Virus record (IMG/VR): IMGVR_UViG_3300025000_000128
Coordinates: 1 to 55,412 of that record
Origin: a virus
Lineage: Duplodnaviria; Caudoviricetes
Direction: 5' to 3' (one strand)
Length of the DNA stretch: 55,412 nucleotides
The notes under the pieces were generated by a model. The model ran no database searches. It was not told the origin of the DNA and worked only from the letters and a program-made list of their open reading frames with translations. Numbering within the stretch: position 1 is the stretch's first letter; each line of letters begins with the position of its first letter. Both the position numbers and the translations under genes were made by a program. Positions 1 to 55,412 of the stretch are shown piece by piece.

Positions 1-88
1 CATAATCAGCAGAACTACCATATTTGATTAGTTTGATTATGCCTGAAGATATTAAGTAATCCATTTCTTGTTTTGTGATCTGTTTCAA
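1..88 (-). CDS. hypothetical protein, 5' part only (runs off window)
   Basis: TTG start at 88 with AAGGAG RBS; reads MKQITKQEMDYLISSGIIKLIKYGSSADY. Confidence 0.6.
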   Translation of the reverse strand, partial: MKQITKQEMDYLISSGIIKLIKYGSSADY

Positions 89-144
89 ATTGTATTATTG
101 ATGCTCCTTTTAATTTGGAGTTTATTTGTTTATTGCTTGTTACA

Positions 145-176
145 TTTTATAAGATGATCGACCACATCTTATAAAA
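145..176. other. 12-bp perfect stem-loop downstream of the RNAP gene
   Basis: TTTTATAAGATG-N8-CATCTTATAAAA. Confidence 0.6.
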
Positions 177-340
177 CGTTGATTAGGGTACGACATCTCT
201 TAAGTTTGTATATTAGACCATTTCCTTTATAGACATTTATTGAAAAAACCAATCAAACCGTTGGTACAGGCGGGTTTGAGGCACTTATTTAGTTTTATAC
301 AATTTTATATAATCGCTGTAATCCGCCTATAGTAAGGGTT

Positions 341-2968
341 TCAAGGTTTTTCAGTTTGCGTAACATTTTTCTCTCTCATCTTCCTCATTCTCAATTTAGC
401 ATTATTCTTTTCTTGTTCTTGATGAATTTCCTTTGCACATTCCTTGCAGTATTTATGAGTAAGATTGGATGGACGTATTCTTTTGCCACAAATATTACAA
501 ATAATCGTATGACCAATATTATTTCTTAAATTATCAACTATAATATCTCCAAAACATTCCCATAATGTTGTTTTGTAATTAGATTCTTTATGCTTGTATA
601 AATATTCTACGAGCACATCTGTAACATAATCAATATCATCGTTAACTTTCAAAATCTCATATCTGATAAGTTTATACAAATATAAAATATTCCCAATCTT
701 CCCATCATTGCCGTTTTTATTAATAATAAAATGTTTTTTCAAATCTAATTCAATATATTTGTCTATTATAGTTTTATCTAATTCAATACTCCTATTCTTT
801 AAAAGCATCTTGTAATTAAATTTTCCAATATTAGTTGAAGAAAATTTAATATTTGGATTTGGTATTATTTTTTCCAATCTGTTCACAACACTATTGTTCT
901 TTTTCTCAACTTTATCCTTTGTTTTGTCTTTAGCATAAATAAAGAAATGTGGTGTTTTTGACTTTGTGTATTTGGTTATTAATTCTTTTTTGTTTTTCGG
1001 TCTGTTTGGTTTATACAGTGTTTTTGCATAATCTATTGTAAAGTTATTTTCCATACACAATAATTTAATTGCTTCTATGGCATCAGAATTGACATTTTCA
1101 CTGTTCCATATTTTTGTGACATCATTACTTTTCATTCCAATATTTCCACCTGTATAAGCAGTTTTTAAACCATTATATATACTTTCATTTGTTATTAATT
1201 CTGCTTCTGCTTTTTTCATCTTATAATATAAAGGAACTATACCTTTCATATTTCTTTCAGATATTTCAACTAAATTATTGTCCGCAACGACAAGACTTTT
1301 ATCCCCATCTACGTCAAATTGTAAAATTTTACTTATTAAATCATGGCAACTAGTATATAATCCATTTGTGATGAACCATTTGTTTTTTACTTCATCTATC
1401 ACATTATTTCGTACAGCATGTTCCCTGAATAAATGTGGACTTCTCAAACAATCTAATTTATCTACCCCCTTATATATTTTACAATGTACTTCTCCATCTC
1501 TTAGTAAGCCTCTTGGTTTCTTTTCTCCTAAAAATAAATTCTCACAAAAAGCATATAAATCAGGAATAATAAATGTATATGAAGACATCAACTCAAGTTT
1601 CCCTGCTCTGGCCTCTTTAACCATACTCTTTTTAGTTTCTCTCAAAATTTGTTTGCTATATGTATCATTTAATAATTCAGGATAAATATCTAAAGCTTGT
1701 TGAAAATAGTTTTTCTTTAAATTAGATTTTTTTACTCCTAATACCTTAAGCATTGTTTTTCTATCCTTACCAATGTTACGTATATTATATATTGTTTTTA
1801 CGCTTAAAGTTTTTAATTCCTCATCAGACATATCAATAAGAGTTTGTAACATTTGATAATTTATTTTTGCATCTGAAAACTCATCTTCCTCCTCATTACA
1901 TTTTCCTGCTTGACAATTATATAAATTATAATAACGTATATAATCTTCCCAACTCTTATAATATTTCCACATCTTAAATTGACTTTTTGTAAAGATAATT
2001 TCTATCCCTTCTTTTATAATATCGTGTTCTTTATTATAAATATCTTTTATAATTCCATGATTTTTTTCTGGATTTAATTTGTTTGCTTCTTTTATAAAAA
2101 TATCATAAGAAAATGGAGAAATTAACCCCTTAATCCACGGCAATCTGACCATCATGTTCTTCTTACTTACTTTTGGTAAACAAATTCCACAACCATCAGT
2201 GTGAGCAACTGGTACTGCTATTACATCTCTTACTATTGTATATGTTTTATCATTAATTATATCTACTAAACCGCTAATGTTGGTTTCAAAATCTTCAACA
2301 ACTATTGATTTAGTAATATCAAAATCTTCCCAAGCATCTGTTGCACTATTGCTTAAAGCTAAGTATGCTAAATATTTATTAATATTTACTCCACCTAAAT
2401 CGTTAATCTTATTAATATTTAATCCACACATAAGGGTATTCTGATATTTATTTAAAACTCTTTCTCTAACAAAAACTGTCTTTTTGGTTCGTATTTGTCC
2501 TGCACTAGCGGTCAGACAAACATATTTATCTTTTTTATACATGAATCCATCAAGTATGATATCTTCAATCACATCAAAGAAATATGTTTGAACAATTATA
2601 AAATCTGTTGATAAAGTATTTTCTGGTATTTGTATAGTTCTAGTTAGTACAGAATCAAATACTGATATTATATTTTTTTCATTAAAGGAATTAGTATTTA
2701 ATTTTCTAATTCCTTTATGTTGACTAAAAATAGAATATATTCCTTCTTTATTGTATTTAATTGATCTATTTATATCAGCAATATATTCGTCTAATTCTTT
2801 TGCTTCAATATCATCGTCTTTAAATTTTATTTTTAATAAATTTAATTCATTTCTATACCTATACAATTCATTTAATTTATTATGTATTTTCATTTCTCTT
2901 TTATTATAAAAACAACTCGTATCAACACTATAAATATGTATTTGTTTATTTAAACTAATATTCTCCAC
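341..2968 (-). CDS. yonO: YonO-like single-subunit DNA-dependent RNA polymerase (RdRP-related fold), C-terminal Zn ribbon
   Basis: 875 aa; catalytic DxDGD in LQFDVDGDKSLV, HTDGCG, RLPWIKG, CLRSPHL, SAGQIRTKK; C-terminal CNICG..YCKEC. Confidence 0.88.
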   Translation of the reverse strand: MENISLNKQIHIYSVDTSCFYNKREMKIHNKLNELYRYRNELNLLKIKFKDDDIEAKELDEYIADINRSIKYNKEGIYSIFSQHKGIRKLNTNSFNEKNIISVFDSVLTRTIQIPENTLSTDFIIVQTYFFDVIEDIILDGFMYKKDKYVCLTASAGQIRTKKTVFVRERVLNKYQNTLMCGLNINKINDLGGVNINKYLAYLALSNSATDAWEDFDITKSIVVEDFETNISGLVDIINDKTYTIVRDVIAVPVAHTDGCGICLPKVSKKNMMVRLPWIKGLISPFSYDIFIKEANKLNPEKNHGIIKDIYNKEHDIIKEGIEIIFTKSQFKMWKYYKSWEDYIRYYNLYNCQAGKCNEEEDEFSDAKINYQMLQTLIDMSDEELKTLSVKTIYNIRNIGKDRKTMLKVLGVKKSNLKKNYFQQALDIYPELLNDTYSKQILRETKKSMVKEARAGKLELMSSYTFIIPDLYAFCENLFLGEKKPRGLLRDGEVHCKIYKGVDKLDCLRSPHLFREHAVRNNVIDEVKNKWFITNGLYTSCHDLISKILQFDVDGDKSLVVADNNLVEISERNMKGIVPLYYKMKKAEAELITNESIYNGLKTAYTGGNIGMKSNDVTKIWNSENVNSDAIEAIKLLCMENNFTIDYAKTLYKPNRPKNKKELITKYTKSKTPHFFIYAKDKTKDKVEKKNNSVVNRLEKIIPNPNIKFSSTNIGKFNYKMLLKNRSIELDKTIIDKYIELDLKKHFIINKNGNDGKIGNILYLYKLIRYEILKVNDDIDYVTDVLVEYLYKHKESNYKTTLWECFGDIIVDNLRNNIGHTIICNICGKRIRPSNLTHKYCKECAKEIHQEQEKNNAKLRMRKMREKNVTQTEKP

Positions 2969-2984
2969 TCTCCCTTATATTATA

Positions 2985-3983
2985 TTATTTTTTGGTTATT
3001 GTATTAAGAAACTCACTCAATTGTTCACCTATGTAATTATAATACCAATCACGATCTTTAAATATTTTTCTACCATTGTAATATTCAAGTCTAAATAATG
3101 GTATATTATTATCTTTACAGTATTTATCCTTTGTTTTATCTCTTTCTCTTGCTTTTACTCTTCTTGGTTGTTTTGGATTACCTCTATGTTCTTCATCATC
3201 TATTTCTACTATCCCTAATAATTTATTATCATTATCTAATATTCCAAAGTCATATTTTAGATGTTCACCATTTTCTCCCATCAAATCGTCAAAAGTATAT
3301 TGCACTCTAATATTATGATTAGGATAACTATCTATTAAATAATCATAAGGAACTTTTTCAGAATACACTAAGTTACATATCGGACACCAACGACCCTTCC
3401 TAAGATTTAAAGGCATTATATCCCAAATATAATTATGCTCATTACATTTTACTGATAAATGTATTCCTGCTCCTTCATATGTACCTAGTAATGTTCCATT
3501 TTTACTATTTACTATGTCTTCCATTTCTTTTTGGAATTCTCCAGTTCTTCCATAGCAAGTTGGACACCATTGAGGTTTATTTAACAAACTATCAGCATTA
3601 CTAAAGAAATTTGGATGTCCATCTATTTTGCAATCTACTTCATATAAATCTTTTGCTATAGTCCATTCTGTACTTATTAATTCACCTCCCATCGATCTAC
3701 AATATTCCTGTAATCTTCTAAATTGATAACTTTTATCTTTTATTGCTACCTTTGCTTTTTCACTCTTTAACTCTATATCACATTTCTTACATGGTTGAAA
3801 GCAACTTGCTAATACATTTTTAGCGTTTAAGGTTTTATATGTATCGCCATGTTTTTCACAATGATAAACAAAATCTATTGGTTCTGTACCTCCCAGATAT
3901 TCGCTTAATATTTCTACTTTATCACCACGTTTTGCAAACACTTTCTGTTTATATGTATCTGTTGACTGTAATTTTACTCCCAA
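2985..3983 (-). CDS. Zn-ribbon-repeat protein with C-terminal DUF2726/Vsr-like PD-(D/E)xK nuclease; likely homing endonuclease
   Basis: CEKHG, CKKC, WCPTC, WCPIC; LKYDFGI..VEIDDEEH..RDKTKDKYCKDNNIPLFRL. Confidence 0.75.
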   Translation of the reverse strand: MGVKLQSTDTYKQKVFAKRGDKVEILSEYLGGTEPIDFVYHCEKHGDTYKTLNAKNVLASCFQPCKKCDIELKSEKAKVAIKDKSYQFRRLQEYCRSMGGELISTEWTIAKDLYEVDCKIDGHPNFFSNADSLLNKPQWCPTCYGRTGEFQKEMEDIVNSKNGTLLGTYEGAGIHLSVKCNEHNYIWDIMPLNLRKGRWCPICNLVYSEKVPYDYLIDSYPNHNIRVQYTFDDLMGENGEHLKYDFGILDNDNKLLGIVEIDDEEHRGNPKQPRRVKARERDKTKDKYCKDNNIPLFRLEYYNGRKIFKDRDWYYNYIGEQLSEFLNTITKK

Positions 3984-4096
3984 GTATCATATCCTCCTAT
4001 TTATTTTTATTATTATATTTATTTATTAATTTGTTAGTATATGGATAGATATGATAATTTTGTATCTATCCATATACTTAATTATTTCAATAAACC

Positions 4097-4501
4097 CTAA
4101 TCCAACTGTCTCATTCTATAATCTCCATAATTCTTACCAGTCTTTAAACACATTAATGCTTCTGTAACAGATTCAAATATAGTTCTTATTCTTAACGATT
4201 CTCCTTTCTCTACAGCAAAAAACTTATATCCGTTATTTTTCAAAACTTCATTATACATTTGTAAAAATTCAGGTTCCTTATATCTCCAAGTAGTAATGCC
4301 ATTTTTCTTATAATTATGAGGATTTACCATAATACCATCGAAATAATCACCTATTTTCTCTATATGAATAGTAACTCCATCCTCAAATTGACAAGCAAAT
4401 GAATCAGTTTTATTTAAATGTCCTACCACATCTGAATAATTGTTTTTAATTTCAATAATATTTAATTTTGGTCTTTTATTATTGCTTTTATGTTTACTCA
4501 T
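4097..4501 (-). CDS. hypothetical protein
   Basis: 134 aa ORF coupled to upstream ORF. Confidence 0.7.
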   Translation of the reverse strand: MSKHKSNNKRPKLNIIEIKNNYSDVVGHLNKTDSFACQFEDGVTIHIEKIGDYFDGIMVNPHNYKKNGITTWRYKEPEFLQMYNEVLKNNGYKFFAVEKGESLRIRTIFESVTEALMCLKTGKNYGDYRMRQLD

Positions 4502-4503
4502 TA

Positions 4504-4884
4504 TTAAACATCCTTCCTATTGTAAATATAGTTAAATTCCTCAATAGTTAATTTATCATCTTTACCTTTTCCAATTTCTATCTTATATTTCTCAATCTTT
4601 TCATCCATTTCTGCAACTCCTTTGTCAACTTCTGCACGATACTCTGGATCGTTCTCATAATCTAAATCCATATAATAATTATCATAAGAACTTAAATAGC
4701 AAACTTCAACATTTCCAACTAATTCAGATAGTTTGCGGAATGCTCTTTTCTCATCTAACTGAAGTGAACCAGTATTTATACGAACTAATTCTACACTCTT
4801 ACCATCTTTATAATCACTAATTAATACGCCTCTATAGGATTTAGTATCGCCTTCATCATAATCAATTGATAAAAAATATCTCAT
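4504..4884 (-). CDS. hypothetical protein
   Basis: 126 aa, AAGGAG RBS. Confidence 0.75.
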   Translation of the reverse strand: MRYFLSIDYDEGDTKSYRGVLISDYKDGKSVELVRINTGSLQLDEKRAFRKLSELVGNVEVCYLSSYDNYYMDLDYENDPEYRAEVDKGVAEMDEKIEKYKIEIGKGKDDKLTIEEFNYIYNRKDV

Positions 4885-4930
4885 TAATTAACACTCCTTC
4901 TTATAATAAAATTAAATTTATATTAACCAA

Positions 4931-5368
4931 CTAACAATCCATAATCAAATCTTGAATCATATCATACAATTCATCCTTCTTAACTCCATAAATCACATCA
5001 CTCTTCTGACTAACCATTCCTTGTGTCCACTCAAATACATTCCTACTCACAAACTTACCATCAATATAAAATGGCTTACTACCTTTATAATCAAATATTG
5101 CACCAATAGTTTCTTCACGCTCTTCATGTTCTGGTTTATGCTTATATTTATACTGATTAAACTTAACCTCTACCCATAGCTCACTTCTCATTTTATCCTT
5201 AAAACATCTCATACCCTCATCCATATATTCTTGATACTCAACCAATACTTCTGTTTGTCTTGATGCCAATGCTCCTAATTTCTCTTCAATAAATTCTTCT
5301 ATTCTTTCTGTGAGATCAACTTCTAATTCATCTAAATCCAATTCTGTAATAATAAAATTCTTATCCAT
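4931..5368 (-). CDS. hypothetical acidic protein
   Basis: 145 aa, GAAGGA RBS. Confidence 0.75.
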   Translation of the reverse strand: MDKNFIITELDLDELEVDLTERIEEFIEEKLGALASRQTEVLVEYQEYMDEGMRCFKDKMRSELWVEVKFNQYKYKHKPEHEEREETIGAIFDYKGSKPFYIDGKFVSRNVFEWTQGMVSQKSDVIYGVKKDELYDMIQDLIMDC

Positions 5369-5395
5369 ATTTATTTCCTTCTTTCATATAAATTT

Positions 5396-5878
5396 TTATT
5401 TTCTTTTGTCTAAATCACTTAACCATTTCTTTTTATAATTATAACTAGAATTTAAAGGAGCATAATTACCACTCCCACCATTAGTTCCATCAATATAACC
5501 AATTCCTATATCACATGATTTTGGGACACCTAACTCTATTACTTCTTCACCAACTACCTTAGTAATATTATTTATTTCCATTTTCTTTTCAATACCTAAT
5601 TGAAATAATTCAGGATTAATATAATACTCACCTCTATTATCATAATTACTAAATTCTACTCCACCAATCATATTTTCATAGAAATCATAATAGAATATTC
5701 TCTCTGATACAGTATTTAACTCATAATCCTTAATATATTCATCATTTTTACTCATAAAATCTTGATATTCCTCTTTTGACACTTTAATATGATCAGGTTT
5801 AAGTTTTTCTACTATTTCTATTTGTGGAATAATCATTTTCATGTCTAATATTTCTTTAATTGCATATTTTTTAGTCAA
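5396..5878 (-). CDS. hypothetical protein
   Basis: 160 aa, TTG start, AAGGAG RBS. Confidence 0.7.
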   Translation of the reverse strand: MTKKYAIKEILDMKMIIPQIEIVEKLKPDHIKVSKEEYQDFMSKNDEYIKDYELNTVSERIFYYDFYENMIGGVEFSNYDNRGEYYINPELFQLGIEKKMEINNITKVVGEEVIELGVPKSCDIGIGYIDGTNGGSGNYAPLNSSYNYKKKWLSDLDKRK

Positions 5879-5926
5879 TTATATTTTTCTCCTTTTCAAA
5901 TAAAACTCACCTTCTATTGTAATTGT

Positions 5927-6130
5927 TTATGTAATTTCCCTACACTCCACAACATCAATTCCATGATAATCCTTACAATCCAAACAATAAATTAAATCAT
6001 CATCTTTTCCAATAAATATATCTTCAACTCTAATTAATTCTTCACCACAAATTCCACAATTCTCAGAAATATAATCTAAATCATTATTATTATCTACCTC
6101 CTTATGAGACAATACTTTTTGTGTCTTCAT
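5927..6130 (-). CDS. small Zn-finger protein
   Basis: CGICG..CLDC; GGAGG RBS. Confidence 0.7.
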   Translation of the reverse strand: MKTQKVLSHKEVDNNNDLDYISENCGICGEELIRVEDIFIGKDDDLIYCLDCKDYHGIDVVECREIT

Positions 6131-6530
6131 GTTTTGTCATTTCCTCCGTTGTATCTAAAAACTCTCCAATAGAATCTGTTAAATCAATCAACGTCAGTTC
6201 AACATTAGTATCTAACAACTCAAATAATGTTTTTTCTAATGAAAAATTTCCAACAAAATAAGATTCGACTTTTGTATTATAGTTCTCTCTACCAATAATT
6301 AATTTTCCAAAACCTTTATGCTCTTTGCCTGTAATGTATTCTACTAATTTTACTTCAATTAATTTATCAATCGTATTTTTAGAAGAAAAAATTGTGTCTA
6401 GAATTTTAGTTACTGATTTGGTTGAGTTGTCGATTAGTGATGTTATTATGTAGTTTGGTTTATTTGGTTTGTTGGAGATGAAGGGGATTTCTAATAAGGA
6501 TATTGTGCCATTGAGTATTAATTTTTGCAT
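6102..6530 (-). CDS. hypothetical protein
   Basis: 142 aa, AGAGG RBS. Confidence 0.7.
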   Translation of the reverse strand: MQKLILNGTISLLEIPFISNKPNKPNYIITSLIDNSTKSVTKILDTIFSSKNTIDKLIEVKLVEYITGKEHKGFGKLIIGRENYNTKVESYFVGNFSLEKTLFELLDTNVELTLIDLTDSIGEFLDTTEEMTKHEDTKSIVS

Positions 6531-6841
6531 TTGTAAAACCTCTTTCTATAATTTTATTTTTGCATTTTATATTATTTTGTAAATGTATGATTTTCATAAT
6601 TTACCTACCATCAAGGCAAGGTAAATTAGTGTATTTTTATGATTTTGTCCAAAAGTACCTCAAACCCTACTGTCATAAGGGATACAGAGATTATCTTACC
6701 TTAATTATGTGCCTTAATATCGACTCTATTTGCCTCGCTAATTACTCATAGGTAAGATTGTGTCAAATAGATTCTTTAGACGCTTAGAAGGGTCGTTTTA
6801 TGATTTTAGTATTATAAATATATTGTAAAATTATTTTATTT

Positions 6842-7237
6842 CTAGTTTTCAATAGATTCTTCTTTTAACTTTTGTTTCTCTTTTTCTTTCTTCTGTCGAA
6901 GTTTCAATTCTTTGAGTTGTTCATTTTTTCCTTTAATCTGAAAACGAAGGATTTTATGTACTTTATGTATATCACTTTCATTGAACCTTATAACTGCCTC
7001 AGTGCAAGTGTCATTACTAATATATTCCCATACTTTAATATTTTCTTCTTCACACTTTGACATAAAAGATTTGGAACTTGATCCAGTTGGAAAATATATT
7101 GAGAGAGTGGATGAATCGTGGCGATAAATTTCTGTGTTGTAGTGGCCTTTTAGGTAATTATCATCTTTGTTTTTTGATTTTGTATTGTCTGTGTTTAATG
7201 TATGATAGACGAAATATGTACCAATGTATTTAAGTAT
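6842..7237 (-). CDS. hypothetical protein, probably 131 aa from an ATA start
   Basis: ORF 6842..7063 stays open 58 codons upstream to ATA at 7237, just after AAGGAGGTG. Confidence 0.6.
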   Translation of the reverse strand: MLKYIGTYFVYHTLNTDNTKSKNKDDNYLKGHYNTEIYRHDSSTLSIYFPTGSSSKSFMSKCEEENIKVWEYISNDTCTEAVIRFNESDIHKVHKILRFQIKGKNEQLKELKLRQKKEKEKQKLKEESIEN

Positions 7238-7356
7238 TTCTTCTCACCTCCTTTATATTAATATATTTTACTTATTGGATTTTTAGGCAAGGGGTAGGTT
7301 TGTGATTATTGTGATGATGAATGTGTAAAATGTACCCGCCCCTTGCCTATGTGATA

Positions 7357-7385
7357 ATTATAGCATTTTGATGATTAGATGTCAA
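7357..7385 (-). promoter_or_regulatory. sigmaA promoter
   Basis: TTGACA-17-TATAAT with extended TG; leader hairpin AGGCAAGGGG..CCCCTTGCCT at ~7286-7348. Confidence 0.8.
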
Positions 7386-7415
7386 GTAATAATATTATTT
7401 TTATGTTTAGTAAAT

Positions 7416-10244
7416 TTAATTATGTAATTCGTGTCCAATATCCTTGTATCTCATTAATAAATATCTTTTAATACTATCTGACAGTTCGATCATTCCAGAG
7501 CACCTAGAAATTGCCACGTAACAACAAAAAACTTCTTCTGATATATCTTTAACTAACTTCTTTTTGTCTCCATAATCCTCATCTTTTTTAAGATACTTAT
7601 TCTTATAAGTAACCTCTAAATCTAAATGATCATTACTAATATAAACAGGCATACTCAGTGTTAATCCCTTGCTTTTATGAATTGTAGAAAATATAATATC
7701 TGCTTTATCCTTATCTGTAACAGTATTATTTTTAATTCCATCTACAATATCAATAATACGTGAACCATATTTATCTACCATTCTGATTAAAGAAAGTATT
7801 TCGATATCATTTGTGTCCTCTGCATATGTTTTCATTTTATAGTAGTCTTCAAACTTAGCAAATAGTTTATTCTTTGTAGGATGTCCTTGACTGTAAAAAA
7901 GACACTCCTTAAGTGATTGAAATGAGTAAGAAGAATATCCTCCAACAAAGAAAAGCTTTTTATTCTTATCTTCACTTAATGCTTCAGCAATTTCAGCAAA
8001 TATGTAAGCATTTGTTCTACATAAACAAGCGTATGGTTTAGATTTATCTATTTTATCAACTATAGTTTGTTTGGAGTTAAATCCTTTCATTTTAATATTA
8101 TCACCAATGAAGTCAGAGATAATTAGGTTTTCTATATGAGCAATGTTATTAGATACTCTAAATGATGTTGTGAGTTTATATTCTTTTGCATCAAATAATG
8201 GCATGATATTTACAGCCTTTCTCCATGAGTACAATTGCTGATAGCAGTCACCCACAATTATTAGTTTTGGTACATTTGAATTTTTAAGTATATCAAACAT
8301 CATCATTGAAGAATCTTGACAATTATGTACTACTACTCCAGAAGCATTCTTATTAGATGTTTTCTGAGTGATAAAATTATGATTATCTGCTACTTCAATA
8401 TCATATACATTATCATTAGATACTTTATGTATTGACTTGATATAATTTCCACCATGATTTAAATATATGTTATTATACTCACAAACATTATTAGTAATAT
8501 TTATATTTGTCTTATATTGCATTGTTGGATGCATATATGGAGAAATTAATTTTAAAAATCTATTTGCCGATTCTTTATTTAATCTAAGATAATAATATTT
8601 ACCTTTTGTTTTTGATATTAGAAATTCTATATCATATTTATTAAGAATAATATCTCTTAAATATGTTGTTTGTTCTAATGTTAATTGATTTGAATTTATA
8701 GAAATACCACCACTAGTATGATAAGTACCATCATCTTGATACCATATTGCTAATCCTAATGGTTCAATATCATTTAGTAATACCATAGGATCATTCTCAA
8801 GTAAAAATACCTTCGTAGAATTAGATTGATAGACAGATAATTTTTTAGTATATCCACTCTCTATCATTTTGTATGATAAATCAAATGCTTTAATTTTAGA
8901 TTTAAAATATTCAAATTGCTTTTCTCCTTGTGTAAAACTTAATCTATAAGTGTTAAATTTACTTTGTTTAGCCAAACTTCCATCACCAAGAAATGAACCC
9001 ATTATAATTTGTATTTGATCATCATTTGGTTTGTATTTAGTTTTCTGATTAAATGTATTATCTAGAATCATAGAATCTTTTCCAACAATTAAATCCTCTG
9101 CTTTAGTCCATCCTCTTTGCGTCAATATTTTATGATTAGGAGTGCAATGTAGTTTATTTAATCCTTCTGTATGTATCTCTAATAACTCTCTATTTTCACT
9201 CTTTATTGCTGATACAATAGGTTTATATTCAAATAAATCTTTATCAATATTATAACTTAAAGCATTTGGAAGTTTTTCGCCAGATTTATACAATTCATAA
9301 AGTTTCTTAATAGATTTATTACCTTGATCTGTCTTTACATATTGAGATGCTGGCAAACATTCATCTAACATAATAATATCATATTTATTTGATAAATCTG
9401 TCTTAGATAAATGGAACATCTTCAAATAATCATCGTGACTTATTTTCACAGAATTTTTATATTTCTTTTTAAGTTCCCATAATTTTTCACTTAATGCCAG
9501 TATTTTTCCTCTCATATCATCTTCTTTAAATATTTCTAAATCACTAAAAGTTTCTGCTGACGAAAGTGAATACTGTTTCATCATCTCGTTTATTTTTACT
9601 GCAAGTTCCATATCCTTATCCCAGTTAAGATTTAAGTCTTTAATAATATCTACTACACCATAATTAAATGTTAATTTGTCTCTATAGAATTTTCCGACTG
9701 TCTCATATCCGATGGAGTGTAAAGTTCGAATATTTACGTGCTTTTGTGATTGGAAGAGATTTTGGCTCTCTAATTGCATTGATTTGTTGTAAACTACGTA
9801 GAGAATTTTGCTAAAAGGATGTTCTTTTGCAAAATAATATAGAGTGCTTGATTTCGCAGATCCTGTTAAAGCTGATACCTTAACCCTATCCTCTGTACTA
9901 AAAATAATATCCTTCTGTTCTTGAGTTAACCAATACCCTTCTTCTGACATATAATCAGACATTTTTACTTCAACATTATCAAATTGTTTATTATAAAATT
10001 CTGTAGATAAAATATCTGTATCAGATTGTTGGAATATAGATTTATCTTCTTTTATTATAAGTTTCATTTTTGCTTCGCATTGTGATACATTAGGTTCAGT
10101 ATCTTTAGCATGTGAGTAAAATTGCTTGACCGCACCAAAGTTCCTAGTTAATACTTCATGGCAAACAGGACAGGTGTAAATATTATTAGATGTTGACTCT
10201 ATGATATCTACAAGTTTGTTATTTTGGTCATACGCTTTTTTCAT
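7416..10244 (-). CDS. UvrD-like SF1 helicase with N-terminal Zn ribbon, interrupted by an intein
   Basis: ALTGSAKS (motif I variant), YVVYNK, RTLHS, MLDE|CQD, VGDCYQQLYSWR, LTTSFR, STIHKSKGL, YVAISR; N-terminal CPVC. Confidence 0.88.
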   Translation of the reverse strand: MKKAYDQNNKLVDIIESTSNNIYTCPVCHEVLTRNFGAVKQFYSHAKDTEPNVSQCEAKMKLIIKEDKSIFQQSDTDILSTEFYNKQFDNVEVKMSDYMSEEGYWLTQEQKDIIFSTEDRVKVSALTGSAKSSTLYYFAKEHPFSKILYVVYNKSMQLESQNLFQSQKHVNIRTLHSIGYETVGKFYRDKLTFNYGVVDIIKDLNLNWDKDMELAVKINEMMKQYSLSSAETFSDLEIFKEDDMRGKILALSEKLWELKKKYKNSVKISHDDYLKMFHLSKTDLSNKYDIIMLDECLPASQYVKTDQGNKSIKKLYELYKSGEKLPNALSYNIDKDLFEYKPIVSAIKSENRELLEIHTEGLNKLHCTPNHKILTQRGWTKAEDLIVGKDSMILDNTFNQKTKYKPNDDQIQIIMGSFLGDGSLAKQSKFNTYRLSFTQGEKQFEYFKSKIKAFDLSYKMIESGYTKKLSVYQSNSTKVFLLENDPMVLLNDIEPLGLAIWYQDDGTYHTSGGISINSNQLTLEQTTYLRDIILNKYDIEFLISKTKGKYYYLRLNKESANRFLKLISPYMHPTMQYKTNINITNNVCEYNNIYLNHGGNYIKSIHKVSNDNVYDIEVADNHNFITQKTSNKNASGVVVHNCQDSSMMMFDILKNSNVPKLIIVGDCYQQLYSWRKAVNIMPLFDAKEYKLTTSFRVSNNIAHIENLIISDFIGDNIKMKGFNSKQTIVDKIDKSKPYACLCRTNAYIFAEIAEALSEDKNKKLFFVGGYSSYSFQSLKECLFYSQGHPTKNKLFAKFEDYYKMKTYAEDTNDIEILSLIRMVDKYGSRIIDIVDGIKNNTVTDKDKADIIFSTIHKSKGLTLSMPVYISNDHLDLEVTYKNKYLKKDEDYGDKKKLVKDISEEVFCCYVAISRCSGMIELSDSIKRYLLMRYKDIGHELHN
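8322..9359 (-). mobile_element. intein (346 aa) with LAGLIDADG homing endonuclease
   Basis: starts CLPASQYV, block B CTPNHKIL, GSFLGDGS and IWYQDDG motifs, VYDIEVADNHNF, ends VVVHN followed by Cys+1. Confidence 0.92.
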
Positions 10245-10300
10245 TTATTTTTCATCCTCTTTTCTTTCATTCAATTCATTCTCAATCATTTGTAAAACAT

Positions 10301-11422
10301 CTAAAGGTATTTGTTCTCTATTAAATCTTCTATTTCCTGTAATGATTTCTGCTCTTCTATTGTTAGATTACTTATATCCCAATAATCATTTTCTTCCTCG
10401 TCACCAAATAAATCTTCAAATATATCAGGTTCTTCATTATTATCTTCATTATATATTTTTGGTATAGGTAATGGTTTTTGCTTCTTGTTTTTAAGTCCTG
10501 TCCCTTTAATTTCTGTGACAGAGCGATTATTTACAATCTCAACCTTATTATCTTCACTTTCATCTTTTACAACCATTTTATATTCTAATTCCTTTTTCTT
10601 CTTTATCAATTCCTCCAATTCTTCTAATGTTAAATTATCTATATTGTTTATCTTTTGTTGAACACTTCTTCTTTCATTAGATTGAGTTTTATCAGTATAT
10701 ATTAATCCCTTACCACTAATTTCTGTTTCCAATTGTCTATTAAAGTTTGCTTCATCATCCCAATGACCTATATATGTAGTACAATAACGTTTGTCGGGAG
10801 TTAGATAACTATTGTTATATCTGATCAAATGCAAATCATCTTGTAATATCTTATTATATCTCTGTATTGTTCTAGAATCCGTTACTAGTTGTTTTAATTT
10901 TCCTTGAGTTAAATATCCGAATTGACTATCATTACCAGATACTCTTCTGCAAGCGATAAAATATCTAATAATATTAAACTTATTTAAATTTTTAGACGCT
11001 AATTCTTCAAATATGTAATTAATTTCTTCATCAAATATTTTGAAATAACCATTCTCAGGAGGAGGTATTAACTCAACATAAAATGTAGAATCCTTATCTT
11101 TAATTATAGAATTAATAGATAGTTTATTACCCTTATTATCATGATCTTTACAATACAGATTATACAATTTTAGTATATAACCTTTACTCATTAACTCTAT
11201 TATTGTATCTTTGATTGTTGAAATCAATTTTCTATTGTTAGATACATTAATTCTCATGAGATCACATATTATTTGAATAGAGCATAATCCAAGGTTTTTA
11301 TATTGTTGGTAATTTCTATACAATAATATCAATACGGTCATCTCTTCATTAGAAATACTCAAGTTATCATAAAAATCATTAGGTAATTTAACATAATATT
11401 CATCTGGTGTAATACTACTCAT
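10301..11422 (-). CDS. putative winged-HTH replication-initiator-like protein; paralog of 52743..54125
   Basis: YVKLPNDFY / RTIQRYNKIL..LIRY align by eye with WSKIPNRFFY / DTIDKYNKIL..MIRY; acidic tail. Confidence 0.55.
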   Translation of the reverse strand: MSSITPDEYYVKLPNDFYDNLSISNEEMTVLILLYRNYQQYKNLGLCSIQIICDLMRINVSNNRKLISTIKDTIIELMSKGYILKLYNLYCKDHDNKGNKLSINSIIKDKDSTFYVELIPPPENGYFKIFDEEINYIFEELASKNLNKFNIIRYFIACRRVSGNDSQFGYLTQGKLKQLVTDSRTIQRYNKILQDDLHLIRYNNSYLTPDKRYCTTYIGHWDDEANFNRQLETEISGKGLIYTDKTQSNERRSVQQKINNIDNLTLEELEELIKKKKELEYKMVVKDESEDNKVEIVNNRSVTEIKGTGLKNKKQKPLPIPKIYNEDNNEEPDIFEDLFGDEEENDYWDISNLTIEEQKSLQEIEDLIENKYL

Positions 11423-11459
11423 AATTTAATCAATCTCCTCAATCATATTTATTATTTTA

Positions 11460-11633
11460 TTATTTTATACCATTATAGAATTCAGTCAAAGCATTAAACA
11501 ATTCTTTTGTTTTTGTAAATTTGTAAGTTCTTATTGCATTATCTCTTTTTATAAATACAGGTTTTATTCCTTTGGTAGATAAGTAATCTACCTCTACACT
11601 CCATTGAGTTGCATATTCTTTATCAAATTTCAT
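11460..11633 (-). CDS. small DUF5659-like protein
   Basis: YLSTKGIK..YKFTKTKELFNALTEFY pattern; ATG at 11633 follows AAAGGTGG. Confidence 0.6.
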   Translation of the reverse strand: MKFDKEYATQWSVEVDYLSTKGIKPVFIKRDNAIRTYKFTKTKELFNALTEFYNGIK

Positions 11634-11669
11634 TTCAAAATCAACCACCTTTTCATAGTGCTATGTAAT

Positions 11670-11965
11670 GTGTATACAATTTTGCGTTCAAATTTTAGAA
11701 TGTACCCCCTATTTTGAGTACAAATTCTAAAGTTATGCTCACACACATTTGCGTTCAAATTCATAGTATTTTAGAAAGTAAACGCTTTTCTGTGTGAGCA
11801 CTCTCTGCGTTTGTACGCAAAACTGTGTGAGCACATTTAGAAAGTAAACGCATTTTAGTAGCCACATCACACAGTATAAAGAGTTATATAAGTATAAAGA
11901 GTAAAAGAAGAATATAGAGTAAAAGATTATAAAGAGTTCTATAGATTTGCTAACGCAAAATCAAA
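11670..11965. repeat. iteron-like repeat cluster (candidate origin)
   Basis: TGCGTTCAAATT x2 (11683,11750), TTAGAAAGTAAACGC x2 (11771,11837), CTGTGTGAGCAC x2 (11790,11823) plus inverted copy at 11736, AGTATAAAGAGT x2 (11873,11891). Confidence 0.7.
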
Positions 11966-11973
11966 TTGTTTCT

Positions 11974-12702
11974 TTAACTTATTTTATTATTTTTTAATTT
12001 TAGTGTATCAATAATTAATTGCCTTCCTTTCTCTGTTATTAAAATCACATAATTTATACTTCCATCTTTATATTTTTTCTTTCTACCATTCTCAAAGTAT
12101 CCTTGATTTATGTATTCATCTTTAACATAATATGCACAATTATTTGATTTTGTAAATATACCTTTTAGAAATAGTTCTTCATATAATTTATCTTGTGGGA
12201 ATTTCATTTTATATCCATCTAGTTTGAGTTTTGAATATGTATCTAAACAGTTTAGTATTCTATTGTTTAATTTTAATCTTAACTTTTCAGTTTTAGGATT
12301 AGGTGGATTTAAACCATTGTTTTGTACCAATCTCATCAAATATTTTGCATCAGCTATTTTACTTATGATTACTTTTTTACCACTAAGGACTTTATCTACA
12401 GTGTTTTCTATATTGTATCCATTGGTAATAGAATTATATTGATTTATGTATTTTCCTTCTACGTATATCAATTGCATAGTTGTTTTATATGGACTATCTA
12501 AACTTTGTATTTCTTCTAGTATTTCAAATCTAAAATTATCTTTTCCGTATGTATTCCATGCAGTTTGTAATTTATAGTTGCAATGAGAATTTTTGTTTAG
12601 TTCATCTATATGTTCATCCCAACGTCTTTCTATGTTATTACTTTCACCAATATAAGGTAGATTGTTTATTTTGTTTATAATTCCATATATTCCTTTTGTC
12701 AT
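11974..12702 (-). CDS. GIY-YIG endonuclease with C-terminal antirepressor (KilAC/ANT)-like domain
   Basis: GIYGIINKINNLPYIGES..RRWDEH..LQTAWNTYG..FEILE..GYN; C-terminal EYINQGYFE..ITEKGRQLI. Confidence 0.8.
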   Translation of the reverse strand: MTKGIYGIINKINNLPYIGESNNIERRWDEHIDELNKNSHCNYKLQTAWNTYGKDNFRFEILEEIQSLDSPYKTTMQLIYVEGKYINQYNSITNGYNIENTVDKVLSGKKVIISKIADAKYLMRLVQNNGLNPPNPKTEKLRLKLNNRILNCLDTYSKLKLDGYKMKFPQDKLYEELFLKGIFTKSNNCAYYVKDEYINQGYFENGRKKKYKDGSINYVILITEKGRQLIIDTLKLKNNKIS

Positions 12703-12756
12703 TTTAATCTTCTCTCCTCTATCAATCATTATTTTATTTTTATATTGTTAGTAATA

Positions 12757-12790
<34 letters not shown>

Positions 12791-13001
12791 ACTTATGTAA
12801 AACCACTAGCAATAATATCAATTTGTAATGGAAAATGCAATAGAATGATTTGTATTGTCAATATAATTCTCCTCCTTTCTGAATTTATTTCATAGTTATC
12901 CCTACTCAATAATTATACTACAATGTAATATACAATGCAAGTATTTTTTATTTATATATTTATAGAATAATTTATTTTATTAACAAATTATAAATTATAA
13001 A

Positions 13002-13333
13002 TCAATTACTATTTACACAAATCAACCACTCAATATACTTTTCCATCTCACTTTTTACTGCTAATCTTGCTTGATCAATTCCATGACCTGATTCTACATG
13101 ATATATTTCTAGGGATATGTTTTGTCTGAATGGTTTAGGAATTTGTGAGCTGATTTCTCTCCATTTAGTTTTACCTTTATTAATAGAATATGTACAGATA
13201 TATTGTTTAGGATTTGGTTTAAGTCTTTTGTTATTTTGTAGGCATTTGATATGGATTCTAGTTATGATTTATAGTTAGAGAATTGGTTAAGATTGTTTTG
13301 TTTGTTGGAATTAGAATTATTTGTATTATTCAT
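13002..13333 (-). pseudogene. frameshifted hypothetical gene (~110 aa)
   Basis: RBS+ATG at 13333; frame stops after 23 codons; adding one A in TATAAATC restores a frame to TGA at 13002. Confidence 0.55.
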
Positions 13334-13358
13334 ATATTTTTATTACTCCTTTATTGTT

Positions 13359-14135
13359 TTAATCAGTAATTTCCACTTCATATCTACACATAGCATCATA
13401 TAATGTCTGAGGAATATTATTTTTATATTCATATGCTACCTGTTTTATGTATTTTTCTTTATATTCTTTATATGCATTAAAGGCTTCTTCGGGTGTATTA
13501 AAACTTCCTAAATATATACTTGAATCATTGTCGCGACAAACTGCATTATATTTTCTATGATGTGCGGATACACCTACTAGTATATTGTTATGTCTGTGTG
13601 TTTTTAACAAAGAATTAATTCTAACAGGGACGAATACACATGTCTCTGGAGAATAAATTTTATTACCTTTAATTAATATATCTTTGTCTAAATGCATTTC
13701 TTCTCCATCTATTTCATAATAGTTTTCATCATACCATTGACCAAAGTTTTGAAAGTTTAACCACTCATTACAGACAGTGCAACCTATGTATGTAGGACGT
13801 TTTTTATGTAATTTTTCATCATAGCATCTATGCAACATATTCGTCCAACAACGATATTGACTAGTTGTTTTAGAATTTCTACCACTTTTATATTTTCCTA
13901 CTCCCAAATAACCAACTCCACAAACTGTTTTATCATATAACGAATTTGCCATTCCTTTCATAAAATCTTTATATTCACGATTGTAAACTGTATAATTTGT
14001 ATCAGGAAAATATATGTCAATATCTTTTGTATTATTATATTTTATTATCATCATTTTGCTACCAAAATTATTTACTCCAATTTGTCCTACTCTATCAGCA
14101 ACTTTTACAGATTCATTTATTTTTGCATATGCCAA
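13359..14135 (-). CDS. HNH-type homing endonuclease with AP2-like C-terminus
   Basis: WTNMLHRCY..VCNEWLNFQNF..LDKDILIKGNKIYSPETCVFVP..YLGSFNTPEEAFNAY. Confidence 0.8.
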   Translation of the reverse strand: MAYAKINESVKVADRVGQIGVNNFGSKMMIIKYNNTKDIDIYFPDTNYTVYNREYKDFMKGMANSLYDKTVCGVGYLGVGKYKSGRNSKTTSQYRCWTNMLHRCYDEKLHKKRPTYIGCTVCNEWLNFQNFGQWYDENYYEIDGEEMHLDKDILIKGNKIYSPETCVFVPVRINSLLKTHRHNNILVGVSAHHRKYNAVCRDNDSSIYLGSFNTPEEAFNAYKEYKEKYIKQVAYEYKNNIPQTLYDAMCRYEVEITD

Positions 14136-14263
14136 TTATCAATCAATCCTTTCTATTTTAACTCAATATTTTTCTAACCATAAAAGATAATTTAAATTTT
14201 CCTAATCCATAATATATTTCCCCCCTTATCTATCTAGATATAATTTATTTTATATCTATACAT

Positions 14264-14292
14264 AGTATATCAAATTACAAGATATATGTCAA
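14264..14292 (-). promoter_or_regulatory. sigmaA promoter
   Basis: TTGACA-17-TATACT, extended TG. Confidence 0.7.
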
Positions 14293-14932
14293 TATATTTA
14301 TTTAAAGATTTATAAAATTTATTTTTAGTAATTTATATTGTTGTTTACTCCCAAAATTTGATTCGGTCAAGTTTGTTAAATATACGCCCCCTTATATAGA
14401 AAGGATATAGTATAATAGATATAAGTGCTGTTGTATAAGGATTTTATGGAGGTTTATGTAGATGGATATTTTGATTTTTATGGATGCATTTATTGTGATT
14501 ATTGTTTTTGTAATTTGTTCGATTGGATTGAAATAGATTTATGATTTGGAATTTAAATTAAATAGAAATTTATAGATCATAGGATAGAATTTGGTTTATG
14601 TTTGTGCTAGATAATTGTTATAATAGTAGGAATTATTGGTTGTTTTATTATATTAGATTATGTGAGAATTTTAGATGATTTTATGAGATTAATTTGTAAA
14701 ATTATTTGATATTTGAGAAGTTTTATGAATTAGTTTTTGGAATTTATGTAGGTGGAAATTGTTGTGTTGATTATGTTTTTGCGATGAATGTACGAAGGGG
14801 AATTTGAGATTATATTGGATTAAAATTTAAGAGAATAAAAATATTTTAAATAATTTTTATATTTACTATTGACAAATTTGTTAAAGTGTGATCGGGTTCG
14901 ATAGTAAAATTGGTCTAGAACTCCATGTACTC

Positions 14933-14949
14933 TGTCGAATCCTGTCGAA
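14933..14949 (+). promoter_or_regulatory. tandem Spo0A-box-like sites
   Basis: TGTCGAA at 14933 and 14943; further copies at 15280 and 46278. Confidence 0.45.
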
Positions 14950-15713
14950 ATAAAAAGTTGTTAATTTGTAAAGATACGCCCCATGTTGGCATGGTTTTTG
15001 AAAGTGAATACTAGCACAGGTTTTTGCTATAGTCTATGCTTATGACAAACTGAAAATATTACAACCGGAATACCTGCTGAACGCTACAACCCGCATGAAT
15101 AAAGGGTTTTTACAATTATCTGAATGTGACACAATGGGAATGTGTAACATTGGATGAGAAATGGGCCTTATATTATGTATCGGAATGATTTTGGATAGCT
15201 TAGAAGGGCAAATATGAGGCAGAAATGATAAGAGGAATAATGTCCTGGTTTTGCTCCGGCTGTACTCGGTTAATGATAATGTCGAATTGATTTTAGTCGG
15301 GAAAATGGAATGAATAATGATAATGAGTAGAATGTTGGGCCTTGATGCTATTTGCTCAGGTGCATAAATTTTTTGCACCTCGATTTATATAACATACGAT
15401 TTTTGAGTGAACACTTATAATAAATGAGTAATCACTCATATGTCTATTCATTCATATATAAATTGTAATTACATTGTATACACATAAAGTTACAATCATA
15501 ATACCATACAATACAGTCAGTTGACCACATTACACGTTCATTATAATCATAATCACATAATCCAATCACTCTAACAACATCACATGATCAAAATGATCAC
15601 ATAGCATAAACCTATACTATAATAATCTATACTAATACAGATTATTATAGACAAATCATTATACTACTATCAGTATAAACAATAATAAAATATTCATAAA
15701 TCTAAAATAAAAT

Positions 15714-15743
15714 AAAGGAATATTGTCATCTAGTAACGAATAT
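15714..15743 (+). promoter_or_regulatory. sigmaH-like promoter
   Basis: AAAGGAATA ... ACGAATAT with sigmaH-type spacing, upstream of 15782. Confidence 0.5.
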
Positions 15744-15781
15744 ACTACAGTATAAGTAGATCACTTAGGGAGGCCAACACA

Positions 15782-16207
15782 ATGCAAGTATATCATCGTT
15801 TTACAAACTCAAACAGTCCAATGTCCTCATGGGGTCACGCTATGTTAGTTAATAATGAATCATCTCAACATTACGGACAAAATCATTATACTTTTACACC
15901 TAATACTGATACAAAAAACATTTTAGATTTAAAATCTCTTATTATTGCTGCATGGGACAATTGTAAAGAAGATGAGGATTTTGGAGATTTAATGGATAAT
16001 TATTATATCTCTTTAGATTCTGAGGATGTTTTTGACTCCTTTAATCCGTCAGATATAGTCGATAGTGCTCAAGGTTGGGATTGCGAATTAATGGTCTGGT
16101 TTTGGCAATTTATCGCGGAACCAAATGGGATAATGTCTATCATAACTGATAATGGAGCAATTGTTTGGGATGATACTTTAATAAAACTTACAAACAGCAA
16201 CGATTAA
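15782..16207 (+). CDS. hypothetical protein
   Basis: 141 aa, GGGAGG RBS, terminator after. Confidence 0.8.
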   Translation: MQVYHRFTNSNSPMSSWGHAMLVNNESSQHYGQNHYTFTPNTDTKNILDLKSLIIAAWDNCKEDEDFGDLMDNYYISLDSEDVFDSFNPSDIVDSAQGWDCELMVWFWQFIAEPNGIMSIITDNGAIVWDDTLIKLTNSND

Positions 16208-16221
16208 GAATAAAATATCTA

Positions 16222-16250
16222 AAGCAGGAAATAACCTGCTTTTTTCTTTT
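16222..16250 (+). terminator. intrinsic terminator
   Basis: AAAGCAGG-AAATAA-CCTGCTTT then T run. Confidence 0.8.
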
Positions 16251-16480
16251 CCCTTACAATCTATCCATACCCTTCCTAAACCTCTCCATAACCCTATTCT
16301 ATCATCTTACACAGCATCTTATCTCCTTAATTCCCTACACAATTTTAACCCTATATAATAGAAAGCAATAAATCTCTACAAATTCATAACTATAAAAATA
16401 AATTTTATATGAAACGACTATTCCTTTCAATTTTATGATATACTATAGGAAATTAGTTAATCATCAAAGGAGTGTTAGCA

Positions 16481-18394
16481 ATGCTAAAAATTAATGATTT
16501 CGTAAAGGTCACTGGTTTTTATGTCAAGAATGACAACGACATCTTCATTGTAGATAATCAATATTCCAATGGAGAATACTGCTTAAAGAAAGTCACCTTA
16601 TCCGGTACTCAGTCCAAAACAAAATATTCTATTCTCTTTTTAAAAGCTAAACATTTTGCAGATCCCACGTTAACAATTGAAGTCATTCCAAATGTTGCAG
16701 GATTAAAACAAGCTAAGAAAGAAGTAAATGATTTCCTAAAAGGTATCACAGCAGAAGAAAAGGTTTTCTCCTTTGTTGATGCAATCGGTACTGATGTAGA
16801 AAAAGGAACTTTCCTTAAAGTCATTAAATCATTTGGTATTACTTCTAGCATGTACAGTGTTCCAAAGGGTACAATTTACGAAATAACCTCTACATACAAT
16901 GGTAACTACAATCTTAACATGGTAGGTAAAAGAGGAGAGAAATTAAGCACGACAGGAGCAAATGGCTGTAATAAAGTTATTCTAACATTCTCTGCTAAAA
17001 GTATTGCAGGATTATTCTCTGATGGCGATATAGTCAAGGTTGAACGGATCGAAAGCACAAAAGGAGAAATTGCTAATACTGAAACCACTGAAACTATAGA
17101 AAATGTAGAAGTCATTATACCTGCTAAAGTTATAACAGCTTCAGAAATTGAAGAAGAAATTGCACCTTATGACGAATACCGTGAACAACTTGTAAATAAA
17201 ATCATGGTCAATCTAGATCATGTTGCTATCAATGGAGATATTGAAGAATTAACCACACCAGAACTAGAAGCAATCATTACTAGAATTAATTCTGCAATTG
17301 CCAATCAAATAATATCTATAACAATTGATACTGAAAACTATGCAATCATAACAACCGGAAATGGCTCTTATAAATGCAATTATGCAAAAGACGAATACTT
17401 CAGCAATGAGTATTACATTGAAGAAATAAAAATTGATCATAGGGTTTATGGGTTAAATAGTTTTGTACCTTACATAGAAGAAGCGAAACAACCTATAACA
17501 GAAACCTCTATAACAGCAGTCGAACTAGTTGCACCAATTATCCCTGTACAAAACATTAATCTTATCAATCCTATCAATGAAGCACTAGCACAACGATCAA
17601 AAGAAAACATGAGTTTTTCAAGTTACACTCCAAATTCCGCAACAATGGAATACAATCAAGAAATAACAGAAGTTTCCAAAGCAATCAATTCTGCTAAATC
17701 TAAAGTATCACCTGAAGCGCAAATCAAACTTGATAACCTTCTCTTGTCCTATTCTTCAAATTATGCAAATTGGATTAATAAACGCAATGCAAATGGTGCA
17801 AGTCATGTTAGTTCATTCATTTCTGGCCCATCTAACTATAACATGAGCAAACATAACAAATACTTAAATCGTGAAGGAAAACTATGGGAAGAATATGAGC
17901 AGTTTAAAAATATTCAAAGTCGTATCAATGCAATTGTTGCCGGAGATAAAATCATAAAATCCAATGATGTAAATGCTATTGATAAGTTAAAAGAAAAACT
18001 TGAAAAAGCTTTAGAGGAACATGCAGGATATAAAGTATATAATTCCAACGCTAAAAAGGAAGGAAAACCGTCTCTTCCTGCTTATGTTCTACAAAATAGC
18101 AATGGTAGGATAAAAGGCATTAAAGACAGAATTGCACACCTTGAACGGCTATTACAGCAGGAGTCAAAAGAAATTATAATCGAGTCAGAATCAACTCTAT
18201 CTAATGGAATTAAAATAGTTGATAATGTAGAAGCACATAGACTACAAATATTCTTTAATGGGAAACCATCAGCAGAAATTAGAACACAACTTAAAAAGAA
18301 TGGATTTAGATGGACACCAACAATTGAAGCATGGCAGTCTTACAGGAGCGACAAAGCAAGTAAAAAAGCTTTAGAAATTGTTTCTAAAATTTGA
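16481..18394 (+). CDS. polyvalent-type protein; C-terminal half resembles DUF3560/large-polyvalent-protein-associated regions
   Basis: IKSNDVNAIDKLKEKL, LQNSNGRIKGIKDRI, RLQIFFNGKPSAEIRTQLKKNGFRWTPTIEAWQ. Confidence 0.65.
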   Translation: MLKINDFVKVTGFYVKNDNDIFIVDNQYSNGEYCLKKVTLSGTQSKTKYSILFLKAKHFADPTLTIEVIPNVAGLKQAKKEVNDFLKGITAEEKVFSFVDAIGTDVEKGTFLKVIKSFGITSSMYSVPKGTIYEITSTYNGNYNLNMVGKRGEKLSTTGANGCNKVILTFSAKSIAGLFSDGDIVKVERIESTKGEIANTETTETIENVEVIIPAKVITASEIEEEIAPYDEYREQLVNKIMVNLDHVAINGDIEELTTPELEAIITRINSAIANQIISITIDTENYAIITTGNGSYKCNYAKDEYFSNEYYIEEIKIDHRVYGLNSFVPYIEEAKQPITETSITAVELVAPIIPVQNINLINPINEALAQRSKENMSFSSYTPNSATMEYNQEITEVSKAINSAKSKVSPEAQIKLDNLLLSYSSNYANWINKRNANGASHVSSFISGPSNYNMSKHNKYLNREGKLWEEYEQFKNIQSRINAIVAGDKIIKSNDVNAIDKLKEKLEKALEEHAGYKVYNSNAKKEGKPSLPAYVLQNSNGRIKGIKDRIAHLERLLQQESKEIIIESESTLSNGIKIVDNVEAHRLQIFFNGKPSAEIRTQLKKNGFRWTPTIEAWQSYRSDKASKKALEIVSKI

Positions 18395-18468
18395 TTAATT
18401 TTGGGTGTAAATATCCTATATAGTATCTATAGGGAATATACACCCAAAAGTTAAAAATAAATATTTCC

Positions 18469-18497
18469 TTGACAACTGCAAAATGAATCTATATACT
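18469..18497 (+). promoter_or_regulatory. sigmaA promoter
   Basis: TTGACA-17-TATACT, after a hairpin at ~18399-18449. Confidence 0.7.
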
Positions 18498-18577
18498 CTT
18501 AATTAATCCACCTTATTAGTAACTCAATCAATTACATAACCAAACCAAATACATAAACAAAAGGAAGTGCATCCACT

Positions 18578-18961
18578 ATGGCAAGAAATCTAAAACCTGC
18601 AAACCTCAAAAAATTATCCCAAATCAAAACATCAAACGGCTTCAAAATCGACTTAGCAAACTACATGTATAATCCATCATACGACCACGAATACCCAAAC
18701 TTAATCCAATGCACCCACGAAACATCAACTGAGCGTTTCTACACCACTGTAAAATATTTTAAACGACATAATGGAACGGGATATTATTCAACAGAAACCT
18801 ACTCACACAAAATTGATGATTCAAATTCCTGGAGCATTGCAAACAGTTTGAAAGAAACCGAATTAGAAGAAAGCAACAGATTTAGCATGAAGCGATTAAT
18901 TGAACTGGCTGAACAAATTAAACCAGACAACATTCCGGCAATTTCTGAAGCAGCAAAATAA
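18578..18961 (+). CDS. hypothetical protein
   Basis: 127 aa, AAGGA RBS. Confidence 0.8.
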   Translation: MARNLKPANLKKLSQIKTSNGFKIDLANYMYNPSYDHEYPNLIQCTHETSTERFYTTVKYFKRHNGTGYYSTETYSHKIDDSNSWSIANSLKETELEESNRFSMKRLIELAEQIKPDNIPAISEAAK

Positions 18962-19155
18962 ACCTAAACCATTAAATAAAATAATCAAATTTGAGGCTCT
19001 AGCGAGTCTCTTTTCTATTCCCCTTATAATCCCACAACTCACACCAGAAACCCTCTCACAATCAATCCTGGCATCACTGAGCGCACATCACAAACATATC
19101 TATTAATCTTATTCCTGCTGCTGCTACACTCACAATACAAATCACAAAATAAAGT

Positions 19156-19185
19156 TTGACAACATTCTAATTTATATGGTATACT
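19156..19185 (+). promoter_or_regulatory. sigmaA promoter
   Basis: TTGACA-18-TATACT, extended TG. Confidence 0.65.
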
Positions 19186-19343
19186 TATTGCCTAGAATAA
19201 TTATATTTAGAATAAATAAATAAAAGGAAAGGAGTTAAGCGAACCATACTAATACTATCTATAGATCCGGCTATACATAAGCATAATTAATTTGGGTGGC
19301 ACTGGTAACAATTTAAATATAAATCAAAGGAGTTAAATGTAAT

Positions 19344-19634
19344 ATGTATAATCAATATAATCCAAATCAAATATATACCTTTATATGTAAATCTCAAAAA
19401 CTTGCAGGATATTTAATGTTATTTAAAAACTTAAAATTACTTGCTGTAAATCCTTCAAGAGAAGATGAAAACCGCAATGTATTTTTATTTGCTAATACAC
19501 AAATTTTACAAGATGCAGTAAAAGAGTATAAAGAATGGAGGAATACCAACAGTAATGTCAATTTCAACAACAAATACAATACTAACAACACTAAAACAAC
19601 AAGCCAACGAACAACTAATACCTTTAAGGAGTAA
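19344..19634 (+). CDS. DUF5659-like small protein
   Basis: SQKLAGYLM..NRNVFLFANTQILQDAVKEY; shares SQKLAG with 52305..52505. Confidence 0.7.
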   Translation: MYNQYNPNQIYTFICKSQKLAGYLMLFKNLKLLAVNPSREDENRNVFLFANTQILQDAVKEYKEWRNTNSNVNFNNKYNTNNTKTTSQRTTNTFKE

Positions 19635-19638
19635 AATA

Positions 19639-21378
19639 ATGAATAATAGTATATTTCCTAAATTAGAAGAATTATTCAACGTGTTTATGTGTGAAGCAGC
19701 AATAGGAAAAACTCACACAATTATTGAAACACTAAAGGAACTATCAGCCACCACGAAAGCATTAAATAATAAACCAATCAAAACTTTAATTGTAACAAAA
19801 TTTATAGATGAAGGAAAACTAATTGCAAGTGAATTAAATAAATTTAAACCTAATATGGCTAAAGATGAGAATTCTGAAAATAAGGAAAGATATGAAAAGG
19901 ATCTTAAAAAGTATGAAGTATTAATTATTACTCATGCAATGTATAAAAAACTCTGCAAAGATCCTTATCACAAGCGCAAATATTACATAGCAGAAAGAAC
20001 AAATCTAATAATTGATGAAGAACTTAATATGGTAGAAATGGACTCACTGGGAGATACAGACATAGACATTATTAGGCGAACCCTAAGAGGTTTAAAATAT
20101 ATTGATGCTGAAGAAAATATGTATATCGATTTAGAAGTAGCATTCAATAGAATCATATCTGAATTAGTTGAAAAGAAGGATCAATGTCACGACAAAACAT
20201 TAAGATATTTTGAATTTACTAGCACAAAGATAGAAAAAGCAATTGATATGTTAAAATTAATGGTCAATGAGACTCCTTTTACAAATAATTATGAATTCCA
20301 TTTAGGATATAGCCAGAATATTTTTACAAATAAACTTAAGTTATTAGATAAATTAGAAATATTAAAGAAATATTTTAATAATCCTAAAGTATTAGTTAGT
20401 AATAAAACACTTTATACTTTTGATGATGATTTAAAATACTTCTTTCTAGACAATAATATATTATTAGATGCTTCAGCCAAATTTCATGAACTATATAAAT
20501 TAGGTTCACAATTCAAATTGACTGAAGCAGAGCGCATATTTCCGCATAATAACTGGACTATCCATATGTCTAATACTAATTCAACCAAAACAGCAAAACA
20601 TAACGATGATAATTTCTATAAGGATGTTGTGGCCCTAATTATCAAAGAATGCGCTGAAAAGGATAATATTTTAGTGTTAGGACTGGAGGAGGATATCGCA
20701 CATATAAATAATAATTACAGTGATAAATTAATACATTTGGAAAACATTAAATATAGTAATTTTCAGAATATGCGTGGAAAGAATGATTGGAAAGATTTTA
20801 ATAAATGCTTTATAATTCATACTCCGGTAATGCCAGCACCTTACTATATATTTATGTATATGCTTTATACAGGAGAGGTTCCAACTGAGGAGGAATTTAA
20901 ATTCCAGAAAATAAATAAAAACATGGGGTTTAAATATAATGAAACATTGGAGAGTTTAAGAAAAACTGATATTATATCTAGTATATATCAAGGCATTAAA
21001 AGAATTAATAGGGGAACAGGGCATATAGAAGATAAAGCAGACGTTTATTTGATTAATGGAGATTTAGAGATTGTAAATGTCATTATTCAACAATTAAAAA
21101 ATATTAATGTAGTTAATTTTAAACTGCATGAAGAGAAAGTTAAGAAATATGATAGTAAGGAGAGAAAAGAAAATAGTTATTGCAATAAATTTATTGAATT
21201 ACTTAAATTATTAGATGTTAACAAGCAATATCCAGTTAATGATTTATTAGAACAAATAGAATATAAACCAACTAATTTTAGTAGACTATGGAAAGATGAT
21301 ATTGTCCAAAAGATAGTTAATGAATTAAATATAGAATTAATAAAGATTAATCGTATTAACCATATAATTAAGAAATAA
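19639..21378 (+). CDS. SF2 helicase-like protein, possibly origin-binding/replication
   Basis: CEAAIGKT, LIIDEE, LLDASA, RGKNDW, YQGIKRI; ATG at 19639 has AAGGAG RBS. Confidence 0.65.
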   Translation: MNNSIFPKLEELFNVFMCEAAIGKTHTIIETLKELSATTKALNNKPIKTLIVTKFIDEGKLIASELNKFKPNMAKDENSENKERYEKDLKKYEVLIITHAMYKKLCKDPYHKRKYYIAERTNLIIDEELNMVEMDSLGDTDIDIIRRTLRGLKYIDAEENMYIDLEVAFNRIISELVEKKDQCHDKTLRYFEFTSTKIEKAIDMLKLMVNETPFTNNYEFHLGYSQNIFTNKLKLLDKLEILKKYFNNPKVLVSNKTLYTFDDDLKYFFLDNNILLDASAKFHELYKLGSQFKLTEAERIFPHNNWTIHMSNTNSTKTAKHNDDNFYKDVVALIIKECAEKDNILVLGLEEDIAHINNNYSDKLIHLENIKYSNFQNMRGKNDWKDFNKCFIIHTPVMPAPYYIFMYMLYTGEVPTEEEFKFQKINKNMGFKYNETLESLRKTDIISSIYQGIKRINRGTGHIEDKADVYLINGDLEIVNVIIQQLKNINVVNFKLHEEKVKKYDSKERKENSYCNKFIELLKLLDVNKQYPVNDLLEQIEYKPTNFSRLWKDDIVQKIVNELNIELIKINRINHIIKK

Positions 21379-21381
21379 TTC

Positions 21382-21620
21382 TAATTCGTCATGAATAACT
21401 ATATATATTAATATAGATATTGGTGACGAATTACGAATCCTTAATATAGTATAATTGCCTAATTAAAATCCTAAAAACATTAGCTGACAGCGTCTTTTCA
21501 ATTTTGAGACAAGCTCAAAATAGGACTTGCAAACTCTGATTAAATTTAATCTAATAATAATCCTCTAAATACAGCAAAGGGGAACGCAAGCATAATTTCC
21601 GGCAAGTGTGCGGAAATTCT
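21382..21620. other. inverted-repeat cluster downstream of helicase-like gene
   Basis: AATTCGTCA..TGACGAATT around an AT core; TTTTGAG..CTCAAAA; AATTTCCG..CGGAAATT. Confidence 0.5.
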
Positions 21621-21751
21621 GGTTATATTCTTTAATAATCTTTTCTTTATAAATCCTGAAGATAAAAATAAAATACATTGACAATATTATAAAAATTATG
21701 CTATATTTTAAAAGTAAATCAAAATACATAAAAGAAAGAAGGCGCACCCTC

Positions 21752-22078
21752 ATGAAAAAATTAATTCCAATCCTCTCAGTCCTTACCCTTTCCCTCACTC
21801 TCCTTACATCCTCTATCCTAACAACTTCCGCTTCTCCTTCAATCATCCCTGGCTCAGATACCTCATACACAATGATAGCACTCGCCACCCACAGCACCTA
21901 CAATCCATCAGAATCCTGTTACCACACAACTCTAACAAATGAAAATGGCGATGCCTTTATAGTTCTTACAATCGACAATGTTATAAACAAATGGTTTGAA
22001 TGCTCAGTCGATTCAAATAATACACCGGAAATTATTACAGATGATAAAATAATTGATTTAGGATTGCTAGAGGACTGA
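21752..22078 (+). CDS. putative secreted protein
   Basis: signal peptide MKKLIPILSVLTLSLTLLTSSILTTSA; promoter TTGACA at 21678. Confidence 0.7.
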   Translation: MKKLIPILSVLTLSLTLLTSSILTTSASPSIIPGSDTSYTMIALATHSTYNPSESCYHTTLTNENGDAFIVLTIDNVINKWFECSVDSNNTPEIITDDKIIDLGLLED

Positions 22079-22113
22079 ATACTAAAATAAAATATTTGTT
22101 TGTAAAAACTATT

Positions 22114-22147
22114 AACCTATGCTATATTAATGGCATAGGTTTTTTAT
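22114..22147 (+). terminator. intrinsic terminator
   Basis: AACCTATGC..GCATAGGTT then T run. Confidence 0.75.
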
Positions 22148-22192
22148 TGTCTCAAATCAAATTAAATTATCAGAAAGAAGGTAAAAATACAT

Positions 22193-22747
22193 ATGGTCAA
22201 ATTAACTGAGCTTAAGCGCATGATCAAACAAAACTCTTTACGTCCTGCATTTTACTCCGAAGGACTAATAAACGTAATTTTCCACTATTCACAACAGGTT
22301 ATAATCGAATTAAAACAATGCGACCAAACAAAACTATTTCACTATCTGAAAGATATAAATTATGTCGATGAGGAATATAAATTTAATGAGACTCTAGCAA
22401 TTATTGATCCTGAACTCAAAAACAAACTGGAAAAGTTAAAAGGTAAAAACTATGAGCATACTCAATGTTTAGTCGATACTGGAATACAATTTAGTCAAGC
22501 AGGAGCATGGAAAGATGCTGTAAAAACACTATACAAAGTATTTAAAACTGAAAAAGGATTAATGAAAATTAAAGATGAATTTATTTGCATGTTAAATCAA
22601 GATATCAAAAAAGGAGTTGTATTAAAAACTAATGAAGCTCACTCAATGATATTTATATATAATAATACGAATGATTGTATAGGCGTATGCATGGGAGAAA
22701 AGTTTGAAATGAGCGAACTAACAGAATATACACAATGGGAATCTTAA
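22193..22747 (+). CDS. hypothetical protein
   Basis: 184 aa, GAAGG RBS, terminator after. Confidence 0.8.
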   Translation: MVKLTELKRMIKQNSLRPAFYSEGLINVIFHYSQQVIIELKQCDQTKLFHYLKDINYVDEEYKFNETLAIIDPELKNKLEKLKGKNYEHTQCLVDTGIQFSQAGAWKDAVKTLYKVFKTEKGLMKIKDEFICMLNQDIKKGVVLKTNEAHSMIFIYNNTNDCIGVCMGEKFEMSELTEYTQWES

Positions 22748-22814
22748 GGAGCTTTGCAGCTTCTTTTTTTGCCTAAATACCAGAAAACTCTTGATTTATG
22801 GGATTGCATAAAGT

Positions 22815-22854
22815 GTAAAATAATTATTGACATTACCTAAAATAAGCGTATAAT
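22815..22854 (+). promoter_or_regulatory. early promoter overlapped by AAAATAATTATT motif
   Basis: TTGACA-16-TATAAT; near-identical to 27010-27050. Confidence 0.75.
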
Positions 22855-22860
22855 AGTAAT

Positions 22861-22976
22861 TAGATAAGTGATATGTACCGAAATGGACGCAAGGTTTTCC
22901 TCTTTGGTTGTAGTTCCTAGAGCATAGGCAATCGAATGAATTCCCTTAATCTCCTCTATGAGATATTACTTATCTA
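22861..22976 (+). ncRNA. structured leader or small RNA candidate
   Basis: 14-bp closing stem TAGATAAGTGATAT/ATATTACTTATCTA enclosing further hairpins, directly after a promoter. Confidence 0.5.
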
Positions 22977-23002
22977 AATAGAAATTTTAAGGAGTAATAC
23001 AT

Positions 23003-23191
23003 ATGAAAACAAAAATTAAGCCAACTTGTGGAACTTGCAAATTTGCACTAGAACATAGACCTAAACAGATTAAATGTTCCAATCCTCCTGAATGGATGAC
23101 TAAGGAAAAATATCCATCAACTTATGAAAGCAACTTAGAAAAAAGAATGAATTGTTTCGGATGTAATGGAGCAAGATGGGAACAAAAGTAA
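23003..23191 (+). CDS. small Cys-rich protein
   Basis: CGTC..C..CFGC; AAGGAG RBS. Confidence 0.7.
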   Translation: MKTKIKPTCGTCKFALEHRPKQIKCSNPPEWMTKEKYPSTYESNLEKRMNCFGCNGARWEQK

Positions 23192-23243
23192 AGGACTTGA
23201 AAACAGTCCTTTTTCTTTCTATTTGAAAGGAAGTGAAACAAAT

Positions 23244-23432
23244 ATGAGTGTGCCAAAATGCAAAGAATGTGAACATCATAAATATACTTCTATAATGGTA
23301 CAGAGTAGAGGAAGTGTTTCTTGTTCAAATTTAAAAGACAAACATATTTGCACAATGGATAAAATTTATTTAGAAATAAATTTAAGTGAATTTAAAACGA
23401 GTCCTAAATGGTGTAAAAAGAGACTTAATTAG
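23244..23432 (+). CDS. small Cys-rich protein
   Basis: CKEC..HIC..SPKWC; ATG at 23244 has the RBS; terminator follows. Confidence 0.7.
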   Translation: MSVPKCKECEHHKYTSIMVQSRGSVSCSNLKDKHICTMDKIYLEINLSEFKTSPKWCKKRLN

Positions 23433-23725
23433 TCTCTTTTACTTTTCTGGTACTAATTGACCATAACCTTATTAAAACCTCTCTAATGGCCTATTTTGCA
23501 GTTCTCACAGTATTCTGCAATCCTTTCTAATACCTTCATTTTAAAAGCAATTGAAGTGCCCAATTTATAGGATATGGAATTAGGGGAAAATAATTATTGA
23601 CATATAATTGTTATTCGTGGTACAATGAATAGTAGACTTATTTTATATTAATTTAAGGAGGGTAGAGGAATAAAAACTAAATATAGCTATAGTAATAAAT
23701 AAAATTATTAGGAGGTCGAATAAAT

Positions 23726-24634
23726 TTGGCATCGGTAAAACAATTAGAAGTAATAGAAAGAAAACGACAGGAAAAACTTAATAAAGAACATAAATTAATA
23801 GATGGCATAGATCATAAATTTTGTAATAAACATAATATATTCTTTCCAGAAGAATCTCCTTGGATAATAGCTACTGAGGAATATTTTTATCGTAATGATA
23901 AAAATAAAACAGATTATTTGCATCCAGAATGTAAAAGATGTGGAAGTAAAAAATCATATATAAATATAGTAGAAAATTATGATAGGTTTAAAGAAGGATT
24001 AAAAACATACAGACAAAGCGAAAAAGGCAGAAAGCAAGAAAAGGAGAAAAATATTAGACTTAAGGAGAAGGGATCACGAAAAACATGGTGGCAAGCTAAT
24101 CCTGATAAATTAAGAGGTTATAATGAAAAACATCGAAACCATGATATTCTTGAAAGTGAATGGAAAGCTAATCAGAAATATTTTAACTTTGAATGCGCTT
24201 ATTGTGGTCTTCCCATTGAAAAACATATAGTTTATAGAAATGGAAATGAAATACTTATGAGTTTCCACAAAGAACATGTGGATGATGAAGGTTATAATGA
24301 TGTTAGAAATTGTGTACCATCTTGTGGAAGCTGTAATAGTGGTAAAAGAGCAAAGACATTAGATGAATTTTTAGAAAGAGGATTTATAGATGGATTTACT
24401 GAAGAAAGATATAATAAAATAATTAAATGGATCACAGAAGATTATAAAAAATATATAATTGAGAAGCCACCATATCGAATTATTAAAAAGAAAAATGAAC
24501 ATGATAATAAATTTCATTGGAATCTATGGAGTGTGGACGAAATGAGAAATACTATTGAAGTCCTTGCTACCAGTGTTAAGAAGAAAGATTTAGATATACA
24601 TATTGAAAGATTATTTCCTGTACATAAATCATAA
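23726..24634 (+). CDS. HNH endonuclease
   Basis: CAYCG..HKEHV..NCVPSCGSCNSGK; N-terminal CNKH..ECKRC; own promoter 23597-23626. Confidence 0.85.
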   Translation: MASVKQLEVIERKRQEKLNKEHKLIDGIDHKFCNKHNIFFPEESPWIIATEEYFYRNDKNKTDYLHPECKRCGSKKSYINIVENYDRFKEGLKTYRQSEKGRKQEKEKNIRLKEKGSRKTWWQANPDKLRGYNEKHRNHDILESEWKANQKYFNFECAYCGLPIEKHIVYRNGNEILMSFHKEHVDDEGYNDVRNCVPSCGSCNSGKRAKTLDEFLERGFIDGFTEERYNKIIKWITEDYKKYIIEKPPYRIIKKKNEHDNKFHWNLWSVDEMRNTIEVLATSVKKKDLDIHIERLFPVHKS

Positions 24635-24881
24635 AATAATATAAATAAATTTTAAGAACTAAGCAATTGGTTCTTTTTCTTTTATTTTAAAATCCTCCTG
24701 CACGCTCACAGATTTCCTGTAATCGTTTATAATCTCATATCTGATATAATCCCACCACTAGCAAAACATAACCCTTTATACCTCATTAAATGTAAAAATA
24801 ATTATTTACAATATGACTATTTTTATTGAATCTGTGCTATAATATAGGAAATGATACATATTTAAAGGAGGTTTTTTTTAA

Positions 24882-26114
24882 ATGTCTGAATTTAAAATCT
24901 ACGATGTAAACATTGAAGCACTGGAGGCCAAACTTGCTAAACTCAATAAAAAGGCTGTAAAGCTGAATTGTGAACCCTTTGTGCTAAACATTCTTAGCAC
25001 TGAGACCATTCGTAACGAAGAACTTAAAACAGAAAACAAAGTCTATACCTTAGAGCTTTCTGGCACTCCTCCGCAAATCGCAAACTGGCAATTCATAGGA
25101 TCAATTGAACCACACGATAGCGCGAACTTAATTAAAACGATTGCAGGAGAAACTTATCCAGAAAACTACAGAACACACAGTAATTATTGCGAACACTGTC
25201 ATTCTACTAGAAAAAGAAAAATGCTATATCTAGTTAAAAACACTGAATCTGGTGAATACAAAGCAGTAGGCAAAACTTGCTTAAAGGATTTTACCGGACA
25301 TACAAATCCTGAAGCATACGCCAGTTTGTTGGAATTATATTTAGATTCTTCGTGGTTGGAAGAATTTGAAGGTGTTCCTGATGGATCAGGATTGCAAAGA
25401 AAATATAACCTAGAAGAATATTTATCTTATGTATCGGCATGTATCCGAGATAATGGATGGACTAGCAGAAGTAAAGCTCAAGAAGAATACAAACAAGCTA
25501 CAGCGGATTATGCAGTCGATGTTTTGACAGCATCAGAAAGCAGAAGAAAAAGATATGGATATCCTGAAACGAATGACCAGGACAGAGAATTAGCTCAAAA
25601 ATCTATAATCTGGGCTAAAGAACTTGAAGCAGAAAACGACTATCTAAACAACATTAAAATTATTGCACTGGATGAAGTTACAACTTATAAAAATATGGGA
25701 TTTGCAGCAAGTATCGTTTCAAGTTTTACCAGGCATATCGAGCGCGAAATCGAAAAAGAAATGAAAGCAACATCATCAAAACAAGAATTAATATCTGGCT
25801 ATGTCGGCAACATAGGCGAAAAGATTCAAACCGAATTAACCTATATAAATACATTCAGTTTTGAAACACAATGGGGAGATTCACACATTTATAAATTTTT
25901 GGATTCCGAAGGAAATATTTTTATCTGGAAATCATCAAAATATCTAGAAAAAGTTGTATCTGTTTATATTGAAGAAGATGAAAACAAAACAGAATACAAA
26001 CATTTTGAACCTATTCGCCAAGGTGAAAAAGTTAAAATCAAAGGAACAATAAAAGACCATAGTGAATATGCAGGAGCGAAGCAAACAATATTAACAAGGT
26101 GCAAAATAGCTTGA
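24882..26114 (+). CDS. phage protein with Zn site and C-terminal OB-fold-like domain
   Basis: CEHCHSTRKRK..VGKTCLKDF; YVGNIGEK..FIWKSS..IKGTIKDHSEYAGAKQTILTRCK. Confidence 0.7.
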   Translation: MSEFKIYDVNIEALEAKLAKLNKKAVKLNCEPFVLNILSTETIRNEELKTENKVYTLELSGTPPQIANWQFIGSIEPHDSANLIKTIAGETYPENYRTHSNYCEHCHSTRKRKMLYLVKNTESGEYKAVGKTCLKDFTGHTNPEAYASLLELYLDSSWLEEFEGVPDGSGLQRKYNLEEYLSYVSACIRDNGWTSRSKAQEEYKQATADYAVDVLTASESRRKRYGYPETNDQDRELAQKSIIWAKELEAENDYLNNIKIIALDEVTTYKNMGFAASIVSSFTRHIEREIEKEMKATSSKQELISGYVGNIGEKIQTELTYINTFSFETQWGDSHIYKFLDSEGNIFIWKSSKYLEKVVSVYIEEDENKTEYKHFEPIRQGEKVKIKGTIKDHSEYAGAKQTILTRCKIA

Positions 26115-26121
26115 AAGGATA

Positions 26122-26162
26122 AAATAGACTAGAGACCAAAAATCTATAGTCTATTTTTTTTT
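26122..26162 (+). terminator. intrinsic terminator
   Basis: AAATAGACTA..TAGTCTATTT then T run. Confidence 0.75.
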
Positions 26163-26350
26163 ATTACGCACAGAAAGCACTCTCTAAGCGTTTAGAATCT
26201 GTTACCCTATATAATTGCACTCTAACACGTTTTAAACCTGTTAAAATAAAAATATAGGCATGATGCCCATAAATGTTAAAATAATTATTGACATTATGCC
26301 ACAAATCTATATAATAATAAGTAATTACATATTAAAAAGGAGTTGGAGCA

Positions 26351-26941
26351 ATGAAGGAATTAAAGCTTGAACAATTGCAATCCAAATTCGTCGGATCAAT
26401 TGTAAAAAAGTCCAGTAAATATTATGTTACCTACCCAAATTCTACACGCGAATATGGCTATAAATGCAATTTGAAGCAATTAGCCGAAAAACTTAATATC
26501 GAAGTCGAAGAGTTTTTAGGGGATGATACAGTCTATCAGACTAAAAATAAATCTAGTTTTAACCGATATATCACAACTTTAAACAATGCCGAAAAGGAAC
26601 GCGATATACTTAGTCAAGAAAGCTTTCTTTCATTGTTACCAGAAAACATTAAAAAGGTTTATGAGTTATCACAAGAGGGGGAAAGATCAAATAGTTTTAA
26701 CAAAGTTGAAAGAAAAGTATTTGTCCTCTTTGCTAAAGTTAACCGCAGAAAAGAAACTATAGAATTGATCATAGATATAAATGAACAACTAAAAATACCA
26801 TCGACAAGTTATATCAGTTATTACAGAATTTGTACTTTCTCAAATCAATATATTAATACTGAAATGGTAAAATTCGATATAGACCAATTTATTAAAAACA
26901 AAGTCAATGAGTTTAAAAATTCCAAAATGTTTTATGAGTAA
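26351..26941 (+). CDS. hypothetical protein
   Basis: 196 aa; promoter 26288-26315; terminator AGAGCTA..TAGCTCT. Confidence 0.8.
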   Translation: MKELKLEQLQSKFVGSIVKKSSKYYVTYPNSTREYGYKCNLKQLAEKLNIEVEEFLGDDTVYQTKNKSSFNRYITTLNNAEKERDILSQESFLSLLPENIKKVYELSQEGERSNSFNKVERKVFVLFAKVNRRKETIELIIDINEQLKIPSTSYISYYRICTFSNQYINTEMVKFDIDQFIKNKVNEFKNSKMFYE

Positions 26942-27090
26942 GAGCTAACAAATAGCTCTTTTTCTTTTCCCTCATACCCATTAAAAATCCATTTTTATAG
27001 GTTAAAATAGTAAAATAATATATTGACATATTAAAAAATAAGCGTATAATTATAGATAGTTACACAACTTAATAAAGGAGTTGACCGCAA

Positions 27091-27312
27091 ATGACATACA
27101 CTGAAAAGTCTGAAAAATGGGCTAAAAAATTGGGTTATGAATCCTTTAATGCTTTATGGATGGCCTCGGAAGAGACTAGGGATTCAGATCACAATCTCTC
27201 TTATATTACTCCATATAATGGTAAATTTGTTACATATGACTATAACCTCAGAAAAAAGGATATTAAAACCTTCGATACACTAAAAGAAGCCTACCAAAGT
27301 TTATTTAACTAG
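27091..27312 (+). CDS. hypothetical protein
   Basis: own promoter 27023-27050, RBS, terminator. Confidence 0.75.
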   Translation: MTYTEKSEKWAKKLGYESFNALWMASEETRDSDHNLSYITPYNGKFVTYDYNLRKKDIKTFDTLKEAYQSLFN

Positions 27313-27360
27313 AGCAAAAACTCTAGTTTTTCTTTTAAATAAAAAGGAGTGGTATATTTT

Positions 27361-27537
27361 ATGGATAAATTGACAAACGAAGAATATGCAGTAAACAACT
27401 TTAAACAAAATTTATGGCACGAACTGGAGCCAAACTTTTTAGAATTTATACATGGGACTGTAAAAGAAGAGGATATGAAAACGGACAACGAGAAAATTAT
27501 GTTTTATAGATTGCAACAGATTTTCGAGACATTGTAG
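27361..27537 (+). CDS. hypothetical protein
   Basis: AAGGAG RBS; terminator AGAGCG-GAAA-CGCTCT at 27560. Confidence 0.65.
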   Translation: MDKLTNEEYAVNNFKQNLWHELEPNFLEFIHGTVKEEDMKTDNEKIMFYRLQQIFETL

Positions 27538-27731
27538 GAAAATGGAATAGACAAATTTTAGAGCGGAAACGCTCTTTTTTCTTTGTCCTGCTTAAGTTTT
27601 ACATTCATTACATCCAACGCCTTAAAAGTGCCTTTCTACTCCTTAAAACATAATATAATTACTATTTGACGTTTGTATATTTACTATGATATTATGTATC
27701 TATAAATAAATTTATAAGGAGTGTTTAATTA

Positions 27732-28037
27732 ATGAGAAAATTACTCAATACATTTTCAGAACTAAAGCCAAATATCTTTCAACTCATTGCACTAAATCAA
27801 AAGGGAGATTACGCCAATATAAATTTAAATACCGGAATGATTCTTTATTCTAAACGTCAAGATAACTGGCTTCCCGCCCAAAACAAAATCAGTATTCCAG
27901 AATTTGAAGAATGTATGGCTAATAATCCAAAACTATGGTTGTGTAAAGAATTTATTGTATTTAGAAATACTCATGTTGAGGTGTATAATGATTATGTTGA
28001 TAGAGTAAATAAAATGGAAATAATCTTTAAAGACTAG
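27732..28037 (+). CDS. hypothetical protein
   Basis: 101 aa, RBS, terminator AGACTAGT..ACTAGTCT. Confidence 0.75.
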   Translation: MRKLLNTFSELKPNIFQLIALNQKGDYANINLNTGMILYSKRQDNWLPAQNKISIPEFEECMANNPKLWLCKEFIVFRNTHVEVYNDYVDRVNKMEIIFKD

Positions 28038-28328
28038 TATTAACTAGTCTTTTTCTTTGTTTAAAAATAAAATTATGCCAATCATTCAACCCGATCAACT
28101 AATTTTCCCTTTTCAATCCTTCACAAACCAAAAACACTGGCACATAAACAGCCCTTCTTGCCATTAGATTGCATTACCCTTTATATTCTTACCTTAACAC
28201 GTTTTTAACGTCTCAGAATCAAAATAGGGTTAATTGTGGGCCAAAGATCCAATTATAACCTTGAATTGTTTGTAAAATCACTAAAATAAAATAGGACTTA
28301 ATAAACGCAAAAATAATTGTTTTGCCTA

Positions 28329-28357
28329 TTTACAAGTGATTCAATATCATATATACT
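28329..28357 (+). promoter_or_regulatory. sigmaA promoter in front of non-coding block
   Basis: TTTACA-17-TATACT. Confidence 0.6.
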
Positions 28358-28362
28358 AAGTG

Positions 28363-28790
28363 ACATAGAGAAGCACACGCAAACATTCTACTAAAGCTTT
28401 TCTACAGTATCAAATCGTTAAATAAAGTTCGATTAAAATTGACCTACGGTAAAAAGGAGGTTCGCCAATCACAGACATTTAACCCTCAGTCCTACATACA
28501 CCTAAAAACATTCTCTTAGGAGCATCCCTTATGTGCCACCATAATAAACCATGTAAGATTTAGCCGAAAACATCCTATTTTGACTTTGCCTCTAATAAAG
28601 GCCAGCTATACGATGTGATTAGACGAAAATCCTCTTCATTCAGTTTTATGGGTTAGGCAGGTGGATAGTGGGTTCCAATAATAGAGAAGATCATAAGCCT
28701 AGCAACAGGCGAATTCTAAAGTATAGAAATATACTTTACCCTGATAGGGTTAAAAATCTGAATTGTAGTTTATTTATAGCAAAAAGCTTG
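28363..28790 (+). ncRNA. large multi-stem ncRNA candidate, class not recognised
   Basis: long-range stems 28394-401/28782-89, 28402-07/28763-68, 28457-73/28614-34; hairpins AAAGTATA-GAAA-TATACTTT, GCCT..AGGC x2, ACCCT..AGGGT. Confidence 0.6.
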
Positions 28791-28818
28791 TATCAAATAA
28801 AATCTCTCTTTTATCTAA

Positions 28819-28978
28819 TCCTTATCCTTTCCTTAAAATATTTCGAACGTGGAGAAGTCCTCTGTGCTAGTATATTCTCTTCAAAAGCTTAATTTTGCGA
28901 ATGATGCAATTGGCAGCCAAGAAGAAATGAAAGTACAAGATAACGAAACTAATAGGAATATTTTAGAAGGGATAAGGA
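28819..28978 (+). ncRNA. rod-like structured RNA candidate
   Basis: closing stem 28819-42/28957-78 with nested internal stems. Confidence 0.5.
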
Positions 28979-28998
28979 GTAAGATAAAAACATTCTAT

Positions 28999-29123
28999 AA
29001 TCCCTTCAGTTTATTCATTATTACAATTTAATCATAACAATTGCTTTAAACTTGCATAACAAAATTAAAATGCAGGTAGTTGTAATTTAATGTTAAATTG
29101 TATAAACTTAGATTGAAGGGATT
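28999..29123 (+). other. long nested hairpin with ATAACA at the apical loop
   Basis: AATCCCTTCAGT/ATTGAAGGGATT, TACAATTTAA/TTAAATTGTA, ACTTGCAT/ATGCAGGT. Confidence 0.6.
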
Positions 29124-29204
29124 AATTTTCCGCAAAGTGTGAACTTTTATAACAATTTAAGTTTAGACCTTGGGTAAAATTTAAGAATGAAAGAGGTTAT
29201 AATT

Positions 29205-29459
29205 ATGAACATGTATGCAATTGTCAAGGTTTTTAACACTGGTAAAATGGAGATTCAACAAACCACAATTGGTACTAAGGAATTTGCAGAATCTCAAATG
29301 GAAACATGTTTGATTGCCGATGAATCTAACCTATGGAAAAAGTATATTGAAGAATCTATACATCGAAACACTAACCCCAGTGTATGGATTGAGGCTTTAG
29401 AAAAATATGAAAAACTATGTGTCGAGTACAAAATTTGTCAAATTGGAGTTATTCTCTAA
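29205..29459 (+). CDS. hypothetical protein
   Basis: AGAGG RBS before 29205. Confidence 0.7.
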   Translation: MNMYAIVKVFNTGKMEIQQTTIGTKEFAESQMETCLIADESNLWKKYIEESIHRNTNPSVWIEALEKYEKLCVEYKICQIGVIL

Positions 29460-29604
29460 CCCAATCAAAAAGACATTTTATCGTATTTTAAGACTGTATA
29501 AACATTTGATTATGCAGTCTTTCAGACTTCGAAGTTTTACTAAACTATGTACTAAATCAAAAATAATTAGTATATAGTTTAGTAAAATAAAAGGAGTGGT
29601 TATT

Positions 29605-29976
29605 ATGTTAAGCAAAAAGGAATTCGATGCATTCAGAAAAGAAGCTGAACTAGCTCTAGTGGAATTATCCAAAAAGTACAATGTCAATGTTGAGGCTGGA
29701 AAGATCAAGTATACATCAGATAGCTTTAACCTTGATTTAAAAGTCACTAAAAAGGAAGTCAATGGGAAGTCTTTTGAACAGTCTGAATTCGAGAAGTATT
29801 GTATCTTGTATGGTTTTCAGCCGGAAGATTATAACAAAACGTTTACCACTAGCGGAAGAAAGTTTAAGTTAATTGGATTTAAAACAAGTGCTAGAACAAT
29901 GCCTGTATTGGCTCAAAGTGAAGACGGTAAAAATTACAAGTTTGGCACTGATGTAAAAAGGTTATTAAGTGCTTAA
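29605..29976 (+). CDS. hypothetical protein
   Basis: AAGGAG RBS; 123 aa. Confidence 0.8.
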   Translation: MLSKKEFDAFRKEAELALVELSKKYNVNVEAGKIKYTSDSFNLDLKVTKKEVNGKSFEQSEFEKYCILYGFQPEDYNKTFTTSGRKFKLIGFKTSARTMPVLAQSEDGKNYKFGTDVKRLLSA

Positions 29977-30071
29977 CCCTTAAAGTTTTTTCGTTATTAG
30001 CAACAAAAACAAAATAACAGACATAAAAATTTGTTGCTAGTGTCGAGTAAATTAGAAGGAGTGAAGTTAAA

Positions 30072-31274
30072 ATGGCAAGAAGAAAACCAACCACAATGTC
30101 ATGGAACATCAAGCAAATTAACACCATGATCAATAAGGGAACAATCCTCTTTACTCATCCCCTTCAACGTCCTACGGGCCAATGGGAGCAAGCAGACAAA
30201 TCCTTATTAGTGGATTCTCTTTTAACCCTCTATTGTCCAGATTGTTTCGCCATCAAAGAAAAGACAGAGAATGGTAATACATACAGCATCATTGATGGCC
30301 TTCAAAGGTTGTCTACTATTCATGAACTTCTAGCAGACAAATTGACTATGACAGAATTAGAAGACTTTTGCCTAGATGCTACCGGAAATGAAGTCTATAA
30401 CATTTCAGGTAAAACATGGTCACAATTTCCCGAAGAAGTTCAAAACGAAATAATGGGTTATACTTTAGGTCTTAAAGTCTTCGAAATCGAAGAGGGAGAC
30501 GATGAAGAGTCAATCATTGAAGAAATCTTTTACCGCCTTAATAACGGTAAAGGAATGTCACTAGAGCATAAAGCACTAGTAAAAGCTAGTCATAAGGTGC
30601 AAAAATTTGTTCACAGAATCGCAACAGAACACAAACTATTTACTAACATTGCAAAGTATTCTGAAAAAGCGGTAAAGAAATCTGATATTCCAATGACCAT
30701 TATGCAAGCTATTCTCCTTATCTCAAGACTAGATTATCCTAGCCTAGCAGCAAAGGACATTGAACTGGTATTCTCGAAAAACGAAATAACAGATCAAGTC
30801 CTAACACTTGTGGAAAATTCCTTTGATCTTATTGCAAAAGCATTTCCAGAACAGCACAAATTCGTTACAAAAATAAATATTGTGTCAATGGCATATCTTT
30901 TCGCGAATAGTTTAAACCATGACCAAACGATTGTTAATCTTTTGAGATATGTTAATCAAGAGGTTAAACCAGGAGACTCCTACAAAGGATATACAGGCTC
31001 CGGTAATGTCAAGAAGGAAAAGACTATTAACAGACTTAAAGGAATTCTCAAATTGTGTAAAGTTGATGATATTGGATTACCAGTGATGGAAGAAGCTCAA
31101 GAGGTTGAAGAAGTAATTGATCAAGAGGAAATCATTGAAGAACAATGGGAACAGCCTCTACAAGCTGAAAACCTTGAATCTTCTATAACAGATGATCTTG
31201 TAGAGTTCAGCGATGAGGCAGGAAATCTAGAAGACGCTAAAGCAATTTTGAGTATTGTAAACAATGTTGCTTGA
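30072..31274 (+). CDS. DUF262 (ParB/GmrS-like) domain protein with acidic tail
   Basis: LQRPTGQW..LVDSLL..IIDGLQRLSTI..EIFYRLNNG. Confidence 0.85.
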   Translation: MARRKPTTMSWNIKQINTMINKGTILFTHPLQRPTGQWEQADKSLLVDSLLTLYCPDCFAIKEKTENGNTYSIIDGLQRLSTIHELLADKLTMTELEDFCLDATGNEVYNISGKTWSQFPEEVQNEIMGYTLGLKVFEIEEGDDEESIIEEIFYRLNNGKGMSLEHKALVKASHKVQKFVHRIATEHKLFTNIAKYSEKAVKKSDIPMTIMQAILLISRLDYPSLAAKDIELVFSKNEITDQVLTLVENSFDLIAKAFPEQHKFVTKINIVSMAYLFANSLNHDQTIVNLLRYVNQEVKPGDSYKGYTGSGNVKKEKTINRLKGILKLCKVDDIGLPVMEEAQEVEEVIDQEEIIEEQWEQPLQAENLESSITDDLVEFSDEAGNLEDAKAILSIVNNVA

Positions 31275-31376
31275 ATTGTAAAATAATTATTTAGGTAATT
31301 AACCGAAAACCTATATTAAATTTATCTCTAAAATGGTATACTATTTATAACAAATGAATGAAGGAGCGTGTTGGAA

Positions 31377-31610
31377 ATGGATCAAACAATGTATCAACAA
31401 CTATTAGCTTTAGGTATGCAGGAATCAGAATTAGATAATCATTGCTCTGATTTGTACGTTTTGAAAAATGCAATTTCCACAAAGTTCGTTAATGAATACG
31501 AGTTCAAAATGAACGTAACAACATTTAGAAGCGAACTAGAAGACAGACAAATTTGGTACGAAATACCTTTTGCTTATACAGAGTATCATACTAAAGGTAT
31601 AGTCTATTAA
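31377..31610 (+). CDS. hypothetical protein
   Basis: LDNHCSDLYV..WYEIPFAY; AAGGAG RBS. Confidence 0.75.
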   Translation: MDQTMYQQLLALGMQESELDNHCSDLYVLKNAISTKFVNEYEFKMNVTTFRSELEDRQIWYEIPFAYTEYHTKGIVY

Positions 31611-31631
31611 AACCCAACATTGATGACATTT

Positions 31632-31695
31632 TGCAGAGTGACTAGGGACTATAACGGTCTCTAGGTAATGCACAAGGAAGGTCACAAGTCCTTCC
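31632..31695 (+). ncRNA. twister ribozyme, P5-type circular permutation
   Basis: UGCA-GAGUG, P1 CUAGGGAC/GUCUCUAG, UAA-UGCA, P4 GGAAG/CUUCC with loop GUCACAAGUC (CAC pairs GUG); predicted cut U31666/A31667. Confidence 0.82.
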
Positions 31696-31725
31696 AATTG
31701 CTAATTTTTAAGGGGGAAAATACAT

Positions 31726-34173
31726 ATGTCTAAATCTCTTCAAACTTTAAAAACCAATATTACTAAAGGTTCGCAAAGACTTTCCAAAGCTACTATTAAA
31801 AACATTGTCAACGCAGGAGAATTTGAAAAGATTGAACTTGCTTATTCTTACGATGGAAGAGAAGTCCACAAAGGAACTTTGATCGAAAATCCTGTTGAAT
31901 GGTTCAATAAGGAATATGACTCTATTGATGTTCGACTCTACAAAGTAGAAAAAGGTTTAGTTTTAATCCATTTACATTTTCATTCTAATTTATGGTATGG
32001 TCTACATATTGATCTAAACAAAAACTATGAAACAACCAATGCACCAGCAGGAACAAAGGAGGAAAATAAAATTCAAGATGTTCAAGTAACGGAAGCCAAA
32101 AACTATCTTGATACCATGCAAGCAAAATTCAAAACTGGCGAAGGAACAGCAGAAGAACTAAGAGCTTATTATACATACCTAATTGAAAATGTTGATTCTG
32201 TAAAGGCTGTAATTCTTGACATGCTGAACAATTCTGAAAAGCACAAAAGGAAACGTGTAAATACTAAAGCTGAATTAACTCAAGATTACTATAACAACAT
32301 GGTCGAAGCTCTTGTATATCATGTTCAAGATGCGTTATCATATGAAATTGACTTTACTGACATTAAAGGAGCAAGACAAAGAGCAATTAAGGCAATTCTT
32401 GATAATACCACTGATGAAATGATACAAGAACATTATATGAAGACTAAAGCAACGGACGAAAAATATGCAGAACAGCGAAAAGAATTAATCGAAGCAATCA
32501 AAAACCCTCAAACCTTAAAAGACTTCGAAAATGTTAGGTATTACCGCAAAGACAAAACCTTAACACTAGAAGAACAAGAACGCTATGACAGAGTATATTC
32601 TCTTGCTCAAATTGAAAAGAAAGTAAATCAAGAGCAAGAAAAAGCAGAAAAGGCATTATCTGTTGTCACTACTTCCGATCAATATACCATTATTGAAGAT
32701 ATTGACACAAGAGACAATTCTCAAATTTGGGTTGTAAAACTCAATAACAGAGTTGGCAAGGATGATTTTAATTATATCAGATCCCAAATTATGAAACCTA
32801 TTGACGGTTATTATTCACGGTTTAAAGGTGGCTTCTTGTTCAAGTATGATCCTAGTGCTAAACTTTTAGGAGAACAGGTAGAGCAACAGGAAGAACAAGT
32901 AAAAGAAGAAATAAAACATTCCGATAAACTCCGTAAGGTTGCCGATAATATGCAAAGCACAATTGACAGTAAAAGAGCAGACAGATTGACCAACACGGCA
33001 AGACGTGCAAGGATGGCAGCAGGGCAAGAAGAACAAGCAGAAAGCATGGAATTTATACAGGGAATTCTTCGCAATGTTGCAAATGCTATTGATAATCAAG
33101 AACTGACTTTCATTGATAAAATTGATTCTAGAGCACAAATTGACACATTAGAAAACATTTTAGTTCGTGCCAACTGGGAAAAGAAATCTGTTGAAAAGAT
33201 TGATTATAAAATTTGGCATGAATCCCCAATAACGGCAGACTATATCAAATACGCAGAAATCCCCTCTAGCAAAATTTCTTTATATCGTTTACAATCTATT
33301 ATTAATGAAATCAAAAATACTGATGGATTTAAACTCATTGCAAACAGATTGCAAAAACTTATTGACAGTGCAAAGCTGAAGCAAAAAGATATTCACCATG
33401 ACCCCTTGATTGACATTTCAGATTATGACTCTGAACTTGACAAAATCTATAAAAATACTGATGTTTTGAAGAATCAATACTTTGAAACAGCCATCGAAGA
33501 ACGCAGAAGATTGTCAAGAATGGGCATAGAATCAGTTGAAGAACTAAGAACATATCTAAGAGAATACTTCAATTATCGGACTGTAAAAAGCTCAATTGAT
33601 CCCACCGAACAGAAGATTAAAGAGTTGGAAAGAAAATTCAAGTTCGATCAAAAAGGCGATATTAATTTTACTCCTTCAAACATTGCCCTCCAAATGATTG
33701 AATTGGCTGACATATCCAATAACAGCAGAGTCCTTGAACCTTCAGCCGGAATCGGGAACATTGCAGACCAAATCAAAAAATTTACTCCTAATGTTGATGT
33801 TTGTGAACAAATGTATTCTTATTCTGAGTTATTGACTCTCAAGGGGTTTAATGTTGTTAGTTCTGATTTCTTGCAGTATGAAAATAACAATTATTATGAT
33901 TGTATTATTATGAATCCCCCATTTAGCCAAGAGCAGGAACACATTAAACATGCTTATAATTTGTTAAAAGTAGGTGGTAAACTCATTGCTATTACTTCAC
34001 CACACTGGACGTTTGCCAATGACAAATCATCAAAAGAATTCCGGCAATGGTTCGAGAATTTAAATGGTGAAATTGTGGAAGAATTAGAATCAGGAACTTT
34101 TGAGATGACGCAAGTTAGATCAAATATAATTATCATCAACAAAGACACTGAGACCATGCAAAAGGCTGTATAA
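31726..34173 (+). CDS. large polyvalent protein with C-terminal N6-adenine DNA methyltransferase
   Basis: VLEPSAGIGNI (motif I), IIMNPPF (motif IV); central DTRDNSQIWVVKL..GYYSRFKGGFLF region. Confidence 0.85.
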   Translation: MSKSLQTLKTNITKGSQRLSKATIKNIVNAGEFEKIELAYSYDGREVHKGTLIENPVEWFNKEYDSIDVRLYKVEKGLVLIHLHFHSNLWYGLHIDLNKNYETTNAPAGTKEENKIQDVQVTEAKNYLDTMQAKFKTGEGTAEELRAYYTYLIENVDSVKAVILDMLNNSEKHKRKRVNTKAELTQDYYNNMVEALVYHVQDALSYEIDFTDIKGARQRAIKAILDNTTDEMIQEHYMKTKATDEKYAEQRKELIEAIKNPQTLKDFENVRYYRKDKTLTLEEQERYDRVYSLAQIEKKVNQEQEKAEKALSVVTTSDQYTIIEDIDTRDNSQIWVVKLNNRVGKDDFNYIRSQIMKPIDGYYSRFKGGFLFKYDPSAKLLGEQVEQQEEQVKEEIKHSDKLRKVADNMQSTIDSKRADRLTNTARRARMAAGQEEQAESMEFIQGILRNVANAIDNQELTFIDKIDSRAQIDTLENILVRANWEKKSVEKIDYKIWHESPITADYIKYAEIPSSKISLYRLQSIINEIKNTDGFKLIANRLQKLIDSAKLKQKDIHHDPLIDISDYDSELDKIYKNTDVLKNQYFETAIEERRRLSRMGIESVEELRTYLREYFNYRTVKSSIDPTEQKIKELERKFKFDQKGDINFTPSNIALQMIELADISNNSRVLEPSAGIGNIADQIKKFTPNVDVCEQMYSYSELLTLKGFNVVSSDFLQYENNNYYDCIIMNPPFSQEQEHIKHAYNLLKVGGKLIAITSPHWTFANDKSSKEFRQWFENLNGEIVEELESGTFEMTQVRSNIIIINKDTETMQKAV

Positions 34174-34230
34174 GCTATAACATCCATGTTACAAGGGTTC
34201 TAGGGTATCCCTAGAAAATACCATTACTAT

Positions 34231-34422
34231 TTATCAAAATAATTATTTTTAAATTCACTCTATCAATACTTATCAAGTCTATGACAATGTGATACAATAA
34301 GTCATGGACTTGAAGCAACAAATAATTATTTTGATAATGCCTAAGACCCTGCAAACTATATAACAATCATAACAATAGGTTGCAGGTGTTTGGAGTTTAT
34401 CAAAGTAGATAAAGTATGATAG
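34231..34422 (+). other. nested inverted-repeat leader
   Basis: 34231-48/34320-37, 34273-85/34301-13, 34348-59/34375-86 (loop ATAACAATCATAACA), alternative 34260-74/34408-22. Confidence 0.65.
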
Positions 34423-34451
34423 ACTATATTTAATTAAGGAGGGTACATATT

Positions 34452-34889
34452 ATGTTAGAAATGAAATACGGTGCAATTGTCAAACATAATGACCAATTAG
34501 GGGAGTTAGTCACAGAAGATGGTAAATTCTATTTTCATCCTGTCAAATATGGTAATTACTATTGCTCAGACCTAACCGAAGCAACTGAAGAAAATATACA
34601 AGAAACTTCCCACGAAGAAAAGATTGAATATCTTAAACAGGAGTTCCCATGGGGAGAAATTATCAAAGTTCACACTATTGGTGAATATATCATTTTTGAA
34701 TATATTAGTGGTTATGACTTTAAAAACGAAGGGAACACAGTTATTATGTTTCATGCTTATATGAATTACAAAAATATTTCTAGGTCATATCATTCTCTAG
34801 ACTCTTGCTTGATCGGAACATTGGCACATAAATATGATGGAGCCAACAGCCAGGCAGCTACATTTTTCAAGCGCATGGTTAAAATGTAA
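34452..34889 (+). CDS. hypothetical protein
   Basis: 145 aa, AAGGAGG RBS. Confidence 0.8.
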   Translation: MLEMKYGAIVKHNDQLGELVTEDGKFYFHPVKYGNYYCSDLTEATEENIQETSHEEKIEYLKQEFPWGEIIKVHTIGEYIIFEYISGYDFKNEGNTVIMFHAYMNYKNISRSYHSLDSCLIGTLAHKYDGANSQAATFFKRMVKM

Positions 34890-34934
34890 TTCCATTCAAA
34901 TACGAATTTCAAATGAGTGAAAGGAAGTTTTAGA

Positions 34935-35126
34935 ATGAACATACATGATTTAACAAGACTATTAGATGGGGAAGAAATGGAAATATTGAATGGAACAGGT
35001 AGTATTTTAATTGACTTTGAGGCAAATATGTTTTTAGCGGTAGTCAATGGGAATTCTCTTAATCTTCATAAGACAATTGAAGAAGCAATAGAGGAAATTA
35101 AAGACTATAATGAAGAAGAAAATTAA
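34935..35126 (+). CDS. hypothetical acidic protein
   Basis: AAGGA RBS before 34935. Confidence 0.7.
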   Translation: MNIHDLTRLLDGEEMEILNGTGSILIDFEANMFLAVVNGNSLNLHKTIEEAIEEIKDYNEEEN

Positions 35127-35127
35127 T

Positions 35128-35194
35128 TGCAGAGTGGTAGAGCGTTATAACAATCACGCTCTATTAATGCACAAAGCAGGTCACAAGTCCTGCT
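35128..35194 (+). ncRNA. twister ribozyme, P5-type circular permutation (second copy)
   Basis: same core as 31632 with different stems: P1 UAGAGCGU/ACGCUCUA, P4 AGCAG/CUGCU; predicted cut U35165/A35166. Confidence 0.82.
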
Positions 35195-35223
35195 AAGATG
35201 CTAAATATTGAGGAGAGTGTATT

Positions 35224-35385
35224 ATGATTAATGAAGAAAATGAAAAGGCAATCAATGAGATTATGAAACATTTTAAACTGCAAGAAAAAGACAGATTATT
35301 TGTTACTATAATGATCACAGGAACTTATGAAACAGGGAAGCAAGACGCAAAAAAGGAAATGCTTGAATTTTTACAGACCAAATAA
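35224..35385 (+). CDS. hypothetical protein (53 aa)
   Basis: GAGGAG RBS; MINEENEKAINE.. Confidence 0.65.
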   Translation: MINEENEKAINEIMKHFKLQEKDRLFVTIMITGTYETGKQDAKKEMLEFLQTK

Positions 35386-35486
35386 AACTTACATTTGCTG
35401 GTAGTATATGGTAGAATATCTATAACACAAAGTCAAATTTCGATCCACGATTTTAAAATTATGATGGAAGAAAGAGGTAATGTAAA

Positions 35487-35798
35487 ATGAATAAAGGTAC
35501 ATTAATTTTTGACAATGGCGGAGGATTAACCTTACAACTCAATAACAGTTACGCTCACTGGTATCAAAACATGAACCAAGCAGCAGAAGATTTGAAAGTA
35601 TATATTAAGGAAGGAAATACAGAAGGTTGGGAAGGTCATGAAGAAAGTGAAATGGAATTAAATCCTCAGTATGATCAAATTCAAAATGGAGGATATAGAG
35701 TTTTCTCCATAGAGGATATTATTGCAATGTCAAAAGATGAATACACCGATACCGGATGGGGAAATATTAGAGATTTTTGCATAGCATTTAATAATTAA
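35487..35798 (+). CDS. hypothetical protein
   Basis: 103 aa, RBS. Confidence 0.75.
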   Translation: MNKGTLIFDNGGGLTLQLNNSYAHWYQNMNQAAEDLKVYIKEGNTEGWEGHEESEMELNPQYDQIQNGGYRVFSIEDIIAMSKDEYTDTGWGNIRDFCIAFNN

Positions 35799-35893
35799 TT
35801 GTATCTGGAGAATAGGCAATAACAGCAAACTCTATAACAGTGGTGCTATTGCCTTCCTTTCGAGATAAAGTTGATTAAAGGAGGTTTTTGGTT

Positions 35894-36076
35894 ATGGATA
35901 AAGATTTAAGAGATATTATTTCGGATTATATTTATTCACAAGTTAAAGTAGATACAGAAGAGAATCGCGAAAAAATAACAGAGGAAGTTTATCAATCATT
36001 GTCTAAAGAAATTAGTGTTCTTAATGTAAAAATACCTTTTCTTATTGGTCAACGTATCAAGCAAATAAATCAATAA
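35894..36076 (+). CDS. hypothetical protein
   Basis: AAGGAGG RBS. Confidence 0.65.
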   Translation: MDKDLRDIISDYIYSQVKVDTEENREKITEEVYQSLSKEISVLNVKIPFLIGQRIKQINQ

Positions 36077-36097
36077 TTTGAATGGAGTGAATAAATT

Positions 36098-36358
36098 ATG
36101 ACTAATGCATGGAATGATGTTGACACCACTATGTTAAAAGAAAAGGAAGTTATTAAACTCATGAATGCCAAAGGTTATCAAACGTCAACTTTTCAAGAAT
36201 TTGAAAGAGACCATAAGCACATGGTTAATGATTCAGTACGACAAGTTGCGACATGTAAACATAATCTAGATGTAATGAAGAGTCCAAGGAATATTGGAAA
36301 GTTCTATACTGTAAAAATGTCTAATGGTTTACAGGTTAGAACATGGGAAGTAAGATAG
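36098..36358 (+). CDS. hypothetical protein
   Basis: 86 aa, GGAG RBS. Confidence 0.7.
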   Translation: MTNAWNDVDTTMLKEKEVIKLMNAKGYQTSTFQEFERDHKHMVNDSVRQVATCKHNLDVMKSPRNIGKFYTVKMSNGLQVRTWEVR

Positions 36359-36370
36359 GGCCACAAGTGC

Positions 36371-36437
36371 CCTCTAAACCTTCTAAACTCTATAATACAC
36401 ACAAAACTACACTTGATGAGTTTAGAAGGTTTAGAGG
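36371..36437. repeat. 20-bp perfect inverted repeat
   Basis: CCTCTAAACCTTCTAAACTC-N27-GAGTTTAGAAGGTTTAGAGG. Confidence 0.85.
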
Positions 36438-36477
36438 ATGTTTGAATCCTAAAATAAAATAAAAGGAGGCCACAATC

Positions 36478-36585
36478 ATGAGCAAATTAAAATTAATCCA
36501 AGAATTCAAAAATATCTGCGACACCCACCATATTCCATTTACTTTTGAAAACTTTGAAAAACTTATCGCTCATATTTCCAAATAA
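36478..36585 (+). CDS. 35-aa peptide
   Basis: AAGGAGG RBS; MSKLKLIQEFKNICDTHHIPFTFENFEKLIAHISK. Confidence 0.55.
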   Translation: MSKLKLIQEFKNICDTHHIPFTFENFEKLIAHISK

Positions 36586-36646
36586 TTTTACATATTTTAT
36601 ACTATTACTAAATCTAAAAATAAAATTATGAAAGAAGGAATTAAAA

Positions 36647-36898
36647 ATGGCTAAGATTAAAGGAACTAAGAAATTATTAACTCTCCCTGTATCAAAACTT
36701 AATACTCTGTACTTAGGTAAGGAAATGGTTTATAGGTTCTATCCCGGCAACATTATCCATATTGCTTATCTAGGAGGTTTAGATCCTATGCCTTATTGTG
36801 AAGTACGACTAAGAATTTGGAATAACAAAACTGTTACCAAAATCATGAAGCTTTCTGATGTTGTTCTAGTATCTTCTGGAAAAGTTAAAGTAGCTTAA
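36647..36898 (+). CDS. hypothetical protein
   Basis: 83 aa, RBS. Confidence 0.7.
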   Translation: MAKIKGTKKLLTLPVSKLNTLYLGKEMVYRFYPGNIIHIAYLGGLDPMPYCEVRLRIWNNKTVTKIMKLSDVVLVSSGKVKVA

Positions 36899-37044
36899 TT
36901 TGTGTAACTTATGGATACATGGTATAATGCAAATATAATTATTACAAAATGTATTGTACCATGTAAAAATTAAGGGATATAAGTTATCAAGTCAATATCT
37001 CATTTATGCTATAACAATGAAGGTTAGGAGGTTGTCGAGTTATT

Positions 37045-37302
37045 ATGTCAAATGTATTAAAATCTAATCATGATATCATATCTCAAGAAGCATGTCAGAA
37101 AGGTTTTAATTACACTGGAGAGAATCTATTTACGTTCGAGCAATGGAGACAAAGAGGGTATGCTGTAGTAAAAGGTCAAAAAGCATTCCTTAAACTTAGA
37201 TTATGGTCTTATGGAGAGAATAGGAGATTCATTCCTGCTCAATTGTTTTCAAGAGAGCAAGTCACTAAGGTAAATTGTGGTATAATGTCAATATCAGCAT
37301 AA
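37045..37302 (+). CDS. ArdC-N-like ssDNA-binding (anti-restriction-type) protein
   Basis: FTFEQWRQRGYAVVKGQKA..LW..FIPAQLFSREQV. Confidence 0.65.
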   Translation: MSNVLKSNHDIISQEACQKGFNYTGENLFTFEQWRQRGYAVVKGQKAFLKLRLWSYGENRRFIPAQLFSREQVTKVNCGIMSISA

Positions 37303-37357
37303 CAATTTAGTATCTGACGTTGACGATATTTCAATTAAGTTATTAGGAGGAATTATT

Positions 37358-37590
37358 ATGATGCAAGATGAATACAAAAAAGATTTCTTTAGTCAAAAGT
37401 TTTGTTGGGTATTAGATGGTAGAACATTTTGGCAACCTAAAATGCAAAGGAATACTTAATTAGGATGCAAAAACGAACAGAACAATTTGCTGTAGGTTAT
37501 TTGGTATTATTAAAAGATGAATATTTTAGATTAAAAGAGCAGAAAGAACAGACAAATCAATTAGAGGAATTATTAAAGGATTCTATATAA
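37358..37590 (+). pseudogene. frameshifted small gene (~77 aa)
   Basis: AGGAGG RBS; one extra A in CCTAAAATG joins two frames. Confidence 0.5.
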
Positions 37591-37705
37591 GCTCTTTAGC
37601 GTTGATACCTATGTCATTTAAACTATAACAGCGAGGCTATAATGGTACAGAGGTATTTATACTAAAGTCCTTGTGGACTTAAATTAAGTGAAAGAAGGAA
37701 TTATT

Positions 37706-38155
37706 ATGTCAATTAAATTACCTATTGTGAATGTTAAAGACATTAATTGGAATAATCATGATTCATCTTTTAATATATTCCAAGATATTATGGTAGGAGA
37801 CATTGCGGTAATAGAAAACAAATCTGAATGTATTCTCCCTTTAGATGATGGTGAATATTGTGTTACTATTGATAATGGTAATGTATTTATTGAGGAAGCA
37901 TTTTCGTATGAAGAATGCAAAATATTGTTTGGAGAAGAATTTGGTAAATCGTATGTCTACTTTATTTCCCTGTTAACTGAAAATTGTTATGATAATTATG
38001 TAGAAGGCAAATATATTGAAGGTGACGGCTTACCTGTTTGTGTAGATTTTTCTGTTGCCAAAGGATTTGATAATATTGAAGATGCTCATAAATACGCCAA
38101 AGAAAAAGCGAATTTAAAATTAGGTGAATACGCTATTCATGGATTTTATATTTGA
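37706..38155 (+). CDS. hypothetical protein
   Basis: GAAGGA RBS before 37706. Confidence 0.75.
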   Translation: MSIKLPIVNVKDINWNNHDSSFNIFQDIMVGDIAVIENKSECILPLDDGEYCVTIDNGNVFIEEAFSYEECKILFGEEFGKSYVYFISLLTENCYDNYVEGKYIEGDGLPVCVDFSVAKGFDNIEDAHKYAKEKANLKLGEYAIHGFYI

Positions 38156-38264
38156 TCCATTAAAACTATTATTTTATGCCATATTATGGATTTCAAAACC
38201 CTTATAACAGTAGGGTTTCAGAGGTTGACTGTTTAAAATTATTTGAAGAAAGAAGGAAATTAAA

Positions 38265-38849
38265 ATGTTTGAATGGTTAGTAGAAAAAGGAGTAGAGGTC
38301 AACGGAAAATGGGGAGAAATTAAAGAATATAATCCAGAAACTAAAAAATTCATTATTGAGTATGTAGATGATGAAATTTTAGAAGAAGTAAATATTTTTA
38401 ATACGGAGGTAATATACAACATTGATTGGTTTGAAAATTGGCAAAAGAATCTAATGACAGGATTAATTAGAAATGAAGGCAAAATAACAATCCATGTATT
38501 GTCAACATCAAGTGGAGATAATTGGTCTTTAGAAATATATAGACATAAAACATTGTTACCAACTCCAGAATATCAAGAGCAAGTTATTTTAACTAATTAT
38601 GTAATTGTAGTATGTGGTGAGGTAAAAGGGAACGTATTTACTAGACAAATTAAAATATATTCTGGATGTGCAATTGATGAAGAAAAAGAATTTAGCAAAT
38701 GGATTGAAGAACAGATTGAAAAAGTATCAGAATTCAATAATACCGAGCATTGGCAAGTTCCATGTAGCACTATAGTATTTTCAGATTGTTTATGTACTAA
38801 AGAAGAGAGTGATTTACTGCACGAGATGTTTAATGATGTAAGAGGATAA
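38265..38849 (+). CDS. hypothetical protein
   Basis: 194 aa, RBS. Confidence 0.8.
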   Translation: MFEWLVEKGVEVNGKWGEIKEYNPETKKFIIEYVDDEILEEVNIFNTEVIYNIDWFENWQKNLMTGLIRNEGKITIHVLSTSSGDNWSLEIYRHKTLLPTPEYQEQVILTNYVIVVCGEVKGNVFTRQIKIYSGCAIDEEKEFSKWIEEQIEKVSEFNNTEHWQVPCSTIVFSDCLCTKEESDLLHEMFNDVRG

Positions 38850-38890
38850 ATAGCAAGCTTTATCGGAAATATGAGAGGAGAGAAAATACT

Positions 38891-39142
38891 ATGGAAAACG
38901 AAATCATGAAAAATTTAACTGATACTGAATTAATTGTACTATGTAATGATATTTATGACTGGGATCATGGAAACGGAACTTTAAACCAAGATAGCGAACT
39001 AAGGAAATTTCATATAAAGCATGAAAAATTGTTTTATGCAGTCCAATATCTTAGAGATGATATTATAAATGAAGCTTATAATAGATTTCATAAGGTTGCA
39101 AAAACTTTAATTGTCAGTAAAGCAGGATTATTTATCAAGTAA
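38891..39142 (+). CDS. hypothetical protein
   Basis: 83 aa, GAGGAG RBS. Confidence 0.75.
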   Translation: MENEIMKNLTDTELIVLCNDIYDWDHGNGTLNQDSELRKFHIKHEKLFYAVQYLRDDIINEAYNRFHKVAKTLIVSKAGLFIK

Positions 39143-39143
39143 C

Positions 39144-39216
39144 ATTGGTCTGAGCCAGTATAAAACACCTTAAGCTCAGAGCGTTAGTAGGGTTTATAAC
39201 AATCCTGCTAGGTGGT
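39144..39216 (+). ncRNA. pistol ribozyme
   Basis: P1 AUUGG/CCAGU with loop UCUGAG pairing CUCAGA, AUAAAA linker, ACC-UUAAG, GCGU, P3 UAGUAGGG/UCCUGCUA, GGU-GGU; predicted cut G39212/U39213. Confidence 0.9.
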
Positions 39217-39243
39217 ATAACAATAACAGGGAGGATGATTTTA

Positions 39244-39513
39244 ATGATAGATTTAGGCAGAATTCAAATTCCAACAGAAGATAATTTAATTCTTCAAAAA
39301 GAGATGTATGACTTAATAGTTGAAGAATTGAGTGGGAAAGAAGTTAAGGAAGATATCAAGATAGAATGGAGAGGTAATAATTTAGTGTGTCATAAAACTA
39401 AACAAGGGGTTATTAAAATCAGACAATATGATGAAGATTTTAAAAAGTATGCTCATTGGAGATTTACCAAAAGGAAAGAGTTTAATTTTGATGAGTACAA
39501 ACGAACCATATAG
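39244..39513 (+). CDS. hypothetical protein
   Basis: GGGAGG RBS immediately after the pistol ribozyme. Confidence 0.75.
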   Translation: MIDLGRIQIPTEDNLILQKEMYDLIVEELSGKEVKEDIKIEWRGNNLVCHKTKQGVIKIRQYDEDFKKYAHWRFTKRKEFNFDEYKRTI

Positions 39514-39553
39514 AAAGTAAAACTTATGGGAATTAAGAAAGGAATGATTAATT

Positions 39554-39721
39554 ATGGCATCTAAACAAATAGCGGAAATTAAAGCTTATGAGTATGATAC
39601 CAAAGAAGAAATGGAAAGAGAAATTTATGCCTTGCGAGATTCTAAAGAATGGAAAGTTCAAAATACTTATGAATTACATGGAAAATGGAGAGCAGAATAT
39701 TTTAAAATTAATCTGTACTAG
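39554..39721 (+). CDS. hypothetical protein (55 aa)
   Basis: AAAGGA RBS; MASKQIAEIKAYEY.. Confidence 0.65.
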   Translation: MASKQIAEIKAYEYDTKEEMEREIYALRDSKEWKVQNTYELHGKWRAEYFKINLY

Positions 39722-39839
39722 TGATTTAAGCCCATATTAGCTATAACAGCAGACACTTATAACAGCATGGGTTGTGACGTTGTGGGCTTATATTATAGCA
39801 TTGATTGCTATTAAATAAATTTATTGGAGGTAAATTATT

Positions 39840-40263
39840 ATGAAAATTAAAGTAGATTTATTTTGTTTAAAGGACATTAAGGACATTTCATTCGATTGCA
39901 CAAGTGGCAATATGTATTCGGTAATTCTTGATACTAATAGTTCATATTTTGGCAGTCATATTAAACATTTAGTCACAAGATTAAATGAGGGTTACTTCAA
40001 AGTAAATGCTCCTTGGAGGTATATACCTAAACATCATGAATTTGAGTTTATGCAAGTGAAATCATGTAGTCAACATTGTTAAAGATGAACACATTAATGA
40101 CCATATTGAGTATAACAAATTGTTTAGATTCTGAAGAGCATTATTTGTAGACGGAGAATGTCTTAATACGGGATACCTAAATAGTGAAGAGGTTAAAAAA
40201 TGGAAGGATAAAATTAAAGCAATGAATATTGATTCTTCCATTGCATCAGAAAAATATCATTAA
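39840..40263 (+). pseudogene. disrupted hypothetical gene
   Basis: ORF ends at 40082; protein-like frame continues after a 1-nt shift with an in-frame TGA at 40132 (..YNKLFRF*RALFVDGECLNTGYL..). Confidence 0.45.
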
Positions 40264-40386
40264 TTTGTAATATTTCAAAAATTACAAAACCCCCGAAACC
40301 CTTACTACACTAGGTTTTTATAATTCAATATTTGGCATGAAATGTTATTTTTATTTGGCAGGATAGAAAGGAAAATGAGAATAAAA

Positions 40387-40518
40387 ATGGAAATAAAACA
40401 TTCTTGTTGGAATTGTCTTAATTTAGATTGTGATCATGTAGAATATAAATCCTGTACCAAAGGACACAAACTTAAATTTATCTTTAATATCAATGATTGT
40501 TCAGATTGGAATGGTTAA
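40387..40518 (+). CDS. small Cys-rich peptide (43 aa)
   Basis: CWNC..C..CTKGH..CSDW. Confidence 0.5.
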   Translation: MEIKHSCWNCLNLDCDHVEYKSCTKGHKLKFIFNINDCSDWNG

Positions 40519-40656
40519 TCTAAAATCTCAATTCTTGTATAACAGCAAGCAGTATTTATTGCAACTTTATTTTATATTAATCATAAACTCTATTGTAATT
40601 TATCCCAAATTAGAATATAATGTAACCAAGAAATAAATATTGAAGGAGTGATACGT

Positions 40657-40851
40657 ATGAATGAAAATTATATCGTACTCGAAGGAGAAATTGAAAACTC
40701 AGATGAGGATTGCACATTTGCTAAAATTAGAAAAGGTGGTATATCATTAAAGCAATATAACTCTGAAAATAAGAAGACAAGTACAATTTACTTAACAAAT
40801 GAAGAGGTTGCTAGACTTGCAAGTGAATTATTTGTTAAAAAGAAGTATTGA
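40657..40851 (+). CDS. hypothetical protein
   Basis: AAGGAG RBS. Confidence 0.7.
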   Translation: MNENYIVLEGEIENSDEDCTFAKIRKGGISLKQYNSENKKTSTIYLTNEEVARLASELFVKKKY

Positions 40852-40901
40852 TTATCCCAGGAAAGGCAGAATTTAATGTATTATGAAAGGAATGAATTTT
40901 A

Positions 40902-41072
40902 ATGGATGAATTAACAGACAAAGAAAAGGAAGTTATTTACAATCTTATTGGTGAAATGAACTATTATGAAATCATGAATATATTATGTAGGACGTATGAA
41001 CTAGAAGAATTAGAGGATCATAGAAATATTCTTCTTAAGTGTTTGAAAAAGTTTAAAAAGGAGGATGATTAA
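40902..41072 (+). CDS. hypothetical protein (56 aa)
   Basis: AAAGGA RBS; MDELTDKEKEVIY.. Confidence 0.6.
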   Translation: MDELTDKEKEVIYNLIGEMNYYEIMNILCRTYELEELEDHRNILLKCLKKFKKEDD

Positions 41073-41074
41073 AA

Positions 41075-41341
41075 ATGAAAGTTTGGATACATGAATGTGG
41101 TGGAAATTTAAGTAATATGACAAACCAAATCAATATCTCAGAACCTATTGATTTTGCTCTTGTTGTAGGAGATAAATCATATAGGATGCAAACAGATAGA
41201 GATGGTAATTTGATGATTTCCTTAATTAATGGAGTTGACGCAAGATTTACAGCAGATAAAGGTTATCCCACTATTAATCTAATTCAAAAACATAATGTTC
41301 CAGATGATTGGTATGGACATTTAAAAGACTATAATAATTAG
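41075..41341 (+). CDS. hypothetical protein
   Basis: GGAGG RBS. Confidence 0.75.
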   Translation: MKVWIHECGGNLSNMTNQINISEPIDFALVVGDKSYRMQTDRDGNLMISLINGVDARFTADKGYPTINLIQKHNVPDDWYGHLKDYNN

Positions 41342-41397
41342 ATTAAAATATAACTTTTCTGGGAGTTTAAAATAAAAATAAAGAGGAGTGTGTACAT

Positions 41398-41919
41398 ATG
41401 AAAAAGAATTTAATACCTGCTATTGGAAGTACAAATAGAATGGGTAGAACTTTAACAAATGAAGAAAAAGTATCTTTCGCTCAAAGAAATCTCTTCAAAA
41501 TCTCCAAGAAACAAATGGTAAGAAGAATACTATCGTTTATCAATAACAATAATATATCTCATGCCGATAAAAAGCTTTTCAATAAAATTCTGGGAGATAC
41601 TAAAATTTTAAACAAGCTTCAAATTTGCACAGATGGTTCATATGTTAGTGGTCGAATCTATTATAAAAACTTCTTTAATGATTCTGAAAATGTTGCGATG
41701 ATTACTGGAACGCATTGGTACGATCATTATGTAGAAAATATGGGCGTAAGTACACTTGAAAAACTTAATTATATGAAATATAATTTTGAAGTAATATATT
41801 TACATTTGGTTGACGACAGCAAGGCATTGGAAGATAAAATATGGCAAGACGAAATGGATGAATTAATGCTAGATATTGATGATTATTTTGGAGAAGATTA
41901 TTACTATGAAGAAGCATAG
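41398..41919 (+). CDS. hypothetical protein with acidic tail
   Basis: 173 aa, GAGGAG RBS. Confidence 0.8.
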   Translation: MKKNLIPAIGSTNRMGRTLTNEEKVSFAQRNLFKISKKQMVRRILSFINNNNISHADKKLFNKILGDTKILNKLQICTDGSYVSGRIYYKNFFNDSENVAMITGTHWYDHYVENMGVSTLEKLNYMKYNFEVIYLHLVDDSKALEDKIWQDEMDELMLDIDDYFGEDYYYEEA

Positions 41920-41981
41920 TAGATGATCCATTAAAAACAGTCTTTGGTTTGGTTATAATTTAAGAAAGAAGGTAATTTTAA

Positions 41982-42233
41982 ATGAAAAGATACACATTAA
42001 TCTTAAACATTATCTTAAAAAGTGGTAAAGAAAAAAGATATGAAAGTTTTAACCCTGAAGCGATGACTAAAAAAGAAGTCGAAGAAATAGCCGACTCATT
42101 TAAAGATATTATGGATAAAACATATAAAAATGAAATAGTTGGAACAATAACCCTTAAGAATCGTTCTGGTACAGAAGTGTTAATTAACTCAGCAGAAATA
42201 GCTTTAATTGAATTTGAAATAGTGGAATGCTAA
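41982..42233 (+). CDS. hypothetical protein
   Basis: 83 aa, RBS; long hairpin 42244-42301 follows. Confidence 0.75.
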   Translation: MKRYTLILNIILKSGKEKRYESFNPEAMTKKEVEEIADSFKDIMDKTYKNEIVGTITLKNRSGTEVLINSAEIALIEFEIVEC

Positions 42234-42376
42234 TAACAGAGGGTTATTTCCCTCACTCATGTCCATTAATTAATATTTGTGGATGTGATTGAAGGAAATA
42301 ATTATTTTTAACTTATTGCAAATCTTATACCATTATGATATAATTATTTTAAGTTAAAGAAAGGTGGTTATTACAT

Positions 42377-42562
42377 ATGAGCGAAAATATATATCAAATA
42401 AATGGTTATGAGTCCAGAAAACACTATCTTCAATGCATGTCAGACGATTATGGTGTCCCTTTAGACGTTGTATATTCAATGGCAGACATTATGCCAGGAG
42501 AAGAATTTGACGGCCTAGTTAATGCATTAGAAGATACCGAAGGAATGTTTGATGAAGAATAG
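42377..42562 (+). CDS. hypothetical acidic protein
   Basis: GYESRKHYLQCMSDDYGVP..EEFDGLVNALED; hairpin after. Confidence 0.75.
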   Translation: MSENIYQINGYESRKHYLQCMSDDYGVPLDVVYSMADIMPGEEFDGLVNALEDTEGMFDEE

Positions 42563-42629
42563 GTAAAGGAAGGGAAGTCTAATAAACTTCCCTTCATACT
42601 AAAATAAAATTATTAAGGAGCGTGTCACT

Positions 42630-43619
42630 ATGTCTATCAATTTCAAAAGTCTATTCGCTGAGGCAACAATACATAATTCTGAATATGTAACAAACAAACA
42701 CATCTTAATCAAAAAATCTATCCTAAAGAAATCTCAACTTGCATTCATAAACCAATTCCCTCTCGACACTAAGTTAATCCAATCTCTATCCAAAACAATT
42801 GAAAATGAATCTAGAAAGCCAATTATCACTGAATTTATTCCTCAATCAATTCTAGAAGATAATCTCTACAACATCATCGTAACTGAACTAGACGGGGGTT
42901 ATAAAGGAGATAATGAATCAATATTTAAAGTATATCCTGCAATCCAAGAAGAGTATTATAACTTCATTCTATCTCTAAGATGCAAAATATTCATTGTTAA
43001 TAATGATCAAGTAAACCCACTAGTAATCTATAACAACGACAATGAATTTGTTGGGATAGTGTTACCTGTAAAAGTAAAATATTGTGATATTCCAAATGCT
43101 AAGAATTACATTGACTATCTTGCAGAACTAAAATTAGAACAAGATGCAAAAGAATTAGTTAAACAAAATTCTAAGAAATGCTTGTATATCAAAGATAATA
43201 AGGCAATAGTCAGAAATAAGGAATTAATCTGTGTGTCAGATTCAGTAAACGACAATACTTATGATAATCTCTATATTGAAAGATATATCAATGATAGTCC
43301 AGATGCTAACGTGTATATTGATTTAGGAATTGTTTGTGTATATATCCGAACTATAAGGAAAGACATGTTAGTTGAAGATATTAAATATTATCTAAGCAAT
43401 TTATCCAATTACACATTAGAAATGGCTCTAGCAAACATTTATAACCGCAAGAACAATAATCAATTTATCAATGTTGCAGACATTAAACTCATTGAACTAT
43501 CTGGAGCCAGCGAGCAAGAAGTTCAAGAACTAATTGATTATCGCCAAGAATGGTATGACAGAAAAGCTAAAGAGGATCAATTAAAGAAATCTAAACAAGA
43601 CCAAAAGGAGCATAAATAA
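42630..43619 (+). CDS. hypothetical protein
   Basis: 329 aa, AAGGAG RBS. Confidence 0.8.
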   Translation: MSINFKSLFAEATIHNSEYVTNKHILIKKSILKKSQLAFINQFPLDTKLIQSLSKTIENESRKPIITEFIPQSILEDNLYNIIVTELDGGYKGDNESIFKVYPAIQEEYYNFILSLRCKIFIVNNDQVNPLVIYNNDNEFVGIVLPVKVKYCDIPNAKNYIDYLAELKLEQDAKELVKQNSKKCLYIKDNKAIVRNKELICVSDSVNDNTYDNLYIERYINDSPDANVYIDLGIVCVYIRTIRKDMLVEDIKYYLSNLSNYTLEMALANIYNRKNNNQFINVADIKLIELSGASEQEVQELIDYRQEWYDRKAKEDQLKKSKQDQKEHK

Positions 43620-44493
43620 TGGATAATAAAATTTATAATACTGGCGATATAGAAAGAGACATTTTTCGTATGGCGGGGAGATTAGCAGGGTCACTATATA
43701 GTGTAGGATTAAAAGATGAAGCAATGGAGTTTACAAACAAAGTAATAGAACATCAAGACGATTGTAAAATGATACTTAAATTATGTATTGAATATACTAA
43801 ATTAATAGAAGAAACGAAAGGAAGATAAAACATGAAATTAAATTTAACAATCGTAGGAAAATCAATACAAGATATTAGAAATGCTATGGAGGCATTTATG
43901 GAAGATTTTAAAGACAATAGATTAGATAGCAATTGCAATTGGCCTCTTAATGATGGAAATGAAACTAAAATTGATTATGATTTTACAGACGGAAATGATG
44001 TCTTCAATAAAGGTATGGAAGGTGAACAATGGGGGGAAGAATTAAGAAAAGAAGTTAGGAAGGGAAGAAAGGATTGATTAATTATGCGTGAAGTAAACGA
44101 ACTTATCAACTTAATAACTGAAATAAGTAATGACCCATATTTAACTTATCAAGAAAGAAAAGATAAATTAAAAGAACTCAAATTAACTTATGAAGAAATG
44201 GAATCAATTTTTATGTCAATGTGTGGAATATGGACTAGTTTAAAGGAGTTGGAAATTGAATGTTAAGTGCTAAATTTGAATTTGATTTCTCTGATGATAA
44301 ACTTATCTCAAGATTGATTGAAGAATATAATGAATGCGAAAGCAAAGATTCAGATATTGTTTTAAATCTAAAAGGTCATGAGTTGCAAGCACTTTTGATT
44401 AATTTAATTATTGGTCGAATTCCATATCAAGTATGTACAAAATATGTTTTACCTGAATTGGCAAATAAGCAATTGAAAAATCAAAGCATTTGA
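43619..44493 (+). CDS. four small hypothetical genes (43619-43828, 43832-44077, 44084-44266, 44260-44493)
   Basis: tightly coupled ORFs, each with an RBS. Confidence 0.7.
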
Positions 44494-44540
44494 AAACTGC
44501 GATTTTAAGTGATAATAATTTTAAAAAAGGAGAATGAGAG

Positions 44541-45131
44541 ATGTTTGATAAAATTGAAAGCCTAAATACTATTATGAATCTAAACTTAAATATACATCAA
44601 TTCTACATACCTAAAACATATGAAGAATATCATAATCTTGTCGATAAATTTGAATTTTGTACTATAAGAACAGATCATAAATTTATATCAGAAGATTTGC
44701 CATTCTACATATTTAATAAACAAAAAGACAATGATGAATATCTTGATTTAATTTGGGATGAAGCACAAGGGAAACAATACAAACTTATCATAAGCGATGG
44801 TATTAAATATGATAATATTCAAAAATACAACATGGTCGCAAAAATACAAATGAATGGAGATTTTATATTTGAAGCATCTGACTTAAAAATTCCACTTAGA
44901 CATATGTATAGACATCCTTCTTCATTATTATCTTGTACTGGAAATTTGTCAGAAGGTATTCACCTTTGGCATATGTTTAACAAAAGATATGGAATAAATA
45001 AATTAATAATTAGGAGAGATTTGTTAACATTATATAATTTTGGATTATTTGATAAGTGGTTAGAGGTAACGAAGTATCCTATTCCAGTTGGCATTAAAGA
45101 GGAAAATATTGTATTTTGGCAGATAAAGTAA
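44541..45131 (+). CDS. hypothetical protein
   Basis: 196 aa, AAGGAG RBS. Confidence 0.8.
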   Translation: MFDKIESLNTIMNLNLNIHQFYIPKTYEEYHNLVDKFEFCTIRTDHKFISEDLPFYIFNKQKDNDEYLDLIWDEAQGKQYKLIISDGIKYDNIQKYNMVAKIQMNGDFIFEASDLKIPLRHMYRHPSSLLSCTGNLSEGIHLWHMFNKRYGINKLIIRRDLLTLYNFGLFDKWLEVTKYPIPVGIKEENIVFWQIK

Positions 45132-45168
45132 AGCCAATGAATCAGCAATTTGAAAGGAGGGAATTATA

Positions 45169-45429
45169 ATGATATATCAATTAAAAGCATATTATGGTGC
45201 ATTAGTAAATGGTAAGGTTATATATTCTGCCGAATTGACTTTTGATGACTGTACAAAATTACTAACTGAACCTTTAGATAGTGATTTTCTTAAAGATCAT
45301 ATAACTAATAAAATTATTGGGGATGGTTTTAATTCTGATGATTTCACTTTTGGTTGGCTTACTAAAGAACAGTACGAGAATAAAATTGAATCAAAAGTTG
45401 ATAAAAAGATTGAAGTAAAGAATAATTGA
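45169..45429 (+). CDS. hypothetical protein
   Basis: AGGAGG RBS. Confidence 0.75.
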   Translation: MIYQLKAYYGALVNGKVIYSAELTFDDCTKLLTEPLDSDFLKDHITNKIIGDGFNSDDFTFGWLTKEQYENKIESKVDKKIEVKNN

Positions 45430-45470
45430 AAAGTCAGTTCTATCCTGTAAATTGAAAGGAGTAATTAATA

Positions 45471-45827
45471 ATGCAAAAGCCAAAATTTGAAATAGGTGAT
45501 AGAGTAAAACATTACAAATATGGTAAGGGTATTATCCTTGGTAATTATCACAAAAGAGGAGAATATTATTACTGGCATATCCAATATGATAATAATACAT
45601 TTGGATATAATACTGAACAAAGTTTAAAATTGATAAGCAATAGTTTGAAACCATATATTGAATTTACAAAGGTAAAATATAAATACAATCCTAATTATGG
45701 AGATGATAGAATTTGTAAATGTGGTCATCCTTATTATAGACATTTTGATTCTTATGAAGACAATTATCCTTGTGGATGTAAATATTGTGATTGTTCAACT
45801 TTTGAAGAGGAGAATAAAACAAAATGA
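45471..45827 (+). CDS. SH3/YorP-like N-terminus plus Cys-rich C-terminus
   Basis: KFEIGDRVKHYKYGKGII; CKCGHPYYRHFD..CGCKYCDC. Confidence 0.6.
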   Translation: MQKPKFEIGDRVKHYKYGKGIILGNYHKRGEYYYWHIQYDNNTFGYNTEQSLKLISNSLKPYIEFTKVKYKYNPNYGDDRICKCGHPYYRHFDSYEDNYPCGCKYCDCSTFEEENKTK

Positions 45828-46063
45828 GAACATCTAAAATATTAATACCTAAATATTATATTGTTGACCATGACACACAAGAAAGATATGATTTCCCAGA
45901 CAATAAACCGATTCCAAGGATTGGCGAAACTATGGAGATTAAAAGTAGAATTTATGGAGTAATTTATATTATTCATGTTCCAGAACGAAGGGAATATTTA
46001 ATTGTAATTGAAGATATGACAGATTATTTAATTAGTATAAAGAAGGAGAACAAAACAAAATAA
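45824..46063 (+). CDS. hypothetical protein
   Basis: flanked by direct repeat AGGAGAAYAAAACAAAAT. Confidence 0.7.
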   Translation: MRTSKILIPKYYIVDHDTQERYDFPDNKPIPRIGETMEIKSRIYGVIYIIHVPERREYLIVIEDMTDYLISIKKENKTK

Positions 46064-46248
46064 AAATCACACAAACCCTAGAAGTTTCCAAGCAAGAGAA
46101 AAATATCATCTATAATGCATTAGAAGCATACATTAGATATCTCACAGAAATGCTACCAGACAGTCCAGAAGGTGCAAGTAAGACGTTAATTAATACTACT
46201 CTAACAGATACTAACAGATTATTGTCTGAAATGTCACAGAGCATGTAA
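46060..46248 (+). CDS. hypothetical protein (62 aa) from an ATA start
   Basis: ATA sits where ATG 45824 sits in the same RBS repeat; open frame KITQTLEVSKQEKNII.. Confidence 0.5.
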   Translation: MKITQTLEVSKQEKNIIYNALEAYIRYLTEMLPDSPEGASKTLINTTLTDTNRLLSEMSQSM

Positions 46249-46346
46249 AAATTAATTAAAGGTAATTCCATCCAACATGTCGAATTGTCTATTAATCAAA
46301 TCAAATTTAATCTCAAAGAAACAAAATAAATCAATTTTAAAAGGAT

Positions 46347-47707
46347 GTGATTAAGATAGAATTCAAATCAAAAGTAAATTGCATTTTTTATAGACGTAAA
46401 ATATGTATGCTTCATTATCCAAAAAATAAATGTGAAGGATTATGTAATAAATATAAAGAAACAAATTATGGTGAAACTAAATTAATACTATTTATAATGT
46501 TGCTTGTTTTGATCTTTATGATTTATTGTTTATTAAATAGTTACGATGAATTTAGTTTTTGAAAGGAGAATTAAATAATGCAAAGAAACTTAACCTTAGA
46601 AGAAGTAATACTACTCAATAAATCTAAAGTAGAAATGCTTAAAAACAAATATAATATTCAAATTAATGTTCAAACACATAGTATTGGTATGGGAGATAAG
46701 GGATATGATTATTGTATTTACAATCCTAAGAATGGGAAATCGTGGTCTAGTGATATAGATGGAGAGCGTTTGGAAACAGATGTGTTATGGGTAGTTTATT
46801 AAAACCAAGTAATTAAAATTCGACTTTTATTGGATAAGAAGAAAGGAGAAAAAATAATGATATACTTAATGGGAAAAGAATTAAATCTAAAAGTATCTAT
46901 GGATATTATGGATCAATTAGATGAAGAATTATGTAAATCTTGCTCAATGATTAGTAACAATTGTAAAAATGAATACTGTGAAAGATATGAGACAGAATTT
47001 GATATTAGAAAGGAATTCATAAACAATGAAGCCAAATAAAACAATCATAGAAATGGATTCTTCTAAATTACTCAAAGCATTTGAAAGTGAAGTAAATGAA
47101 TATGGCGGTAAGAGGTATGATTTTTTAGGGAATATTATGCCAAGGTATAATCAGAATAGAATTAAAATGTTGAGAACTGAATTGTTTAGGAGATTAGGAT
47201 TAGTTAATGAAGAAAGTGATATTCCTACATTAAATGATGAATTTTTTGCGAGTGTTGATAAAAGTATTAAAGACAAATTAACAATGAAATATGGAGAAAT
47301 TATTGAACCACCTTCAAATGATAGCTATATTAAACTGGCTGAAGAAAGTAATATTAAGATAAGAAATAGTTTTAAAGTTCCAAGTCACTTATTATAAAAT
47401 GTGAAGAAAGTATAAGGAGGAATAATTAATGAGAGAAGGACAAAGAGGTAAGTTCATAGGTAACGAAAATTATGATGGTGATCTAATGGGAGGAGAATTA
47501 TTTACAATTACAGAGTTAATTGAATATTTTCCTGAAGAAAAGAGTTGGGTATTTAAAATGGAACTAGATACTGGAGGTGGAGAATGTTTATTAAGTGATA
47601 TGGTTGAAATGTTTACCGAAGCAGATGATTTAATGACGTTGAAAAATTTGATTAATAAGTATCCAGAGCAAGCAAATCAATATTTAGGAATAAGGAGGAA
47701 TAAGTAA
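46347..47707 (+). CDS. five small hypothetical genes (46347-46562 with C-terminal TM, 46578-46802, 46857-47039, 47026-47397, 47429-47707)
   Basis: consecutive ORFs with RBSs. Confidence 0.7.
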
Positions 47708-47881
47708 ATGAAATATATACCAGAAGATATGAATACTAAGGTCAATGATAATGAAACATTATTACAATTCATCAGAAATAGCGAGAAGGAATTCGGTATG
47801 AATGTTGCTAATCTTGGAGTTATGACAGATAAAGAATTCAATGATTATATTTATTTTCTTGATGATTTGTGGTGTAAATAA
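47708..47881 (+). CDS. 57-aa protein, paralog A
   Basis: NETLLQFIRNSEKEF..FLDDLWCK; AGGAGG RBS. Confidence 0.75.
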   Translation: MKYIPEDMNTKVNDNETLLQFIRNSEKEFGMNVANLGVMTDKEFNDYIYFLDDLWCK

Positions 47882-48135
47882 TGATATTTAAAATAATTGG
47901 AGCACTAGGACTTCTATTAATATCTATAGGCATCATAACTAAAACTAGAAAAACACAAGATATTTATTATATATTTGGAGGTATATGTTTAGAATTATAT
48001 AGTATGTTTCTTGGCGATATGATATTTATAGTATTACAAGCGTTCTTTACTGTATCTGCTTGTTATGATTTGGCTAAGACTGAAGGAGGAAATAAAAATG
48101 AAACAGGAAAAATTCAAAAAATGTTCAATCCTTAA
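47881..48135 (+). CDS. small membrane protein (about 3 TM)
   Basis: three hydrophobic segments. Confidence 0.7.
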   Translation: MIFKIIGALGLLLISIGIITKTRKTQDIYYIFGGICLELYSMFLGDMIFIVLQAFFTVSACYDLAKTEGGNKNETGKIQKMFNP

Positions 48136-48439
48136 AGAAACTAATAGTCACTACTCCAATTCTTCAGATAAATTCCTTAACATTCTTCCATTTGGAGAAA
48201 TGGATAGGACTAGTGGTAAATATACACATGGTGAAATAATACCAATGACTGAGGAAGATAAGAAGAGGGATAGAGAAGAGATTAAGTCGTATATGAATAA
48301 TAAAGGGCATATTTTCTCATTAATATGCTCTTGTGGGCATATAATGAGTGGTATTATTACAAGTAATGATATCTATGATAAATTACATTGTGATTGTGGA
48401 TTGGCCTGGAAAGTAAATAAACCTTATGTGGAGGATTAA
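48098..48439 (+). CDS. Zn-ribbon protein
   Basis: CSCGH..CDCG; AGGAGG RBS before 48098. Confidence 0.7.
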   Translation: MKQEKFKKCSILKETNSHYSNSSDKFLNILPFGEMDRTSGKYTHGEIIPMTEEDKKRDREEIKSYMNNKGHIFSLICSCGHIMSGIITSNDIYDKLHCDCGLAWKVNKPYVED

Positions 48440-48630
48440 TAAATGATTGACAGAGAGTTATTTGTATTTTATCAAAGGAATAATAAACTTTATCAAGTAC
48501 AATTAGATGATGAAGAAACAAATATATTAACAGAAACAATAATCACTTTACACGATGGTAGGATTAAAATTATGGAAGAGGAATTTTGTGATATTGACAA
48601 AAGAAATTAAATAAATGGAGGAATAATTTA

Positions 48631-48804
48631 ATGCAATACACATCAGAAGACATGAATAAACAAGTAAATGAAAATGAAACATTATTACAATTCATTAGAA
48701 ACAGCGAGAAAGAATTTAATCTAAATGTTGCTTGTCTGGGGTCTATGACAGATAAACAATTTAATGATTATATCGACTTTCTTGATGATTTGTGGTGTAA
48801 ATAA
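48631..48804 (+). CDS. 57-aa protein, paralog B
   Basis: close copy of 47708..47881. Confidence 0.75.
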   Translation: MQYTSEDMNKQVNENETLLQFIRNSEKEFNLNVACLGSMTDKQFNDYIDFLDDLWCK

Positions 48805-48951
48805 TGCTCAAATATAATTTCAAAGATAGTGATTTCGAATATTTACATGAAGTTATAGGCGTTATATGGAATAATGATGGTTATCCATATCTTAATGGAA
48901 TTAAATTATCAGAAGAGAATTTATTGGAATTATTAGAGGGGGAATAATTAA

Positions 48952-49284
48952 ATGAATTGTGTAATTTGTAACAAAGAAATAACTAAAAGTATGTTCACTA
49001 ATAAAAACCTGTGTAGTAGTGAATGTTTTCAAATTGACTTTTGGAATGATAATGTTGAGATCAAAGATGAATTACATATTGCTAGAATTAAAGGTGAGCA
49101 ATATTGCATAGGAAATGAAAATAAAAGCAACCCATTTAGAGGATTTGGTGGAAGAAAATTTATTATTAAGTTCTTCGATGGCAGAGAAATTATTAGTACG
49201 AATCTTTGGTACAATGGTAAAATTCCAGAAAGTCATATTGGATTATTGCCGGATAATGCAGAGTTTATTGAAGGAGAGAATTAA
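48952..49284 (+). CDS. hypothetical protein with N-terminal Zn finger
   Basis: CVIC..CSSEC; GFGGRKFIIKFFDG..TNLWYNGKIP. Confidence 0.75.
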   Translation: MNCVICNKEITKSMFTNKNLCSSECFQIDFWNDNVEIKDELHIARIKGEQYCIGNENKSNPFRGFGGRKFIIKFFDGREIISTNLWYNGKIPESHIGLLPDNAEFIEGEN

Positions 49285-49285
49285 A

Positions 49286-49681
49286 ATGAAACAAAATATC
49301 ACTATTGATCAACTAAAAGAATTGACTTTAGAACAACAAAACAAACTTAGAGATTTGTGGCAACCAGAACAATATGATTGTGTTGCTTACACTTATAAAT
49401 ATTATGAAGAACTTACTACAAGCGAAGTTGTCATTAAAGGGCTGTATAATAATGATCCTAATTTTATTGAAGAGGTATCCGACTTAGAAGGTGAATATGT
49501 ATTTCCAAAATGCAATTGTTTACCTCTACTAAATGTTGGTCAAATGTTTGAAATGTTATTGGGTTGTAGTTGTATAGATTGCACTTTGAGATTACTTGAT
49601 GAAAGAGTTAAAGGCAAAATTTATGGAATGGAATTATGTGATGCATTATGGGTTTTAACAAAACAATATTTAAGTATTTAA
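49286..49681 (+). CDS. hypothetical protein
   Basis: AAGGAG RBS before 49286; the longer track start overlaps the upstream gene. Confidence 0.75.
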   Translation: MKQNITIDQLKELTLEQQNKLRDLWQPEQYDCVAYTYKYYEELTTSEVVIKGLYNNDPNFIEEVSDLEGEYVFPKCNCLPLLNVGQMFEMLLGCSCIDCTLRLLDERVKGKIYGMELCDALWVLTKQYLSI

Positions 49682-49865
49682 GAGATAAGGAATGGATATT
49701 TATCAATGATTAAAGAAAAATTTGATTTAAAATACTACAATGAAGTTGAAATATGGGCAGAAAAACATAATATGTCAATAAATAATGCAATCAATTTTAT
49801 GATAAAATATTTTTTGGATCAGAATACAGAAATATTAGTAAGAGTATACAAGGAGGAAATTAATA

Positions 49866-50728
49866 ATGAAAAATCTTGAATTAACAACAAATGAATTATA
49901 TTTCCTAGCATGGCAAATGAGAAAATTAAATCATGAGCATAAAAATAAATATGCTAAATCCATTTATGACAAGGCAATTGTACTATTTGATGACAAACCA
50001 TTCGCAAATGTAATTTCAAGTGAAGAATTTGAAAGAGAATATGAATCTGAATGGGTAAGGAGTTGACAATATGAGTGATATACAGCTTCGTAGATTCTTG
50101 GAAGTTAAGGAATTTTATGATGGGATGAAATATGTTCCAGTAAGGTCTGCTTATATATTATTAGAAGATAGATTAGAATATCAATTGAAAATTGAAGAGT
50201 TAGAAAAACAATTATTACATGCAATTAAAACTGGTGGAGAATATTTAGAAATAAAGAATGTATTGAATTGAGCAAACGAAATCTTTAATTGTTGGGAGAG
50301 AAAGGAATTGATAAAATGAACAGATTTGATATAAGATGGTGTACTAAATATTTGCCTAAAACTTATACTAGCATTCTTAATGTATCCCTAAACTGCACAT
50401 ATAAAGAATGCAATACAGACTATAAAATTTGTAAATATATTTCAAAAGTCCCCATTTATCAACCATATGTAAAGTAGTTATTTCCCAGAAAAGCATTGTT
50501 TGATGCTACAATAAAATCAGGAGGTGAAATTAAATGAGTGGATATGGAGATTTGGTTCCTGCTTATGAAATATTAAAGGCACAGGCAAAAGAAGCAAAGG
50601 AGTCTCAATATGTACATATGAATAGTCAAGAATTATTGGATTTTTATATGGAACTACGTTATTGGAGTTTACACCATACTACAACTGATATTAGTAATGA
50701 AATATTAAGAAGGATGGATAGTAAATAA
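49866..50728 (+). CDS. four small hypothetical genes (49866-50066, 50071-50271, 50316-50477, 50534-50728)
   Basis: consecutive ORFs with RBSs. Confidence 0.65.
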
Positions 50729-50804
50729 TATGAATTTGTCAATTTAAAGAGTATTTAAAATTTACATTATATGGTATATTGAATAGTAAAGCGTAAAATA
50801 ATAT

Positions 50805-50833
50805 TTGACATAGACTTAACAAAATGATATACT
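50805..50833 (+). promoter_or_regulatory. sigmaA promoter
   Basis: TTGACA-17-TATACT, extended TG, preceded by GTAAAATAATAT. Confidence 0.75.
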
Positions 50834-50871
50834 ATAAATAAGGAATAAACAAATGAAAGGCGGTACATATT

Positions 50872-51943
50872 ATGGAATTAAGCATAGAGGGCAAGGACAT
50901 TATCATAAAATTAAATGACACACAAATTAAAGAGGCAAAACGTCAAATGGAATTATCAATAAAGCAAGCCAATGATTTGATTGCCACCTTCCAACGGGAA
51001 TCAAGAATTACTACAAATTCATTTTCAAATTTAATTAGTAATCTGGTAAGAGTTCAGGCAGATTTTGCTAAACAAGAGGGAATAGTACATGGTAGTGAAT
51101 ATTTTAATCAAATGAAAGAATGTATATTCTAAATATTTGTATTGCCAAATCAAAATGATAATATTCCAAACAATTAAGGGTTTGTAAATATCTTAATTGT
51201 TTGGAATAAATCTATATAAGGAGGTGATACATATGAGTAACACAGATAAATTTTATCAATTATATCTTGCAAATAAACTAAATCTAGATGACATAGATGA
51301 TTATATTGAACAATGGCATACTGGAGACAGTAAAGAAGAAATTTATGAATTCTTAGGTATGAGCCAAGATATTTATAGGTTATGGGTTGATAGTTGTCAG
51401 TTGCGAAGATTTACAAATATAATATTAAAAGGAGAGTGAATAAATAATTGAGCGAAACATTATATGAGTGCCCAAAATGTCATACTTATCACAATGCAAA
51501 AGAATGGAATGATTATAATGGGCTAGGTATCGAATTTCGAGCAACAATTAAATTACCAGAAGCAATAGATAAAAAAGCTAATTTAATTTGTCTAACCTGT
51601 AATAGAAGAATTTGTTGTGAAGATATGTGTGAAGTAATTTAATCTAAGGAGGAGAGATTGTATAATGAACGTACAAACAATGGCACAGGAAGTAATTAAA
51701 ACTTTTAATAAAATTACTTATGTAAATAATCAAGATGATATTATTACAGATATATTATCAGATTTTGCTATAAAAATGTATAATGAAGGATACAAAACTG
51801 CCAATGACGATGCTAAAAATGTCGTTCAAGAAATTTATCAAAAAGAAAATCAAAGAATTAATGATCAATATGGGAAAGAAGTTCAAAGAATTAATAAACA
51901 ATTACATGGGATATTACAAGATGTTAGAAATATAAGGTGGTGA
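50872..51943 (+). CDS. four small hypothetical genes (50872-51132, 51233-51439, 51448-51642 Zn-finger, 51665-51943)
   Basis: consecutive ORFs with RBSs. Confidence 0.7.
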
Positions 51944-51983
51944 TTAGTGGATTATTGTTTTAATAATATATAAATAAAAATAA

Positions 51984-52012
51984 TTGACATATGTAATCAG
52001 AAATGATATAAT
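51984..52012 (+). promoter_or_regulatory. sigmaA promoter
   Basis: TTGACA-17-TATAAT, extended TG. Confidence 0.8.
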
Positions 52013-52304
52013 ATTATGTGGAGTAAATATAGGTGAGAGGAAGTGAATACATATGTGTTTTGTAGAAATAGATATTGATGCAATCATTAAAGAAGAATGT
52101 AAAGATCCTGAGTTCAAAAGAGAATATGAAAAAGTTAAAGAAAGATATGGCAAAAAGAATATTAGTAAGAAAAGATATAGAGCAATTGATAGGGTTAGAA
52201 TGATTAAGAAGTAGGGGTAGAAAGATGGATAAGAAATTAATTGTGTATGGGTTTACTTAGGTAAGAAATAAATCTTGGTAAATATGAAAGGATGATTAAA
52301 CAAA

Positions 52305-52505
52305 ATGATACTGGAACAAATACAAGAAACATCACCAAAAAATTATTGTATTATGTCTCAGAAGCTTGCTGGAATATTGATGGCAAAAGGATTTAAATTA
52401 AATGATACTGCACCAAATAAAAAATATCCACATATGAAAGTATTTTATTTTTCTTGTAGCGATGAACTAATTCAAATAGTTGATGATTACATAAAAAAGA
52501 AATGA
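52305..52505 (+). CDS. DUF5659-like small protein
   Basis: SQKLAGILMAKGFKL..PNKKYPHMKVFYFSCSDELIQIVDDY. Confidence 0.75.
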   Translation: MILEQIQETSPKNYCIMSQKLAGILMAKGFKLNDTAPNKKYPHMKVFYFSCSDELIQIVDDYIKKK

Positions 52506-52529
52506 TAAAATAAAATAAACAAAAAATTT

Positions 52530-52700
52530 CTATTTCGCGTTTAGCGAATAGGAGGATATTATGCTCTCTTATTAAGAATTAGTCTCTCTTATTACACCTT
52601 ATTTTACCCCCTGTTTTTTAGGGGTGTAACCAAAGCATTACCTTATTATCGTACCCCCTAAAATTAGTGGGTATAAACTTTTACCTTATATTAACCATAT
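52530..52700. repeat. short-repeat cluster (candidate origin/operator)
   Basis: TTCGC-GTTTA-GCGAA hairpin, CTCTCTTATTA x2 (52564,52584), ACCCCCT x2, TTACCTTAT x2, TACACC/GGTGTA. Confidence 0.55.
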
Positions 52701-52742
52701 ATTTACAAATAAATTATAGAAAGTAGAGAACAAACAAACAAA

Positions 52743-54125
52743 ATGACAACAAACAAAGAAAATTTATGGTCTAAGATTCCAAATAGATTTTTCTATTCTA
52801 TTGAGGAAGGAACGGATAGTATCTTAAAACAAACAAAATTCAAAGATAAAACATTGCTGATATTAGATTACTTGTATATGCAAATGAATAGAAGAAAGAT
52901 AATAAAATTTACTTTAGAGAATATGATTATTGAGTGTGGATTTATTTGTAGCACAAAGAAAGGTGAAACAAATTTTCAATTCAAAGAAATATTATCAATA
53001 TTACATAAGATAAAAGTTATTGAATATGAAGGAGATTTTGAGAAAGTTTCTCCTAAAGAGTTAATAGTTTGTTCATTGACTCTTGATTTATCTAATAAGT
53101 ATACAGAATTGTATGATGCCGAAAAAGAAAAGATACATAATCAAGAAATAGAAAAAGTTGATAATTTAAAACTGCTTATGTATTACTGTTACTTGAAATG
53201 TAGAATGTATAAGCGTCCAAAAGGAGATGAATTAGTTAAATCAGGTGGAAGGTCGGAGGTTGCATATCCACCATTTAAGAAGATTACTGAGGATTTGGGT
53301 CTTACAGATGATACAATTGATAAATATAATAAAATTTTGGTTGCTTTAGACATGATTAGATATAAGTCAGCAGGGACTTGGTATTATAAAAGTGATCCTA
53401 ATAAGATAGTAAGAGAAAGTGTTAATTTTTATACTCTGTTTACAGACGAAGAAACCGCACAACATAATCTTAAAGAGGGAATTAAATTCTATAAAAAAAT
53501 GGATAGAAATTCTAATAAAGTTTTTACTGGAAGCAAAAATTATAAAAATAATAATAAAATATTAAATGGTGAATTGGGTTCCATAATTAAGAAAGAGAAA
53601 AGGGGCACTGCTACAGCAGAGGATATTATTAGAAAGAATCAGATTATATTTTCTATTACTGCAAATGAAGAACAACATGGTATTCAAGCTTTATTAGATT
53701 CTAATCCAAATACATTACTTTCTGATATTTATAGTGGTTTTAATAGTGAAAAGAAAGCAGATAAGTATTATGATTTGGAAGAGTCATTAGGACTTCTTGA
53801 TACTGGTAAGGAATTTGGAGTTGATTTTAAGTATTATAAATGGATAATGATGAACTATGATAAAGAAGAGCATGATAAATTTATGCATTGTGTTAATAAT
53901 AAAAAGAAAGCTGGATTAAAGACTGAGGATATAATATATTTTGCGGATAAAACGTCAAAACATAAAGGATTTGGGTTACAGAATGATAAAAAGGTAATAA
54001 AGGAAGATATAATTGTAGAAGAAACTTATGTGTCAGAAAAAGATGATAGTGCTTTTATAGAAGAAATGGGATGGGAACCTGAAGCAGATTATATGGACTG
54101 GACAGATGATGACGAAGATTGTTAA
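52743..54125 (+). CDS. putative winged-HTH replication-initiator-like protein; paralog of 10301..11422
   Basis: VAYPPFKKITEDLGLTDDTIDKYNKILVALDMI HTH-like segment; acidic tail; hairpin 54142-54167 follows. Confidence 0.55.
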   Translation: MTTNKENLWSKIPNRFFYSIEEGTDSILKQTKFKDKTLLILDYLYMQMNRRKIIKFTLENMIIECGFICSTKKGETNFQFKEILSILHKIKVIEYEGDFEKVSPKELIVCSLTLDLSNKYTELYDAEKEKIHNQEIEKVDNLKLLMYYCYLKCRMYKRPKGDELVKSGGRSEVAYPPFKKITEDLGLTDDTIDKYNKILVALDMIRYKSAGTWYYKSDPNKIVRESVNFYTLFTDEETAQHNLKEGIKFYKKMDRNSNKVFTGSKNYKNNNKILNGELGSIIKKEKRGTATAEDIIRKNQIIFSITANEEQHGIQALLDSNPNTLLSDIYSGFNSEKKADKYYDLEESLGLLDTGKEFGVDFKYYKWIMMNYDKEEHDKFMHCVNNKKKAGLKTEDIIYFADKTSKHKGFGLQNDKKVIKEDIIVEETYVSEKDDSAFIEEMGWEPEADYMDWTDDDEDC

Positions 54126-54201
54126 TTAGAGATTAATGAGTATTGGGACGGTTAATTCCGTCCCAATAATTTAAGGAGGAATCAATATAAAAAGATTAAG
54201 T

Positions 54202-54369
54202 ATGACAATTGATGTTCATTTTGAAGAAAGTGATAAATATAATTTTTCTGAGGAAGAAAGAGATACTGCTATTAAAGATTTGCAAGATAGTATTAAAGCA
54301 GAATGTATTATGAATAATATCAAAGAAGTATATAGTTGGAAATTGGCTAGTGAATTTATATGTAGATAA
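54202..54369 (+). CDS. hypothetical protein (55 aa)
   Basis: MTIDVHFEESDKY..; RBS distant. Confidence 0.45.
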   Translation: MTIDVHFEESDKYNFSEEERDTAIKDLQDSIKAECIMNNIKEVYSWKLASEFICR

Positions 54370-54520
54370 AATAAATAAAATGTATGATTTATTTGGTTTA
54401 TAGTTTTGAAAAATGGAGTAAAATGAAGCATGAGTGAGCATAAAGGATGTGGGTTTTAATGTAAAATTAAAATTAGATAATATTAAGATAATAAATAAAT
54501 TATAGAAAGAGGAAAACATA

Positions 54521-55246
54521 TTGAAATACATGGGTAGTAAACAAAGATTATCGAAGGATATTTCTCCAATTATTAATAATTTTATCAATAAATACAACAT
54601 AGAAACATACATAGAACCTTTTGTTGGTGGAGCAAATATGATTGAACATATTAAATGCAAAAATAAAATTGGTTCAGATAATAATGAATATCTAATTGAT
54701 ATGTGGAATGTGTTGCAAGATGGATGGAGACCACCTGAGACCATGACAAAAGAAATGTATGACGATATTAAGAATAATAAAGATGAGTATGGTAAATCAT
54801 TGGTTGCTATTGCAGGATTTTGTGCCACTTATAATGCAAAATGGTTTGGTGGATATGCCGGAATAGTAAAAACTAAAATAGGTACATTAAGAAATTATTA
54901 TGATGAGGCTGTGCGGAATATTATTAGGCAAACATTAAATATAATGGATGTTGAGTTTATCAATGAGGATTATACATATTTTACAGATTATAAAAATTGT
55001 CTAATATACTGTGATCCACCATATCAAGGGACTACTAAATATGGATCAAGTAAAGATTTTGATTATGAAAAGTTTTGGAACTGGATTAGAGGAATGTCTA
55101 AAAATAATATCGTGTTAGTTAGCGAATATAATGCTCCAGATGATTTTATTAATGTTTATGAGAAAAAGGTAACAACCACATTAGATAAAAATAGCAGAAA
55201 AGAGGATATAGAAAAACTATTTATGATACATAGGGATTCCAAATAA
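54521..55246 (+). CDS. DNA adenine methyltransferase (Dam/D12-like), orphan
   Basis: MKYMGSK, YIEPFVGG, IYCDPPY, LVSEY. Confidence 0.9.
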   Translation: MKYMGSKQRLSKDISPIINNFINKYNIETYIEPFVGGANMIEHIKCKNKIGSDNNEYLIDMWNVLQDGWRPPETMTKEMYDDIKNNKDEYGKSLVAIAGFCATYNAKWFGGYAGIVKTKIGTLRNYYDEAVRNIIRQTLNIMDVEFINEDYTYFTDYKNCLIYCDPPYQGTTKYGSSKDFDYEKFWNWIRGMSKNNIVLVSEYNAPDDFINVYEKKVTTTLDKNSRKEDIEKLFMIHRDSK

Positions 55247-55290
55247 AAGTTCTGTTTGATTTGATATAAAAATAAAAGAAAGGTAATAAT

Positions 55291-55412
55291 ATGTACACTT
55301 TAAATATTGAAAATTTAACAAAATGGGCATTATTAAAGAACCCAGAAGGTGTGTCTATAGGGTTTATTAGAGGATTTAGTGAGTATTTAAAAACTCCTGT
55401 AGATTGTTATAT
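55291..55412 (+). CDS. hypothetical protein, 5' part only
   Basis: GAAAGG RBS; open to window end. Confidence 0.55.
   Translation, partial: MYTLNIENLTKWALLKNPEGVSIGFIRGFSEYLKTPVDCY

Follow-up and report, generated by a model that had tools for sequence, protein, structure and literature searches.

Sites of the Xer, Cre and Flp recombinases have arms of 11-13 bp; dif-type sites consist of two 11-bp arms, with the XerD arm well conserved, and integron attC sites are elements of 57-141 bp, conserved in structure and not in sequence, that contain a GTTRRRY core and lie next to an intI/attI platform. The stoperators of Cluster A mycobacteriophages are oriented with transcription and differ by immunity group. 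A published description presents these sites as asymmetric, with an immunity repressor binding them as a monomer (PMC9283540). For SroF, a monomer is described on a non-palindromic box of 24-26 bp, with 24 of 26 bp read (bioRxiv 10.1101/2025.11.27.690993), and ChAP-seq peaks of MrpR are reported at about ten promoter regions with the 15-bp SPBRE (PMC10516654). In T4-type phages, the promoter-early stem-loop (PeSL) is presented as a short conserved intergenic motif with many copies among small variable genes; related phages have their breakpoints of insertion, deletion and replacement at this motif, and a role for it in mediating modular shuffling by recombination is proposed (PMC2839356, PMC4122927).

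Here we study a repeated palindrome in a 55,412-nt phage fragment (the window), which we class as a piece of an SPbeta-like phage because it encodes a YonO-type RNA polymerase.

The palindrome in the window

The original prediction listed 21 copies of a palindrome, WTAAAA-N6-TTTTAT, at gene boundaries. The quoted sequences are present at all 21 coordinates, and all 21 are intergenic in our gene map. Measured against that pattern, the listed sites carry from none to five mismatches (0 in 3 sites, 1 in 6, 2 in 7, 3 in 2, 4 in 2 and 5 in 1); when W is permitted at the last base as well, giving the symmetric pattern WTAAAA-N6-TTTTAW that we use, the corresponding numbers are 3, 7, 7, 2, 1 and 1. 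Exact matches on both strands of the window number 5 against 0.92 expected, a count that 1 of 100 shuffles reached. Intergenic sites with at most one mismatch number 11, compared with 2.8 +/- 1.8 in 100 first-order Markov simulations (largest value 9), while the coding DNA of the window is depleted in such matches (1 observed, 6.5 expected), so that they are not equally common inside ORFs. In the same simulations there is no intergenic excess at up to two mismatches (28 vs 25.3) or up to three (129 vs 140). Scanning intergenic DNA for spacers of 0 to 15 bp with at most one mismatch gives 2, 1, 1, 3, 5, 4, 12, 5, 1, 1, 1, 2, 3, 4, 3 and 4 sites, with the peak at 6 bp; at up to two mismatches the same scan has no peak. 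Because the excess exists only at one mismatch or fewer and at 6-bp spacing, we regard 10 of the 21 listed sites as credible; by pattern, ten others are indistinguishable from AT-rich background. The predicted motif is therefore real and specific in its geometry, but in only about half of the copies listed for it.

Three of the credible sites are exact matches: TTAAAA-atccat-TTTTAT (26981..26998), which has a terminator before it and a sigma-A-type promoter downstream; TTAAAA-ctatta-TTTTAT (38160..38177), which lies 4 nt after a stop codon at a three-way mosaic junction; and TTAAAA-ttcgac-TTTTAT (46813..46830), with a stop 10 nt before and the next start 26 nt on. The remaining credible sites have one mismatch. 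ATAAAA-ctcacc-TTCTAT (5900..5917) is intergenic with minus-strand genes on either side, ATCAAA-aagaca-TTTTAT (29464..29481) follows a stop codon by 4 nt, ATGAAA-tgttat-TTTTAT (40337..40354) has 6/6 arm pairs and a start codon 20 nt on, and TTAAAA-tataac-TTTTCT (41343..41360) follows a stop by 1 nt. The first three bases of TGAAAA-ctgcga-TTTTAA (44491..44508; one mismatch to the symmetric pattern) are the upstream stop TGA. The last two, ATAAAA-tgtatg-ATTTAT (54375..54392) and ATAAAA-gttctg-TTTGAT (55243..55260), bracket a DNA methyltransferase gene (54521-55246), as predicted; the gene begins 128 nt downstream of the former, and its stop TAA lies inside the left arm of the latter. We also consider TTAAAA-acagtc-TTTGGT (41931..41948) credible despite its two mismatches, because its block is conserved in relatives. 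Three intergenic sites with one mismatch were absent from the earlier list: ATAAAA-ttaaat-TTATAT (4906..4923), between minus-strand genes and, in sense orientation, separated by 7 nt from the upstream stop and by 21 nt from the following start; TTAGAA-gggtcg-TTTTAT (6784..6801), in a convergent intergenic region and the weakest of the set; and TTAAAA-tttaca-TTATAT (50755..50772), with a sigma-A-type promoter downstream.

The reported overlap of stop codons with the left arm is borne out at six sites (ORF ends 35385, 38849, 39513, 44493, 45429 and 55246), with stop-to-core offsets of -3 or -4. The proposed CC..GG flanks, on the other hand, are not general: among 64 oriented sites from the window and its relatives, C does not exceed a frequency of 0.20 anywhere from position -4 to -1, the flanks carry less than 0.3 bit of information, and the conserved part of the site is only 6 bp per arm.

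Occurrence and placement in other phages

On these sequence comparisons, WTAAAA-N6-TTTTAW is a conserved element of SPbeta-type phages, common to the window, its metagenomic relatives, the Bacillus Spbetaviruses and FADO. The peak at N6 is repeated in 48 kb of intergenic DNA from 26 related sources (55 sites, against 1-28 at other spacers), and the spacer profile is flat in their 134 kb of coding DNA, the gene calls in metagenomic loci being crude; Goe11 has 10 sites at N6 and 0-3 at other spacers. Pairing exact copies in each phage genome with a reversed-pattern control of the same composition, we count 34/1 in Goe11, 33/2 in SPBc2, 30/1 in phi3T, 36/0 in BUCT082, 33/1 in FADO and 9/0 in the close relative G001, with weak enrichment in D-1873 (9/5) and G002 (4/2). 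SPO1, SPP1, phi105, 049ML001 and SPG24, 413 kb together, contain zero exact copies, which argues against a generic host signal; the occurrence of the motif is limited to some phage groups. The spacer is fixed in length (6 bp), as the arms are in sequence, but its own sequence is free: the 34 Goe11 sites carry 34 different spacers, and 132 sites fall into 100 independent clusters.

The usual slot of the element extends from the stop codon, which it often overlaps, to the Shine-Dalgarno sequence of the next gene. In Goe11, going by the annotation tables, roughly 29 of the 34 sites fall between genes, some 17 sit 17-36 nt upstream of the next start codon, and many adjoin or overlap a stop codon; two are situated between convergent genes and one between divergent genes. 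A site with at most two mismatches is found within 70 nt upstream of 29 of the 122 plus-strand and 6 of the 52 minus-strand genes called in Goe11.

Mosaic joints and their explanation

Homology between related phages starts or stops preferentially at the outer edges of the core. Among 54 orthologous site pairs, both flanks are kept in 26, only the left in 17, only the right in 7 and neither in 4. In the 20 distinct one-sided pairs, the 18-bp core is where homology stops, exactly at its outer edge, in 12/14 right-side and 3/6 left-side cases, and the core stays with the upstream gene in 14 pairs and with the downstream gene in 6. Because homology changes at these edges, one core is found joined to differing upstream and downstream modules among relatives. 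At 38160, relative L003 has the upstream gene and core in common with the window and diverges within the right arm, while L002 has the core and the downstream intergenic region in common and not the upstream gene. At 41343, homology with relatives starts at the left edge (alignment ends 41342 and 41346). The 41931 site is conserved together with the downstream Shine-Dalgarno region in four relatives (L002, L004, L008 and L009) whose flanking DNA is unrelated, and alignments end nearby at 41926, 41929 and 41932. Of the 63 interior alignment ends counted in Bacillus phages, 14 lie inside a palindrome +/-4 nt, 10 of the 14 at most 1 nt from an outer edge; these 14 represent 9 distinct breakpoints, alignment ends being phylogenetically non-independent. 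The segment that is shared with FADO in this comparison has a palindrome at both ends.

Overall, alignment ends are enriched at palindromes 9.7-fold in the Bacillus phages (12/78 ends) and 6.8-fold in the window (3/52), compared with about 2.2-fold in other intergenic DNA, so breakpoints are not unrelated to the sites. Palindromes nevertheless account for only 6-15% of these ends. The majority of joints are found at gene edges elsewhere, among them intergenic regions that carry a ribozyme and no palindrome, so part of the pattern is explained by selection that favours joints between genes. Since homology breaks at core edges and alignment ends are enriched at the sites, the comparisons support gene swapping between related phages at the palindromes. 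The original idea of shuffled cassettes survives as far as gene exchange is concerned (15/20 one-sided pairs end at a core edge) and does not carry over to the recombinase that was proposed to perform it, given the absence of such a gene from the window, the 6-bp arms, the non-orthologous recombinases discussed below and the modest share of ends.

Our best reading, put forward tentatively, is that the palindrome may be a dyad-symmetric DNA site for a putative protein, acting as a preferred crossover point. A phage protein with two-fold symmetry would recognise the base sequence of the arms in the DNA duplex. As RNA, the six-pair hairpin averages +0.5 kcal/mol, and among 102 single-mismatch sites a G.U pair is kept in 9 and the change is compensated in 0. 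We infer that the sequence is read and not a hairpin, and inverted symmetry without a stable hairpin would be the hallmark of a dimer that binds duplex DNA. With the same short core repeated at many gene boundaries, phages otherwise little alike at a locus could recombine within it, by a short-homology or protein-assisted process and not an integron-like machine, so that the gene on one side would be exchanged with both reading frames and the downstream ribosome-binding site left intact. The main role of the putative bound protein could be either to organise transcription or to promote recombination. Against this proposal, 18 bp of identity is short for ordinary homologous recombination, enrichment is weak in D-1873 and G002, and a position just before the Shine-Dalgarno sequence, where ribozymes also lie, would suit a role in RNA too.

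Somewhat unlikely, in our estimate, is that the element works in the mRNA, as an intercistronic RNase cleavage or stability site or as an insulator that makes each gene's translation independent of its upstream neighbour, the same job that self-cleaving ribozymes may do elsewhere in the array. Nearly all sites lie inside transcription units, where they follow a stop codon and precede a Shine-Dalgarno sequence by a few nucleotides, and twister and pistol ribozymes in the window fill this slot, starting at or close to the stop codon; processing of polycistronic transcripts is among the proposals for such ribozymes (PMC6765202). The arms of Goe11 sites pair with a mean probability of 0.52 in a 48-nt RNA context, but for window sites the mean is 0.13, the hairpin is unstable alone, the 102 single-mismatch sites show neither compensation nor G.U preference, and the arm variants TTTGAT and TTTCAT, which are common, cost the hairpin an internal pair. 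Structure alone would not demand invariant arm sequence across distant phages, nor do the convergent and divergent Goe11 sites fit, and other B. subtilis phages, with the same ribosomes and RNases, are without the motif. We consider it unlikely that a tyrosine recombinase, either the host Xer or one that the phage encodes beyond the window, uses the palindromes as its core sites, cutting at the edges of the 6-bp spacer and exchanging gene cassettes, as at attC or dif/pdif; spacer differences would then block recombination within a genome and permit same-slot exchange between two phages. The geometry fits, with inverted arms held at a constant distance by the 6-bp spacer, joints fall at the core with the spacer preserved, the core is kept more often with the upstream gene, as for attC, and all 34 Goe11 spacers differ, although all-different spacers are also the chance expectation and a crossover within an identical core looks the same as short-homology recombination. 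Motif-bearing genomes carry tyrosine-recombinase-family genes other than the known integrase (two annotated xerC-like beside the serine integrase in Spbetaviruses, three PF00589 matches in FADO, and in G001 one Xer-like 189-aa catalytic-domain protein just past the small-gene array), and neither motif nor such a gene was found in SPO1 and SPP1. None was found in the window either, however, and arm conservation falls short of the 11-13 bp of Xer, Cre and Flp. For the G001 enzyme, Goe11 yields no match and FADO only a marginal one (E 6.8e-4), so the same site sequence occurs in distant phages whose recombinases are not orthologous, although sites normally co-evolve with their recombinase; and the majority of joints lie away from palindromes.

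It is improbable that the palindromes are immunity-repressor operators, whether for an integrase-fold protein of the MrpR/SroF type or as stoperator-like blocks to elongating RNA polymerase across the prophage. The motif is missing from SPO1 and SPP1, which are virulent phages, and its many copies occupy short intergenic regions in early and late operons of temperate phages; mycobacteriophage stoperators are described as similarly distributed (PMC9283540, PMC6550527). Yet temperate phi105 has zero copies, and double lysogens of SPbeta and phi3T are reported as possible (PMC8270828), which on that account makes the two heteroimmune although their arms are identical. The original alternative of operators for the YopR/MrpR repressor does not fit the available descriptions, in which the SroF box is long, non-palindromic and monomer-bound (bioRxiv 10.1101/2025.11.27.690993) and MrpR peaks concern about ten promoter regions with SPBRE (PMC10516654), and in Goe11 the repeat upstream of aimR adjoins a palindrome and differs from it in sequence. 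A lack of any function, with the pattern a by-product of AT-rich intergenic DNA (TAA stops and A runs, T-rich leaders before ribosome-binding sites), is strongly disfavoured. The pattern does sit at background from two mismatches upward, and TAA on both strands of the motif means that adjacency to ORF ends is partly built in; against this stand the sharp N6-only peak in three independent data sets, a 30-fold excess over the reversed control of the same composition, and the zero copies in other B. subtilis phages.

Comparison with known systems

The candidate DNA site shares features with each described system. The SPBRE operator of SPbeta likewise recurs between genes in this phage group, and the protein that binds it, SroF (MrpR, YopR), has a tyrosine-recombinase fold; SPBRE differs in being described as a 15-bp motif in a 24-26 bp monomer box at about ten promoter regions (PMC10516654, bioRxiv 10.1101/2025.11.27.690993), and the candidate SPBRE of Goe11 has another sequence. 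As is described for the stoperators of Cluster A mycobacteriophages, dozens of copies are spread over a temperate phage genome in its short intergenic regions (PMC9283540), but the palindrome is symmetric and is the same in heteroimmune SPbeta and phi3T. Xer/dif and the pdif modules of Acinetobacter plasmids have inverted arms round a 6-bp centre, pdif sites bracket discrete gene modules, and an Xer-like catalytic-domain protein is encoded in G001; unlike in dif, conservation ends at 6 bp per arm. As with integron attC, single genes, most of them promoterless, carry an imperfect palindrome at their 3' ends that often includes the stop codon, genes lie between two sites, and one gene can have varying neighbours, whereas the palindrome is 18 bp long, is conserved in arm sequence and lacks the GTTRRRY core, and no integrase was found in the window. 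PeSL, as described, is a composite of early promoter and terminator stem-loop, unlike the palindrome, an 18-bp AT-only dyad with a free spacer; the palindrome lacks both a sigma-70-type promoter and a GC-rich hairpin and is present inside late operons too. What the two have in common, on the published descriptions of PeSL, is a short conserved motif with many copies between small variable genes, and breakpoints between relatives that lie at its copies.

Motif statistics and the genes of the window

We take as the motif an 18-bp core, WTAAAA-N6-TTTTAW, in which two 6-bp arms enclose a 6-bp spacer. The original prediction listed 21 copies and read them as boundaries of exchangeable cassettes; the quoted sequences are all present and 21 of 21 are intergenic, but their quality is uneven, with 0 to 5 mismatches. 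Loose matches are abundant in the AT-rich window, where the plus strand holds 85 at ≤2 mismatches and 2152 at ≤4. We use first-order Markov simulations of intergenic DNA as the null model for motif counts, and find 11 intergenic sites at ≤1 mismatch against 2.8 +/- 1.8 expected, with no intergenic excess at ≤2 mismatches (28 against 25.3 expected). Coding DNA is poor in the motif at ≤1 mismatch (1 site against 6.5 expected), so that at this stringency the motif is depleted inside open reading frames and enriched between them, not equally common in both. When the spacer is scanned from 0 to 15 bp in the intergenic DNA of the window, N6 gives 12 sites and every other length 1-5; coding DNA has no peak, and the N6 peak is gone at ≤2 mismatches. 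A de novo expectation-maximisation search returned only compositional signals. From the excess of tight matches and the peak confined to N6 we arrive at about 13 credible intergenic sites, ten from the original list and three that it had missed; of the rest of the list, 41931 lies in a block conserved in relatives and the other ten are indistinguishable from background.

The arms carry nearly all of the signal. Outside them the information is below 0.3 bit per position (64 sites), and the CC..GG flanks that had been described as a frequent feature do not hold in general, with no conserved flank in these 64 sites. The spacers are free: all 34 in the Bacillus phage Goe11 differ from one another, and 132 sites of the window and its relatives reduce to 100 independent clusters with few recurring spacers. 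In 64% of sites the spacer ends in A, and the T seen at -4 is probably due to stop codons. That a stop codon lies inside the left arm at six of the listed sites is correct, and at the credible window sites the offset from stop codon to core is mostly -4 to +10. Judged from annotation tables, about 29 of the 34 exact Goe11 sites are intergenic, about 17 lie 17-36 nt 5' of the next start codon, and many touch or overlap the preceding stop codon; of the called Goe11 genes, 29 of 122 on the plus strand and 6 of 52 on the minus strand have a site with ≤2 mismatches in the 70 nt upstream. The end of an ORF of at least 40 codons adjoins 37-47% of sites compared with 10-12% of random positions, an adjacency to which the TAA within the motif itself contributes. 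A typical module consists of a stop codon, WTAAAA, six unconstrained bases, TTTTAW, a gap of 3-8 nt, a Shine-Dalgarno sequence and a start codon. In Bacillus phages the form ATAAAA..TTTTAA is biased towards the sense strand (counted by eye, 13:3 in SPBc2 and a mirror 14:3 in BUCT082), which may merely mirror A-rich sense strands.

The window is one whole contig of 55.4 kb (G+C 25-34%) with an estimated completeness of 37%. Four DNA sequencing runs, all from one study, contain it, and no RNA data set was listed for it. At 341-2968(-) it encodes a YonO-type single-chain RNA polymerase of 875 aa, which by tblastn matches 39 phage records, the top one being Clostridium phage D-1873 at 61% identity, and is about 50% identical to its counterparts in the Bacillus SPbeta group. 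The YonO homologue of G002, a relative of the window, is matched in two pieces 1 kb apart inside one open frame of 1274 aa, which suggests an inserted element. From 15.8 kb on the genes lie on the plus strand, with a small-gene array from about 34 kb that corresponds to the small-gene block divergent from yonO in SPbeta-like phages. A primase-like protein is encoded at 16472-18394, and after a GmrSD-like protein (GmrSD_N domain, 30072-31274(+)) comes one of 815 aa that has a methyltransferase domain (31726-34173(+)); the right end holds a further gene, for a DNA methyltransferase (phrog_56, 54521-55246(+)). Within the accessory array, the GmrSD_N gene and both of the methyltransferase-type genes may serve in defence or counter-defence. 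Homing-type nuclease genes are numerous (2985-3983(-), 7416-10244(-), 11974-12729(-), 13359-14135(-) and 23726-24634(+)) and include an HNH gene, a LAGLIDADG intein in the UvrD-like helicase at 7416-10244(-), a gene that joins GIY-YIG and ANT domains, a weak AP2-domain protein, and an HNH/endonuclease VII-like gene with a 50%-identical homologue elsewhere in the close relative L002 (5095-5994), inside its small-gene array. The 340-bp intergenic region 11634-11973 contains several short direct repeats, identified by eye (for example TTTAGAAAGTAAACGC twice, GTGTGAGCAC twice, TATAAAGAGT three times), and is a candidate origin or iteron region.

Occurrence and mode of recognition

With 20 kb of the window as query, megablast against the phage collection gave no match, and a scan of genome contigs with a 329-aa marker protein (window 42630-43619) gave no relative; 27 related loci (L001-L027) were found through the same marker. 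In 26 of these sources the N6 peak is replicated, with 55 sites against 1-28 at other spacers in 48 kb of intergenic DNA and no peak in 134 kb of coding DNA. In Goe11, a 44-kb region with yonO has 10 sites at N6 and 0-3 at other spacers, eight of its sites being perfect. Exact copies outnumber those of a reversed-pattern control in the Bacillus phages Goe11 (34 to 1), SPBc2 (33 to 2), phi3T (30 to 1) and BUCT082 (36 to 0), and in the unrelated 165-kb phage FADO (33 to 1); the window relatives G001 and G002 have 9 to 0 and 4 to 2, and the D-1873 contig 9 to 5. SPO1, SPP1, phi105, 049ML001 and SPG24 (413 kb in total) contain no exact copy. This presence in some groups and absence from others indicates that the element is specific to certain phage groups and is not a generic signal of host ribosomes, RNases or polymerase.

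Is the element read as RNA or as DNA? A hairpin of six pairs with a six-base loop has a mean energy of +0.5 kcal/mol over the 34 perfect Goe11 sites and +0.85 over 18 window sites, and the mean pairing probability of the arms in a 48-nt context is 0.52 in Goe11 and 0.13 in the window. A single mismatch occurs in 102 sites: in 93 of them the pair is lost, in 9 it is retained as G.U, and in none is there a compensating change; the commonest arm variants, TTTGAT and TTTCAT, disrupt an internal pair. Neither a stable fold nor compensatory change, the marks of a structured RNA hairpin, was found at these sites. The arms do not vary even between very distant phages, the spacer is fixed in length and free in sequence, and the inverted symmetry comes with no stable fold; together these lead us to infer that the element would be read on duplex DNA by a putative two-fold symmetric protein.

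Several familiar functions can be set aside. The weak hairpin (about +0.5 kcal/mol) and the lack of terminator-like sites at palindromes speak against an intrinsic terminator; at 34-54 kb of the window there are three terminator-like sites, all on the minus strand and none at a palindrome. A YonO promoter is contradicted by the gap upstream of the Goe11 late operon, which has no motif, and by FADO, which has the motif without YonO, and by inspection the hexamer spacing is wrong for a sigma-A promoter. An HU-like protein occurs in every motif-bearing phage type tested (Goe11, BUCT082, FADO, G002 and, by annotation, D-1873), but co-occurrence does not single it out because it is also present in the motif-less SPO1 and SPG24.

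Other elements share the intergenic DNA. The small-gene array contains three self-cleaving ribozymes between its genes, at 31632-31693(+), 35128-35192(+) and 39144-39217(+): two are Twister-P5 (51.7 and 57.7 bits) and one is a Pistol (53.8 bits). The first twister starts 21 nt past the upstream stop codon; the other twister and the pistol each start right after theirs. The close relatives L001 and L002 have the pistol region at 88% identity, where it again scores as Pistol (60.1 bits), between genes that match no protein of the window. In Goe11 there is no Rfam ribozyme. The sequence YTATAACAR occurs 19 times in the window against 6.9 expected (0 of 100 shuffles reach 19), 18 times on the plus strand, for example at 35145, 35832, 37009, 37623, 38202, 39194, 39741 and 39757. 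UAUAAC(A) sits in the variable-hairpin loop of all three ribozymes and in other intergenic hairpins, such as 38196-38218, and may serve as a loop that binds a protein or belong to ribozymes not recognised as such. A DUF3800-VIII RNA match (52.5 bits) falls at 25633-25698 of the Goe11 locus L028, in the gap upstream of the late operon; two distant relatives carry HEARO RNAs (L010 16249-16458 and L027 1-212, at 158.5 and 147.8 bits), and tRNA genes occur in L013, L021 and L027.

Joints between relatives and what they imply

The breakpoints between related phages bear directly on the idea that genes are shuffled at these sites. Of the 46 genes called in L002, only 7 match a protein of the window, yet several intergenic regions are 84-88% identical in DNA; this conservation runs from near the upstream stop to the downstream ATG. 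Palindrome-free, ribozyme-bearing intergenic regions are likewise conserved between unrelated genes. Across 54 pairs of orthologous palindromes from different contigs, both flanks are kept in 26, the left only in 17, the right only in 7 and neither in 4. For the 20 distinct one-sided pairs, we find the limit of homology at the outer edge of the 18-bp core in 12 of 14 cases on the right side and 3 of 6 on the left. In the contigs of relatives one core, spacer included, occurs with different partners: the 'gtataa' core has the same gene end 5' of it in three contigs and is then followed by three unrelated ribosome-binding sites and genes, and the 'caatta' core has at least five upstream/downstream combinations. 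At site 38160 the window and the related locus L003 have the upstream gene and core in common and diverge within the right arm; against L002, the upstream gene is unrelated and the sequence is common from the core through to the ATG. The pattern predicted from these cases held in Bacillus phages, where the left edge of a palindrome is the point from which Goe14 and SPR are homologous to Goe11, and a segment common to Goe11 and FADO has a palindrome at each of its two ends.

Counts of alignment ends put these examples in proportion, with the reservation for both Bacillus and the window that ends are not independent events on a tree. Of 63 interior ends in Bacillus, 14 fall within a palindrome +/-4 nt, 10 of them ≤1 nt from its outer edge; the 14 reduce to 9 distinct breakpoints. 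Over six Bacillus loci with 78 distinct ends, palindromes +/-4 nt take 12 (9.7 times their positional share), other intergenic DNA and gene edges 47 (2.2 times) and gene interiors 19 (0.3 times). Between the window and seven close relatives, palindromes take 3 of 52 ends (6.8 times), other intergenic DNA and gene edges 29 and gene interiors 20; three further ends fall at the degenerate site 41931. Palindromes are therefore the hottest class per nucleotide but hold only a minority of joints. The excess of breakpoints at the sites and the cores with swapped neighbours support the part of the original prediction in which genes are exchanged as units there; most joints lie elsewhere.

Our preferred reading, held tentatively and at a little short of an even chance, is that the element is a dyad-symmetric DNA site for a putative phage protein and also a preferred crossover point between related phages. 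We propose that the repetition of one short core at many gene boundaries would lead recombination between related phages to resolve preferentially inside it; such a crossover would swap the neighbour on one side and leave both reading frames and the downstream ribosome-binding site intact. A role in punctuating the RNA, suggested by the intergenic slot common to motif and ribozymes, is unlikely in our estimate. That the element serves as an immunity operator we regard as highly improbable, because heteroimmune phages share the same arms, even though its copies, like those of stoperators, are spread over many short intergenic regions genome-wide.

The original prediction has the palindromes as possible sites of site-specific recombination. 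The geometry fits, the joints preserve spacers, and tyrosine-recombinase-family genes are present in every motif-bearing phage type examined, including a 189-aa Xer-like catalytic domain encoded just past the small-gene array of G001; this possible link to the Xer family is one of co-occurrence at the family level only. Yet the conserved arms are only 6 bp, the recombinases of different phage groups are not orthologous and most joints are not at palindromes, and we judge this version distinctly unlikely. The 189-aa protein consists of the catalytic domain only (PF00589, 84.7 bits; L038, the locus of G001, 2633-3202, equal to G001 20648-21217), its closest solved relatives are XerC-like 4a8e and XerA 5hxy, and its gene lies about 2.6 kb past the end of L001, the locus that spans the small-gene array of this close relative of the window, with a radical-SAM gene within about 2 kb after it. 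A more specific form, to which we give a low probability, makes the unique 6-bp spacers slot addresses of true recombination sites, with an orphan protein of the tyrosine-recombinase family (one like YopP in Bacillus and, in relatives of the window, the Xer-like protein of 189 aa) that would exchange DNA only between sites of the same spacer. Were this so, co-infecting or resident relatives could swap the gene of one slot precisely and without deletion between different slots, as recombinase-mediated cassette exchange does with heterospecific sites, but in nature.

As SPbeta is a model among temperate phages, a perfectly conserved dyad with 30-36 copies per genome, at gene boundaries and mosaic breakpoints, is directly testable in laboratory B. 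subtilis. If the dyad is a preferred crossover point, it would give a sequence basis for the way large phages replace accessory genes, including those of defence and counter-defence, with neighbours left unbroken. The element also links the Bacillus phages to distant uncultured relatives that add self-cleaving ribozymes in the same intergenic slots.

Relation to known systems

In open-access text we found no description of the element in SPbeta-like phages; the form AAAA-N6-TTTT returned only unrelated matches in the open-access literature, and the stem-loop and palindrome features annotated in a 23-kb stretch of the SPBc2 record are other sequences. The ComK box is AAAA-N5-TTTT, and a box of this type is rejected by the absence of an N5 peak (N5 against N6, 4 to 12 in the window, 13 to 55 in relatives and 0 to 10 in Goe11).

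An operator for the YopR/MrpR repressor, offered as an alternative by the original prediction, does not match what is described. SroF, a repressor of this type, acts as a monomer on a non-palindromic box of 24-26 bp (bioRxiv 10.1101/2025.11.27.690993), and MrpR peaks lie at about ten promoter regions with the 15-bp repressor element SPBRE (PMC10516654). Compared with SPBRE as the published text describes it, the element is a 6+6 dyad with a free spacer and 30-36 sites per genome, against a non-palindromic box and about ten promoter regions. In Goe11 a repeat upstream of aimR differs in sequence from the palindrome and lies beside one; this repeat, TATATACATATTTTTTGTATTT, at L028 10120-10147 with five more copies at 1668, 2889, 8413, 16569 and 18833 (four of the five intergenic), is probably the published SPBRE. 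In the window, sigma-A-type promoters at 22817, 23587, 24795, 26278, 50795, about 27020 and about 51990 have a common upstream element, AAAATAATTATTGACA, followed about 17 nt on by TATAAT (6 matches at ≤2 mismatches against 0.97 expected), and in 22.7-28 kb an individual promoter of this kind and a terminator accompany nearly every gene. In this phage AATAATTATT, which is in part a palindrome, may correspond to the SPBRE repressor site.

Among known systems, the PeSL cassettes of T4-type phages, integron attC, dif/pdif and the mycobacteriophage stoperators come closest. Stoperators vary in sequence with the immunity group. They are also asymmetric, whereas the element is symmetric and has the same arms in SPBc2 and phi3T, two phages able to co-lysogenise (PMC8270828). 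With PeSL the element shares the coincidence of breakpoints of gene gain, loss and replacement with a motif; a PeSL, however, is an early promoter plus a terminator stem-loop, and the core here has neither promoter nor GC-rich stem. Integron attC sites are 57-141 bp long, with paired R/L boxes and a GTTRRRY core, and their arrays adjoin an intI gene, attI and a promoter. The element resembles them in standing at the 3' end of single co-oriented genes and in joining the same gene to different neighbours, but it is 18 bp long with arms WTAAAA/TTTTAW and flanks that are not conserved, and within the window (about 37% of the genome) no PF00589 match at E≤1, and so no intI-type tyrosine integrase, stands beside the array. 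Like Xer/dif sites, pdif modules included, in which 6-8 bp separate the inverted arms, it has a centre of 6 bp, the only spacing enriched. A dif-type site has two arms of about 11 bp, of which the XerD-side arm is well conserved; in the element, nothing past the 6-bp arms is conserved. As a gene-boundary repeat that coincides with exchange, the element behaves like PeSL, attC and dif/pdif, while it lacks defining traits of each.

Follow-up and report, generated by a model that had tools for sequence, protein, structure and literature searches.

What does a gene-free stretch of 428 nt (28363-28790), lying behind a promoter-like site, specify in a large uncultivated phage? The window, that is, the whole stretch of DNA analysed here, is a virus record of 55,412 bases with a completeness rating of 37% and a GC content of ~30%, and nearly all of its genes between 15782 and 54125 run rightward (+). 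A sequence-only reading of the window had drawn the interval as one multi-domain RNA of ~430 nt, closed by its ends and transcribed from its own promoter. We read the flagged 428 nt not as one folded RNA but as the beginning, next to the promoter, of a long phage leader that is untranslated and put together from exchangeable pieces; the conserved part is one rod-shaped hairpin. For the label of a Firmicute phage, which that reading had also attached, nothing verifiable was found; the run records for 28040-29460 (4 rows listed, all DNA, one study) offer only the habitat label 'groundwater metagenome'.

The interval within an accessory-gene hotspot

The interval sits in a gap of 1,130 nt between a 101-aa gene and a 90-aa gene. 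The features of the gap, followed by the mobile-element genes and a weak domain match of the same record, are:

101-aa gene, ending at 28037: no family match
28029-28052: terminator-like hairpin of the 101-aa gene, from the terminator-site scan
28044-28253, + strand: left block, conserved and non-coding, behind the terminator-like hairpin of the 101-aa gene, 80-88% identical in relatives
28329-28357, + strand: promoter-like site P1, TTTACA-17-TATACT, 10/12 consensus positions
28363-28450, + strand: segment A, the 5' leader, with homology (83-88%) in L143/L145 and L153 only
28451-28694, + strand: module B, a portable non-coding cassette, 87-88% identical in L143 (= L145), L137 and L139
28695-28796, + strand: segment C, a filler unique to the window, with small hairpins
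about 28797-29190: right block, conserved and common to all collected relatives
29187-29459, + strand: 90-aa gene, no family match
Elsewhere in the window record: HNH endonuclease gene, a mobile-element gene
Elsewhere in the window record: GIY-YIG endonuclease gene, a mobile-element gene
Inside a helicase-like gene of the window record: intein with a LAGLIDADG domain, a mobile-element gene
Elsewhere in the window record: AP2-domain match, weak (E 8e-4) and below the Pfam cut-off

The left block is C-rich on the + strand, with a GC skew down to -0.46. Genes for a GmrSD-like nuclease and a large DNA methyltransferase lie in the neighbourhood. Between cistrons of the same phage lie two twister-P5 ribozymes and one pistol ribozyme, which were the only matches to Rfam at gathering thresholds in the whole window (cmscan), all of them outside the interval. 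Relatives were gathered through the downstream protein, with exact patterns from the conserved flanks, and with one metagenome scan using a pattern from the downstream hairpin H2; the resulting set comprises 33 loci of the region (24 distinct) and L058. The 16-mer TTGTAATTTAATGTTA was discarded as a probe for being too unspecific, L058 and L076 being among the matches listed, and annotated phage records gave no blastn match to 28040-29190. The left and right blocks are common to all collected loci and enclose a hotspot of phage-specific content, which in relatives consists of a 258-aa homing-endonuclease-like ORF, varied ORFs of 44-120 aa and non-coding modules.

The interval was indeed gene-free, since no ORF of at least 30 aa was found on either strand in 28168-28667, and relatively GC-rich, at 0.355-0.385 in 28400-28700 compared with about 0.25-0.33 in most 200-nt windows of 26000-29999. 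A recoded genetic code was rejected because taking TGA or TAG as sense opened the region no more than it did genome-wide. A coding gene or pseudogene was rejected on the lack of such ORFs, on the lack of selective opening under alternative stops, and on segment C, which had no tblastx match in relatives.

Judged by homology among the relatives, the interval is a mosaic of three segments, A, B and C, whose distributions differ. In segment A, MFE folds gave a 5'-terminal hairpin, 28366-28374 with 28396-28404, and a small hairpin around 28413-28433. Segment C, for which neither blastn-short nor tblastx found a homolog in 36 fetched loci, carries the GAAA-capped 8-bp hairpin that had been noticed earlier (28718-28737), and the other hairpins listed with it are in the sequence as well. 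Folding of the 428 nt as a whole was unexceptional on the + strand (MFE -83.8 against -78.8 +/- 5.4 in shuffles, z = -0.93, equalled by 14/100 shuffles) and gave z = -1.81 on the minus strand. No terminator-like site was detected on the + strand in 28053-29500, and thus a discrete transcript of 430 nt is not indicated. An sRNA gene bounded by an intrinsic terminator was likewise rejected: the promoter-like site is present, but no terminator-like site follows it in the window, nor does one follow module B in L137 or L139.

A covarying rod in a portable module

Module B recurs in three other distinct sequences on four contigs, with unrelated flanks on one or both sides, and its borders at 28451-28694 are kept across four contexts that differ in flanks and downstream genes. 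A promoter-like site lies 25-100 nt upstream in 4/4 contexts. The ORFs that follow in relatives are three different small ones (97, 63 and 86 aa), and none follows the module in the window. The module contains three parts:

28454-28461, + strand: orphan Shine-Dalgarno-like (SD-like) sequence AAGGAGGU, with GGAGGT invariant in 4/4 sequences
28462-28510, + strand: C/A-rich stretch, predicted mostly unpaired, nearly invariant, containing CCCUC and UCCU tracts
28511-28688, + strand: rod-shaped hairpin of 178 nt, with 54-56 pairs in 7-8 helices and the apical loop at 28592-28598 (RNAalifold)

Module B was aligned from 4 distinct sequences (91-93% identical), all from metagenome or virus collections, and only one study appears in the run records; several changes are common to L137 and L139. 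In the RNAalifold consensus of these 4 sequences, 10/59 pairs carried compensatory changes and 99.6% of 236 cells could pair. The covariation score was reached by 0/500 column shuffles, and moving the partners by 1-3 columns left 0-1 compensated pairs and 39-49% pairing. The MFE fold of the window sequence alone produced the same helices, with 10/56 pairs compensated and 99.1% paired on the alignment, which indicates that the fold was not tuned to the alignment. Among 190 columns, 38 were variable; 22 of these fell in paired columns, and none broke a pair of a consensus helix. From the pair types, at least 11 independent compensatory events were counted. The covariation is located in the helices that close the rod (28511-28537 with 28656-28688) and in its terminal ones (28570-28591 with 28599-28616). 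The rod centre (28539-28564 with 28622-28651, helices 5-7) and the internal loops showed no variation, so that pairing in the centre is predicted only. The longest unbroken helices have 6-7 pairs, the largest internal loops are 6x6 and 5x5, and many loops are symmetric.

The folding energy of the rod was ordinary (MFE -35.2 kcal/mol against -37.7 +/- 3.6 in shuffles, z = +0.71, with 162/200 shuffles as good), and the minus strand reached a lower energy (-43.5; z = -0.94). G-U cells made up 17/236 on the + strand and would be A-C on the other; together with the + orientation of the neighbouring genes, this favours the + (sense) strand. On the evidence of the alignment, the pairing of the rod is under selection on the + (sense) strand, as an RNA structure of no known family.

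We also considered that the rod has no function as RNA, its pairing being either maintained in the DNA or a relic. It would then be an imperfect palindrome that works as single-stranded DNA, in replication or recombination or as an endonuclease recognition site, or else what is left of a palindromic mobile element. Such a role would suit a recombination hotspot with mobile endonuclease genes nearby and the many symmetric internal loops of the rod, and downstream the 5' arm of hairpin H2 is conserved despite a replaced 3' arm (6/20), so some conservation at this locus does not concern pairing. However, only the sense strand tolerates the 17 G-U cells, and compensatory changes without a broken pair argue for selection on pairing and not for decay. 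Moreover, the rod is single-copy: it occurs once in the window, and no copy was found in the entire records of 5 relatives, on which ground a MITE-like palindromic mobile element was rejected; elements of this kind occur in many copies per genome. A purely DNA-level explanation appears improbable.

The comparison with known RNA families gave no assignment. At E <= 10, Rfam gave 6 matches in 27900-29300; each had E >= 4.3, concerned a eukaryotic or viral family and fell far short of the family threshold. ROOL, GOLLD, tmRNA, RNase P, group I/II introns, HEARO and OLE were each without a covariance-model match, in agreement with the failure of the sequence-only reading to place the interval among tmRNA, RNase P and the introns, and ARAGORN found no tRNA or tmRNA. 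Self-cleaving ribozymes (twister, pistol, hammerhead, hatchet and twister-sister) were absent from 27900-29300, and none was found in L016-L018 at E <= 1. Scans with two exact patterns of module B returned 0 and 0 matches in the viral collection and 0 and 2 in the genome collection; the covariance model of module B, R1, does not recognise the latter two, which marks them as chance matches. R1 recovered only the known copies from 339 kb of fetched loci and none from 5 relatives searched over their whole records, of which one has a completeness rating of 100%. Module B is therefore narrowly distributed, on four metagenome contigs besides the window, and is apparently a new structured RNA motif. 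Its practical value lies in the model R1, the defined borders and the natural variants with compensatory changes.

The 6S RNA deserves separate mention, since it too is rod-shaped, measures about 180-200 nt and opens into a large bubble at its centre. The hairpin of module B agrees with it in length and shape, but the largest loops here are only 6x6 and 5x5 and no 6S model match appeared at E <= 10, and 6S RNA was rejected as an identity. A broader version of this idea gives the rod, as a promoter-proximal RNA, the task of binding RNA polymerase or some other protein and so altering transcription of the operon, either as a 6S-like decoy or by antitermination of the put type (put RNAs mediate processive antitermination). 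The promoter-proximal position in 4/4 contexts agrees with it, as do covarying closing and terminal stems around an invariant centre (helices 5-7). That centre is nevertheless largely complementary, forming 6- and 7-pair helices with the 6x6 and 5x5 loops, and hence presents no large open bubble; Rfam offered no 6S or comparable match even at E <= 10, and no downstream terminator-like sites were found that would need to be overridden. We regard polymerase binding as a poor prospect.

The alignment also allowed the earlier drawing to be judged. The complementarities that it named do exist: the paired ends 28394-407/28763-89 (-9.1 kcal/mol), the nested helices 28439-46/28650-57 (-6.9 kcal/mol) and 28457-73/28614-34 (-14.4), and the pseudoknot CCACC/GGUGG (-6.8 kcal/mol). 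Among random segment pairs from the region, 2.45%, 0.35% and 0.05% matched the first three of these, in that order, so that two are rarer than 0.5%; furthermore, the outer part of 28457-73/28614-34 (GAGGU../..AUCCUC) is invariant in 4/4 sequences and could be an alternative pairing. Conservation of the helices as drawn was a different matter. The pairing of the ends draws its 3' strand from segment C, which is without a homolog, and cannot be a conserved closing helix. The first nested helix had 0 compensatory changes in 4 sequences. In the second, likewise with 0 compensatory changes, 4/7 inner pairs broke in 2/4 sequences, namely L137 and L139, where rod helix 8 covaries instead. In the pseudoknot, the second G of GGUGG (column 227) can pair as proposed in only 2/4 sequences and instead covaries with column 94, a rod partner. 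Over the two nested helices and the pseudoknot (27 pairs, 4 sequences), no pair was compensated and 81.5% of cells paired, against 81.2% in shuffles. One multi-domain RNA of ~430 nt of a ROOL/GOLLD-like class, with paired ends and the pseudoknot, is thus very hard to reconcile with a whole-interval z of -0.93, a three-segment mosaic whose 3' third has no homolog, and the lack of a ROOL or GOLLD match at any threshold tried, and we give it almost no credence. What survives of the proposal of a new or diverged class is that a conserved structure of unknown class does lie in the interval, with an architecture other than the one drawn. The lesson is that drawing a fold by hand through a 430-nt AT-rich stretch can give a plausible but largely wrong result even when real structure hides inside it.

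Promoter layout, orphan SD and downstream hairpins

P1, which the sequence-only reading had pointed out correctly, is a consensus match from a scan that returned 14 sites in total, compared with 9.7 +/- 3.6 in shuffles. Its predicted start is near 28363-28365. The layout, a -10 hexamer, 4-5 nt, and then (A/C)CAT(A/G)..GA, was present in 11/25 distinct loci, five of the loci without it having <900 nt of upstream sequence. In the same 11/25 loci the first 16 transcribed bases are conserved as ACATAGAGAAGCACAC or a close variant, and no second occurrence of this start motif was found in the window. By eye, the 5'-terminal hairpin of the transcript differs in sequence between module types, and alternative hairpins occupy the same place, with UAGAGG/CCUCUA in L137 and AAGAGG/CCUCUU in L157/L159.

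A strong SD-like AAGGAGG(U/G), not followed by a start codon at 3-13 nt, occurs 80-168 nt past the P1 start in 9/11 P1-bearing loci and in at least 3 unrelated module types. The genuine genes of the locus carry their AAGGAG or GAGGAGG sites 7-11 nt ahead of an ATG or GTG. In the window, no ATG, GTG or TTG stands 3-13 nt downstream of AAGGAGGU (28454-28461). The RNA contains CCUC tracts with which the orphan SD can pair, so it may simply be the strand of a helix. The sole helix predicted within the C/A-rich stretch is weak (5 pairs, GAGGU with ACCCUC) and shows 0 compensatory changes. The orphan SD of the G002-type module pairs with ACCUCU around hairpins, one of which covaries on inspection by eye. 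As a separate lead, GAGGU (28457-61) and AUCCUC (28629-34) are complementary and invariant in 4/4 sequences, a possible alternative pairing that involves the AAUCC bulge of the rod.

Downstream of the interval, the leader continues through the right block with three hairpins:

28809-28989, + strand: H1, a long hairpin with the invariant apical loop CGAAUGAUG at 28898-28906
28998-29124, + strand: H2, a nested hairpin almost invariant in sequence
29125-29180, + strand: H3, a hairpin just before the ribosome-binding site of the 90-aa gene (29187-29459)

The loop CGAAUGAUG was identical in 12/12 aligned sequences, above a strongly covarying stem, and the motif was found in 16/24 distinct loci. In the G003 subtype of H1 (7 sequences, 59 pairs), 409/413 cells paired with 5 double-change pairs; in the subtype of the window (5 sequences, 62 pairs), 283/310 cells paired with 7 double-change pairs; and across both subtypes 11/100 pairs were compensated. 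Comparative support for the predicted H1 hairpin is strong. Small ORFs overlapping H1 vary in frame, start and length among 16 loci, and the one in the window, beginning MKVQDNETNRNILEGIRSKIK, was rejected as its frame is not kept across the H1 subtypes. A kissing partner for the loop was sought, and the complement of CGAAUGAUG occurs nowhere else in the window.

Support for H2 is mixed on the same comparative grounds. In 14 intact distinct sequences, 532/546 cells paired with 2 double changes. In 6/20 distinct sequences the 3' arm is replaced and the 5' arm retained, which shows that part of the conservation of H2 is not about the hairpin. H1 and H2 jointly folded far better than shuffles (z = -7.8), and their helix runs are longer than the <=7 pairs of the rod. 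We also noted by eye a possible second promoter, TTGTAA-17-TAAACT, at 29080-29108 in the 3' arm of H2; it is below the scan threshold and is given as a lead only.

Possible functions and comparison with known systems

Our preferred reading, which we hold tentatively and at somewhat less than even confidence, is that module B is a cis-acting RNA stability or processing cassette in a long leader. An untranslated leader of ~820 nt would run rightward from P1 (28329-28357) toward the gene at 29187, in an accessory-gene recombination hotspot, and would be assembled from exchangeable modules, module B contributing the orphan SD AAGGAGGU, the unpaired C/A-rich stretch and the 178-nt rod. The 5'-terminal hairpin and the orphan SD would hinder decay from the 5' end, the latter by retaining a 30S subunit or through base pairs with CCUC tracts. 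The rod and H1-H3 would serve as barriers or as double-strand-specific cleavage sites, setting stable ends for the accessory cistrons behind them. What is observed is a promoter layout conserved in relatives, a stretch without genes, a mosaic of modules and a rod that covaries and lies in sense orientation; firing of P1, the continuation of the RNA into the downstream genes and every step of stabilisation or processing are what we infer from these observations.

This cis-acting reading draws on the sense orientation, the promoter proximity and the lack of terminators, and on a 5' hairpin and orphan SD grammar that recurs across unrelated modules. It also draws on precedents: the early mRNA of phage SP82 holds B. 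subtilis RNase III targets, according to PMC4838370, and STAB-SD and a polypurine 5' stabilizer, that is, SD-like and polypurine elements, appear in titles cited within PMC3997798. Twister-P5 and pistol ribozymes in the same phage make RNA-level processing of its transcripts plausible. Several observations stand against a cis-acting cassette. The rod is thermodynamically unremarkable (z = +0.71) and its minus strand folds lower, helices of 6-7 pairs are short for a classical RNase III site, and a plain stabiliser hardly needs 245 nt at about 90% identity with invariant loops. The orphan SD, being pairable with internal CCUC tracts, may be a mere helix strand, the distinct sequences number just 4, and the promoter is a consensus match only. 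Finally, the integrity of the module under changing flanks fits a self-contained functional RNA at least as well.

Accordingly, we weighed a model in which module B is a self-contained trans-acting phage ncRNA processed from the leader. Host or phage messages with purine-rich ribosome-binding sites would be the pairing targets of its C-rich stretch (CCCUC, UCCU); alternatively, the RNA would be a decoy that occupies a host factor or a defence. The rod would be its stabilising or protein-binding body. The constant borders in four contexts with differing flanks and downstream genes argue for such an RNA, as do about 50 nt that are predicted unpaired and nearly invariant, the equally invariant internal loops of the rod, the location in a hotspot of small accessory ORFs with a homing-endonuclease-like gene in relatives, and the GmrSD-like nuclease and large DNA methyltransferase among the neighbouring genes. 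On the other side, no terminator-like or known processing site bounds module B, and no credible target emerged when 28462-28510 was scanned for pairing against the start regions of 112 ORFs in the window. The strongest duplex (-38.2 kcal/mol), formed with the antisense of a C-rich secreted-protein gene (21753-22078), was driven by composition and was rejected, and the next best (-19.2) was weaker than the shuffled-seed mean of -27.1. We consider a trans-acting RNA unlikely, while giving it serious weight.

A wider form of the trans-acting idea takes module B and the unrelated modules in the same slot as interchangeable promoter-proximal accessory RNA genes, acting in trans on targets of the host or of rival phages and traded by recombination, which seems to us rather doubtful. 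The corresponding cassette design, in which an orphan SD is combined with a C-rich seed in single-stranded form and with a structured body, and which would for example mask ribosome-binding sites or decoy a defence factor, is put forward with the same marked reserve. If true, the exchange would resemble the trade of small anti-defence proteins in the same hotspot. Returning to the cis-acting cassette, if the rod and its sister hairpins are functional, a large uncultivated phage would be building long leaders from swappable structured-RNA cassettes, beside ribozymes. The locus would then offer a compact natural system for studying the stability and processing of accessory transcripts, or else accessory RNA 'genes'.

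The nearest parallels to a processing role are RNase III sites, which present about two turns of near-continuous double helix to the enzyme that cleaves them, and the early region of T7 carries RNase III hairpins as a comparable case. The present leader resembles those of SP82 and T7 in having sense-oriented hairpins in untranslated transcript stretches behind strong promoters, with the same presumed logic of processing and stability, and resembles SP82 further in a purine-rich Shine-Dalgarno-like element without a gene; the polypurine 5' stabilizer is said to have come from SP82 RNA. In contrast to those RNase III sites, the rod is much longer (178 nt), more interrupted (helices of <=7 pairs) and without sequence relation to them. 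The STAB-SD of the Bacillus thuringiensis cry3A leader is a strong SD-like element of a 5' untranslated region that lacks a start codon at the distance needed for initiation, and stabilizers of this type bind the 30S subunit and lengthen the half-life of the downstream RNA. AAGGAGGU is likewise strongly SD-like, stands in an untranslated leader and has no start codon within that distance (3-13 nt), but the predicted 5' end is about 90 nt away from it, and it may pair with CCUC tracts; its stabilising effect is putative. ROOL and GOLLD are large ornate RNAs, often found in phages, with multi-domain folds of 500-800 nt; module B is similarly non-coding, phage-borne and of unknown function, whereas its structured part is a single unbranched hairpin of 178 nt. 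The closest catalogue is that of IMG/VR (PMC10690425), which comprises >10,000 candidate structured RNAs of 29-151 nt, each required to occur in at least 3 unique regions. By that description module B, with 190-245 nt and no other copy in the viral collection, would not qualify, but it shares with the catalogued motifs covariation support and an intergenic location in uncultivated phages, many of the motifs lying upstream of genes, and H1 or H2 might be among them.

The C-rich block upstream of P1

A conserved C-rich non-coding block lies upstream of P1, the promoter-like site predicted to start the leader.

28044-28253: C-rich non-coding block, conserved
21753-22078 (+): small ORF, N-terminus signal-peptide-like by eye

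The motif (TC)AAAATAGG(A/G)(C/T)T was found in this block and also at the intergenic sites 26202-26254 and 21517-21527, giving three matches in the window vs 0.56 expected, and at least three were reached in 0 of 100 shuffles. The block with its motif may be regarded as a candidate regulatory site. The small ORF is itself preceded by a strong promoter-like site, as judged by eye. Its antisense was rejected as a trans target of the leader segment 28462-28510, since the C-rich coding strand of this ORF makes the match spurious. The window's largest gap without a stop-to-stop frame of at least 60 codons was observed at 14188-15042 (~855 nt).

Mobile-element genes, ribozymes and downstream genes

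7416-10244 (-): 942-aa ORF, domain matches: intein splicing, LAGLIDADG endonuclease
11974-12729: GIY-YIG/KilAC protein
13359-14135: AP2-domain protein (weak match)
23726-24634: HNH endonuclease
30072-31274 (+): GmrSD-N-domain protein (domain match)
31726-34173 (+): methyltransferase-domain protein, 815 aa (domain match)
31632-31693, 35128-35192, 39144-39217 (+): Rfam matches to a pair of twister-P5 ribozymes (51.7 and 57.7 bits) and to a pistol ribozyme (53.8 bits)

The intein and LAGLIDADG domains form an insertion within a UvrD-like helicase, and the GIY-YIG/KilAC, AP2-domain and HNH genes are located near this ORF. In the relative G001, the hotspot, a stretch of variable content between conserved blocks, is filled by a 258-aa ORF (1223-1999 of its locus L016) upstream of G001's own P1; to the eye, its sequence looks like that of a free-standing homing endonuclease. 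The GmrSD-N-domain and methyltransferase-domain genes follow 0.9-2.5 kb downstream of the leader, the latter with a twister ribozyme immediately upstream. All three ribozymes, which scored above the Rfam gathering thresholds in the window, are flanked by rightward ORFs.

A hydrophobic segment after H1 in relatives

Just 3′ of H1, the first of the downstream leader hairpins, four relatives (L143, L153, L137 and L160) code for a short peptide segment of hydrophobic character (..SLLLILVLLF(A/T)LLIKRR..), which is missing from the window, where H1 directly adjoins the second hairpin, H2. This segment is reminiscent of small membrane toxins with heavily folded messages.

What the first reader, a model, noticed from the sequence alone, without database searches (positions are those of the whole stretch)
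29050..40549. One loop word, (U)AUAAC(A), on three ribozymes and ~10 unrelated hairpins: candidate phage RNA-tagging/processing system
Seen: across the early region, on the transcribed strand, (T)ATAAC(A) recurs in or at the loops of intergenic stems whose arms share no sequence: 29050-77, 29142-63, 29997-30040, 34348-86 (two copies), 35829-41, 37000-20, 37594-37667, 38196-218, 39740-50, 39756-72 and 40534-49. It also fills the P1 loops of both twisters (31650, 35146) and the P3 loop of the pistol (39195). Established: these ribozyme loops are normally variable, so the same word in all three points to selection. Inference: the loop is the docking site of a phage or host RNA-binding factor (antitermination, stabilisation, nuclease targeting or control of ribozyme folding) acting on the long early transcripts. 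I do not recognise this as a described system.
Basis: partly seen in the sequence, partly recalled or inferred. Interest (0 to 1): 0.85.

Follow-up and report, generated by a model that had tools for sequence, protein, structure and literature searches.

The report
Strand-polar word marking a phage gene block
An eight-letter word, (T/A)ATAACA(G/A), is packed on one strand of one block of small accessory genes in this phage and its relatives, and every self-cleaving ribozyme there shows it in an enlarged end loop; this points to an undescribed signal whose reader is still unknown.

Summary
The word is real. TATAACA occurs 20 times on + and 0 on - in 29050-40549, against 2-3 expected, and is mostly intergenic. 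The core is WATAACAR. The same word fills one 10-20 kb same-strand zone in at least ten other phage contigs whose cargo genes are unrelated.

The ribozyme claim holds strongly. All 11 twister or pistol ribozymes found in such zones carry ATAAC in the end loop, against 1 of 82 twister-like ribozymes elsewhere.

The hairpin-loop claim is only partly right. Loop preference is not significant in the window and two relatives (8/51 vs 102/905). It is modest in 530 pooled sites (18.5% vs 12.2%).

New finding: outside the zone the word is depleted on the zone's DNA strand whichever way the genes run.

No reader was found and no RNA data exist. Best reading is a single-strand tag read on the block's transcripts (0.4). 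A polar DNA-level signal is close behind (0.3). It is not a promoter, a nut site, the SPbeta SPBRE operator, a PeSL or an attC site. I found no description in print.

The parts
341..2968 (-). YonO-like single-chain two-barrel RNA polymerase gene; it places the phage among SPbeta-like phages
   Evidence: phrog_8308 E 2.4e-285; tblastn 50% identity to SPbeta YonO and 61% to a Clostridium phage record
15388..15394 (+). first TATAACA copy, in the divergent junction between the - and + gene blocks
   Evidence: in SPbeta the matching yonP/yonR junction is the packaging start (passages of bioRxiv 10.1101/2021.11.22.469490)
17131..17843 (+). five TATAACA copies (17131, 17317, 17494, 17509, 17837) inside the 640-aa primase-like ORF 16472-18394
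   Evidence: 5 seen vs 0.61 expected by synonymous shuffling, 0 of 1000 shuffles reach 5
28029..28052 (+). only terminator-like hairpin on + just upstream of the zone; no other + terminator-like site up to 44 kb
29034..40544 (+). the word-rich zone: 20 TATAACA and 34 ATAACA on +, 0 and 2 on -
29056..29061 (+).
29148..29154 (+). TATAACA, intergenic, flanked by AACTT/AAGTT arms
30014..30019 (+). ATAACA in the loop of a 9-bp stem (29997-30040), upstream of the DUF262 gene
30072..31274 (+). DUF262 (GmrSD_N, ParB-like) gene; one of only two proteins shared by the zones of the window, G001/G002 and G003
29830..32296 (+). four coding copies of TATAACA (29830, 30396, 31184, 32290), in reading frames 0 or 2 only
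   Evidence: 4 seen vs 1.58 expected
31346..31352 (+). TATAACA 3 nt after a TGnTATACT -10-like box and 18-24 nt before a start codon; the arrangement is kept in relative G002
31632..31693 (+). twister-P5 ribozyme 1; P1 end loop holds TATAACG (31650)
   Evidence: Rfam 51.7 bits, gathering 37.6
31726..34173 (+). 815-aa DNA methyltransferase fusion gene
34176..34182 (+). TATAACA 2 nt after the methyltransferase stop codon
34359..34374 (+). TATAACA plus ATAACA, both in one large loop of stem 34348-86
35128..35192 (+). twister-P5 ribozyme 2; P1 end loop TTATAACAATCA (35146)
   Evidence: Rfam 57.7 bits
35421..35427 (+). TATAACA 3 nt after a TGGTAGAAT -10-like box
35819..35839 (+). ATAACA and TATAACA in the loop of stem GGCAATA/TATTGCC
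37010..37016 (+). TATAACA 28 nt before the start at 37045, in a weak loop
37624..37630 (+). TATAACA followed after 7 nt by TATAAT; not in a loop
38203..38209 (+). TATAACA in the loop of a 7-bp stem AAACCC(T)/(A)GGGTTT; similarity to relative G002 begins 2 nt before the word and the stem is not kept there
38891..39142 (+). 83-aa ORF of unknown family, shared with the G003 zone
39144..39217 (+). pistol ribozyme; P3 end loop holds TATAACA (39195)
   Evidence: Rfam 53.8 bits, gathering 34.5
39216..39228 (+). TATAACA overlapping ATAACA, between the pistol 3' end and the GGGAGG Shine-Dalgarno sequence
39742..39764 (+). two TATAACAGCA copies 16 nt apart
40111..40117 (+). TATAACA at the start of a 560-nt stretch without an ORF of 60 aa or more (40082-40648)
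40538..40544 (+). last TATAACA of the zone, in the loop of CTTG/CAAG

Best explanation
WATAACAR is a functional cis-signal kept across a phage lineage and read on one strand in single-stranded form. My leading reading is that it works as RNA. The long transcripts of one hypervariable accessory block carry many copies in 5' leaders, next to or just after Shine-Dalgarno sequences, inside codons, and in the end loops of the twister and pistol ribozymes that cut these transcripts. The block holds a DNA methyltransferase, a DUF262 protein, a weak ArdC-like hit and many small ORFs.

A sequence-specific trans-acting reader would bind these copies. It is most likely an RNA-binding protein, less likely a small RNA with a CUGUUAU seed or a nuclease. 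It would treat the whole block as one regulon, controlling stability, translation, processing or read-through.

The ribozyme loops were enlarged from tetraloops to display the word. As I recall the ribozyme literature, cleavage is just 3' of that hairpin, so the upstream product would end in a word-bearing hairpin.

Shown: the enrichment, the strand bias, conservation across unrelated cargo, the loop remodelling, and a modest preference for unpaired positions.
For: Window zone: 20 on + vs 0 on -, 2-3 expected. 16 of 20 copies are intergenic in 27% intergenic sequence.

Relatives: the same word is the top locally enriched strand-specific 7-mer in the window, G002 and G003, although their zones share almost no DNA or proteins. 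Further zones: L112 33/2, L120 29/4, L123 25/0, L150 35/8, L148 15/0; L292 42/1 vs 4.9 expected; G053 36/3 and G056 33/1.

Ribozymes: 11 of 11 in zones carry ATAAC in the twister P1 or pistol P3 end loop. In an IMG/VR survey of 85 twister-like ribozymes the figures are 3/3 in word-rich loci and 1/82 elsewhere (Fisher 4e-5). Twister-P5 was found in only 1 of 49 YonO relatives, and that one has a zone.

Placement: copies are concentrated -90 to -1 of start codons. 14 abut an SD as ATAACAGGA and 15 lie in SD-ATG spacers. Overlapping tandem copies occur. These placements do not fit a promoter.

Accessibility: unpaired 0.689 vs 0.651 (p 4e-4); in loops 98/530 vs 129/1060 (p 5e-4).
Against: Outside the zone ATAACA is depleted on the zone's DNA strand in genes of both orientations. 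G050: 7 vs 26 in + genes and 7 vs 23 in - genes. G051: 16/39 and 9/26. G003: 22/43 and 12/30. G001 - genes: 5/30. Window - genes: 0/8. Each ranks 1-2 of 30 composition-matched hexamers. G053 gives 8 vs 26 and G056 12 vs 23 (hand count).

In genes of the opposite orientation the depleted copies would be antisense and should not be in mRNA. This needs far read-through transcription or a DNA-level reader.

Loop preference is weak and absent in two relatives taken alone. At one homologous site the stem is not kept. No reader was found. No gene family within 10 kb tracks word richness. No small protein has an RNA-binding family hit. No cluster of the complementary word lies in non-coding DNA. Five copies inside a primase-like gene look more like a DNA-level feature. 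There are no RNA data at all.
Confidence: 0.4

Rival explanations
1. A polar DNA-level signal. The word is read on one DNA strand by a machine that travels the genome in one direction: replisome or primase, packaging motor, or an AddAB/RecBCD-like helicase-nuclease. The zone is an island of reversed, very dense polarity next to the divergent junction. In the rest of the genome the same orientation is avoided. Under this view copies sit in leaders, spacers, permissive codons and ribozyme loops simply because those positions tolerate them.
For: There is absolute-strand asymmetry outside the zone in six genomes, independent of gene direction and specific to this hexamer among 30 of equal composition. 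Each complete genome has exactly one zone (G050, G051; G056). In G050 the zone starts at the strand-switch junction. In SPbeta the matching junction is the pac or genome-opening site with one-way headful packaging (passages). Five copies lie inside a primase-like gene. One 146-codon ORF of L292 holds 8 copies. The word is conserved in phages sharing no nearby gene, including a complete genome without a YonO match. That fits a universal machine as reader.
Against: It does not explain why 11 of 11 ribozymes have enlarged loops carrying the word, when intergenic density is only about one per 145 nt. It does not explain why ribozymes gather in word-rich zones. A host Chi-like role is not supported. 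In the one MAG that holds a zone-bearing contig, ATAACAG is 760 vs 480 for the reversed word, about the composition expectation and including the phage copies. As I recall, Chi acts when met from its 3' side; on that rule the orientation relative to an SPbeta-type pac end is the inactive one (inference). No replication or packaging direction was measured here.
Confidence: 0.3
3. An operator for a DNA-binding repressor or activator, the counterpart of the SPbeta repeated element (SPBRE) bound by MrpR.
For: SPbeta, a relative, has a repeated sense-oriented intergenic element at about 10 promoters, bound by MrpR (PMC10516654, abstract and passages). I recovered it as an AAAATATGTATATAA-type word abutting SDs.
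Against: The word is different. Only about 8 nt are conserved instead of 15-25 with promoter boxes. Density is 20-70 per zone rather than 10 per genome. Many copies are coding. The ribozyme-loop rule and the genome-wide strand polarity are not expected for a duplex operator. I did not search for an MrpR homologue.
Confidence: 0.05
4. Cassette-exchange sites. The word marks the borders of mobile gene cassettes and is used by a single-strand-specific recombinase or by microhomology. The nearest analogues would be T4-type PeSLs or integron attC sites.
For: The zone is hypervariable even between phages whose YonO is 98% identical. At window 38203 similarity to G002 starts 2 nt before the word in both genomes. 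A homologous gene (34452-34889) sits inside the zone in the window and outside it in G002.
Against: Only one clean boundary case was found. Many copies lie inside genes, up to 8 in one ORF. Recombination in a ribozyme loop would join unmatched P1 halves. No paired inverse word as in attC: TGTTAT on + occurs only 2 times in the zone. No recombinase was identified.
Confidence: 0.07

Closest known systems
CsrA/RsmA-type regulons and their sponge RNAs (recalled, not tested here)
   Same: A short single-stranded RNA word occurs in many copies in leaders, overlaps or abuts Shine-Dalgarno sequences, and is partly displayed in hairpin loops whose stems differ.
   Different: The word is different (GGA there). 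No reader protein is known here. The word is confined to one phage gene block, sits in ribozyme loops, and shows genome-wide DNA-strand polarity.
Chi, KOPS and other polar 'architecture' sequences of bacterial chromosomes (recalled)
   Same: A 7-8-nt word whose orientation is biased over the whole replicon and flips at defined points, independent of gene direction.
   Different: Those words are spread along the replicon and over-represented in the host. Here the word is under-represented outside one very dense 10-20 kb island, is enriched in intergenic leaders and ribozyme loops, and is not clearly over-represented in a candidate host MAG.
SPBRE/MrpR operator of phage SPbeta (PMC10516654, abstract and passages read)
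   Same: A repeated, sense-oriented intergenic element in a related phage, often just upstream of the SD.
   Different: SPBRE is a 15-bp or longer promoter-like duplex element at about 10 sites with another sequence. Here the word is 8 nt, has 20-70 copies, and also lies in coding sequence and RNA loops.
PeSL promoter/terminator cassettes of T4-type phages (PMC4122927, abstract read; PMC2839356, search listing only)
   Same: Short conserved intergenic elements with stem-loops in hyperplastic regions full of small variable genes; proposed points of genetic exchange.
   Different: PeSLs are composite promoter-terminator sequences long enough for homologous recombination. Here only 8 nt are shared, stems are not conserved, and terminator-like sites are not enriched (5 found vs 5.3 expected).
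Lambda nut (boxA/boxB) and other antitermination RNA signals (recalled)
   Same: A signal in nascent early RNA that a factor reads; partly presented in a hairpin loop; placed promoter-proximal in long early operons.
   Different: nut sites number one or two per operon with a conserved stem and loop. Here there are tens of copies, most not in hairpins, with no conserved stem.
T4 RegB (GGAG) and RegA target sites in early mRNAs (recalled)
   Same: A phage factor acts on a short word placed at translation-initiation regions of one temporal class of mRNAs.
   Different: No such nuclease or repressor was identified here. The word lies beside the SD rather than in it, and is also placed in ribozyme loops.

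Membership tests
Twister-P5 and pistol self-cleaving ribozymes (Rfam RF02684, RF02679) | Covariance-model score above the curated gathering score over the full model | tested here: met
   57.7 and 51.7 bits (cut-off 37.6) and 53.8 bits (cut-off 34.5), full-length matches. Cleavage itself was not tested.
Lambda-type nut/boxB antitermination hairpin | Conserved stem and loop, one or two per operon, paired with a boxA-like linear element | tested here: not met
   No flank is conserved beyond WATAACAR. There are 20 copies in 11.5 kb. Only about 16-25% of copies are in hairpin loops.
SPBRE/MrpR operator | The 15-bp SPBRE sequence at promoter regions | tested here: not met
   The SPBRE recovered from SPbeta upstream regions is AAAATATGTATATAA-like. 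The window's word is different and shorter.
SPBRE/MrpR operator | Presence of an MrpR (YopR) homologue that binds it | not tested
   No search for MrpR was made. The window is an estimated 37% of the genome.
Phage-polymerase or minimal late-type promoter | Fixed position relative to transcript starts and a leader that includes the SD | tested here: not met
   Position is spread from -90 to -1. 15 copies lie in SD-ATG spacers and 14 abut the SD. Tandem overlapping copies occur. Transcript starts themselves could not be measured.
T4-type PeSL | Composite early promoter plus terminator stem-loop, conserved over tens of bases | tested here: not met
   Only 8 nt are conserved. Terminator-like sites: 5 vs 5.3 expected in 28-44 kb, one of them on +.
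Integron attC | Paired inverse-core and core sites forming an imperfect hairpin at each cassette border | tested here: not met
   The complementary word TGTTAT occurs only 2 times on + in the zone, against 34 ATAACA. Many copies are inside genes.
Chi-like polar sequence | Replicon-wide orientation bias independent of gene direction | tested here: met
   Ranks 1-2 of 30 matched hexamers in both gene orientations in G050, G051 and G003. The same direction of bias is seen in G053 and G056.
Chi-like polar sequence | Over-representation in the host chromosome | tested here: inconclusive
   In the MAG holding L292, ATAACAG is 415+345 vs 255+225 for the reversed word, phage copies included. The host link rests on metagenome binning only.
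Chi-like polar sequence | Recognition by the host AddAB/RecBCD enzyme | not testable with these tools
   Needs biochemistry or genetics.
CsrA-like multi-site RNA tag | Short word in leaders, at SDs and in loops, in many copies per RNA | tested here: met
CsrA-like multi-site RNA tag | An identified RNA-binding reader | tested here: not met
   No RNA-binding family among the zone's proteins. No co-varying gene within 10 kb.

The most novel reading that the evidence does not exclude
A whole lineage of large Firmicutes-type phages uses one 8-nt word as a 'zone code'. The same strand-specific word tags the transcripts of the hypervariable accessory (probably anti-defence) block, forces self-cleaving ribozymes to display it in remodelled loops, and is read at the DNA level as a polarity signal that must be kept off that strand elsewhere. 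One reader of single-stranded nucleic acid would then couple RNA processing and expression of the first-acting genes to a directional DNA transaction such as replication, packaging or entry. This would be the first case of a protein-or-RNA-read tag built into natural twister and pistol ribozymes, and it would give those ribozymes a testable biological role.
Probability: 0.2. Interest if true: 0.92.

Novelty: categorically new. Interest (0 to 1): 0.8.

Why it matters
As far as I recall, the biological role of bacterial and phage twister and pistol ribozymes is unknown. Here 11 of 11 sit in one kind of gene block and all display the same word right beside their cleavage site. Ribozymes elsewhere carry plain tetraloops.

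The word also defines a recognisable, hypervariable island of small genes in many uncultured large phages. The island holds methyltransferases, DUF262 proteins and anti-restriction-like hits. It could therefore be used to find accessory or anti-defence islands from sequence alone.

The genome-wide avoidance of the word on one strand is a second, independent sign that something potent reads it.

Tried and rejected
CHANCE OR COMPOSITION: rejected.

YonO PROMOTER. SPbeta YonO has one late start site (PMC5467207, passages). The 1.7-kb region upstream of yonK has no TATAACA. The complete genome G051 is word-rich without a YonO match.

SIGMA-A REGISTER. -10-like hexamers fall at no common offset. 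The promoter scan is uninformative in this AT-rich DNA (109 vs 87 expected).

COMPLEMENTARY SMALL RNA. Clusters of TGTTAT are either the antisense of the zone or lie in coding sequence.

CO-VARYING READER GENE. None was found within 10 kb of DUF262 homologues. DUF262 itself also occurs in many word-poor loci.

SMALL ZONE PROTEINS. No informative Pfam or PHROG hit, apart from weak ArdC-N and anti-restriction hits for 37045-37302.

CLOSE RELATIVES BY DNA. No megablast match in the phage collection. The methyltransferase gave no relative in IMG/VR.

tRNA GENES: none in the window.

RNA EVIDENCE. No RNA holder was listed; the four listed runs are DNA runs of one groundwater study.

NOT PURSUED. 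I considered pairing of the word with a tRNA-Asn anticodon loop or a 16S rRNA segment from memory only. I did not test it, because I hold no such sequence from a tool.

LITERATURE. I searched TATAACA; twister + pistol + prophage + self-cleaving; ATAACAG + bacteriophage + intergenic; and twister ribozyme / phage genomes / polycistronic. None returned a description of this word or of conserved ribozyme loops. Supplements were not opened and may hold relevant tables, for example the SPBRE logo or YonO start-site sequences.

LIMITS. The gene calls in my scripts are crude (ORF plus SD rule). At least two G003 sites marked 'coding' are visibly upstream of starts. Some of the 11 ribozymes are likely orthologues; window twister 2 and L140 twister 1 share their P1 arms. 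Zone limits and the hand counts are mine.

Full report
WHAT THE WINDOW IS. The window is a whole IMG/VR virus record of 55,412 bases, estimated 37% complete, at 29% G+C. ORF 341-2968 (-) is a YonO-type single-chain RNA polymerase (phrog_8308). It is 50% identical to SPbeta YonO and 61% to a Clostridium phage record. The phage is therefore an SPbeta-like phage of a low-G+C Gram-positive host.

Genes run on the - strand up to about 15.4 kb. This block holds the polymerase, a helicase with a LAGLIDADG insert and several homing endonucleases. From there to the end genes run on the + strand. The stretch named in the finding holds a DUF262/GmrSD_N protein, an 815-aa DNA methyltransferase fusion, one weak ArdC-like hit and many small ORFs without family. 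The only + strand terminator-like site nearby lies at 28029-28052.

THE OBSERVATION. Rfam confirms two twister-P5 ribozymes and one pistol. Over the whole window and both strands TATAAC is not enriched (61 vs 60.9). In 29050-40549, however, TATAACA is 20 on + and 0 on -, against 2.1-2.9 expected under Markov orders 1-3. It has the highest z-score among 7-mers seen at least 6 times. 20 of the 21 TATAAC copies are followed by A.

Alignment of the sites shows conservation only at YTATAACAR. Pooled over relatives the core is WATAACAR. 16 of 20 copies are intergenic, in a stretch that is 27% intergenic by a crude gene call. Nearly every intergenic gap of 60 nt or more between 29 and 40.6 kb has at least one copy. 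Five further copies lie inside the primase-like ORF, with 0.61 expected by synonymous shuffling and 0 of 1000 shuffles reaching 5. Other + strand ORFs hold 1 copy against 3.3 expected.

ARE THE COPIES IN HAIRPIN LOOPS? Only partly. MFE folds put some copies in clear loops: 34359, 35833, 37010, 38203, 40538 and the ribozymes. Others are not: 35421, 37624, 39758, 40111. A stem-score test gives 9.3 vs 6.9 (p 0.03), with 7 of 20 at or above the 90th percentile of the background.

Against composition-matched 7-mers in the window, G002 and G003, the loop rate is 8/51 vs 102/905 (p 0.22), and the two relatives show none. With 530 ATAACA sites from 11 zones and 1060 matched hexamers the preference is real but small: 18.5% vs 12.2% in loops with a stem of 4 or more (OR 1.64, p 5e-4), and mean unpaired probability 0.689 vs 0.651 (p 4e-4). 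At the one clearly homologous leader, the word and what follows are conserved while the upstream arm of the stem is not.

RELATIVES. YonO homologues led to 80 IMG/VR loci. Two contigs whose YonO is 98% identical (G001, G002), and one at 61% (G003), carry the same word in one same-strand cluster: 13 in 9 kb and 18 in 10 kb. Yet these clusters share almost no DNA. They share only two proteins, DUF262 and an 83-aa ORF. An unbiased scan ranks TATAACA/ATAACAG first in the window, G002 and G003, but not in G004.

Searching with a DUF262 alignment gave 48 more loci. About a dozen of them have very large sense-strand excesses, for example L112 33/2, L123 25/0 (ATAACA 71/4) and L150 ATAACAG 52/1. A contig binned with a Clostridium MAG has 42 on + and 1 on -, against 4.9 expected. 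Eight of these copies lie in one 146-codon ORF, the last overlapping its stop codon.

Complete genomes have exactly one zone: G050 at 135-155 kb, G051 at 130-147 kb, and G056 at 119-136 kb. In G050 the zone begins at the strand-switch junction. G051 gave no YonO match.

RIBOZYME LOOPS. This is the strongest result. The three window ribozymes carry the word in inserted end loops, where the Rfam consensus has 'gaaa' (twister P1) and 'uUcuu' (pistol P3). The G003 twister has CATAACAG there. Four more ribozymes in word-rich loci carry TATAACA, AATAACA, TATAACA plus ATAACA, and CTATAACAG in the same loops. These are the L117 and L123 pistols and two L140 twisters.

I then scanned IMG/VR with a pattern for this twister subgroup. 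Of 85 distinct matches with a P1 stem of 5 or more, 3 of 3 in word-rich loci have ATAAC in the loop, against 1 of 82 elsewhere (Fisher 4e-5). The usual loops are GAAA, GTAA, TTCG and GTGA. That makes 11 of 11 in zones, although some are probably orthologues. Twister-P5 was present in only 1 of 49 YonO relatives, and that one has a zone.

From what I recall of the ribozyme literature, twister cleaves just 3' of P1 and pistol just 3' of P3. The word-bearing hairpin would then end the upstream product. I did not test this.

WHERE THE WORD SITS RELATIVE TO GENES. Over 430 crude gene starts in 12 zones, the word is concentrated from -90 to -1 with no fixed distance. 14 copies abut the SD as ATAACAGGA and 15 lie between SD and start codon. 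About half of the copies in L123 and L150 are in coding sequence, only in the two frames that avoid TAA. Gaps of 20 nt or less between copies are 47 against 28 expected. These placements argue against a promoter. So do the lack of a common register to -10-like boxes and the SPbeta precedent of a single YonO promoter (PMC5467207, passages).

A SECOND LAYER: DNA-STRAND POLARITY. Outside the zone, ATAACA is depleted on the DNA strand that carries the zone's copies, in genes of both orientations. The figures (zone strand vs other strand) are: G050, 7 vs 26 in + genes and 7 vs 23 in - genes; G051, 16 vs 39 and 9 vs 26; G003, 22 vs 43 and 12 vs 30; G001 - genes, 5 vs 30; window - genes, 0 vs 8. In each case the ratio ranks first or second of 30 hexamers of identical composition.

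Hand counts give 8 vs 26 (G053) and 12 vs 23 (G056). The window's own + genes outside the zone do not show the depletion (11 vs 4), but that count includes the primase cluster, which lies between the junction and the zone.

In SPbeta the junction between yonP and yonR is the genome-opening (pac) site, with one-way headful packaging (bioRxiv 10.1101/2021.11.22.469490, passages). The polarity may therefore relate to a directional DNA process starting there. That is an inference.

In the MAG that holds L292, the word is 760 against 480 for its reversed control, phage copies included. This gives no good support for a host Chi-like word.

WHAT IT IS NOT. It is not the SPbeta SPBRE, which I recovered as an AAAATATGTATATAA-type promoter-like element. 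It is not a nut-type hairpin. It is not a PeSL (abstract of PMC4122927; terminator-like sites 5 vs 5.3 expected). It is not an attC site, since it has no paired inverse word.

WEIGHING. Three things favour an RNA-level reader: the ribozyme-loop rule, the gathering of ribozymes in zones, and the placement at translation-initiation regions. The absolute-strand avoidance and the primase-gene cluster favour a DNA-level reader. Each reading leaves the other's best evidence unexplained.

I put the RNA tag first (0.4) and a polar DNA signal second (0.3). A reader of single-stranded nucleic acid that sees both forms is the boldest option still open (0.2; it overlaps both). Promoter, operator and cassette-site readings are minor. 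No reader was identified, and no RNA data exist for this phage.

NOVELTY. Supplementary files were not opened.

Noticed in passing
IMG/VR loci L208, L221, L230, L246, L175: Some viral contigs carry 3 to 12 or more twister-like ribozymes in the same orientation, about one per kilobase, with ordinary tetraloops. These are arrays of ribozymes between small genes.
   Followed up: partly
L128, L135 and other DUF262 loci of 38-43% G+C: These loci lack ATAACA excess. Instead they have sense-strand excess of GGCAGCAG or GGCAGCGG (27 vs 6 and 29 vs 11 for GGCAGC), several copies directly upstream of Shine-Dalgarno sequences. This may be an analogous word in another lineage or a coding bias.
   Followed up: no
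L292:4071-4511: One 146-codon ORF holds eight ATAACAG copies, the last overlapping its TAA stop. That is a very strong nucleotide-level constraint on a protein-coding gene.
   Followed up: partly
window 7416-10244 (-): The 942-aa helicase-like ORF has a LAGLIDADG homing-endonuclease match in its middle (residues 408-579), suggesting an intein. The - block also holds HNH and GIY-YIG endonuclease genes at 2985-3983, 11974-12729 and 13359-14135.
   Followed up: no
L007:13176-13273 and L008:13234-13324: A skipping-rope RNA (RF02924) lies just downstream of the YonO gene in two relatives. SPbeta has a 1.7-kb gene-free stretch between yonN and yonK, where the YonO start site and an unannotated RNA were reported.
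   Followed up: no
L124:1202-1429 (-): A HEARO RNA (RF02033, 146.8 bits) lies next to a word-rich zone.
   Followed up: no
window 40082-40648: A 560-nt stretch without an ORF of 60 aa or more at the end of the zone, holding the last two TATAACA copies. From 40.7 kb on the variants are TATAACT (40756, 41349), and strong sigma-A-like promoter matches appear at 41756 and 42316.
   Followed up: no
window 16001-20000: GC skew is negative here (-0.07, -0.13) although the genes are on +, unlike the rest of the + block. The cumulative skew minimum of the window falls at 18-20 kb, beside the primase-like gene that holds five copies of the word.
   Followed up: no
G004 (20-35 kb): This relative lacks the word zone. 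Its top locally enriched 7-mers are TGTGGTA and GTGGTAT, which look like extended -10 promoter boxes.
   Followed up: no
window 54521-55246 (+): A second DNA methyltransferase gene (phrog_56) lies at the window's end. Two tRNA genes lie inside the word-rich locus L150.
   Followed up: no
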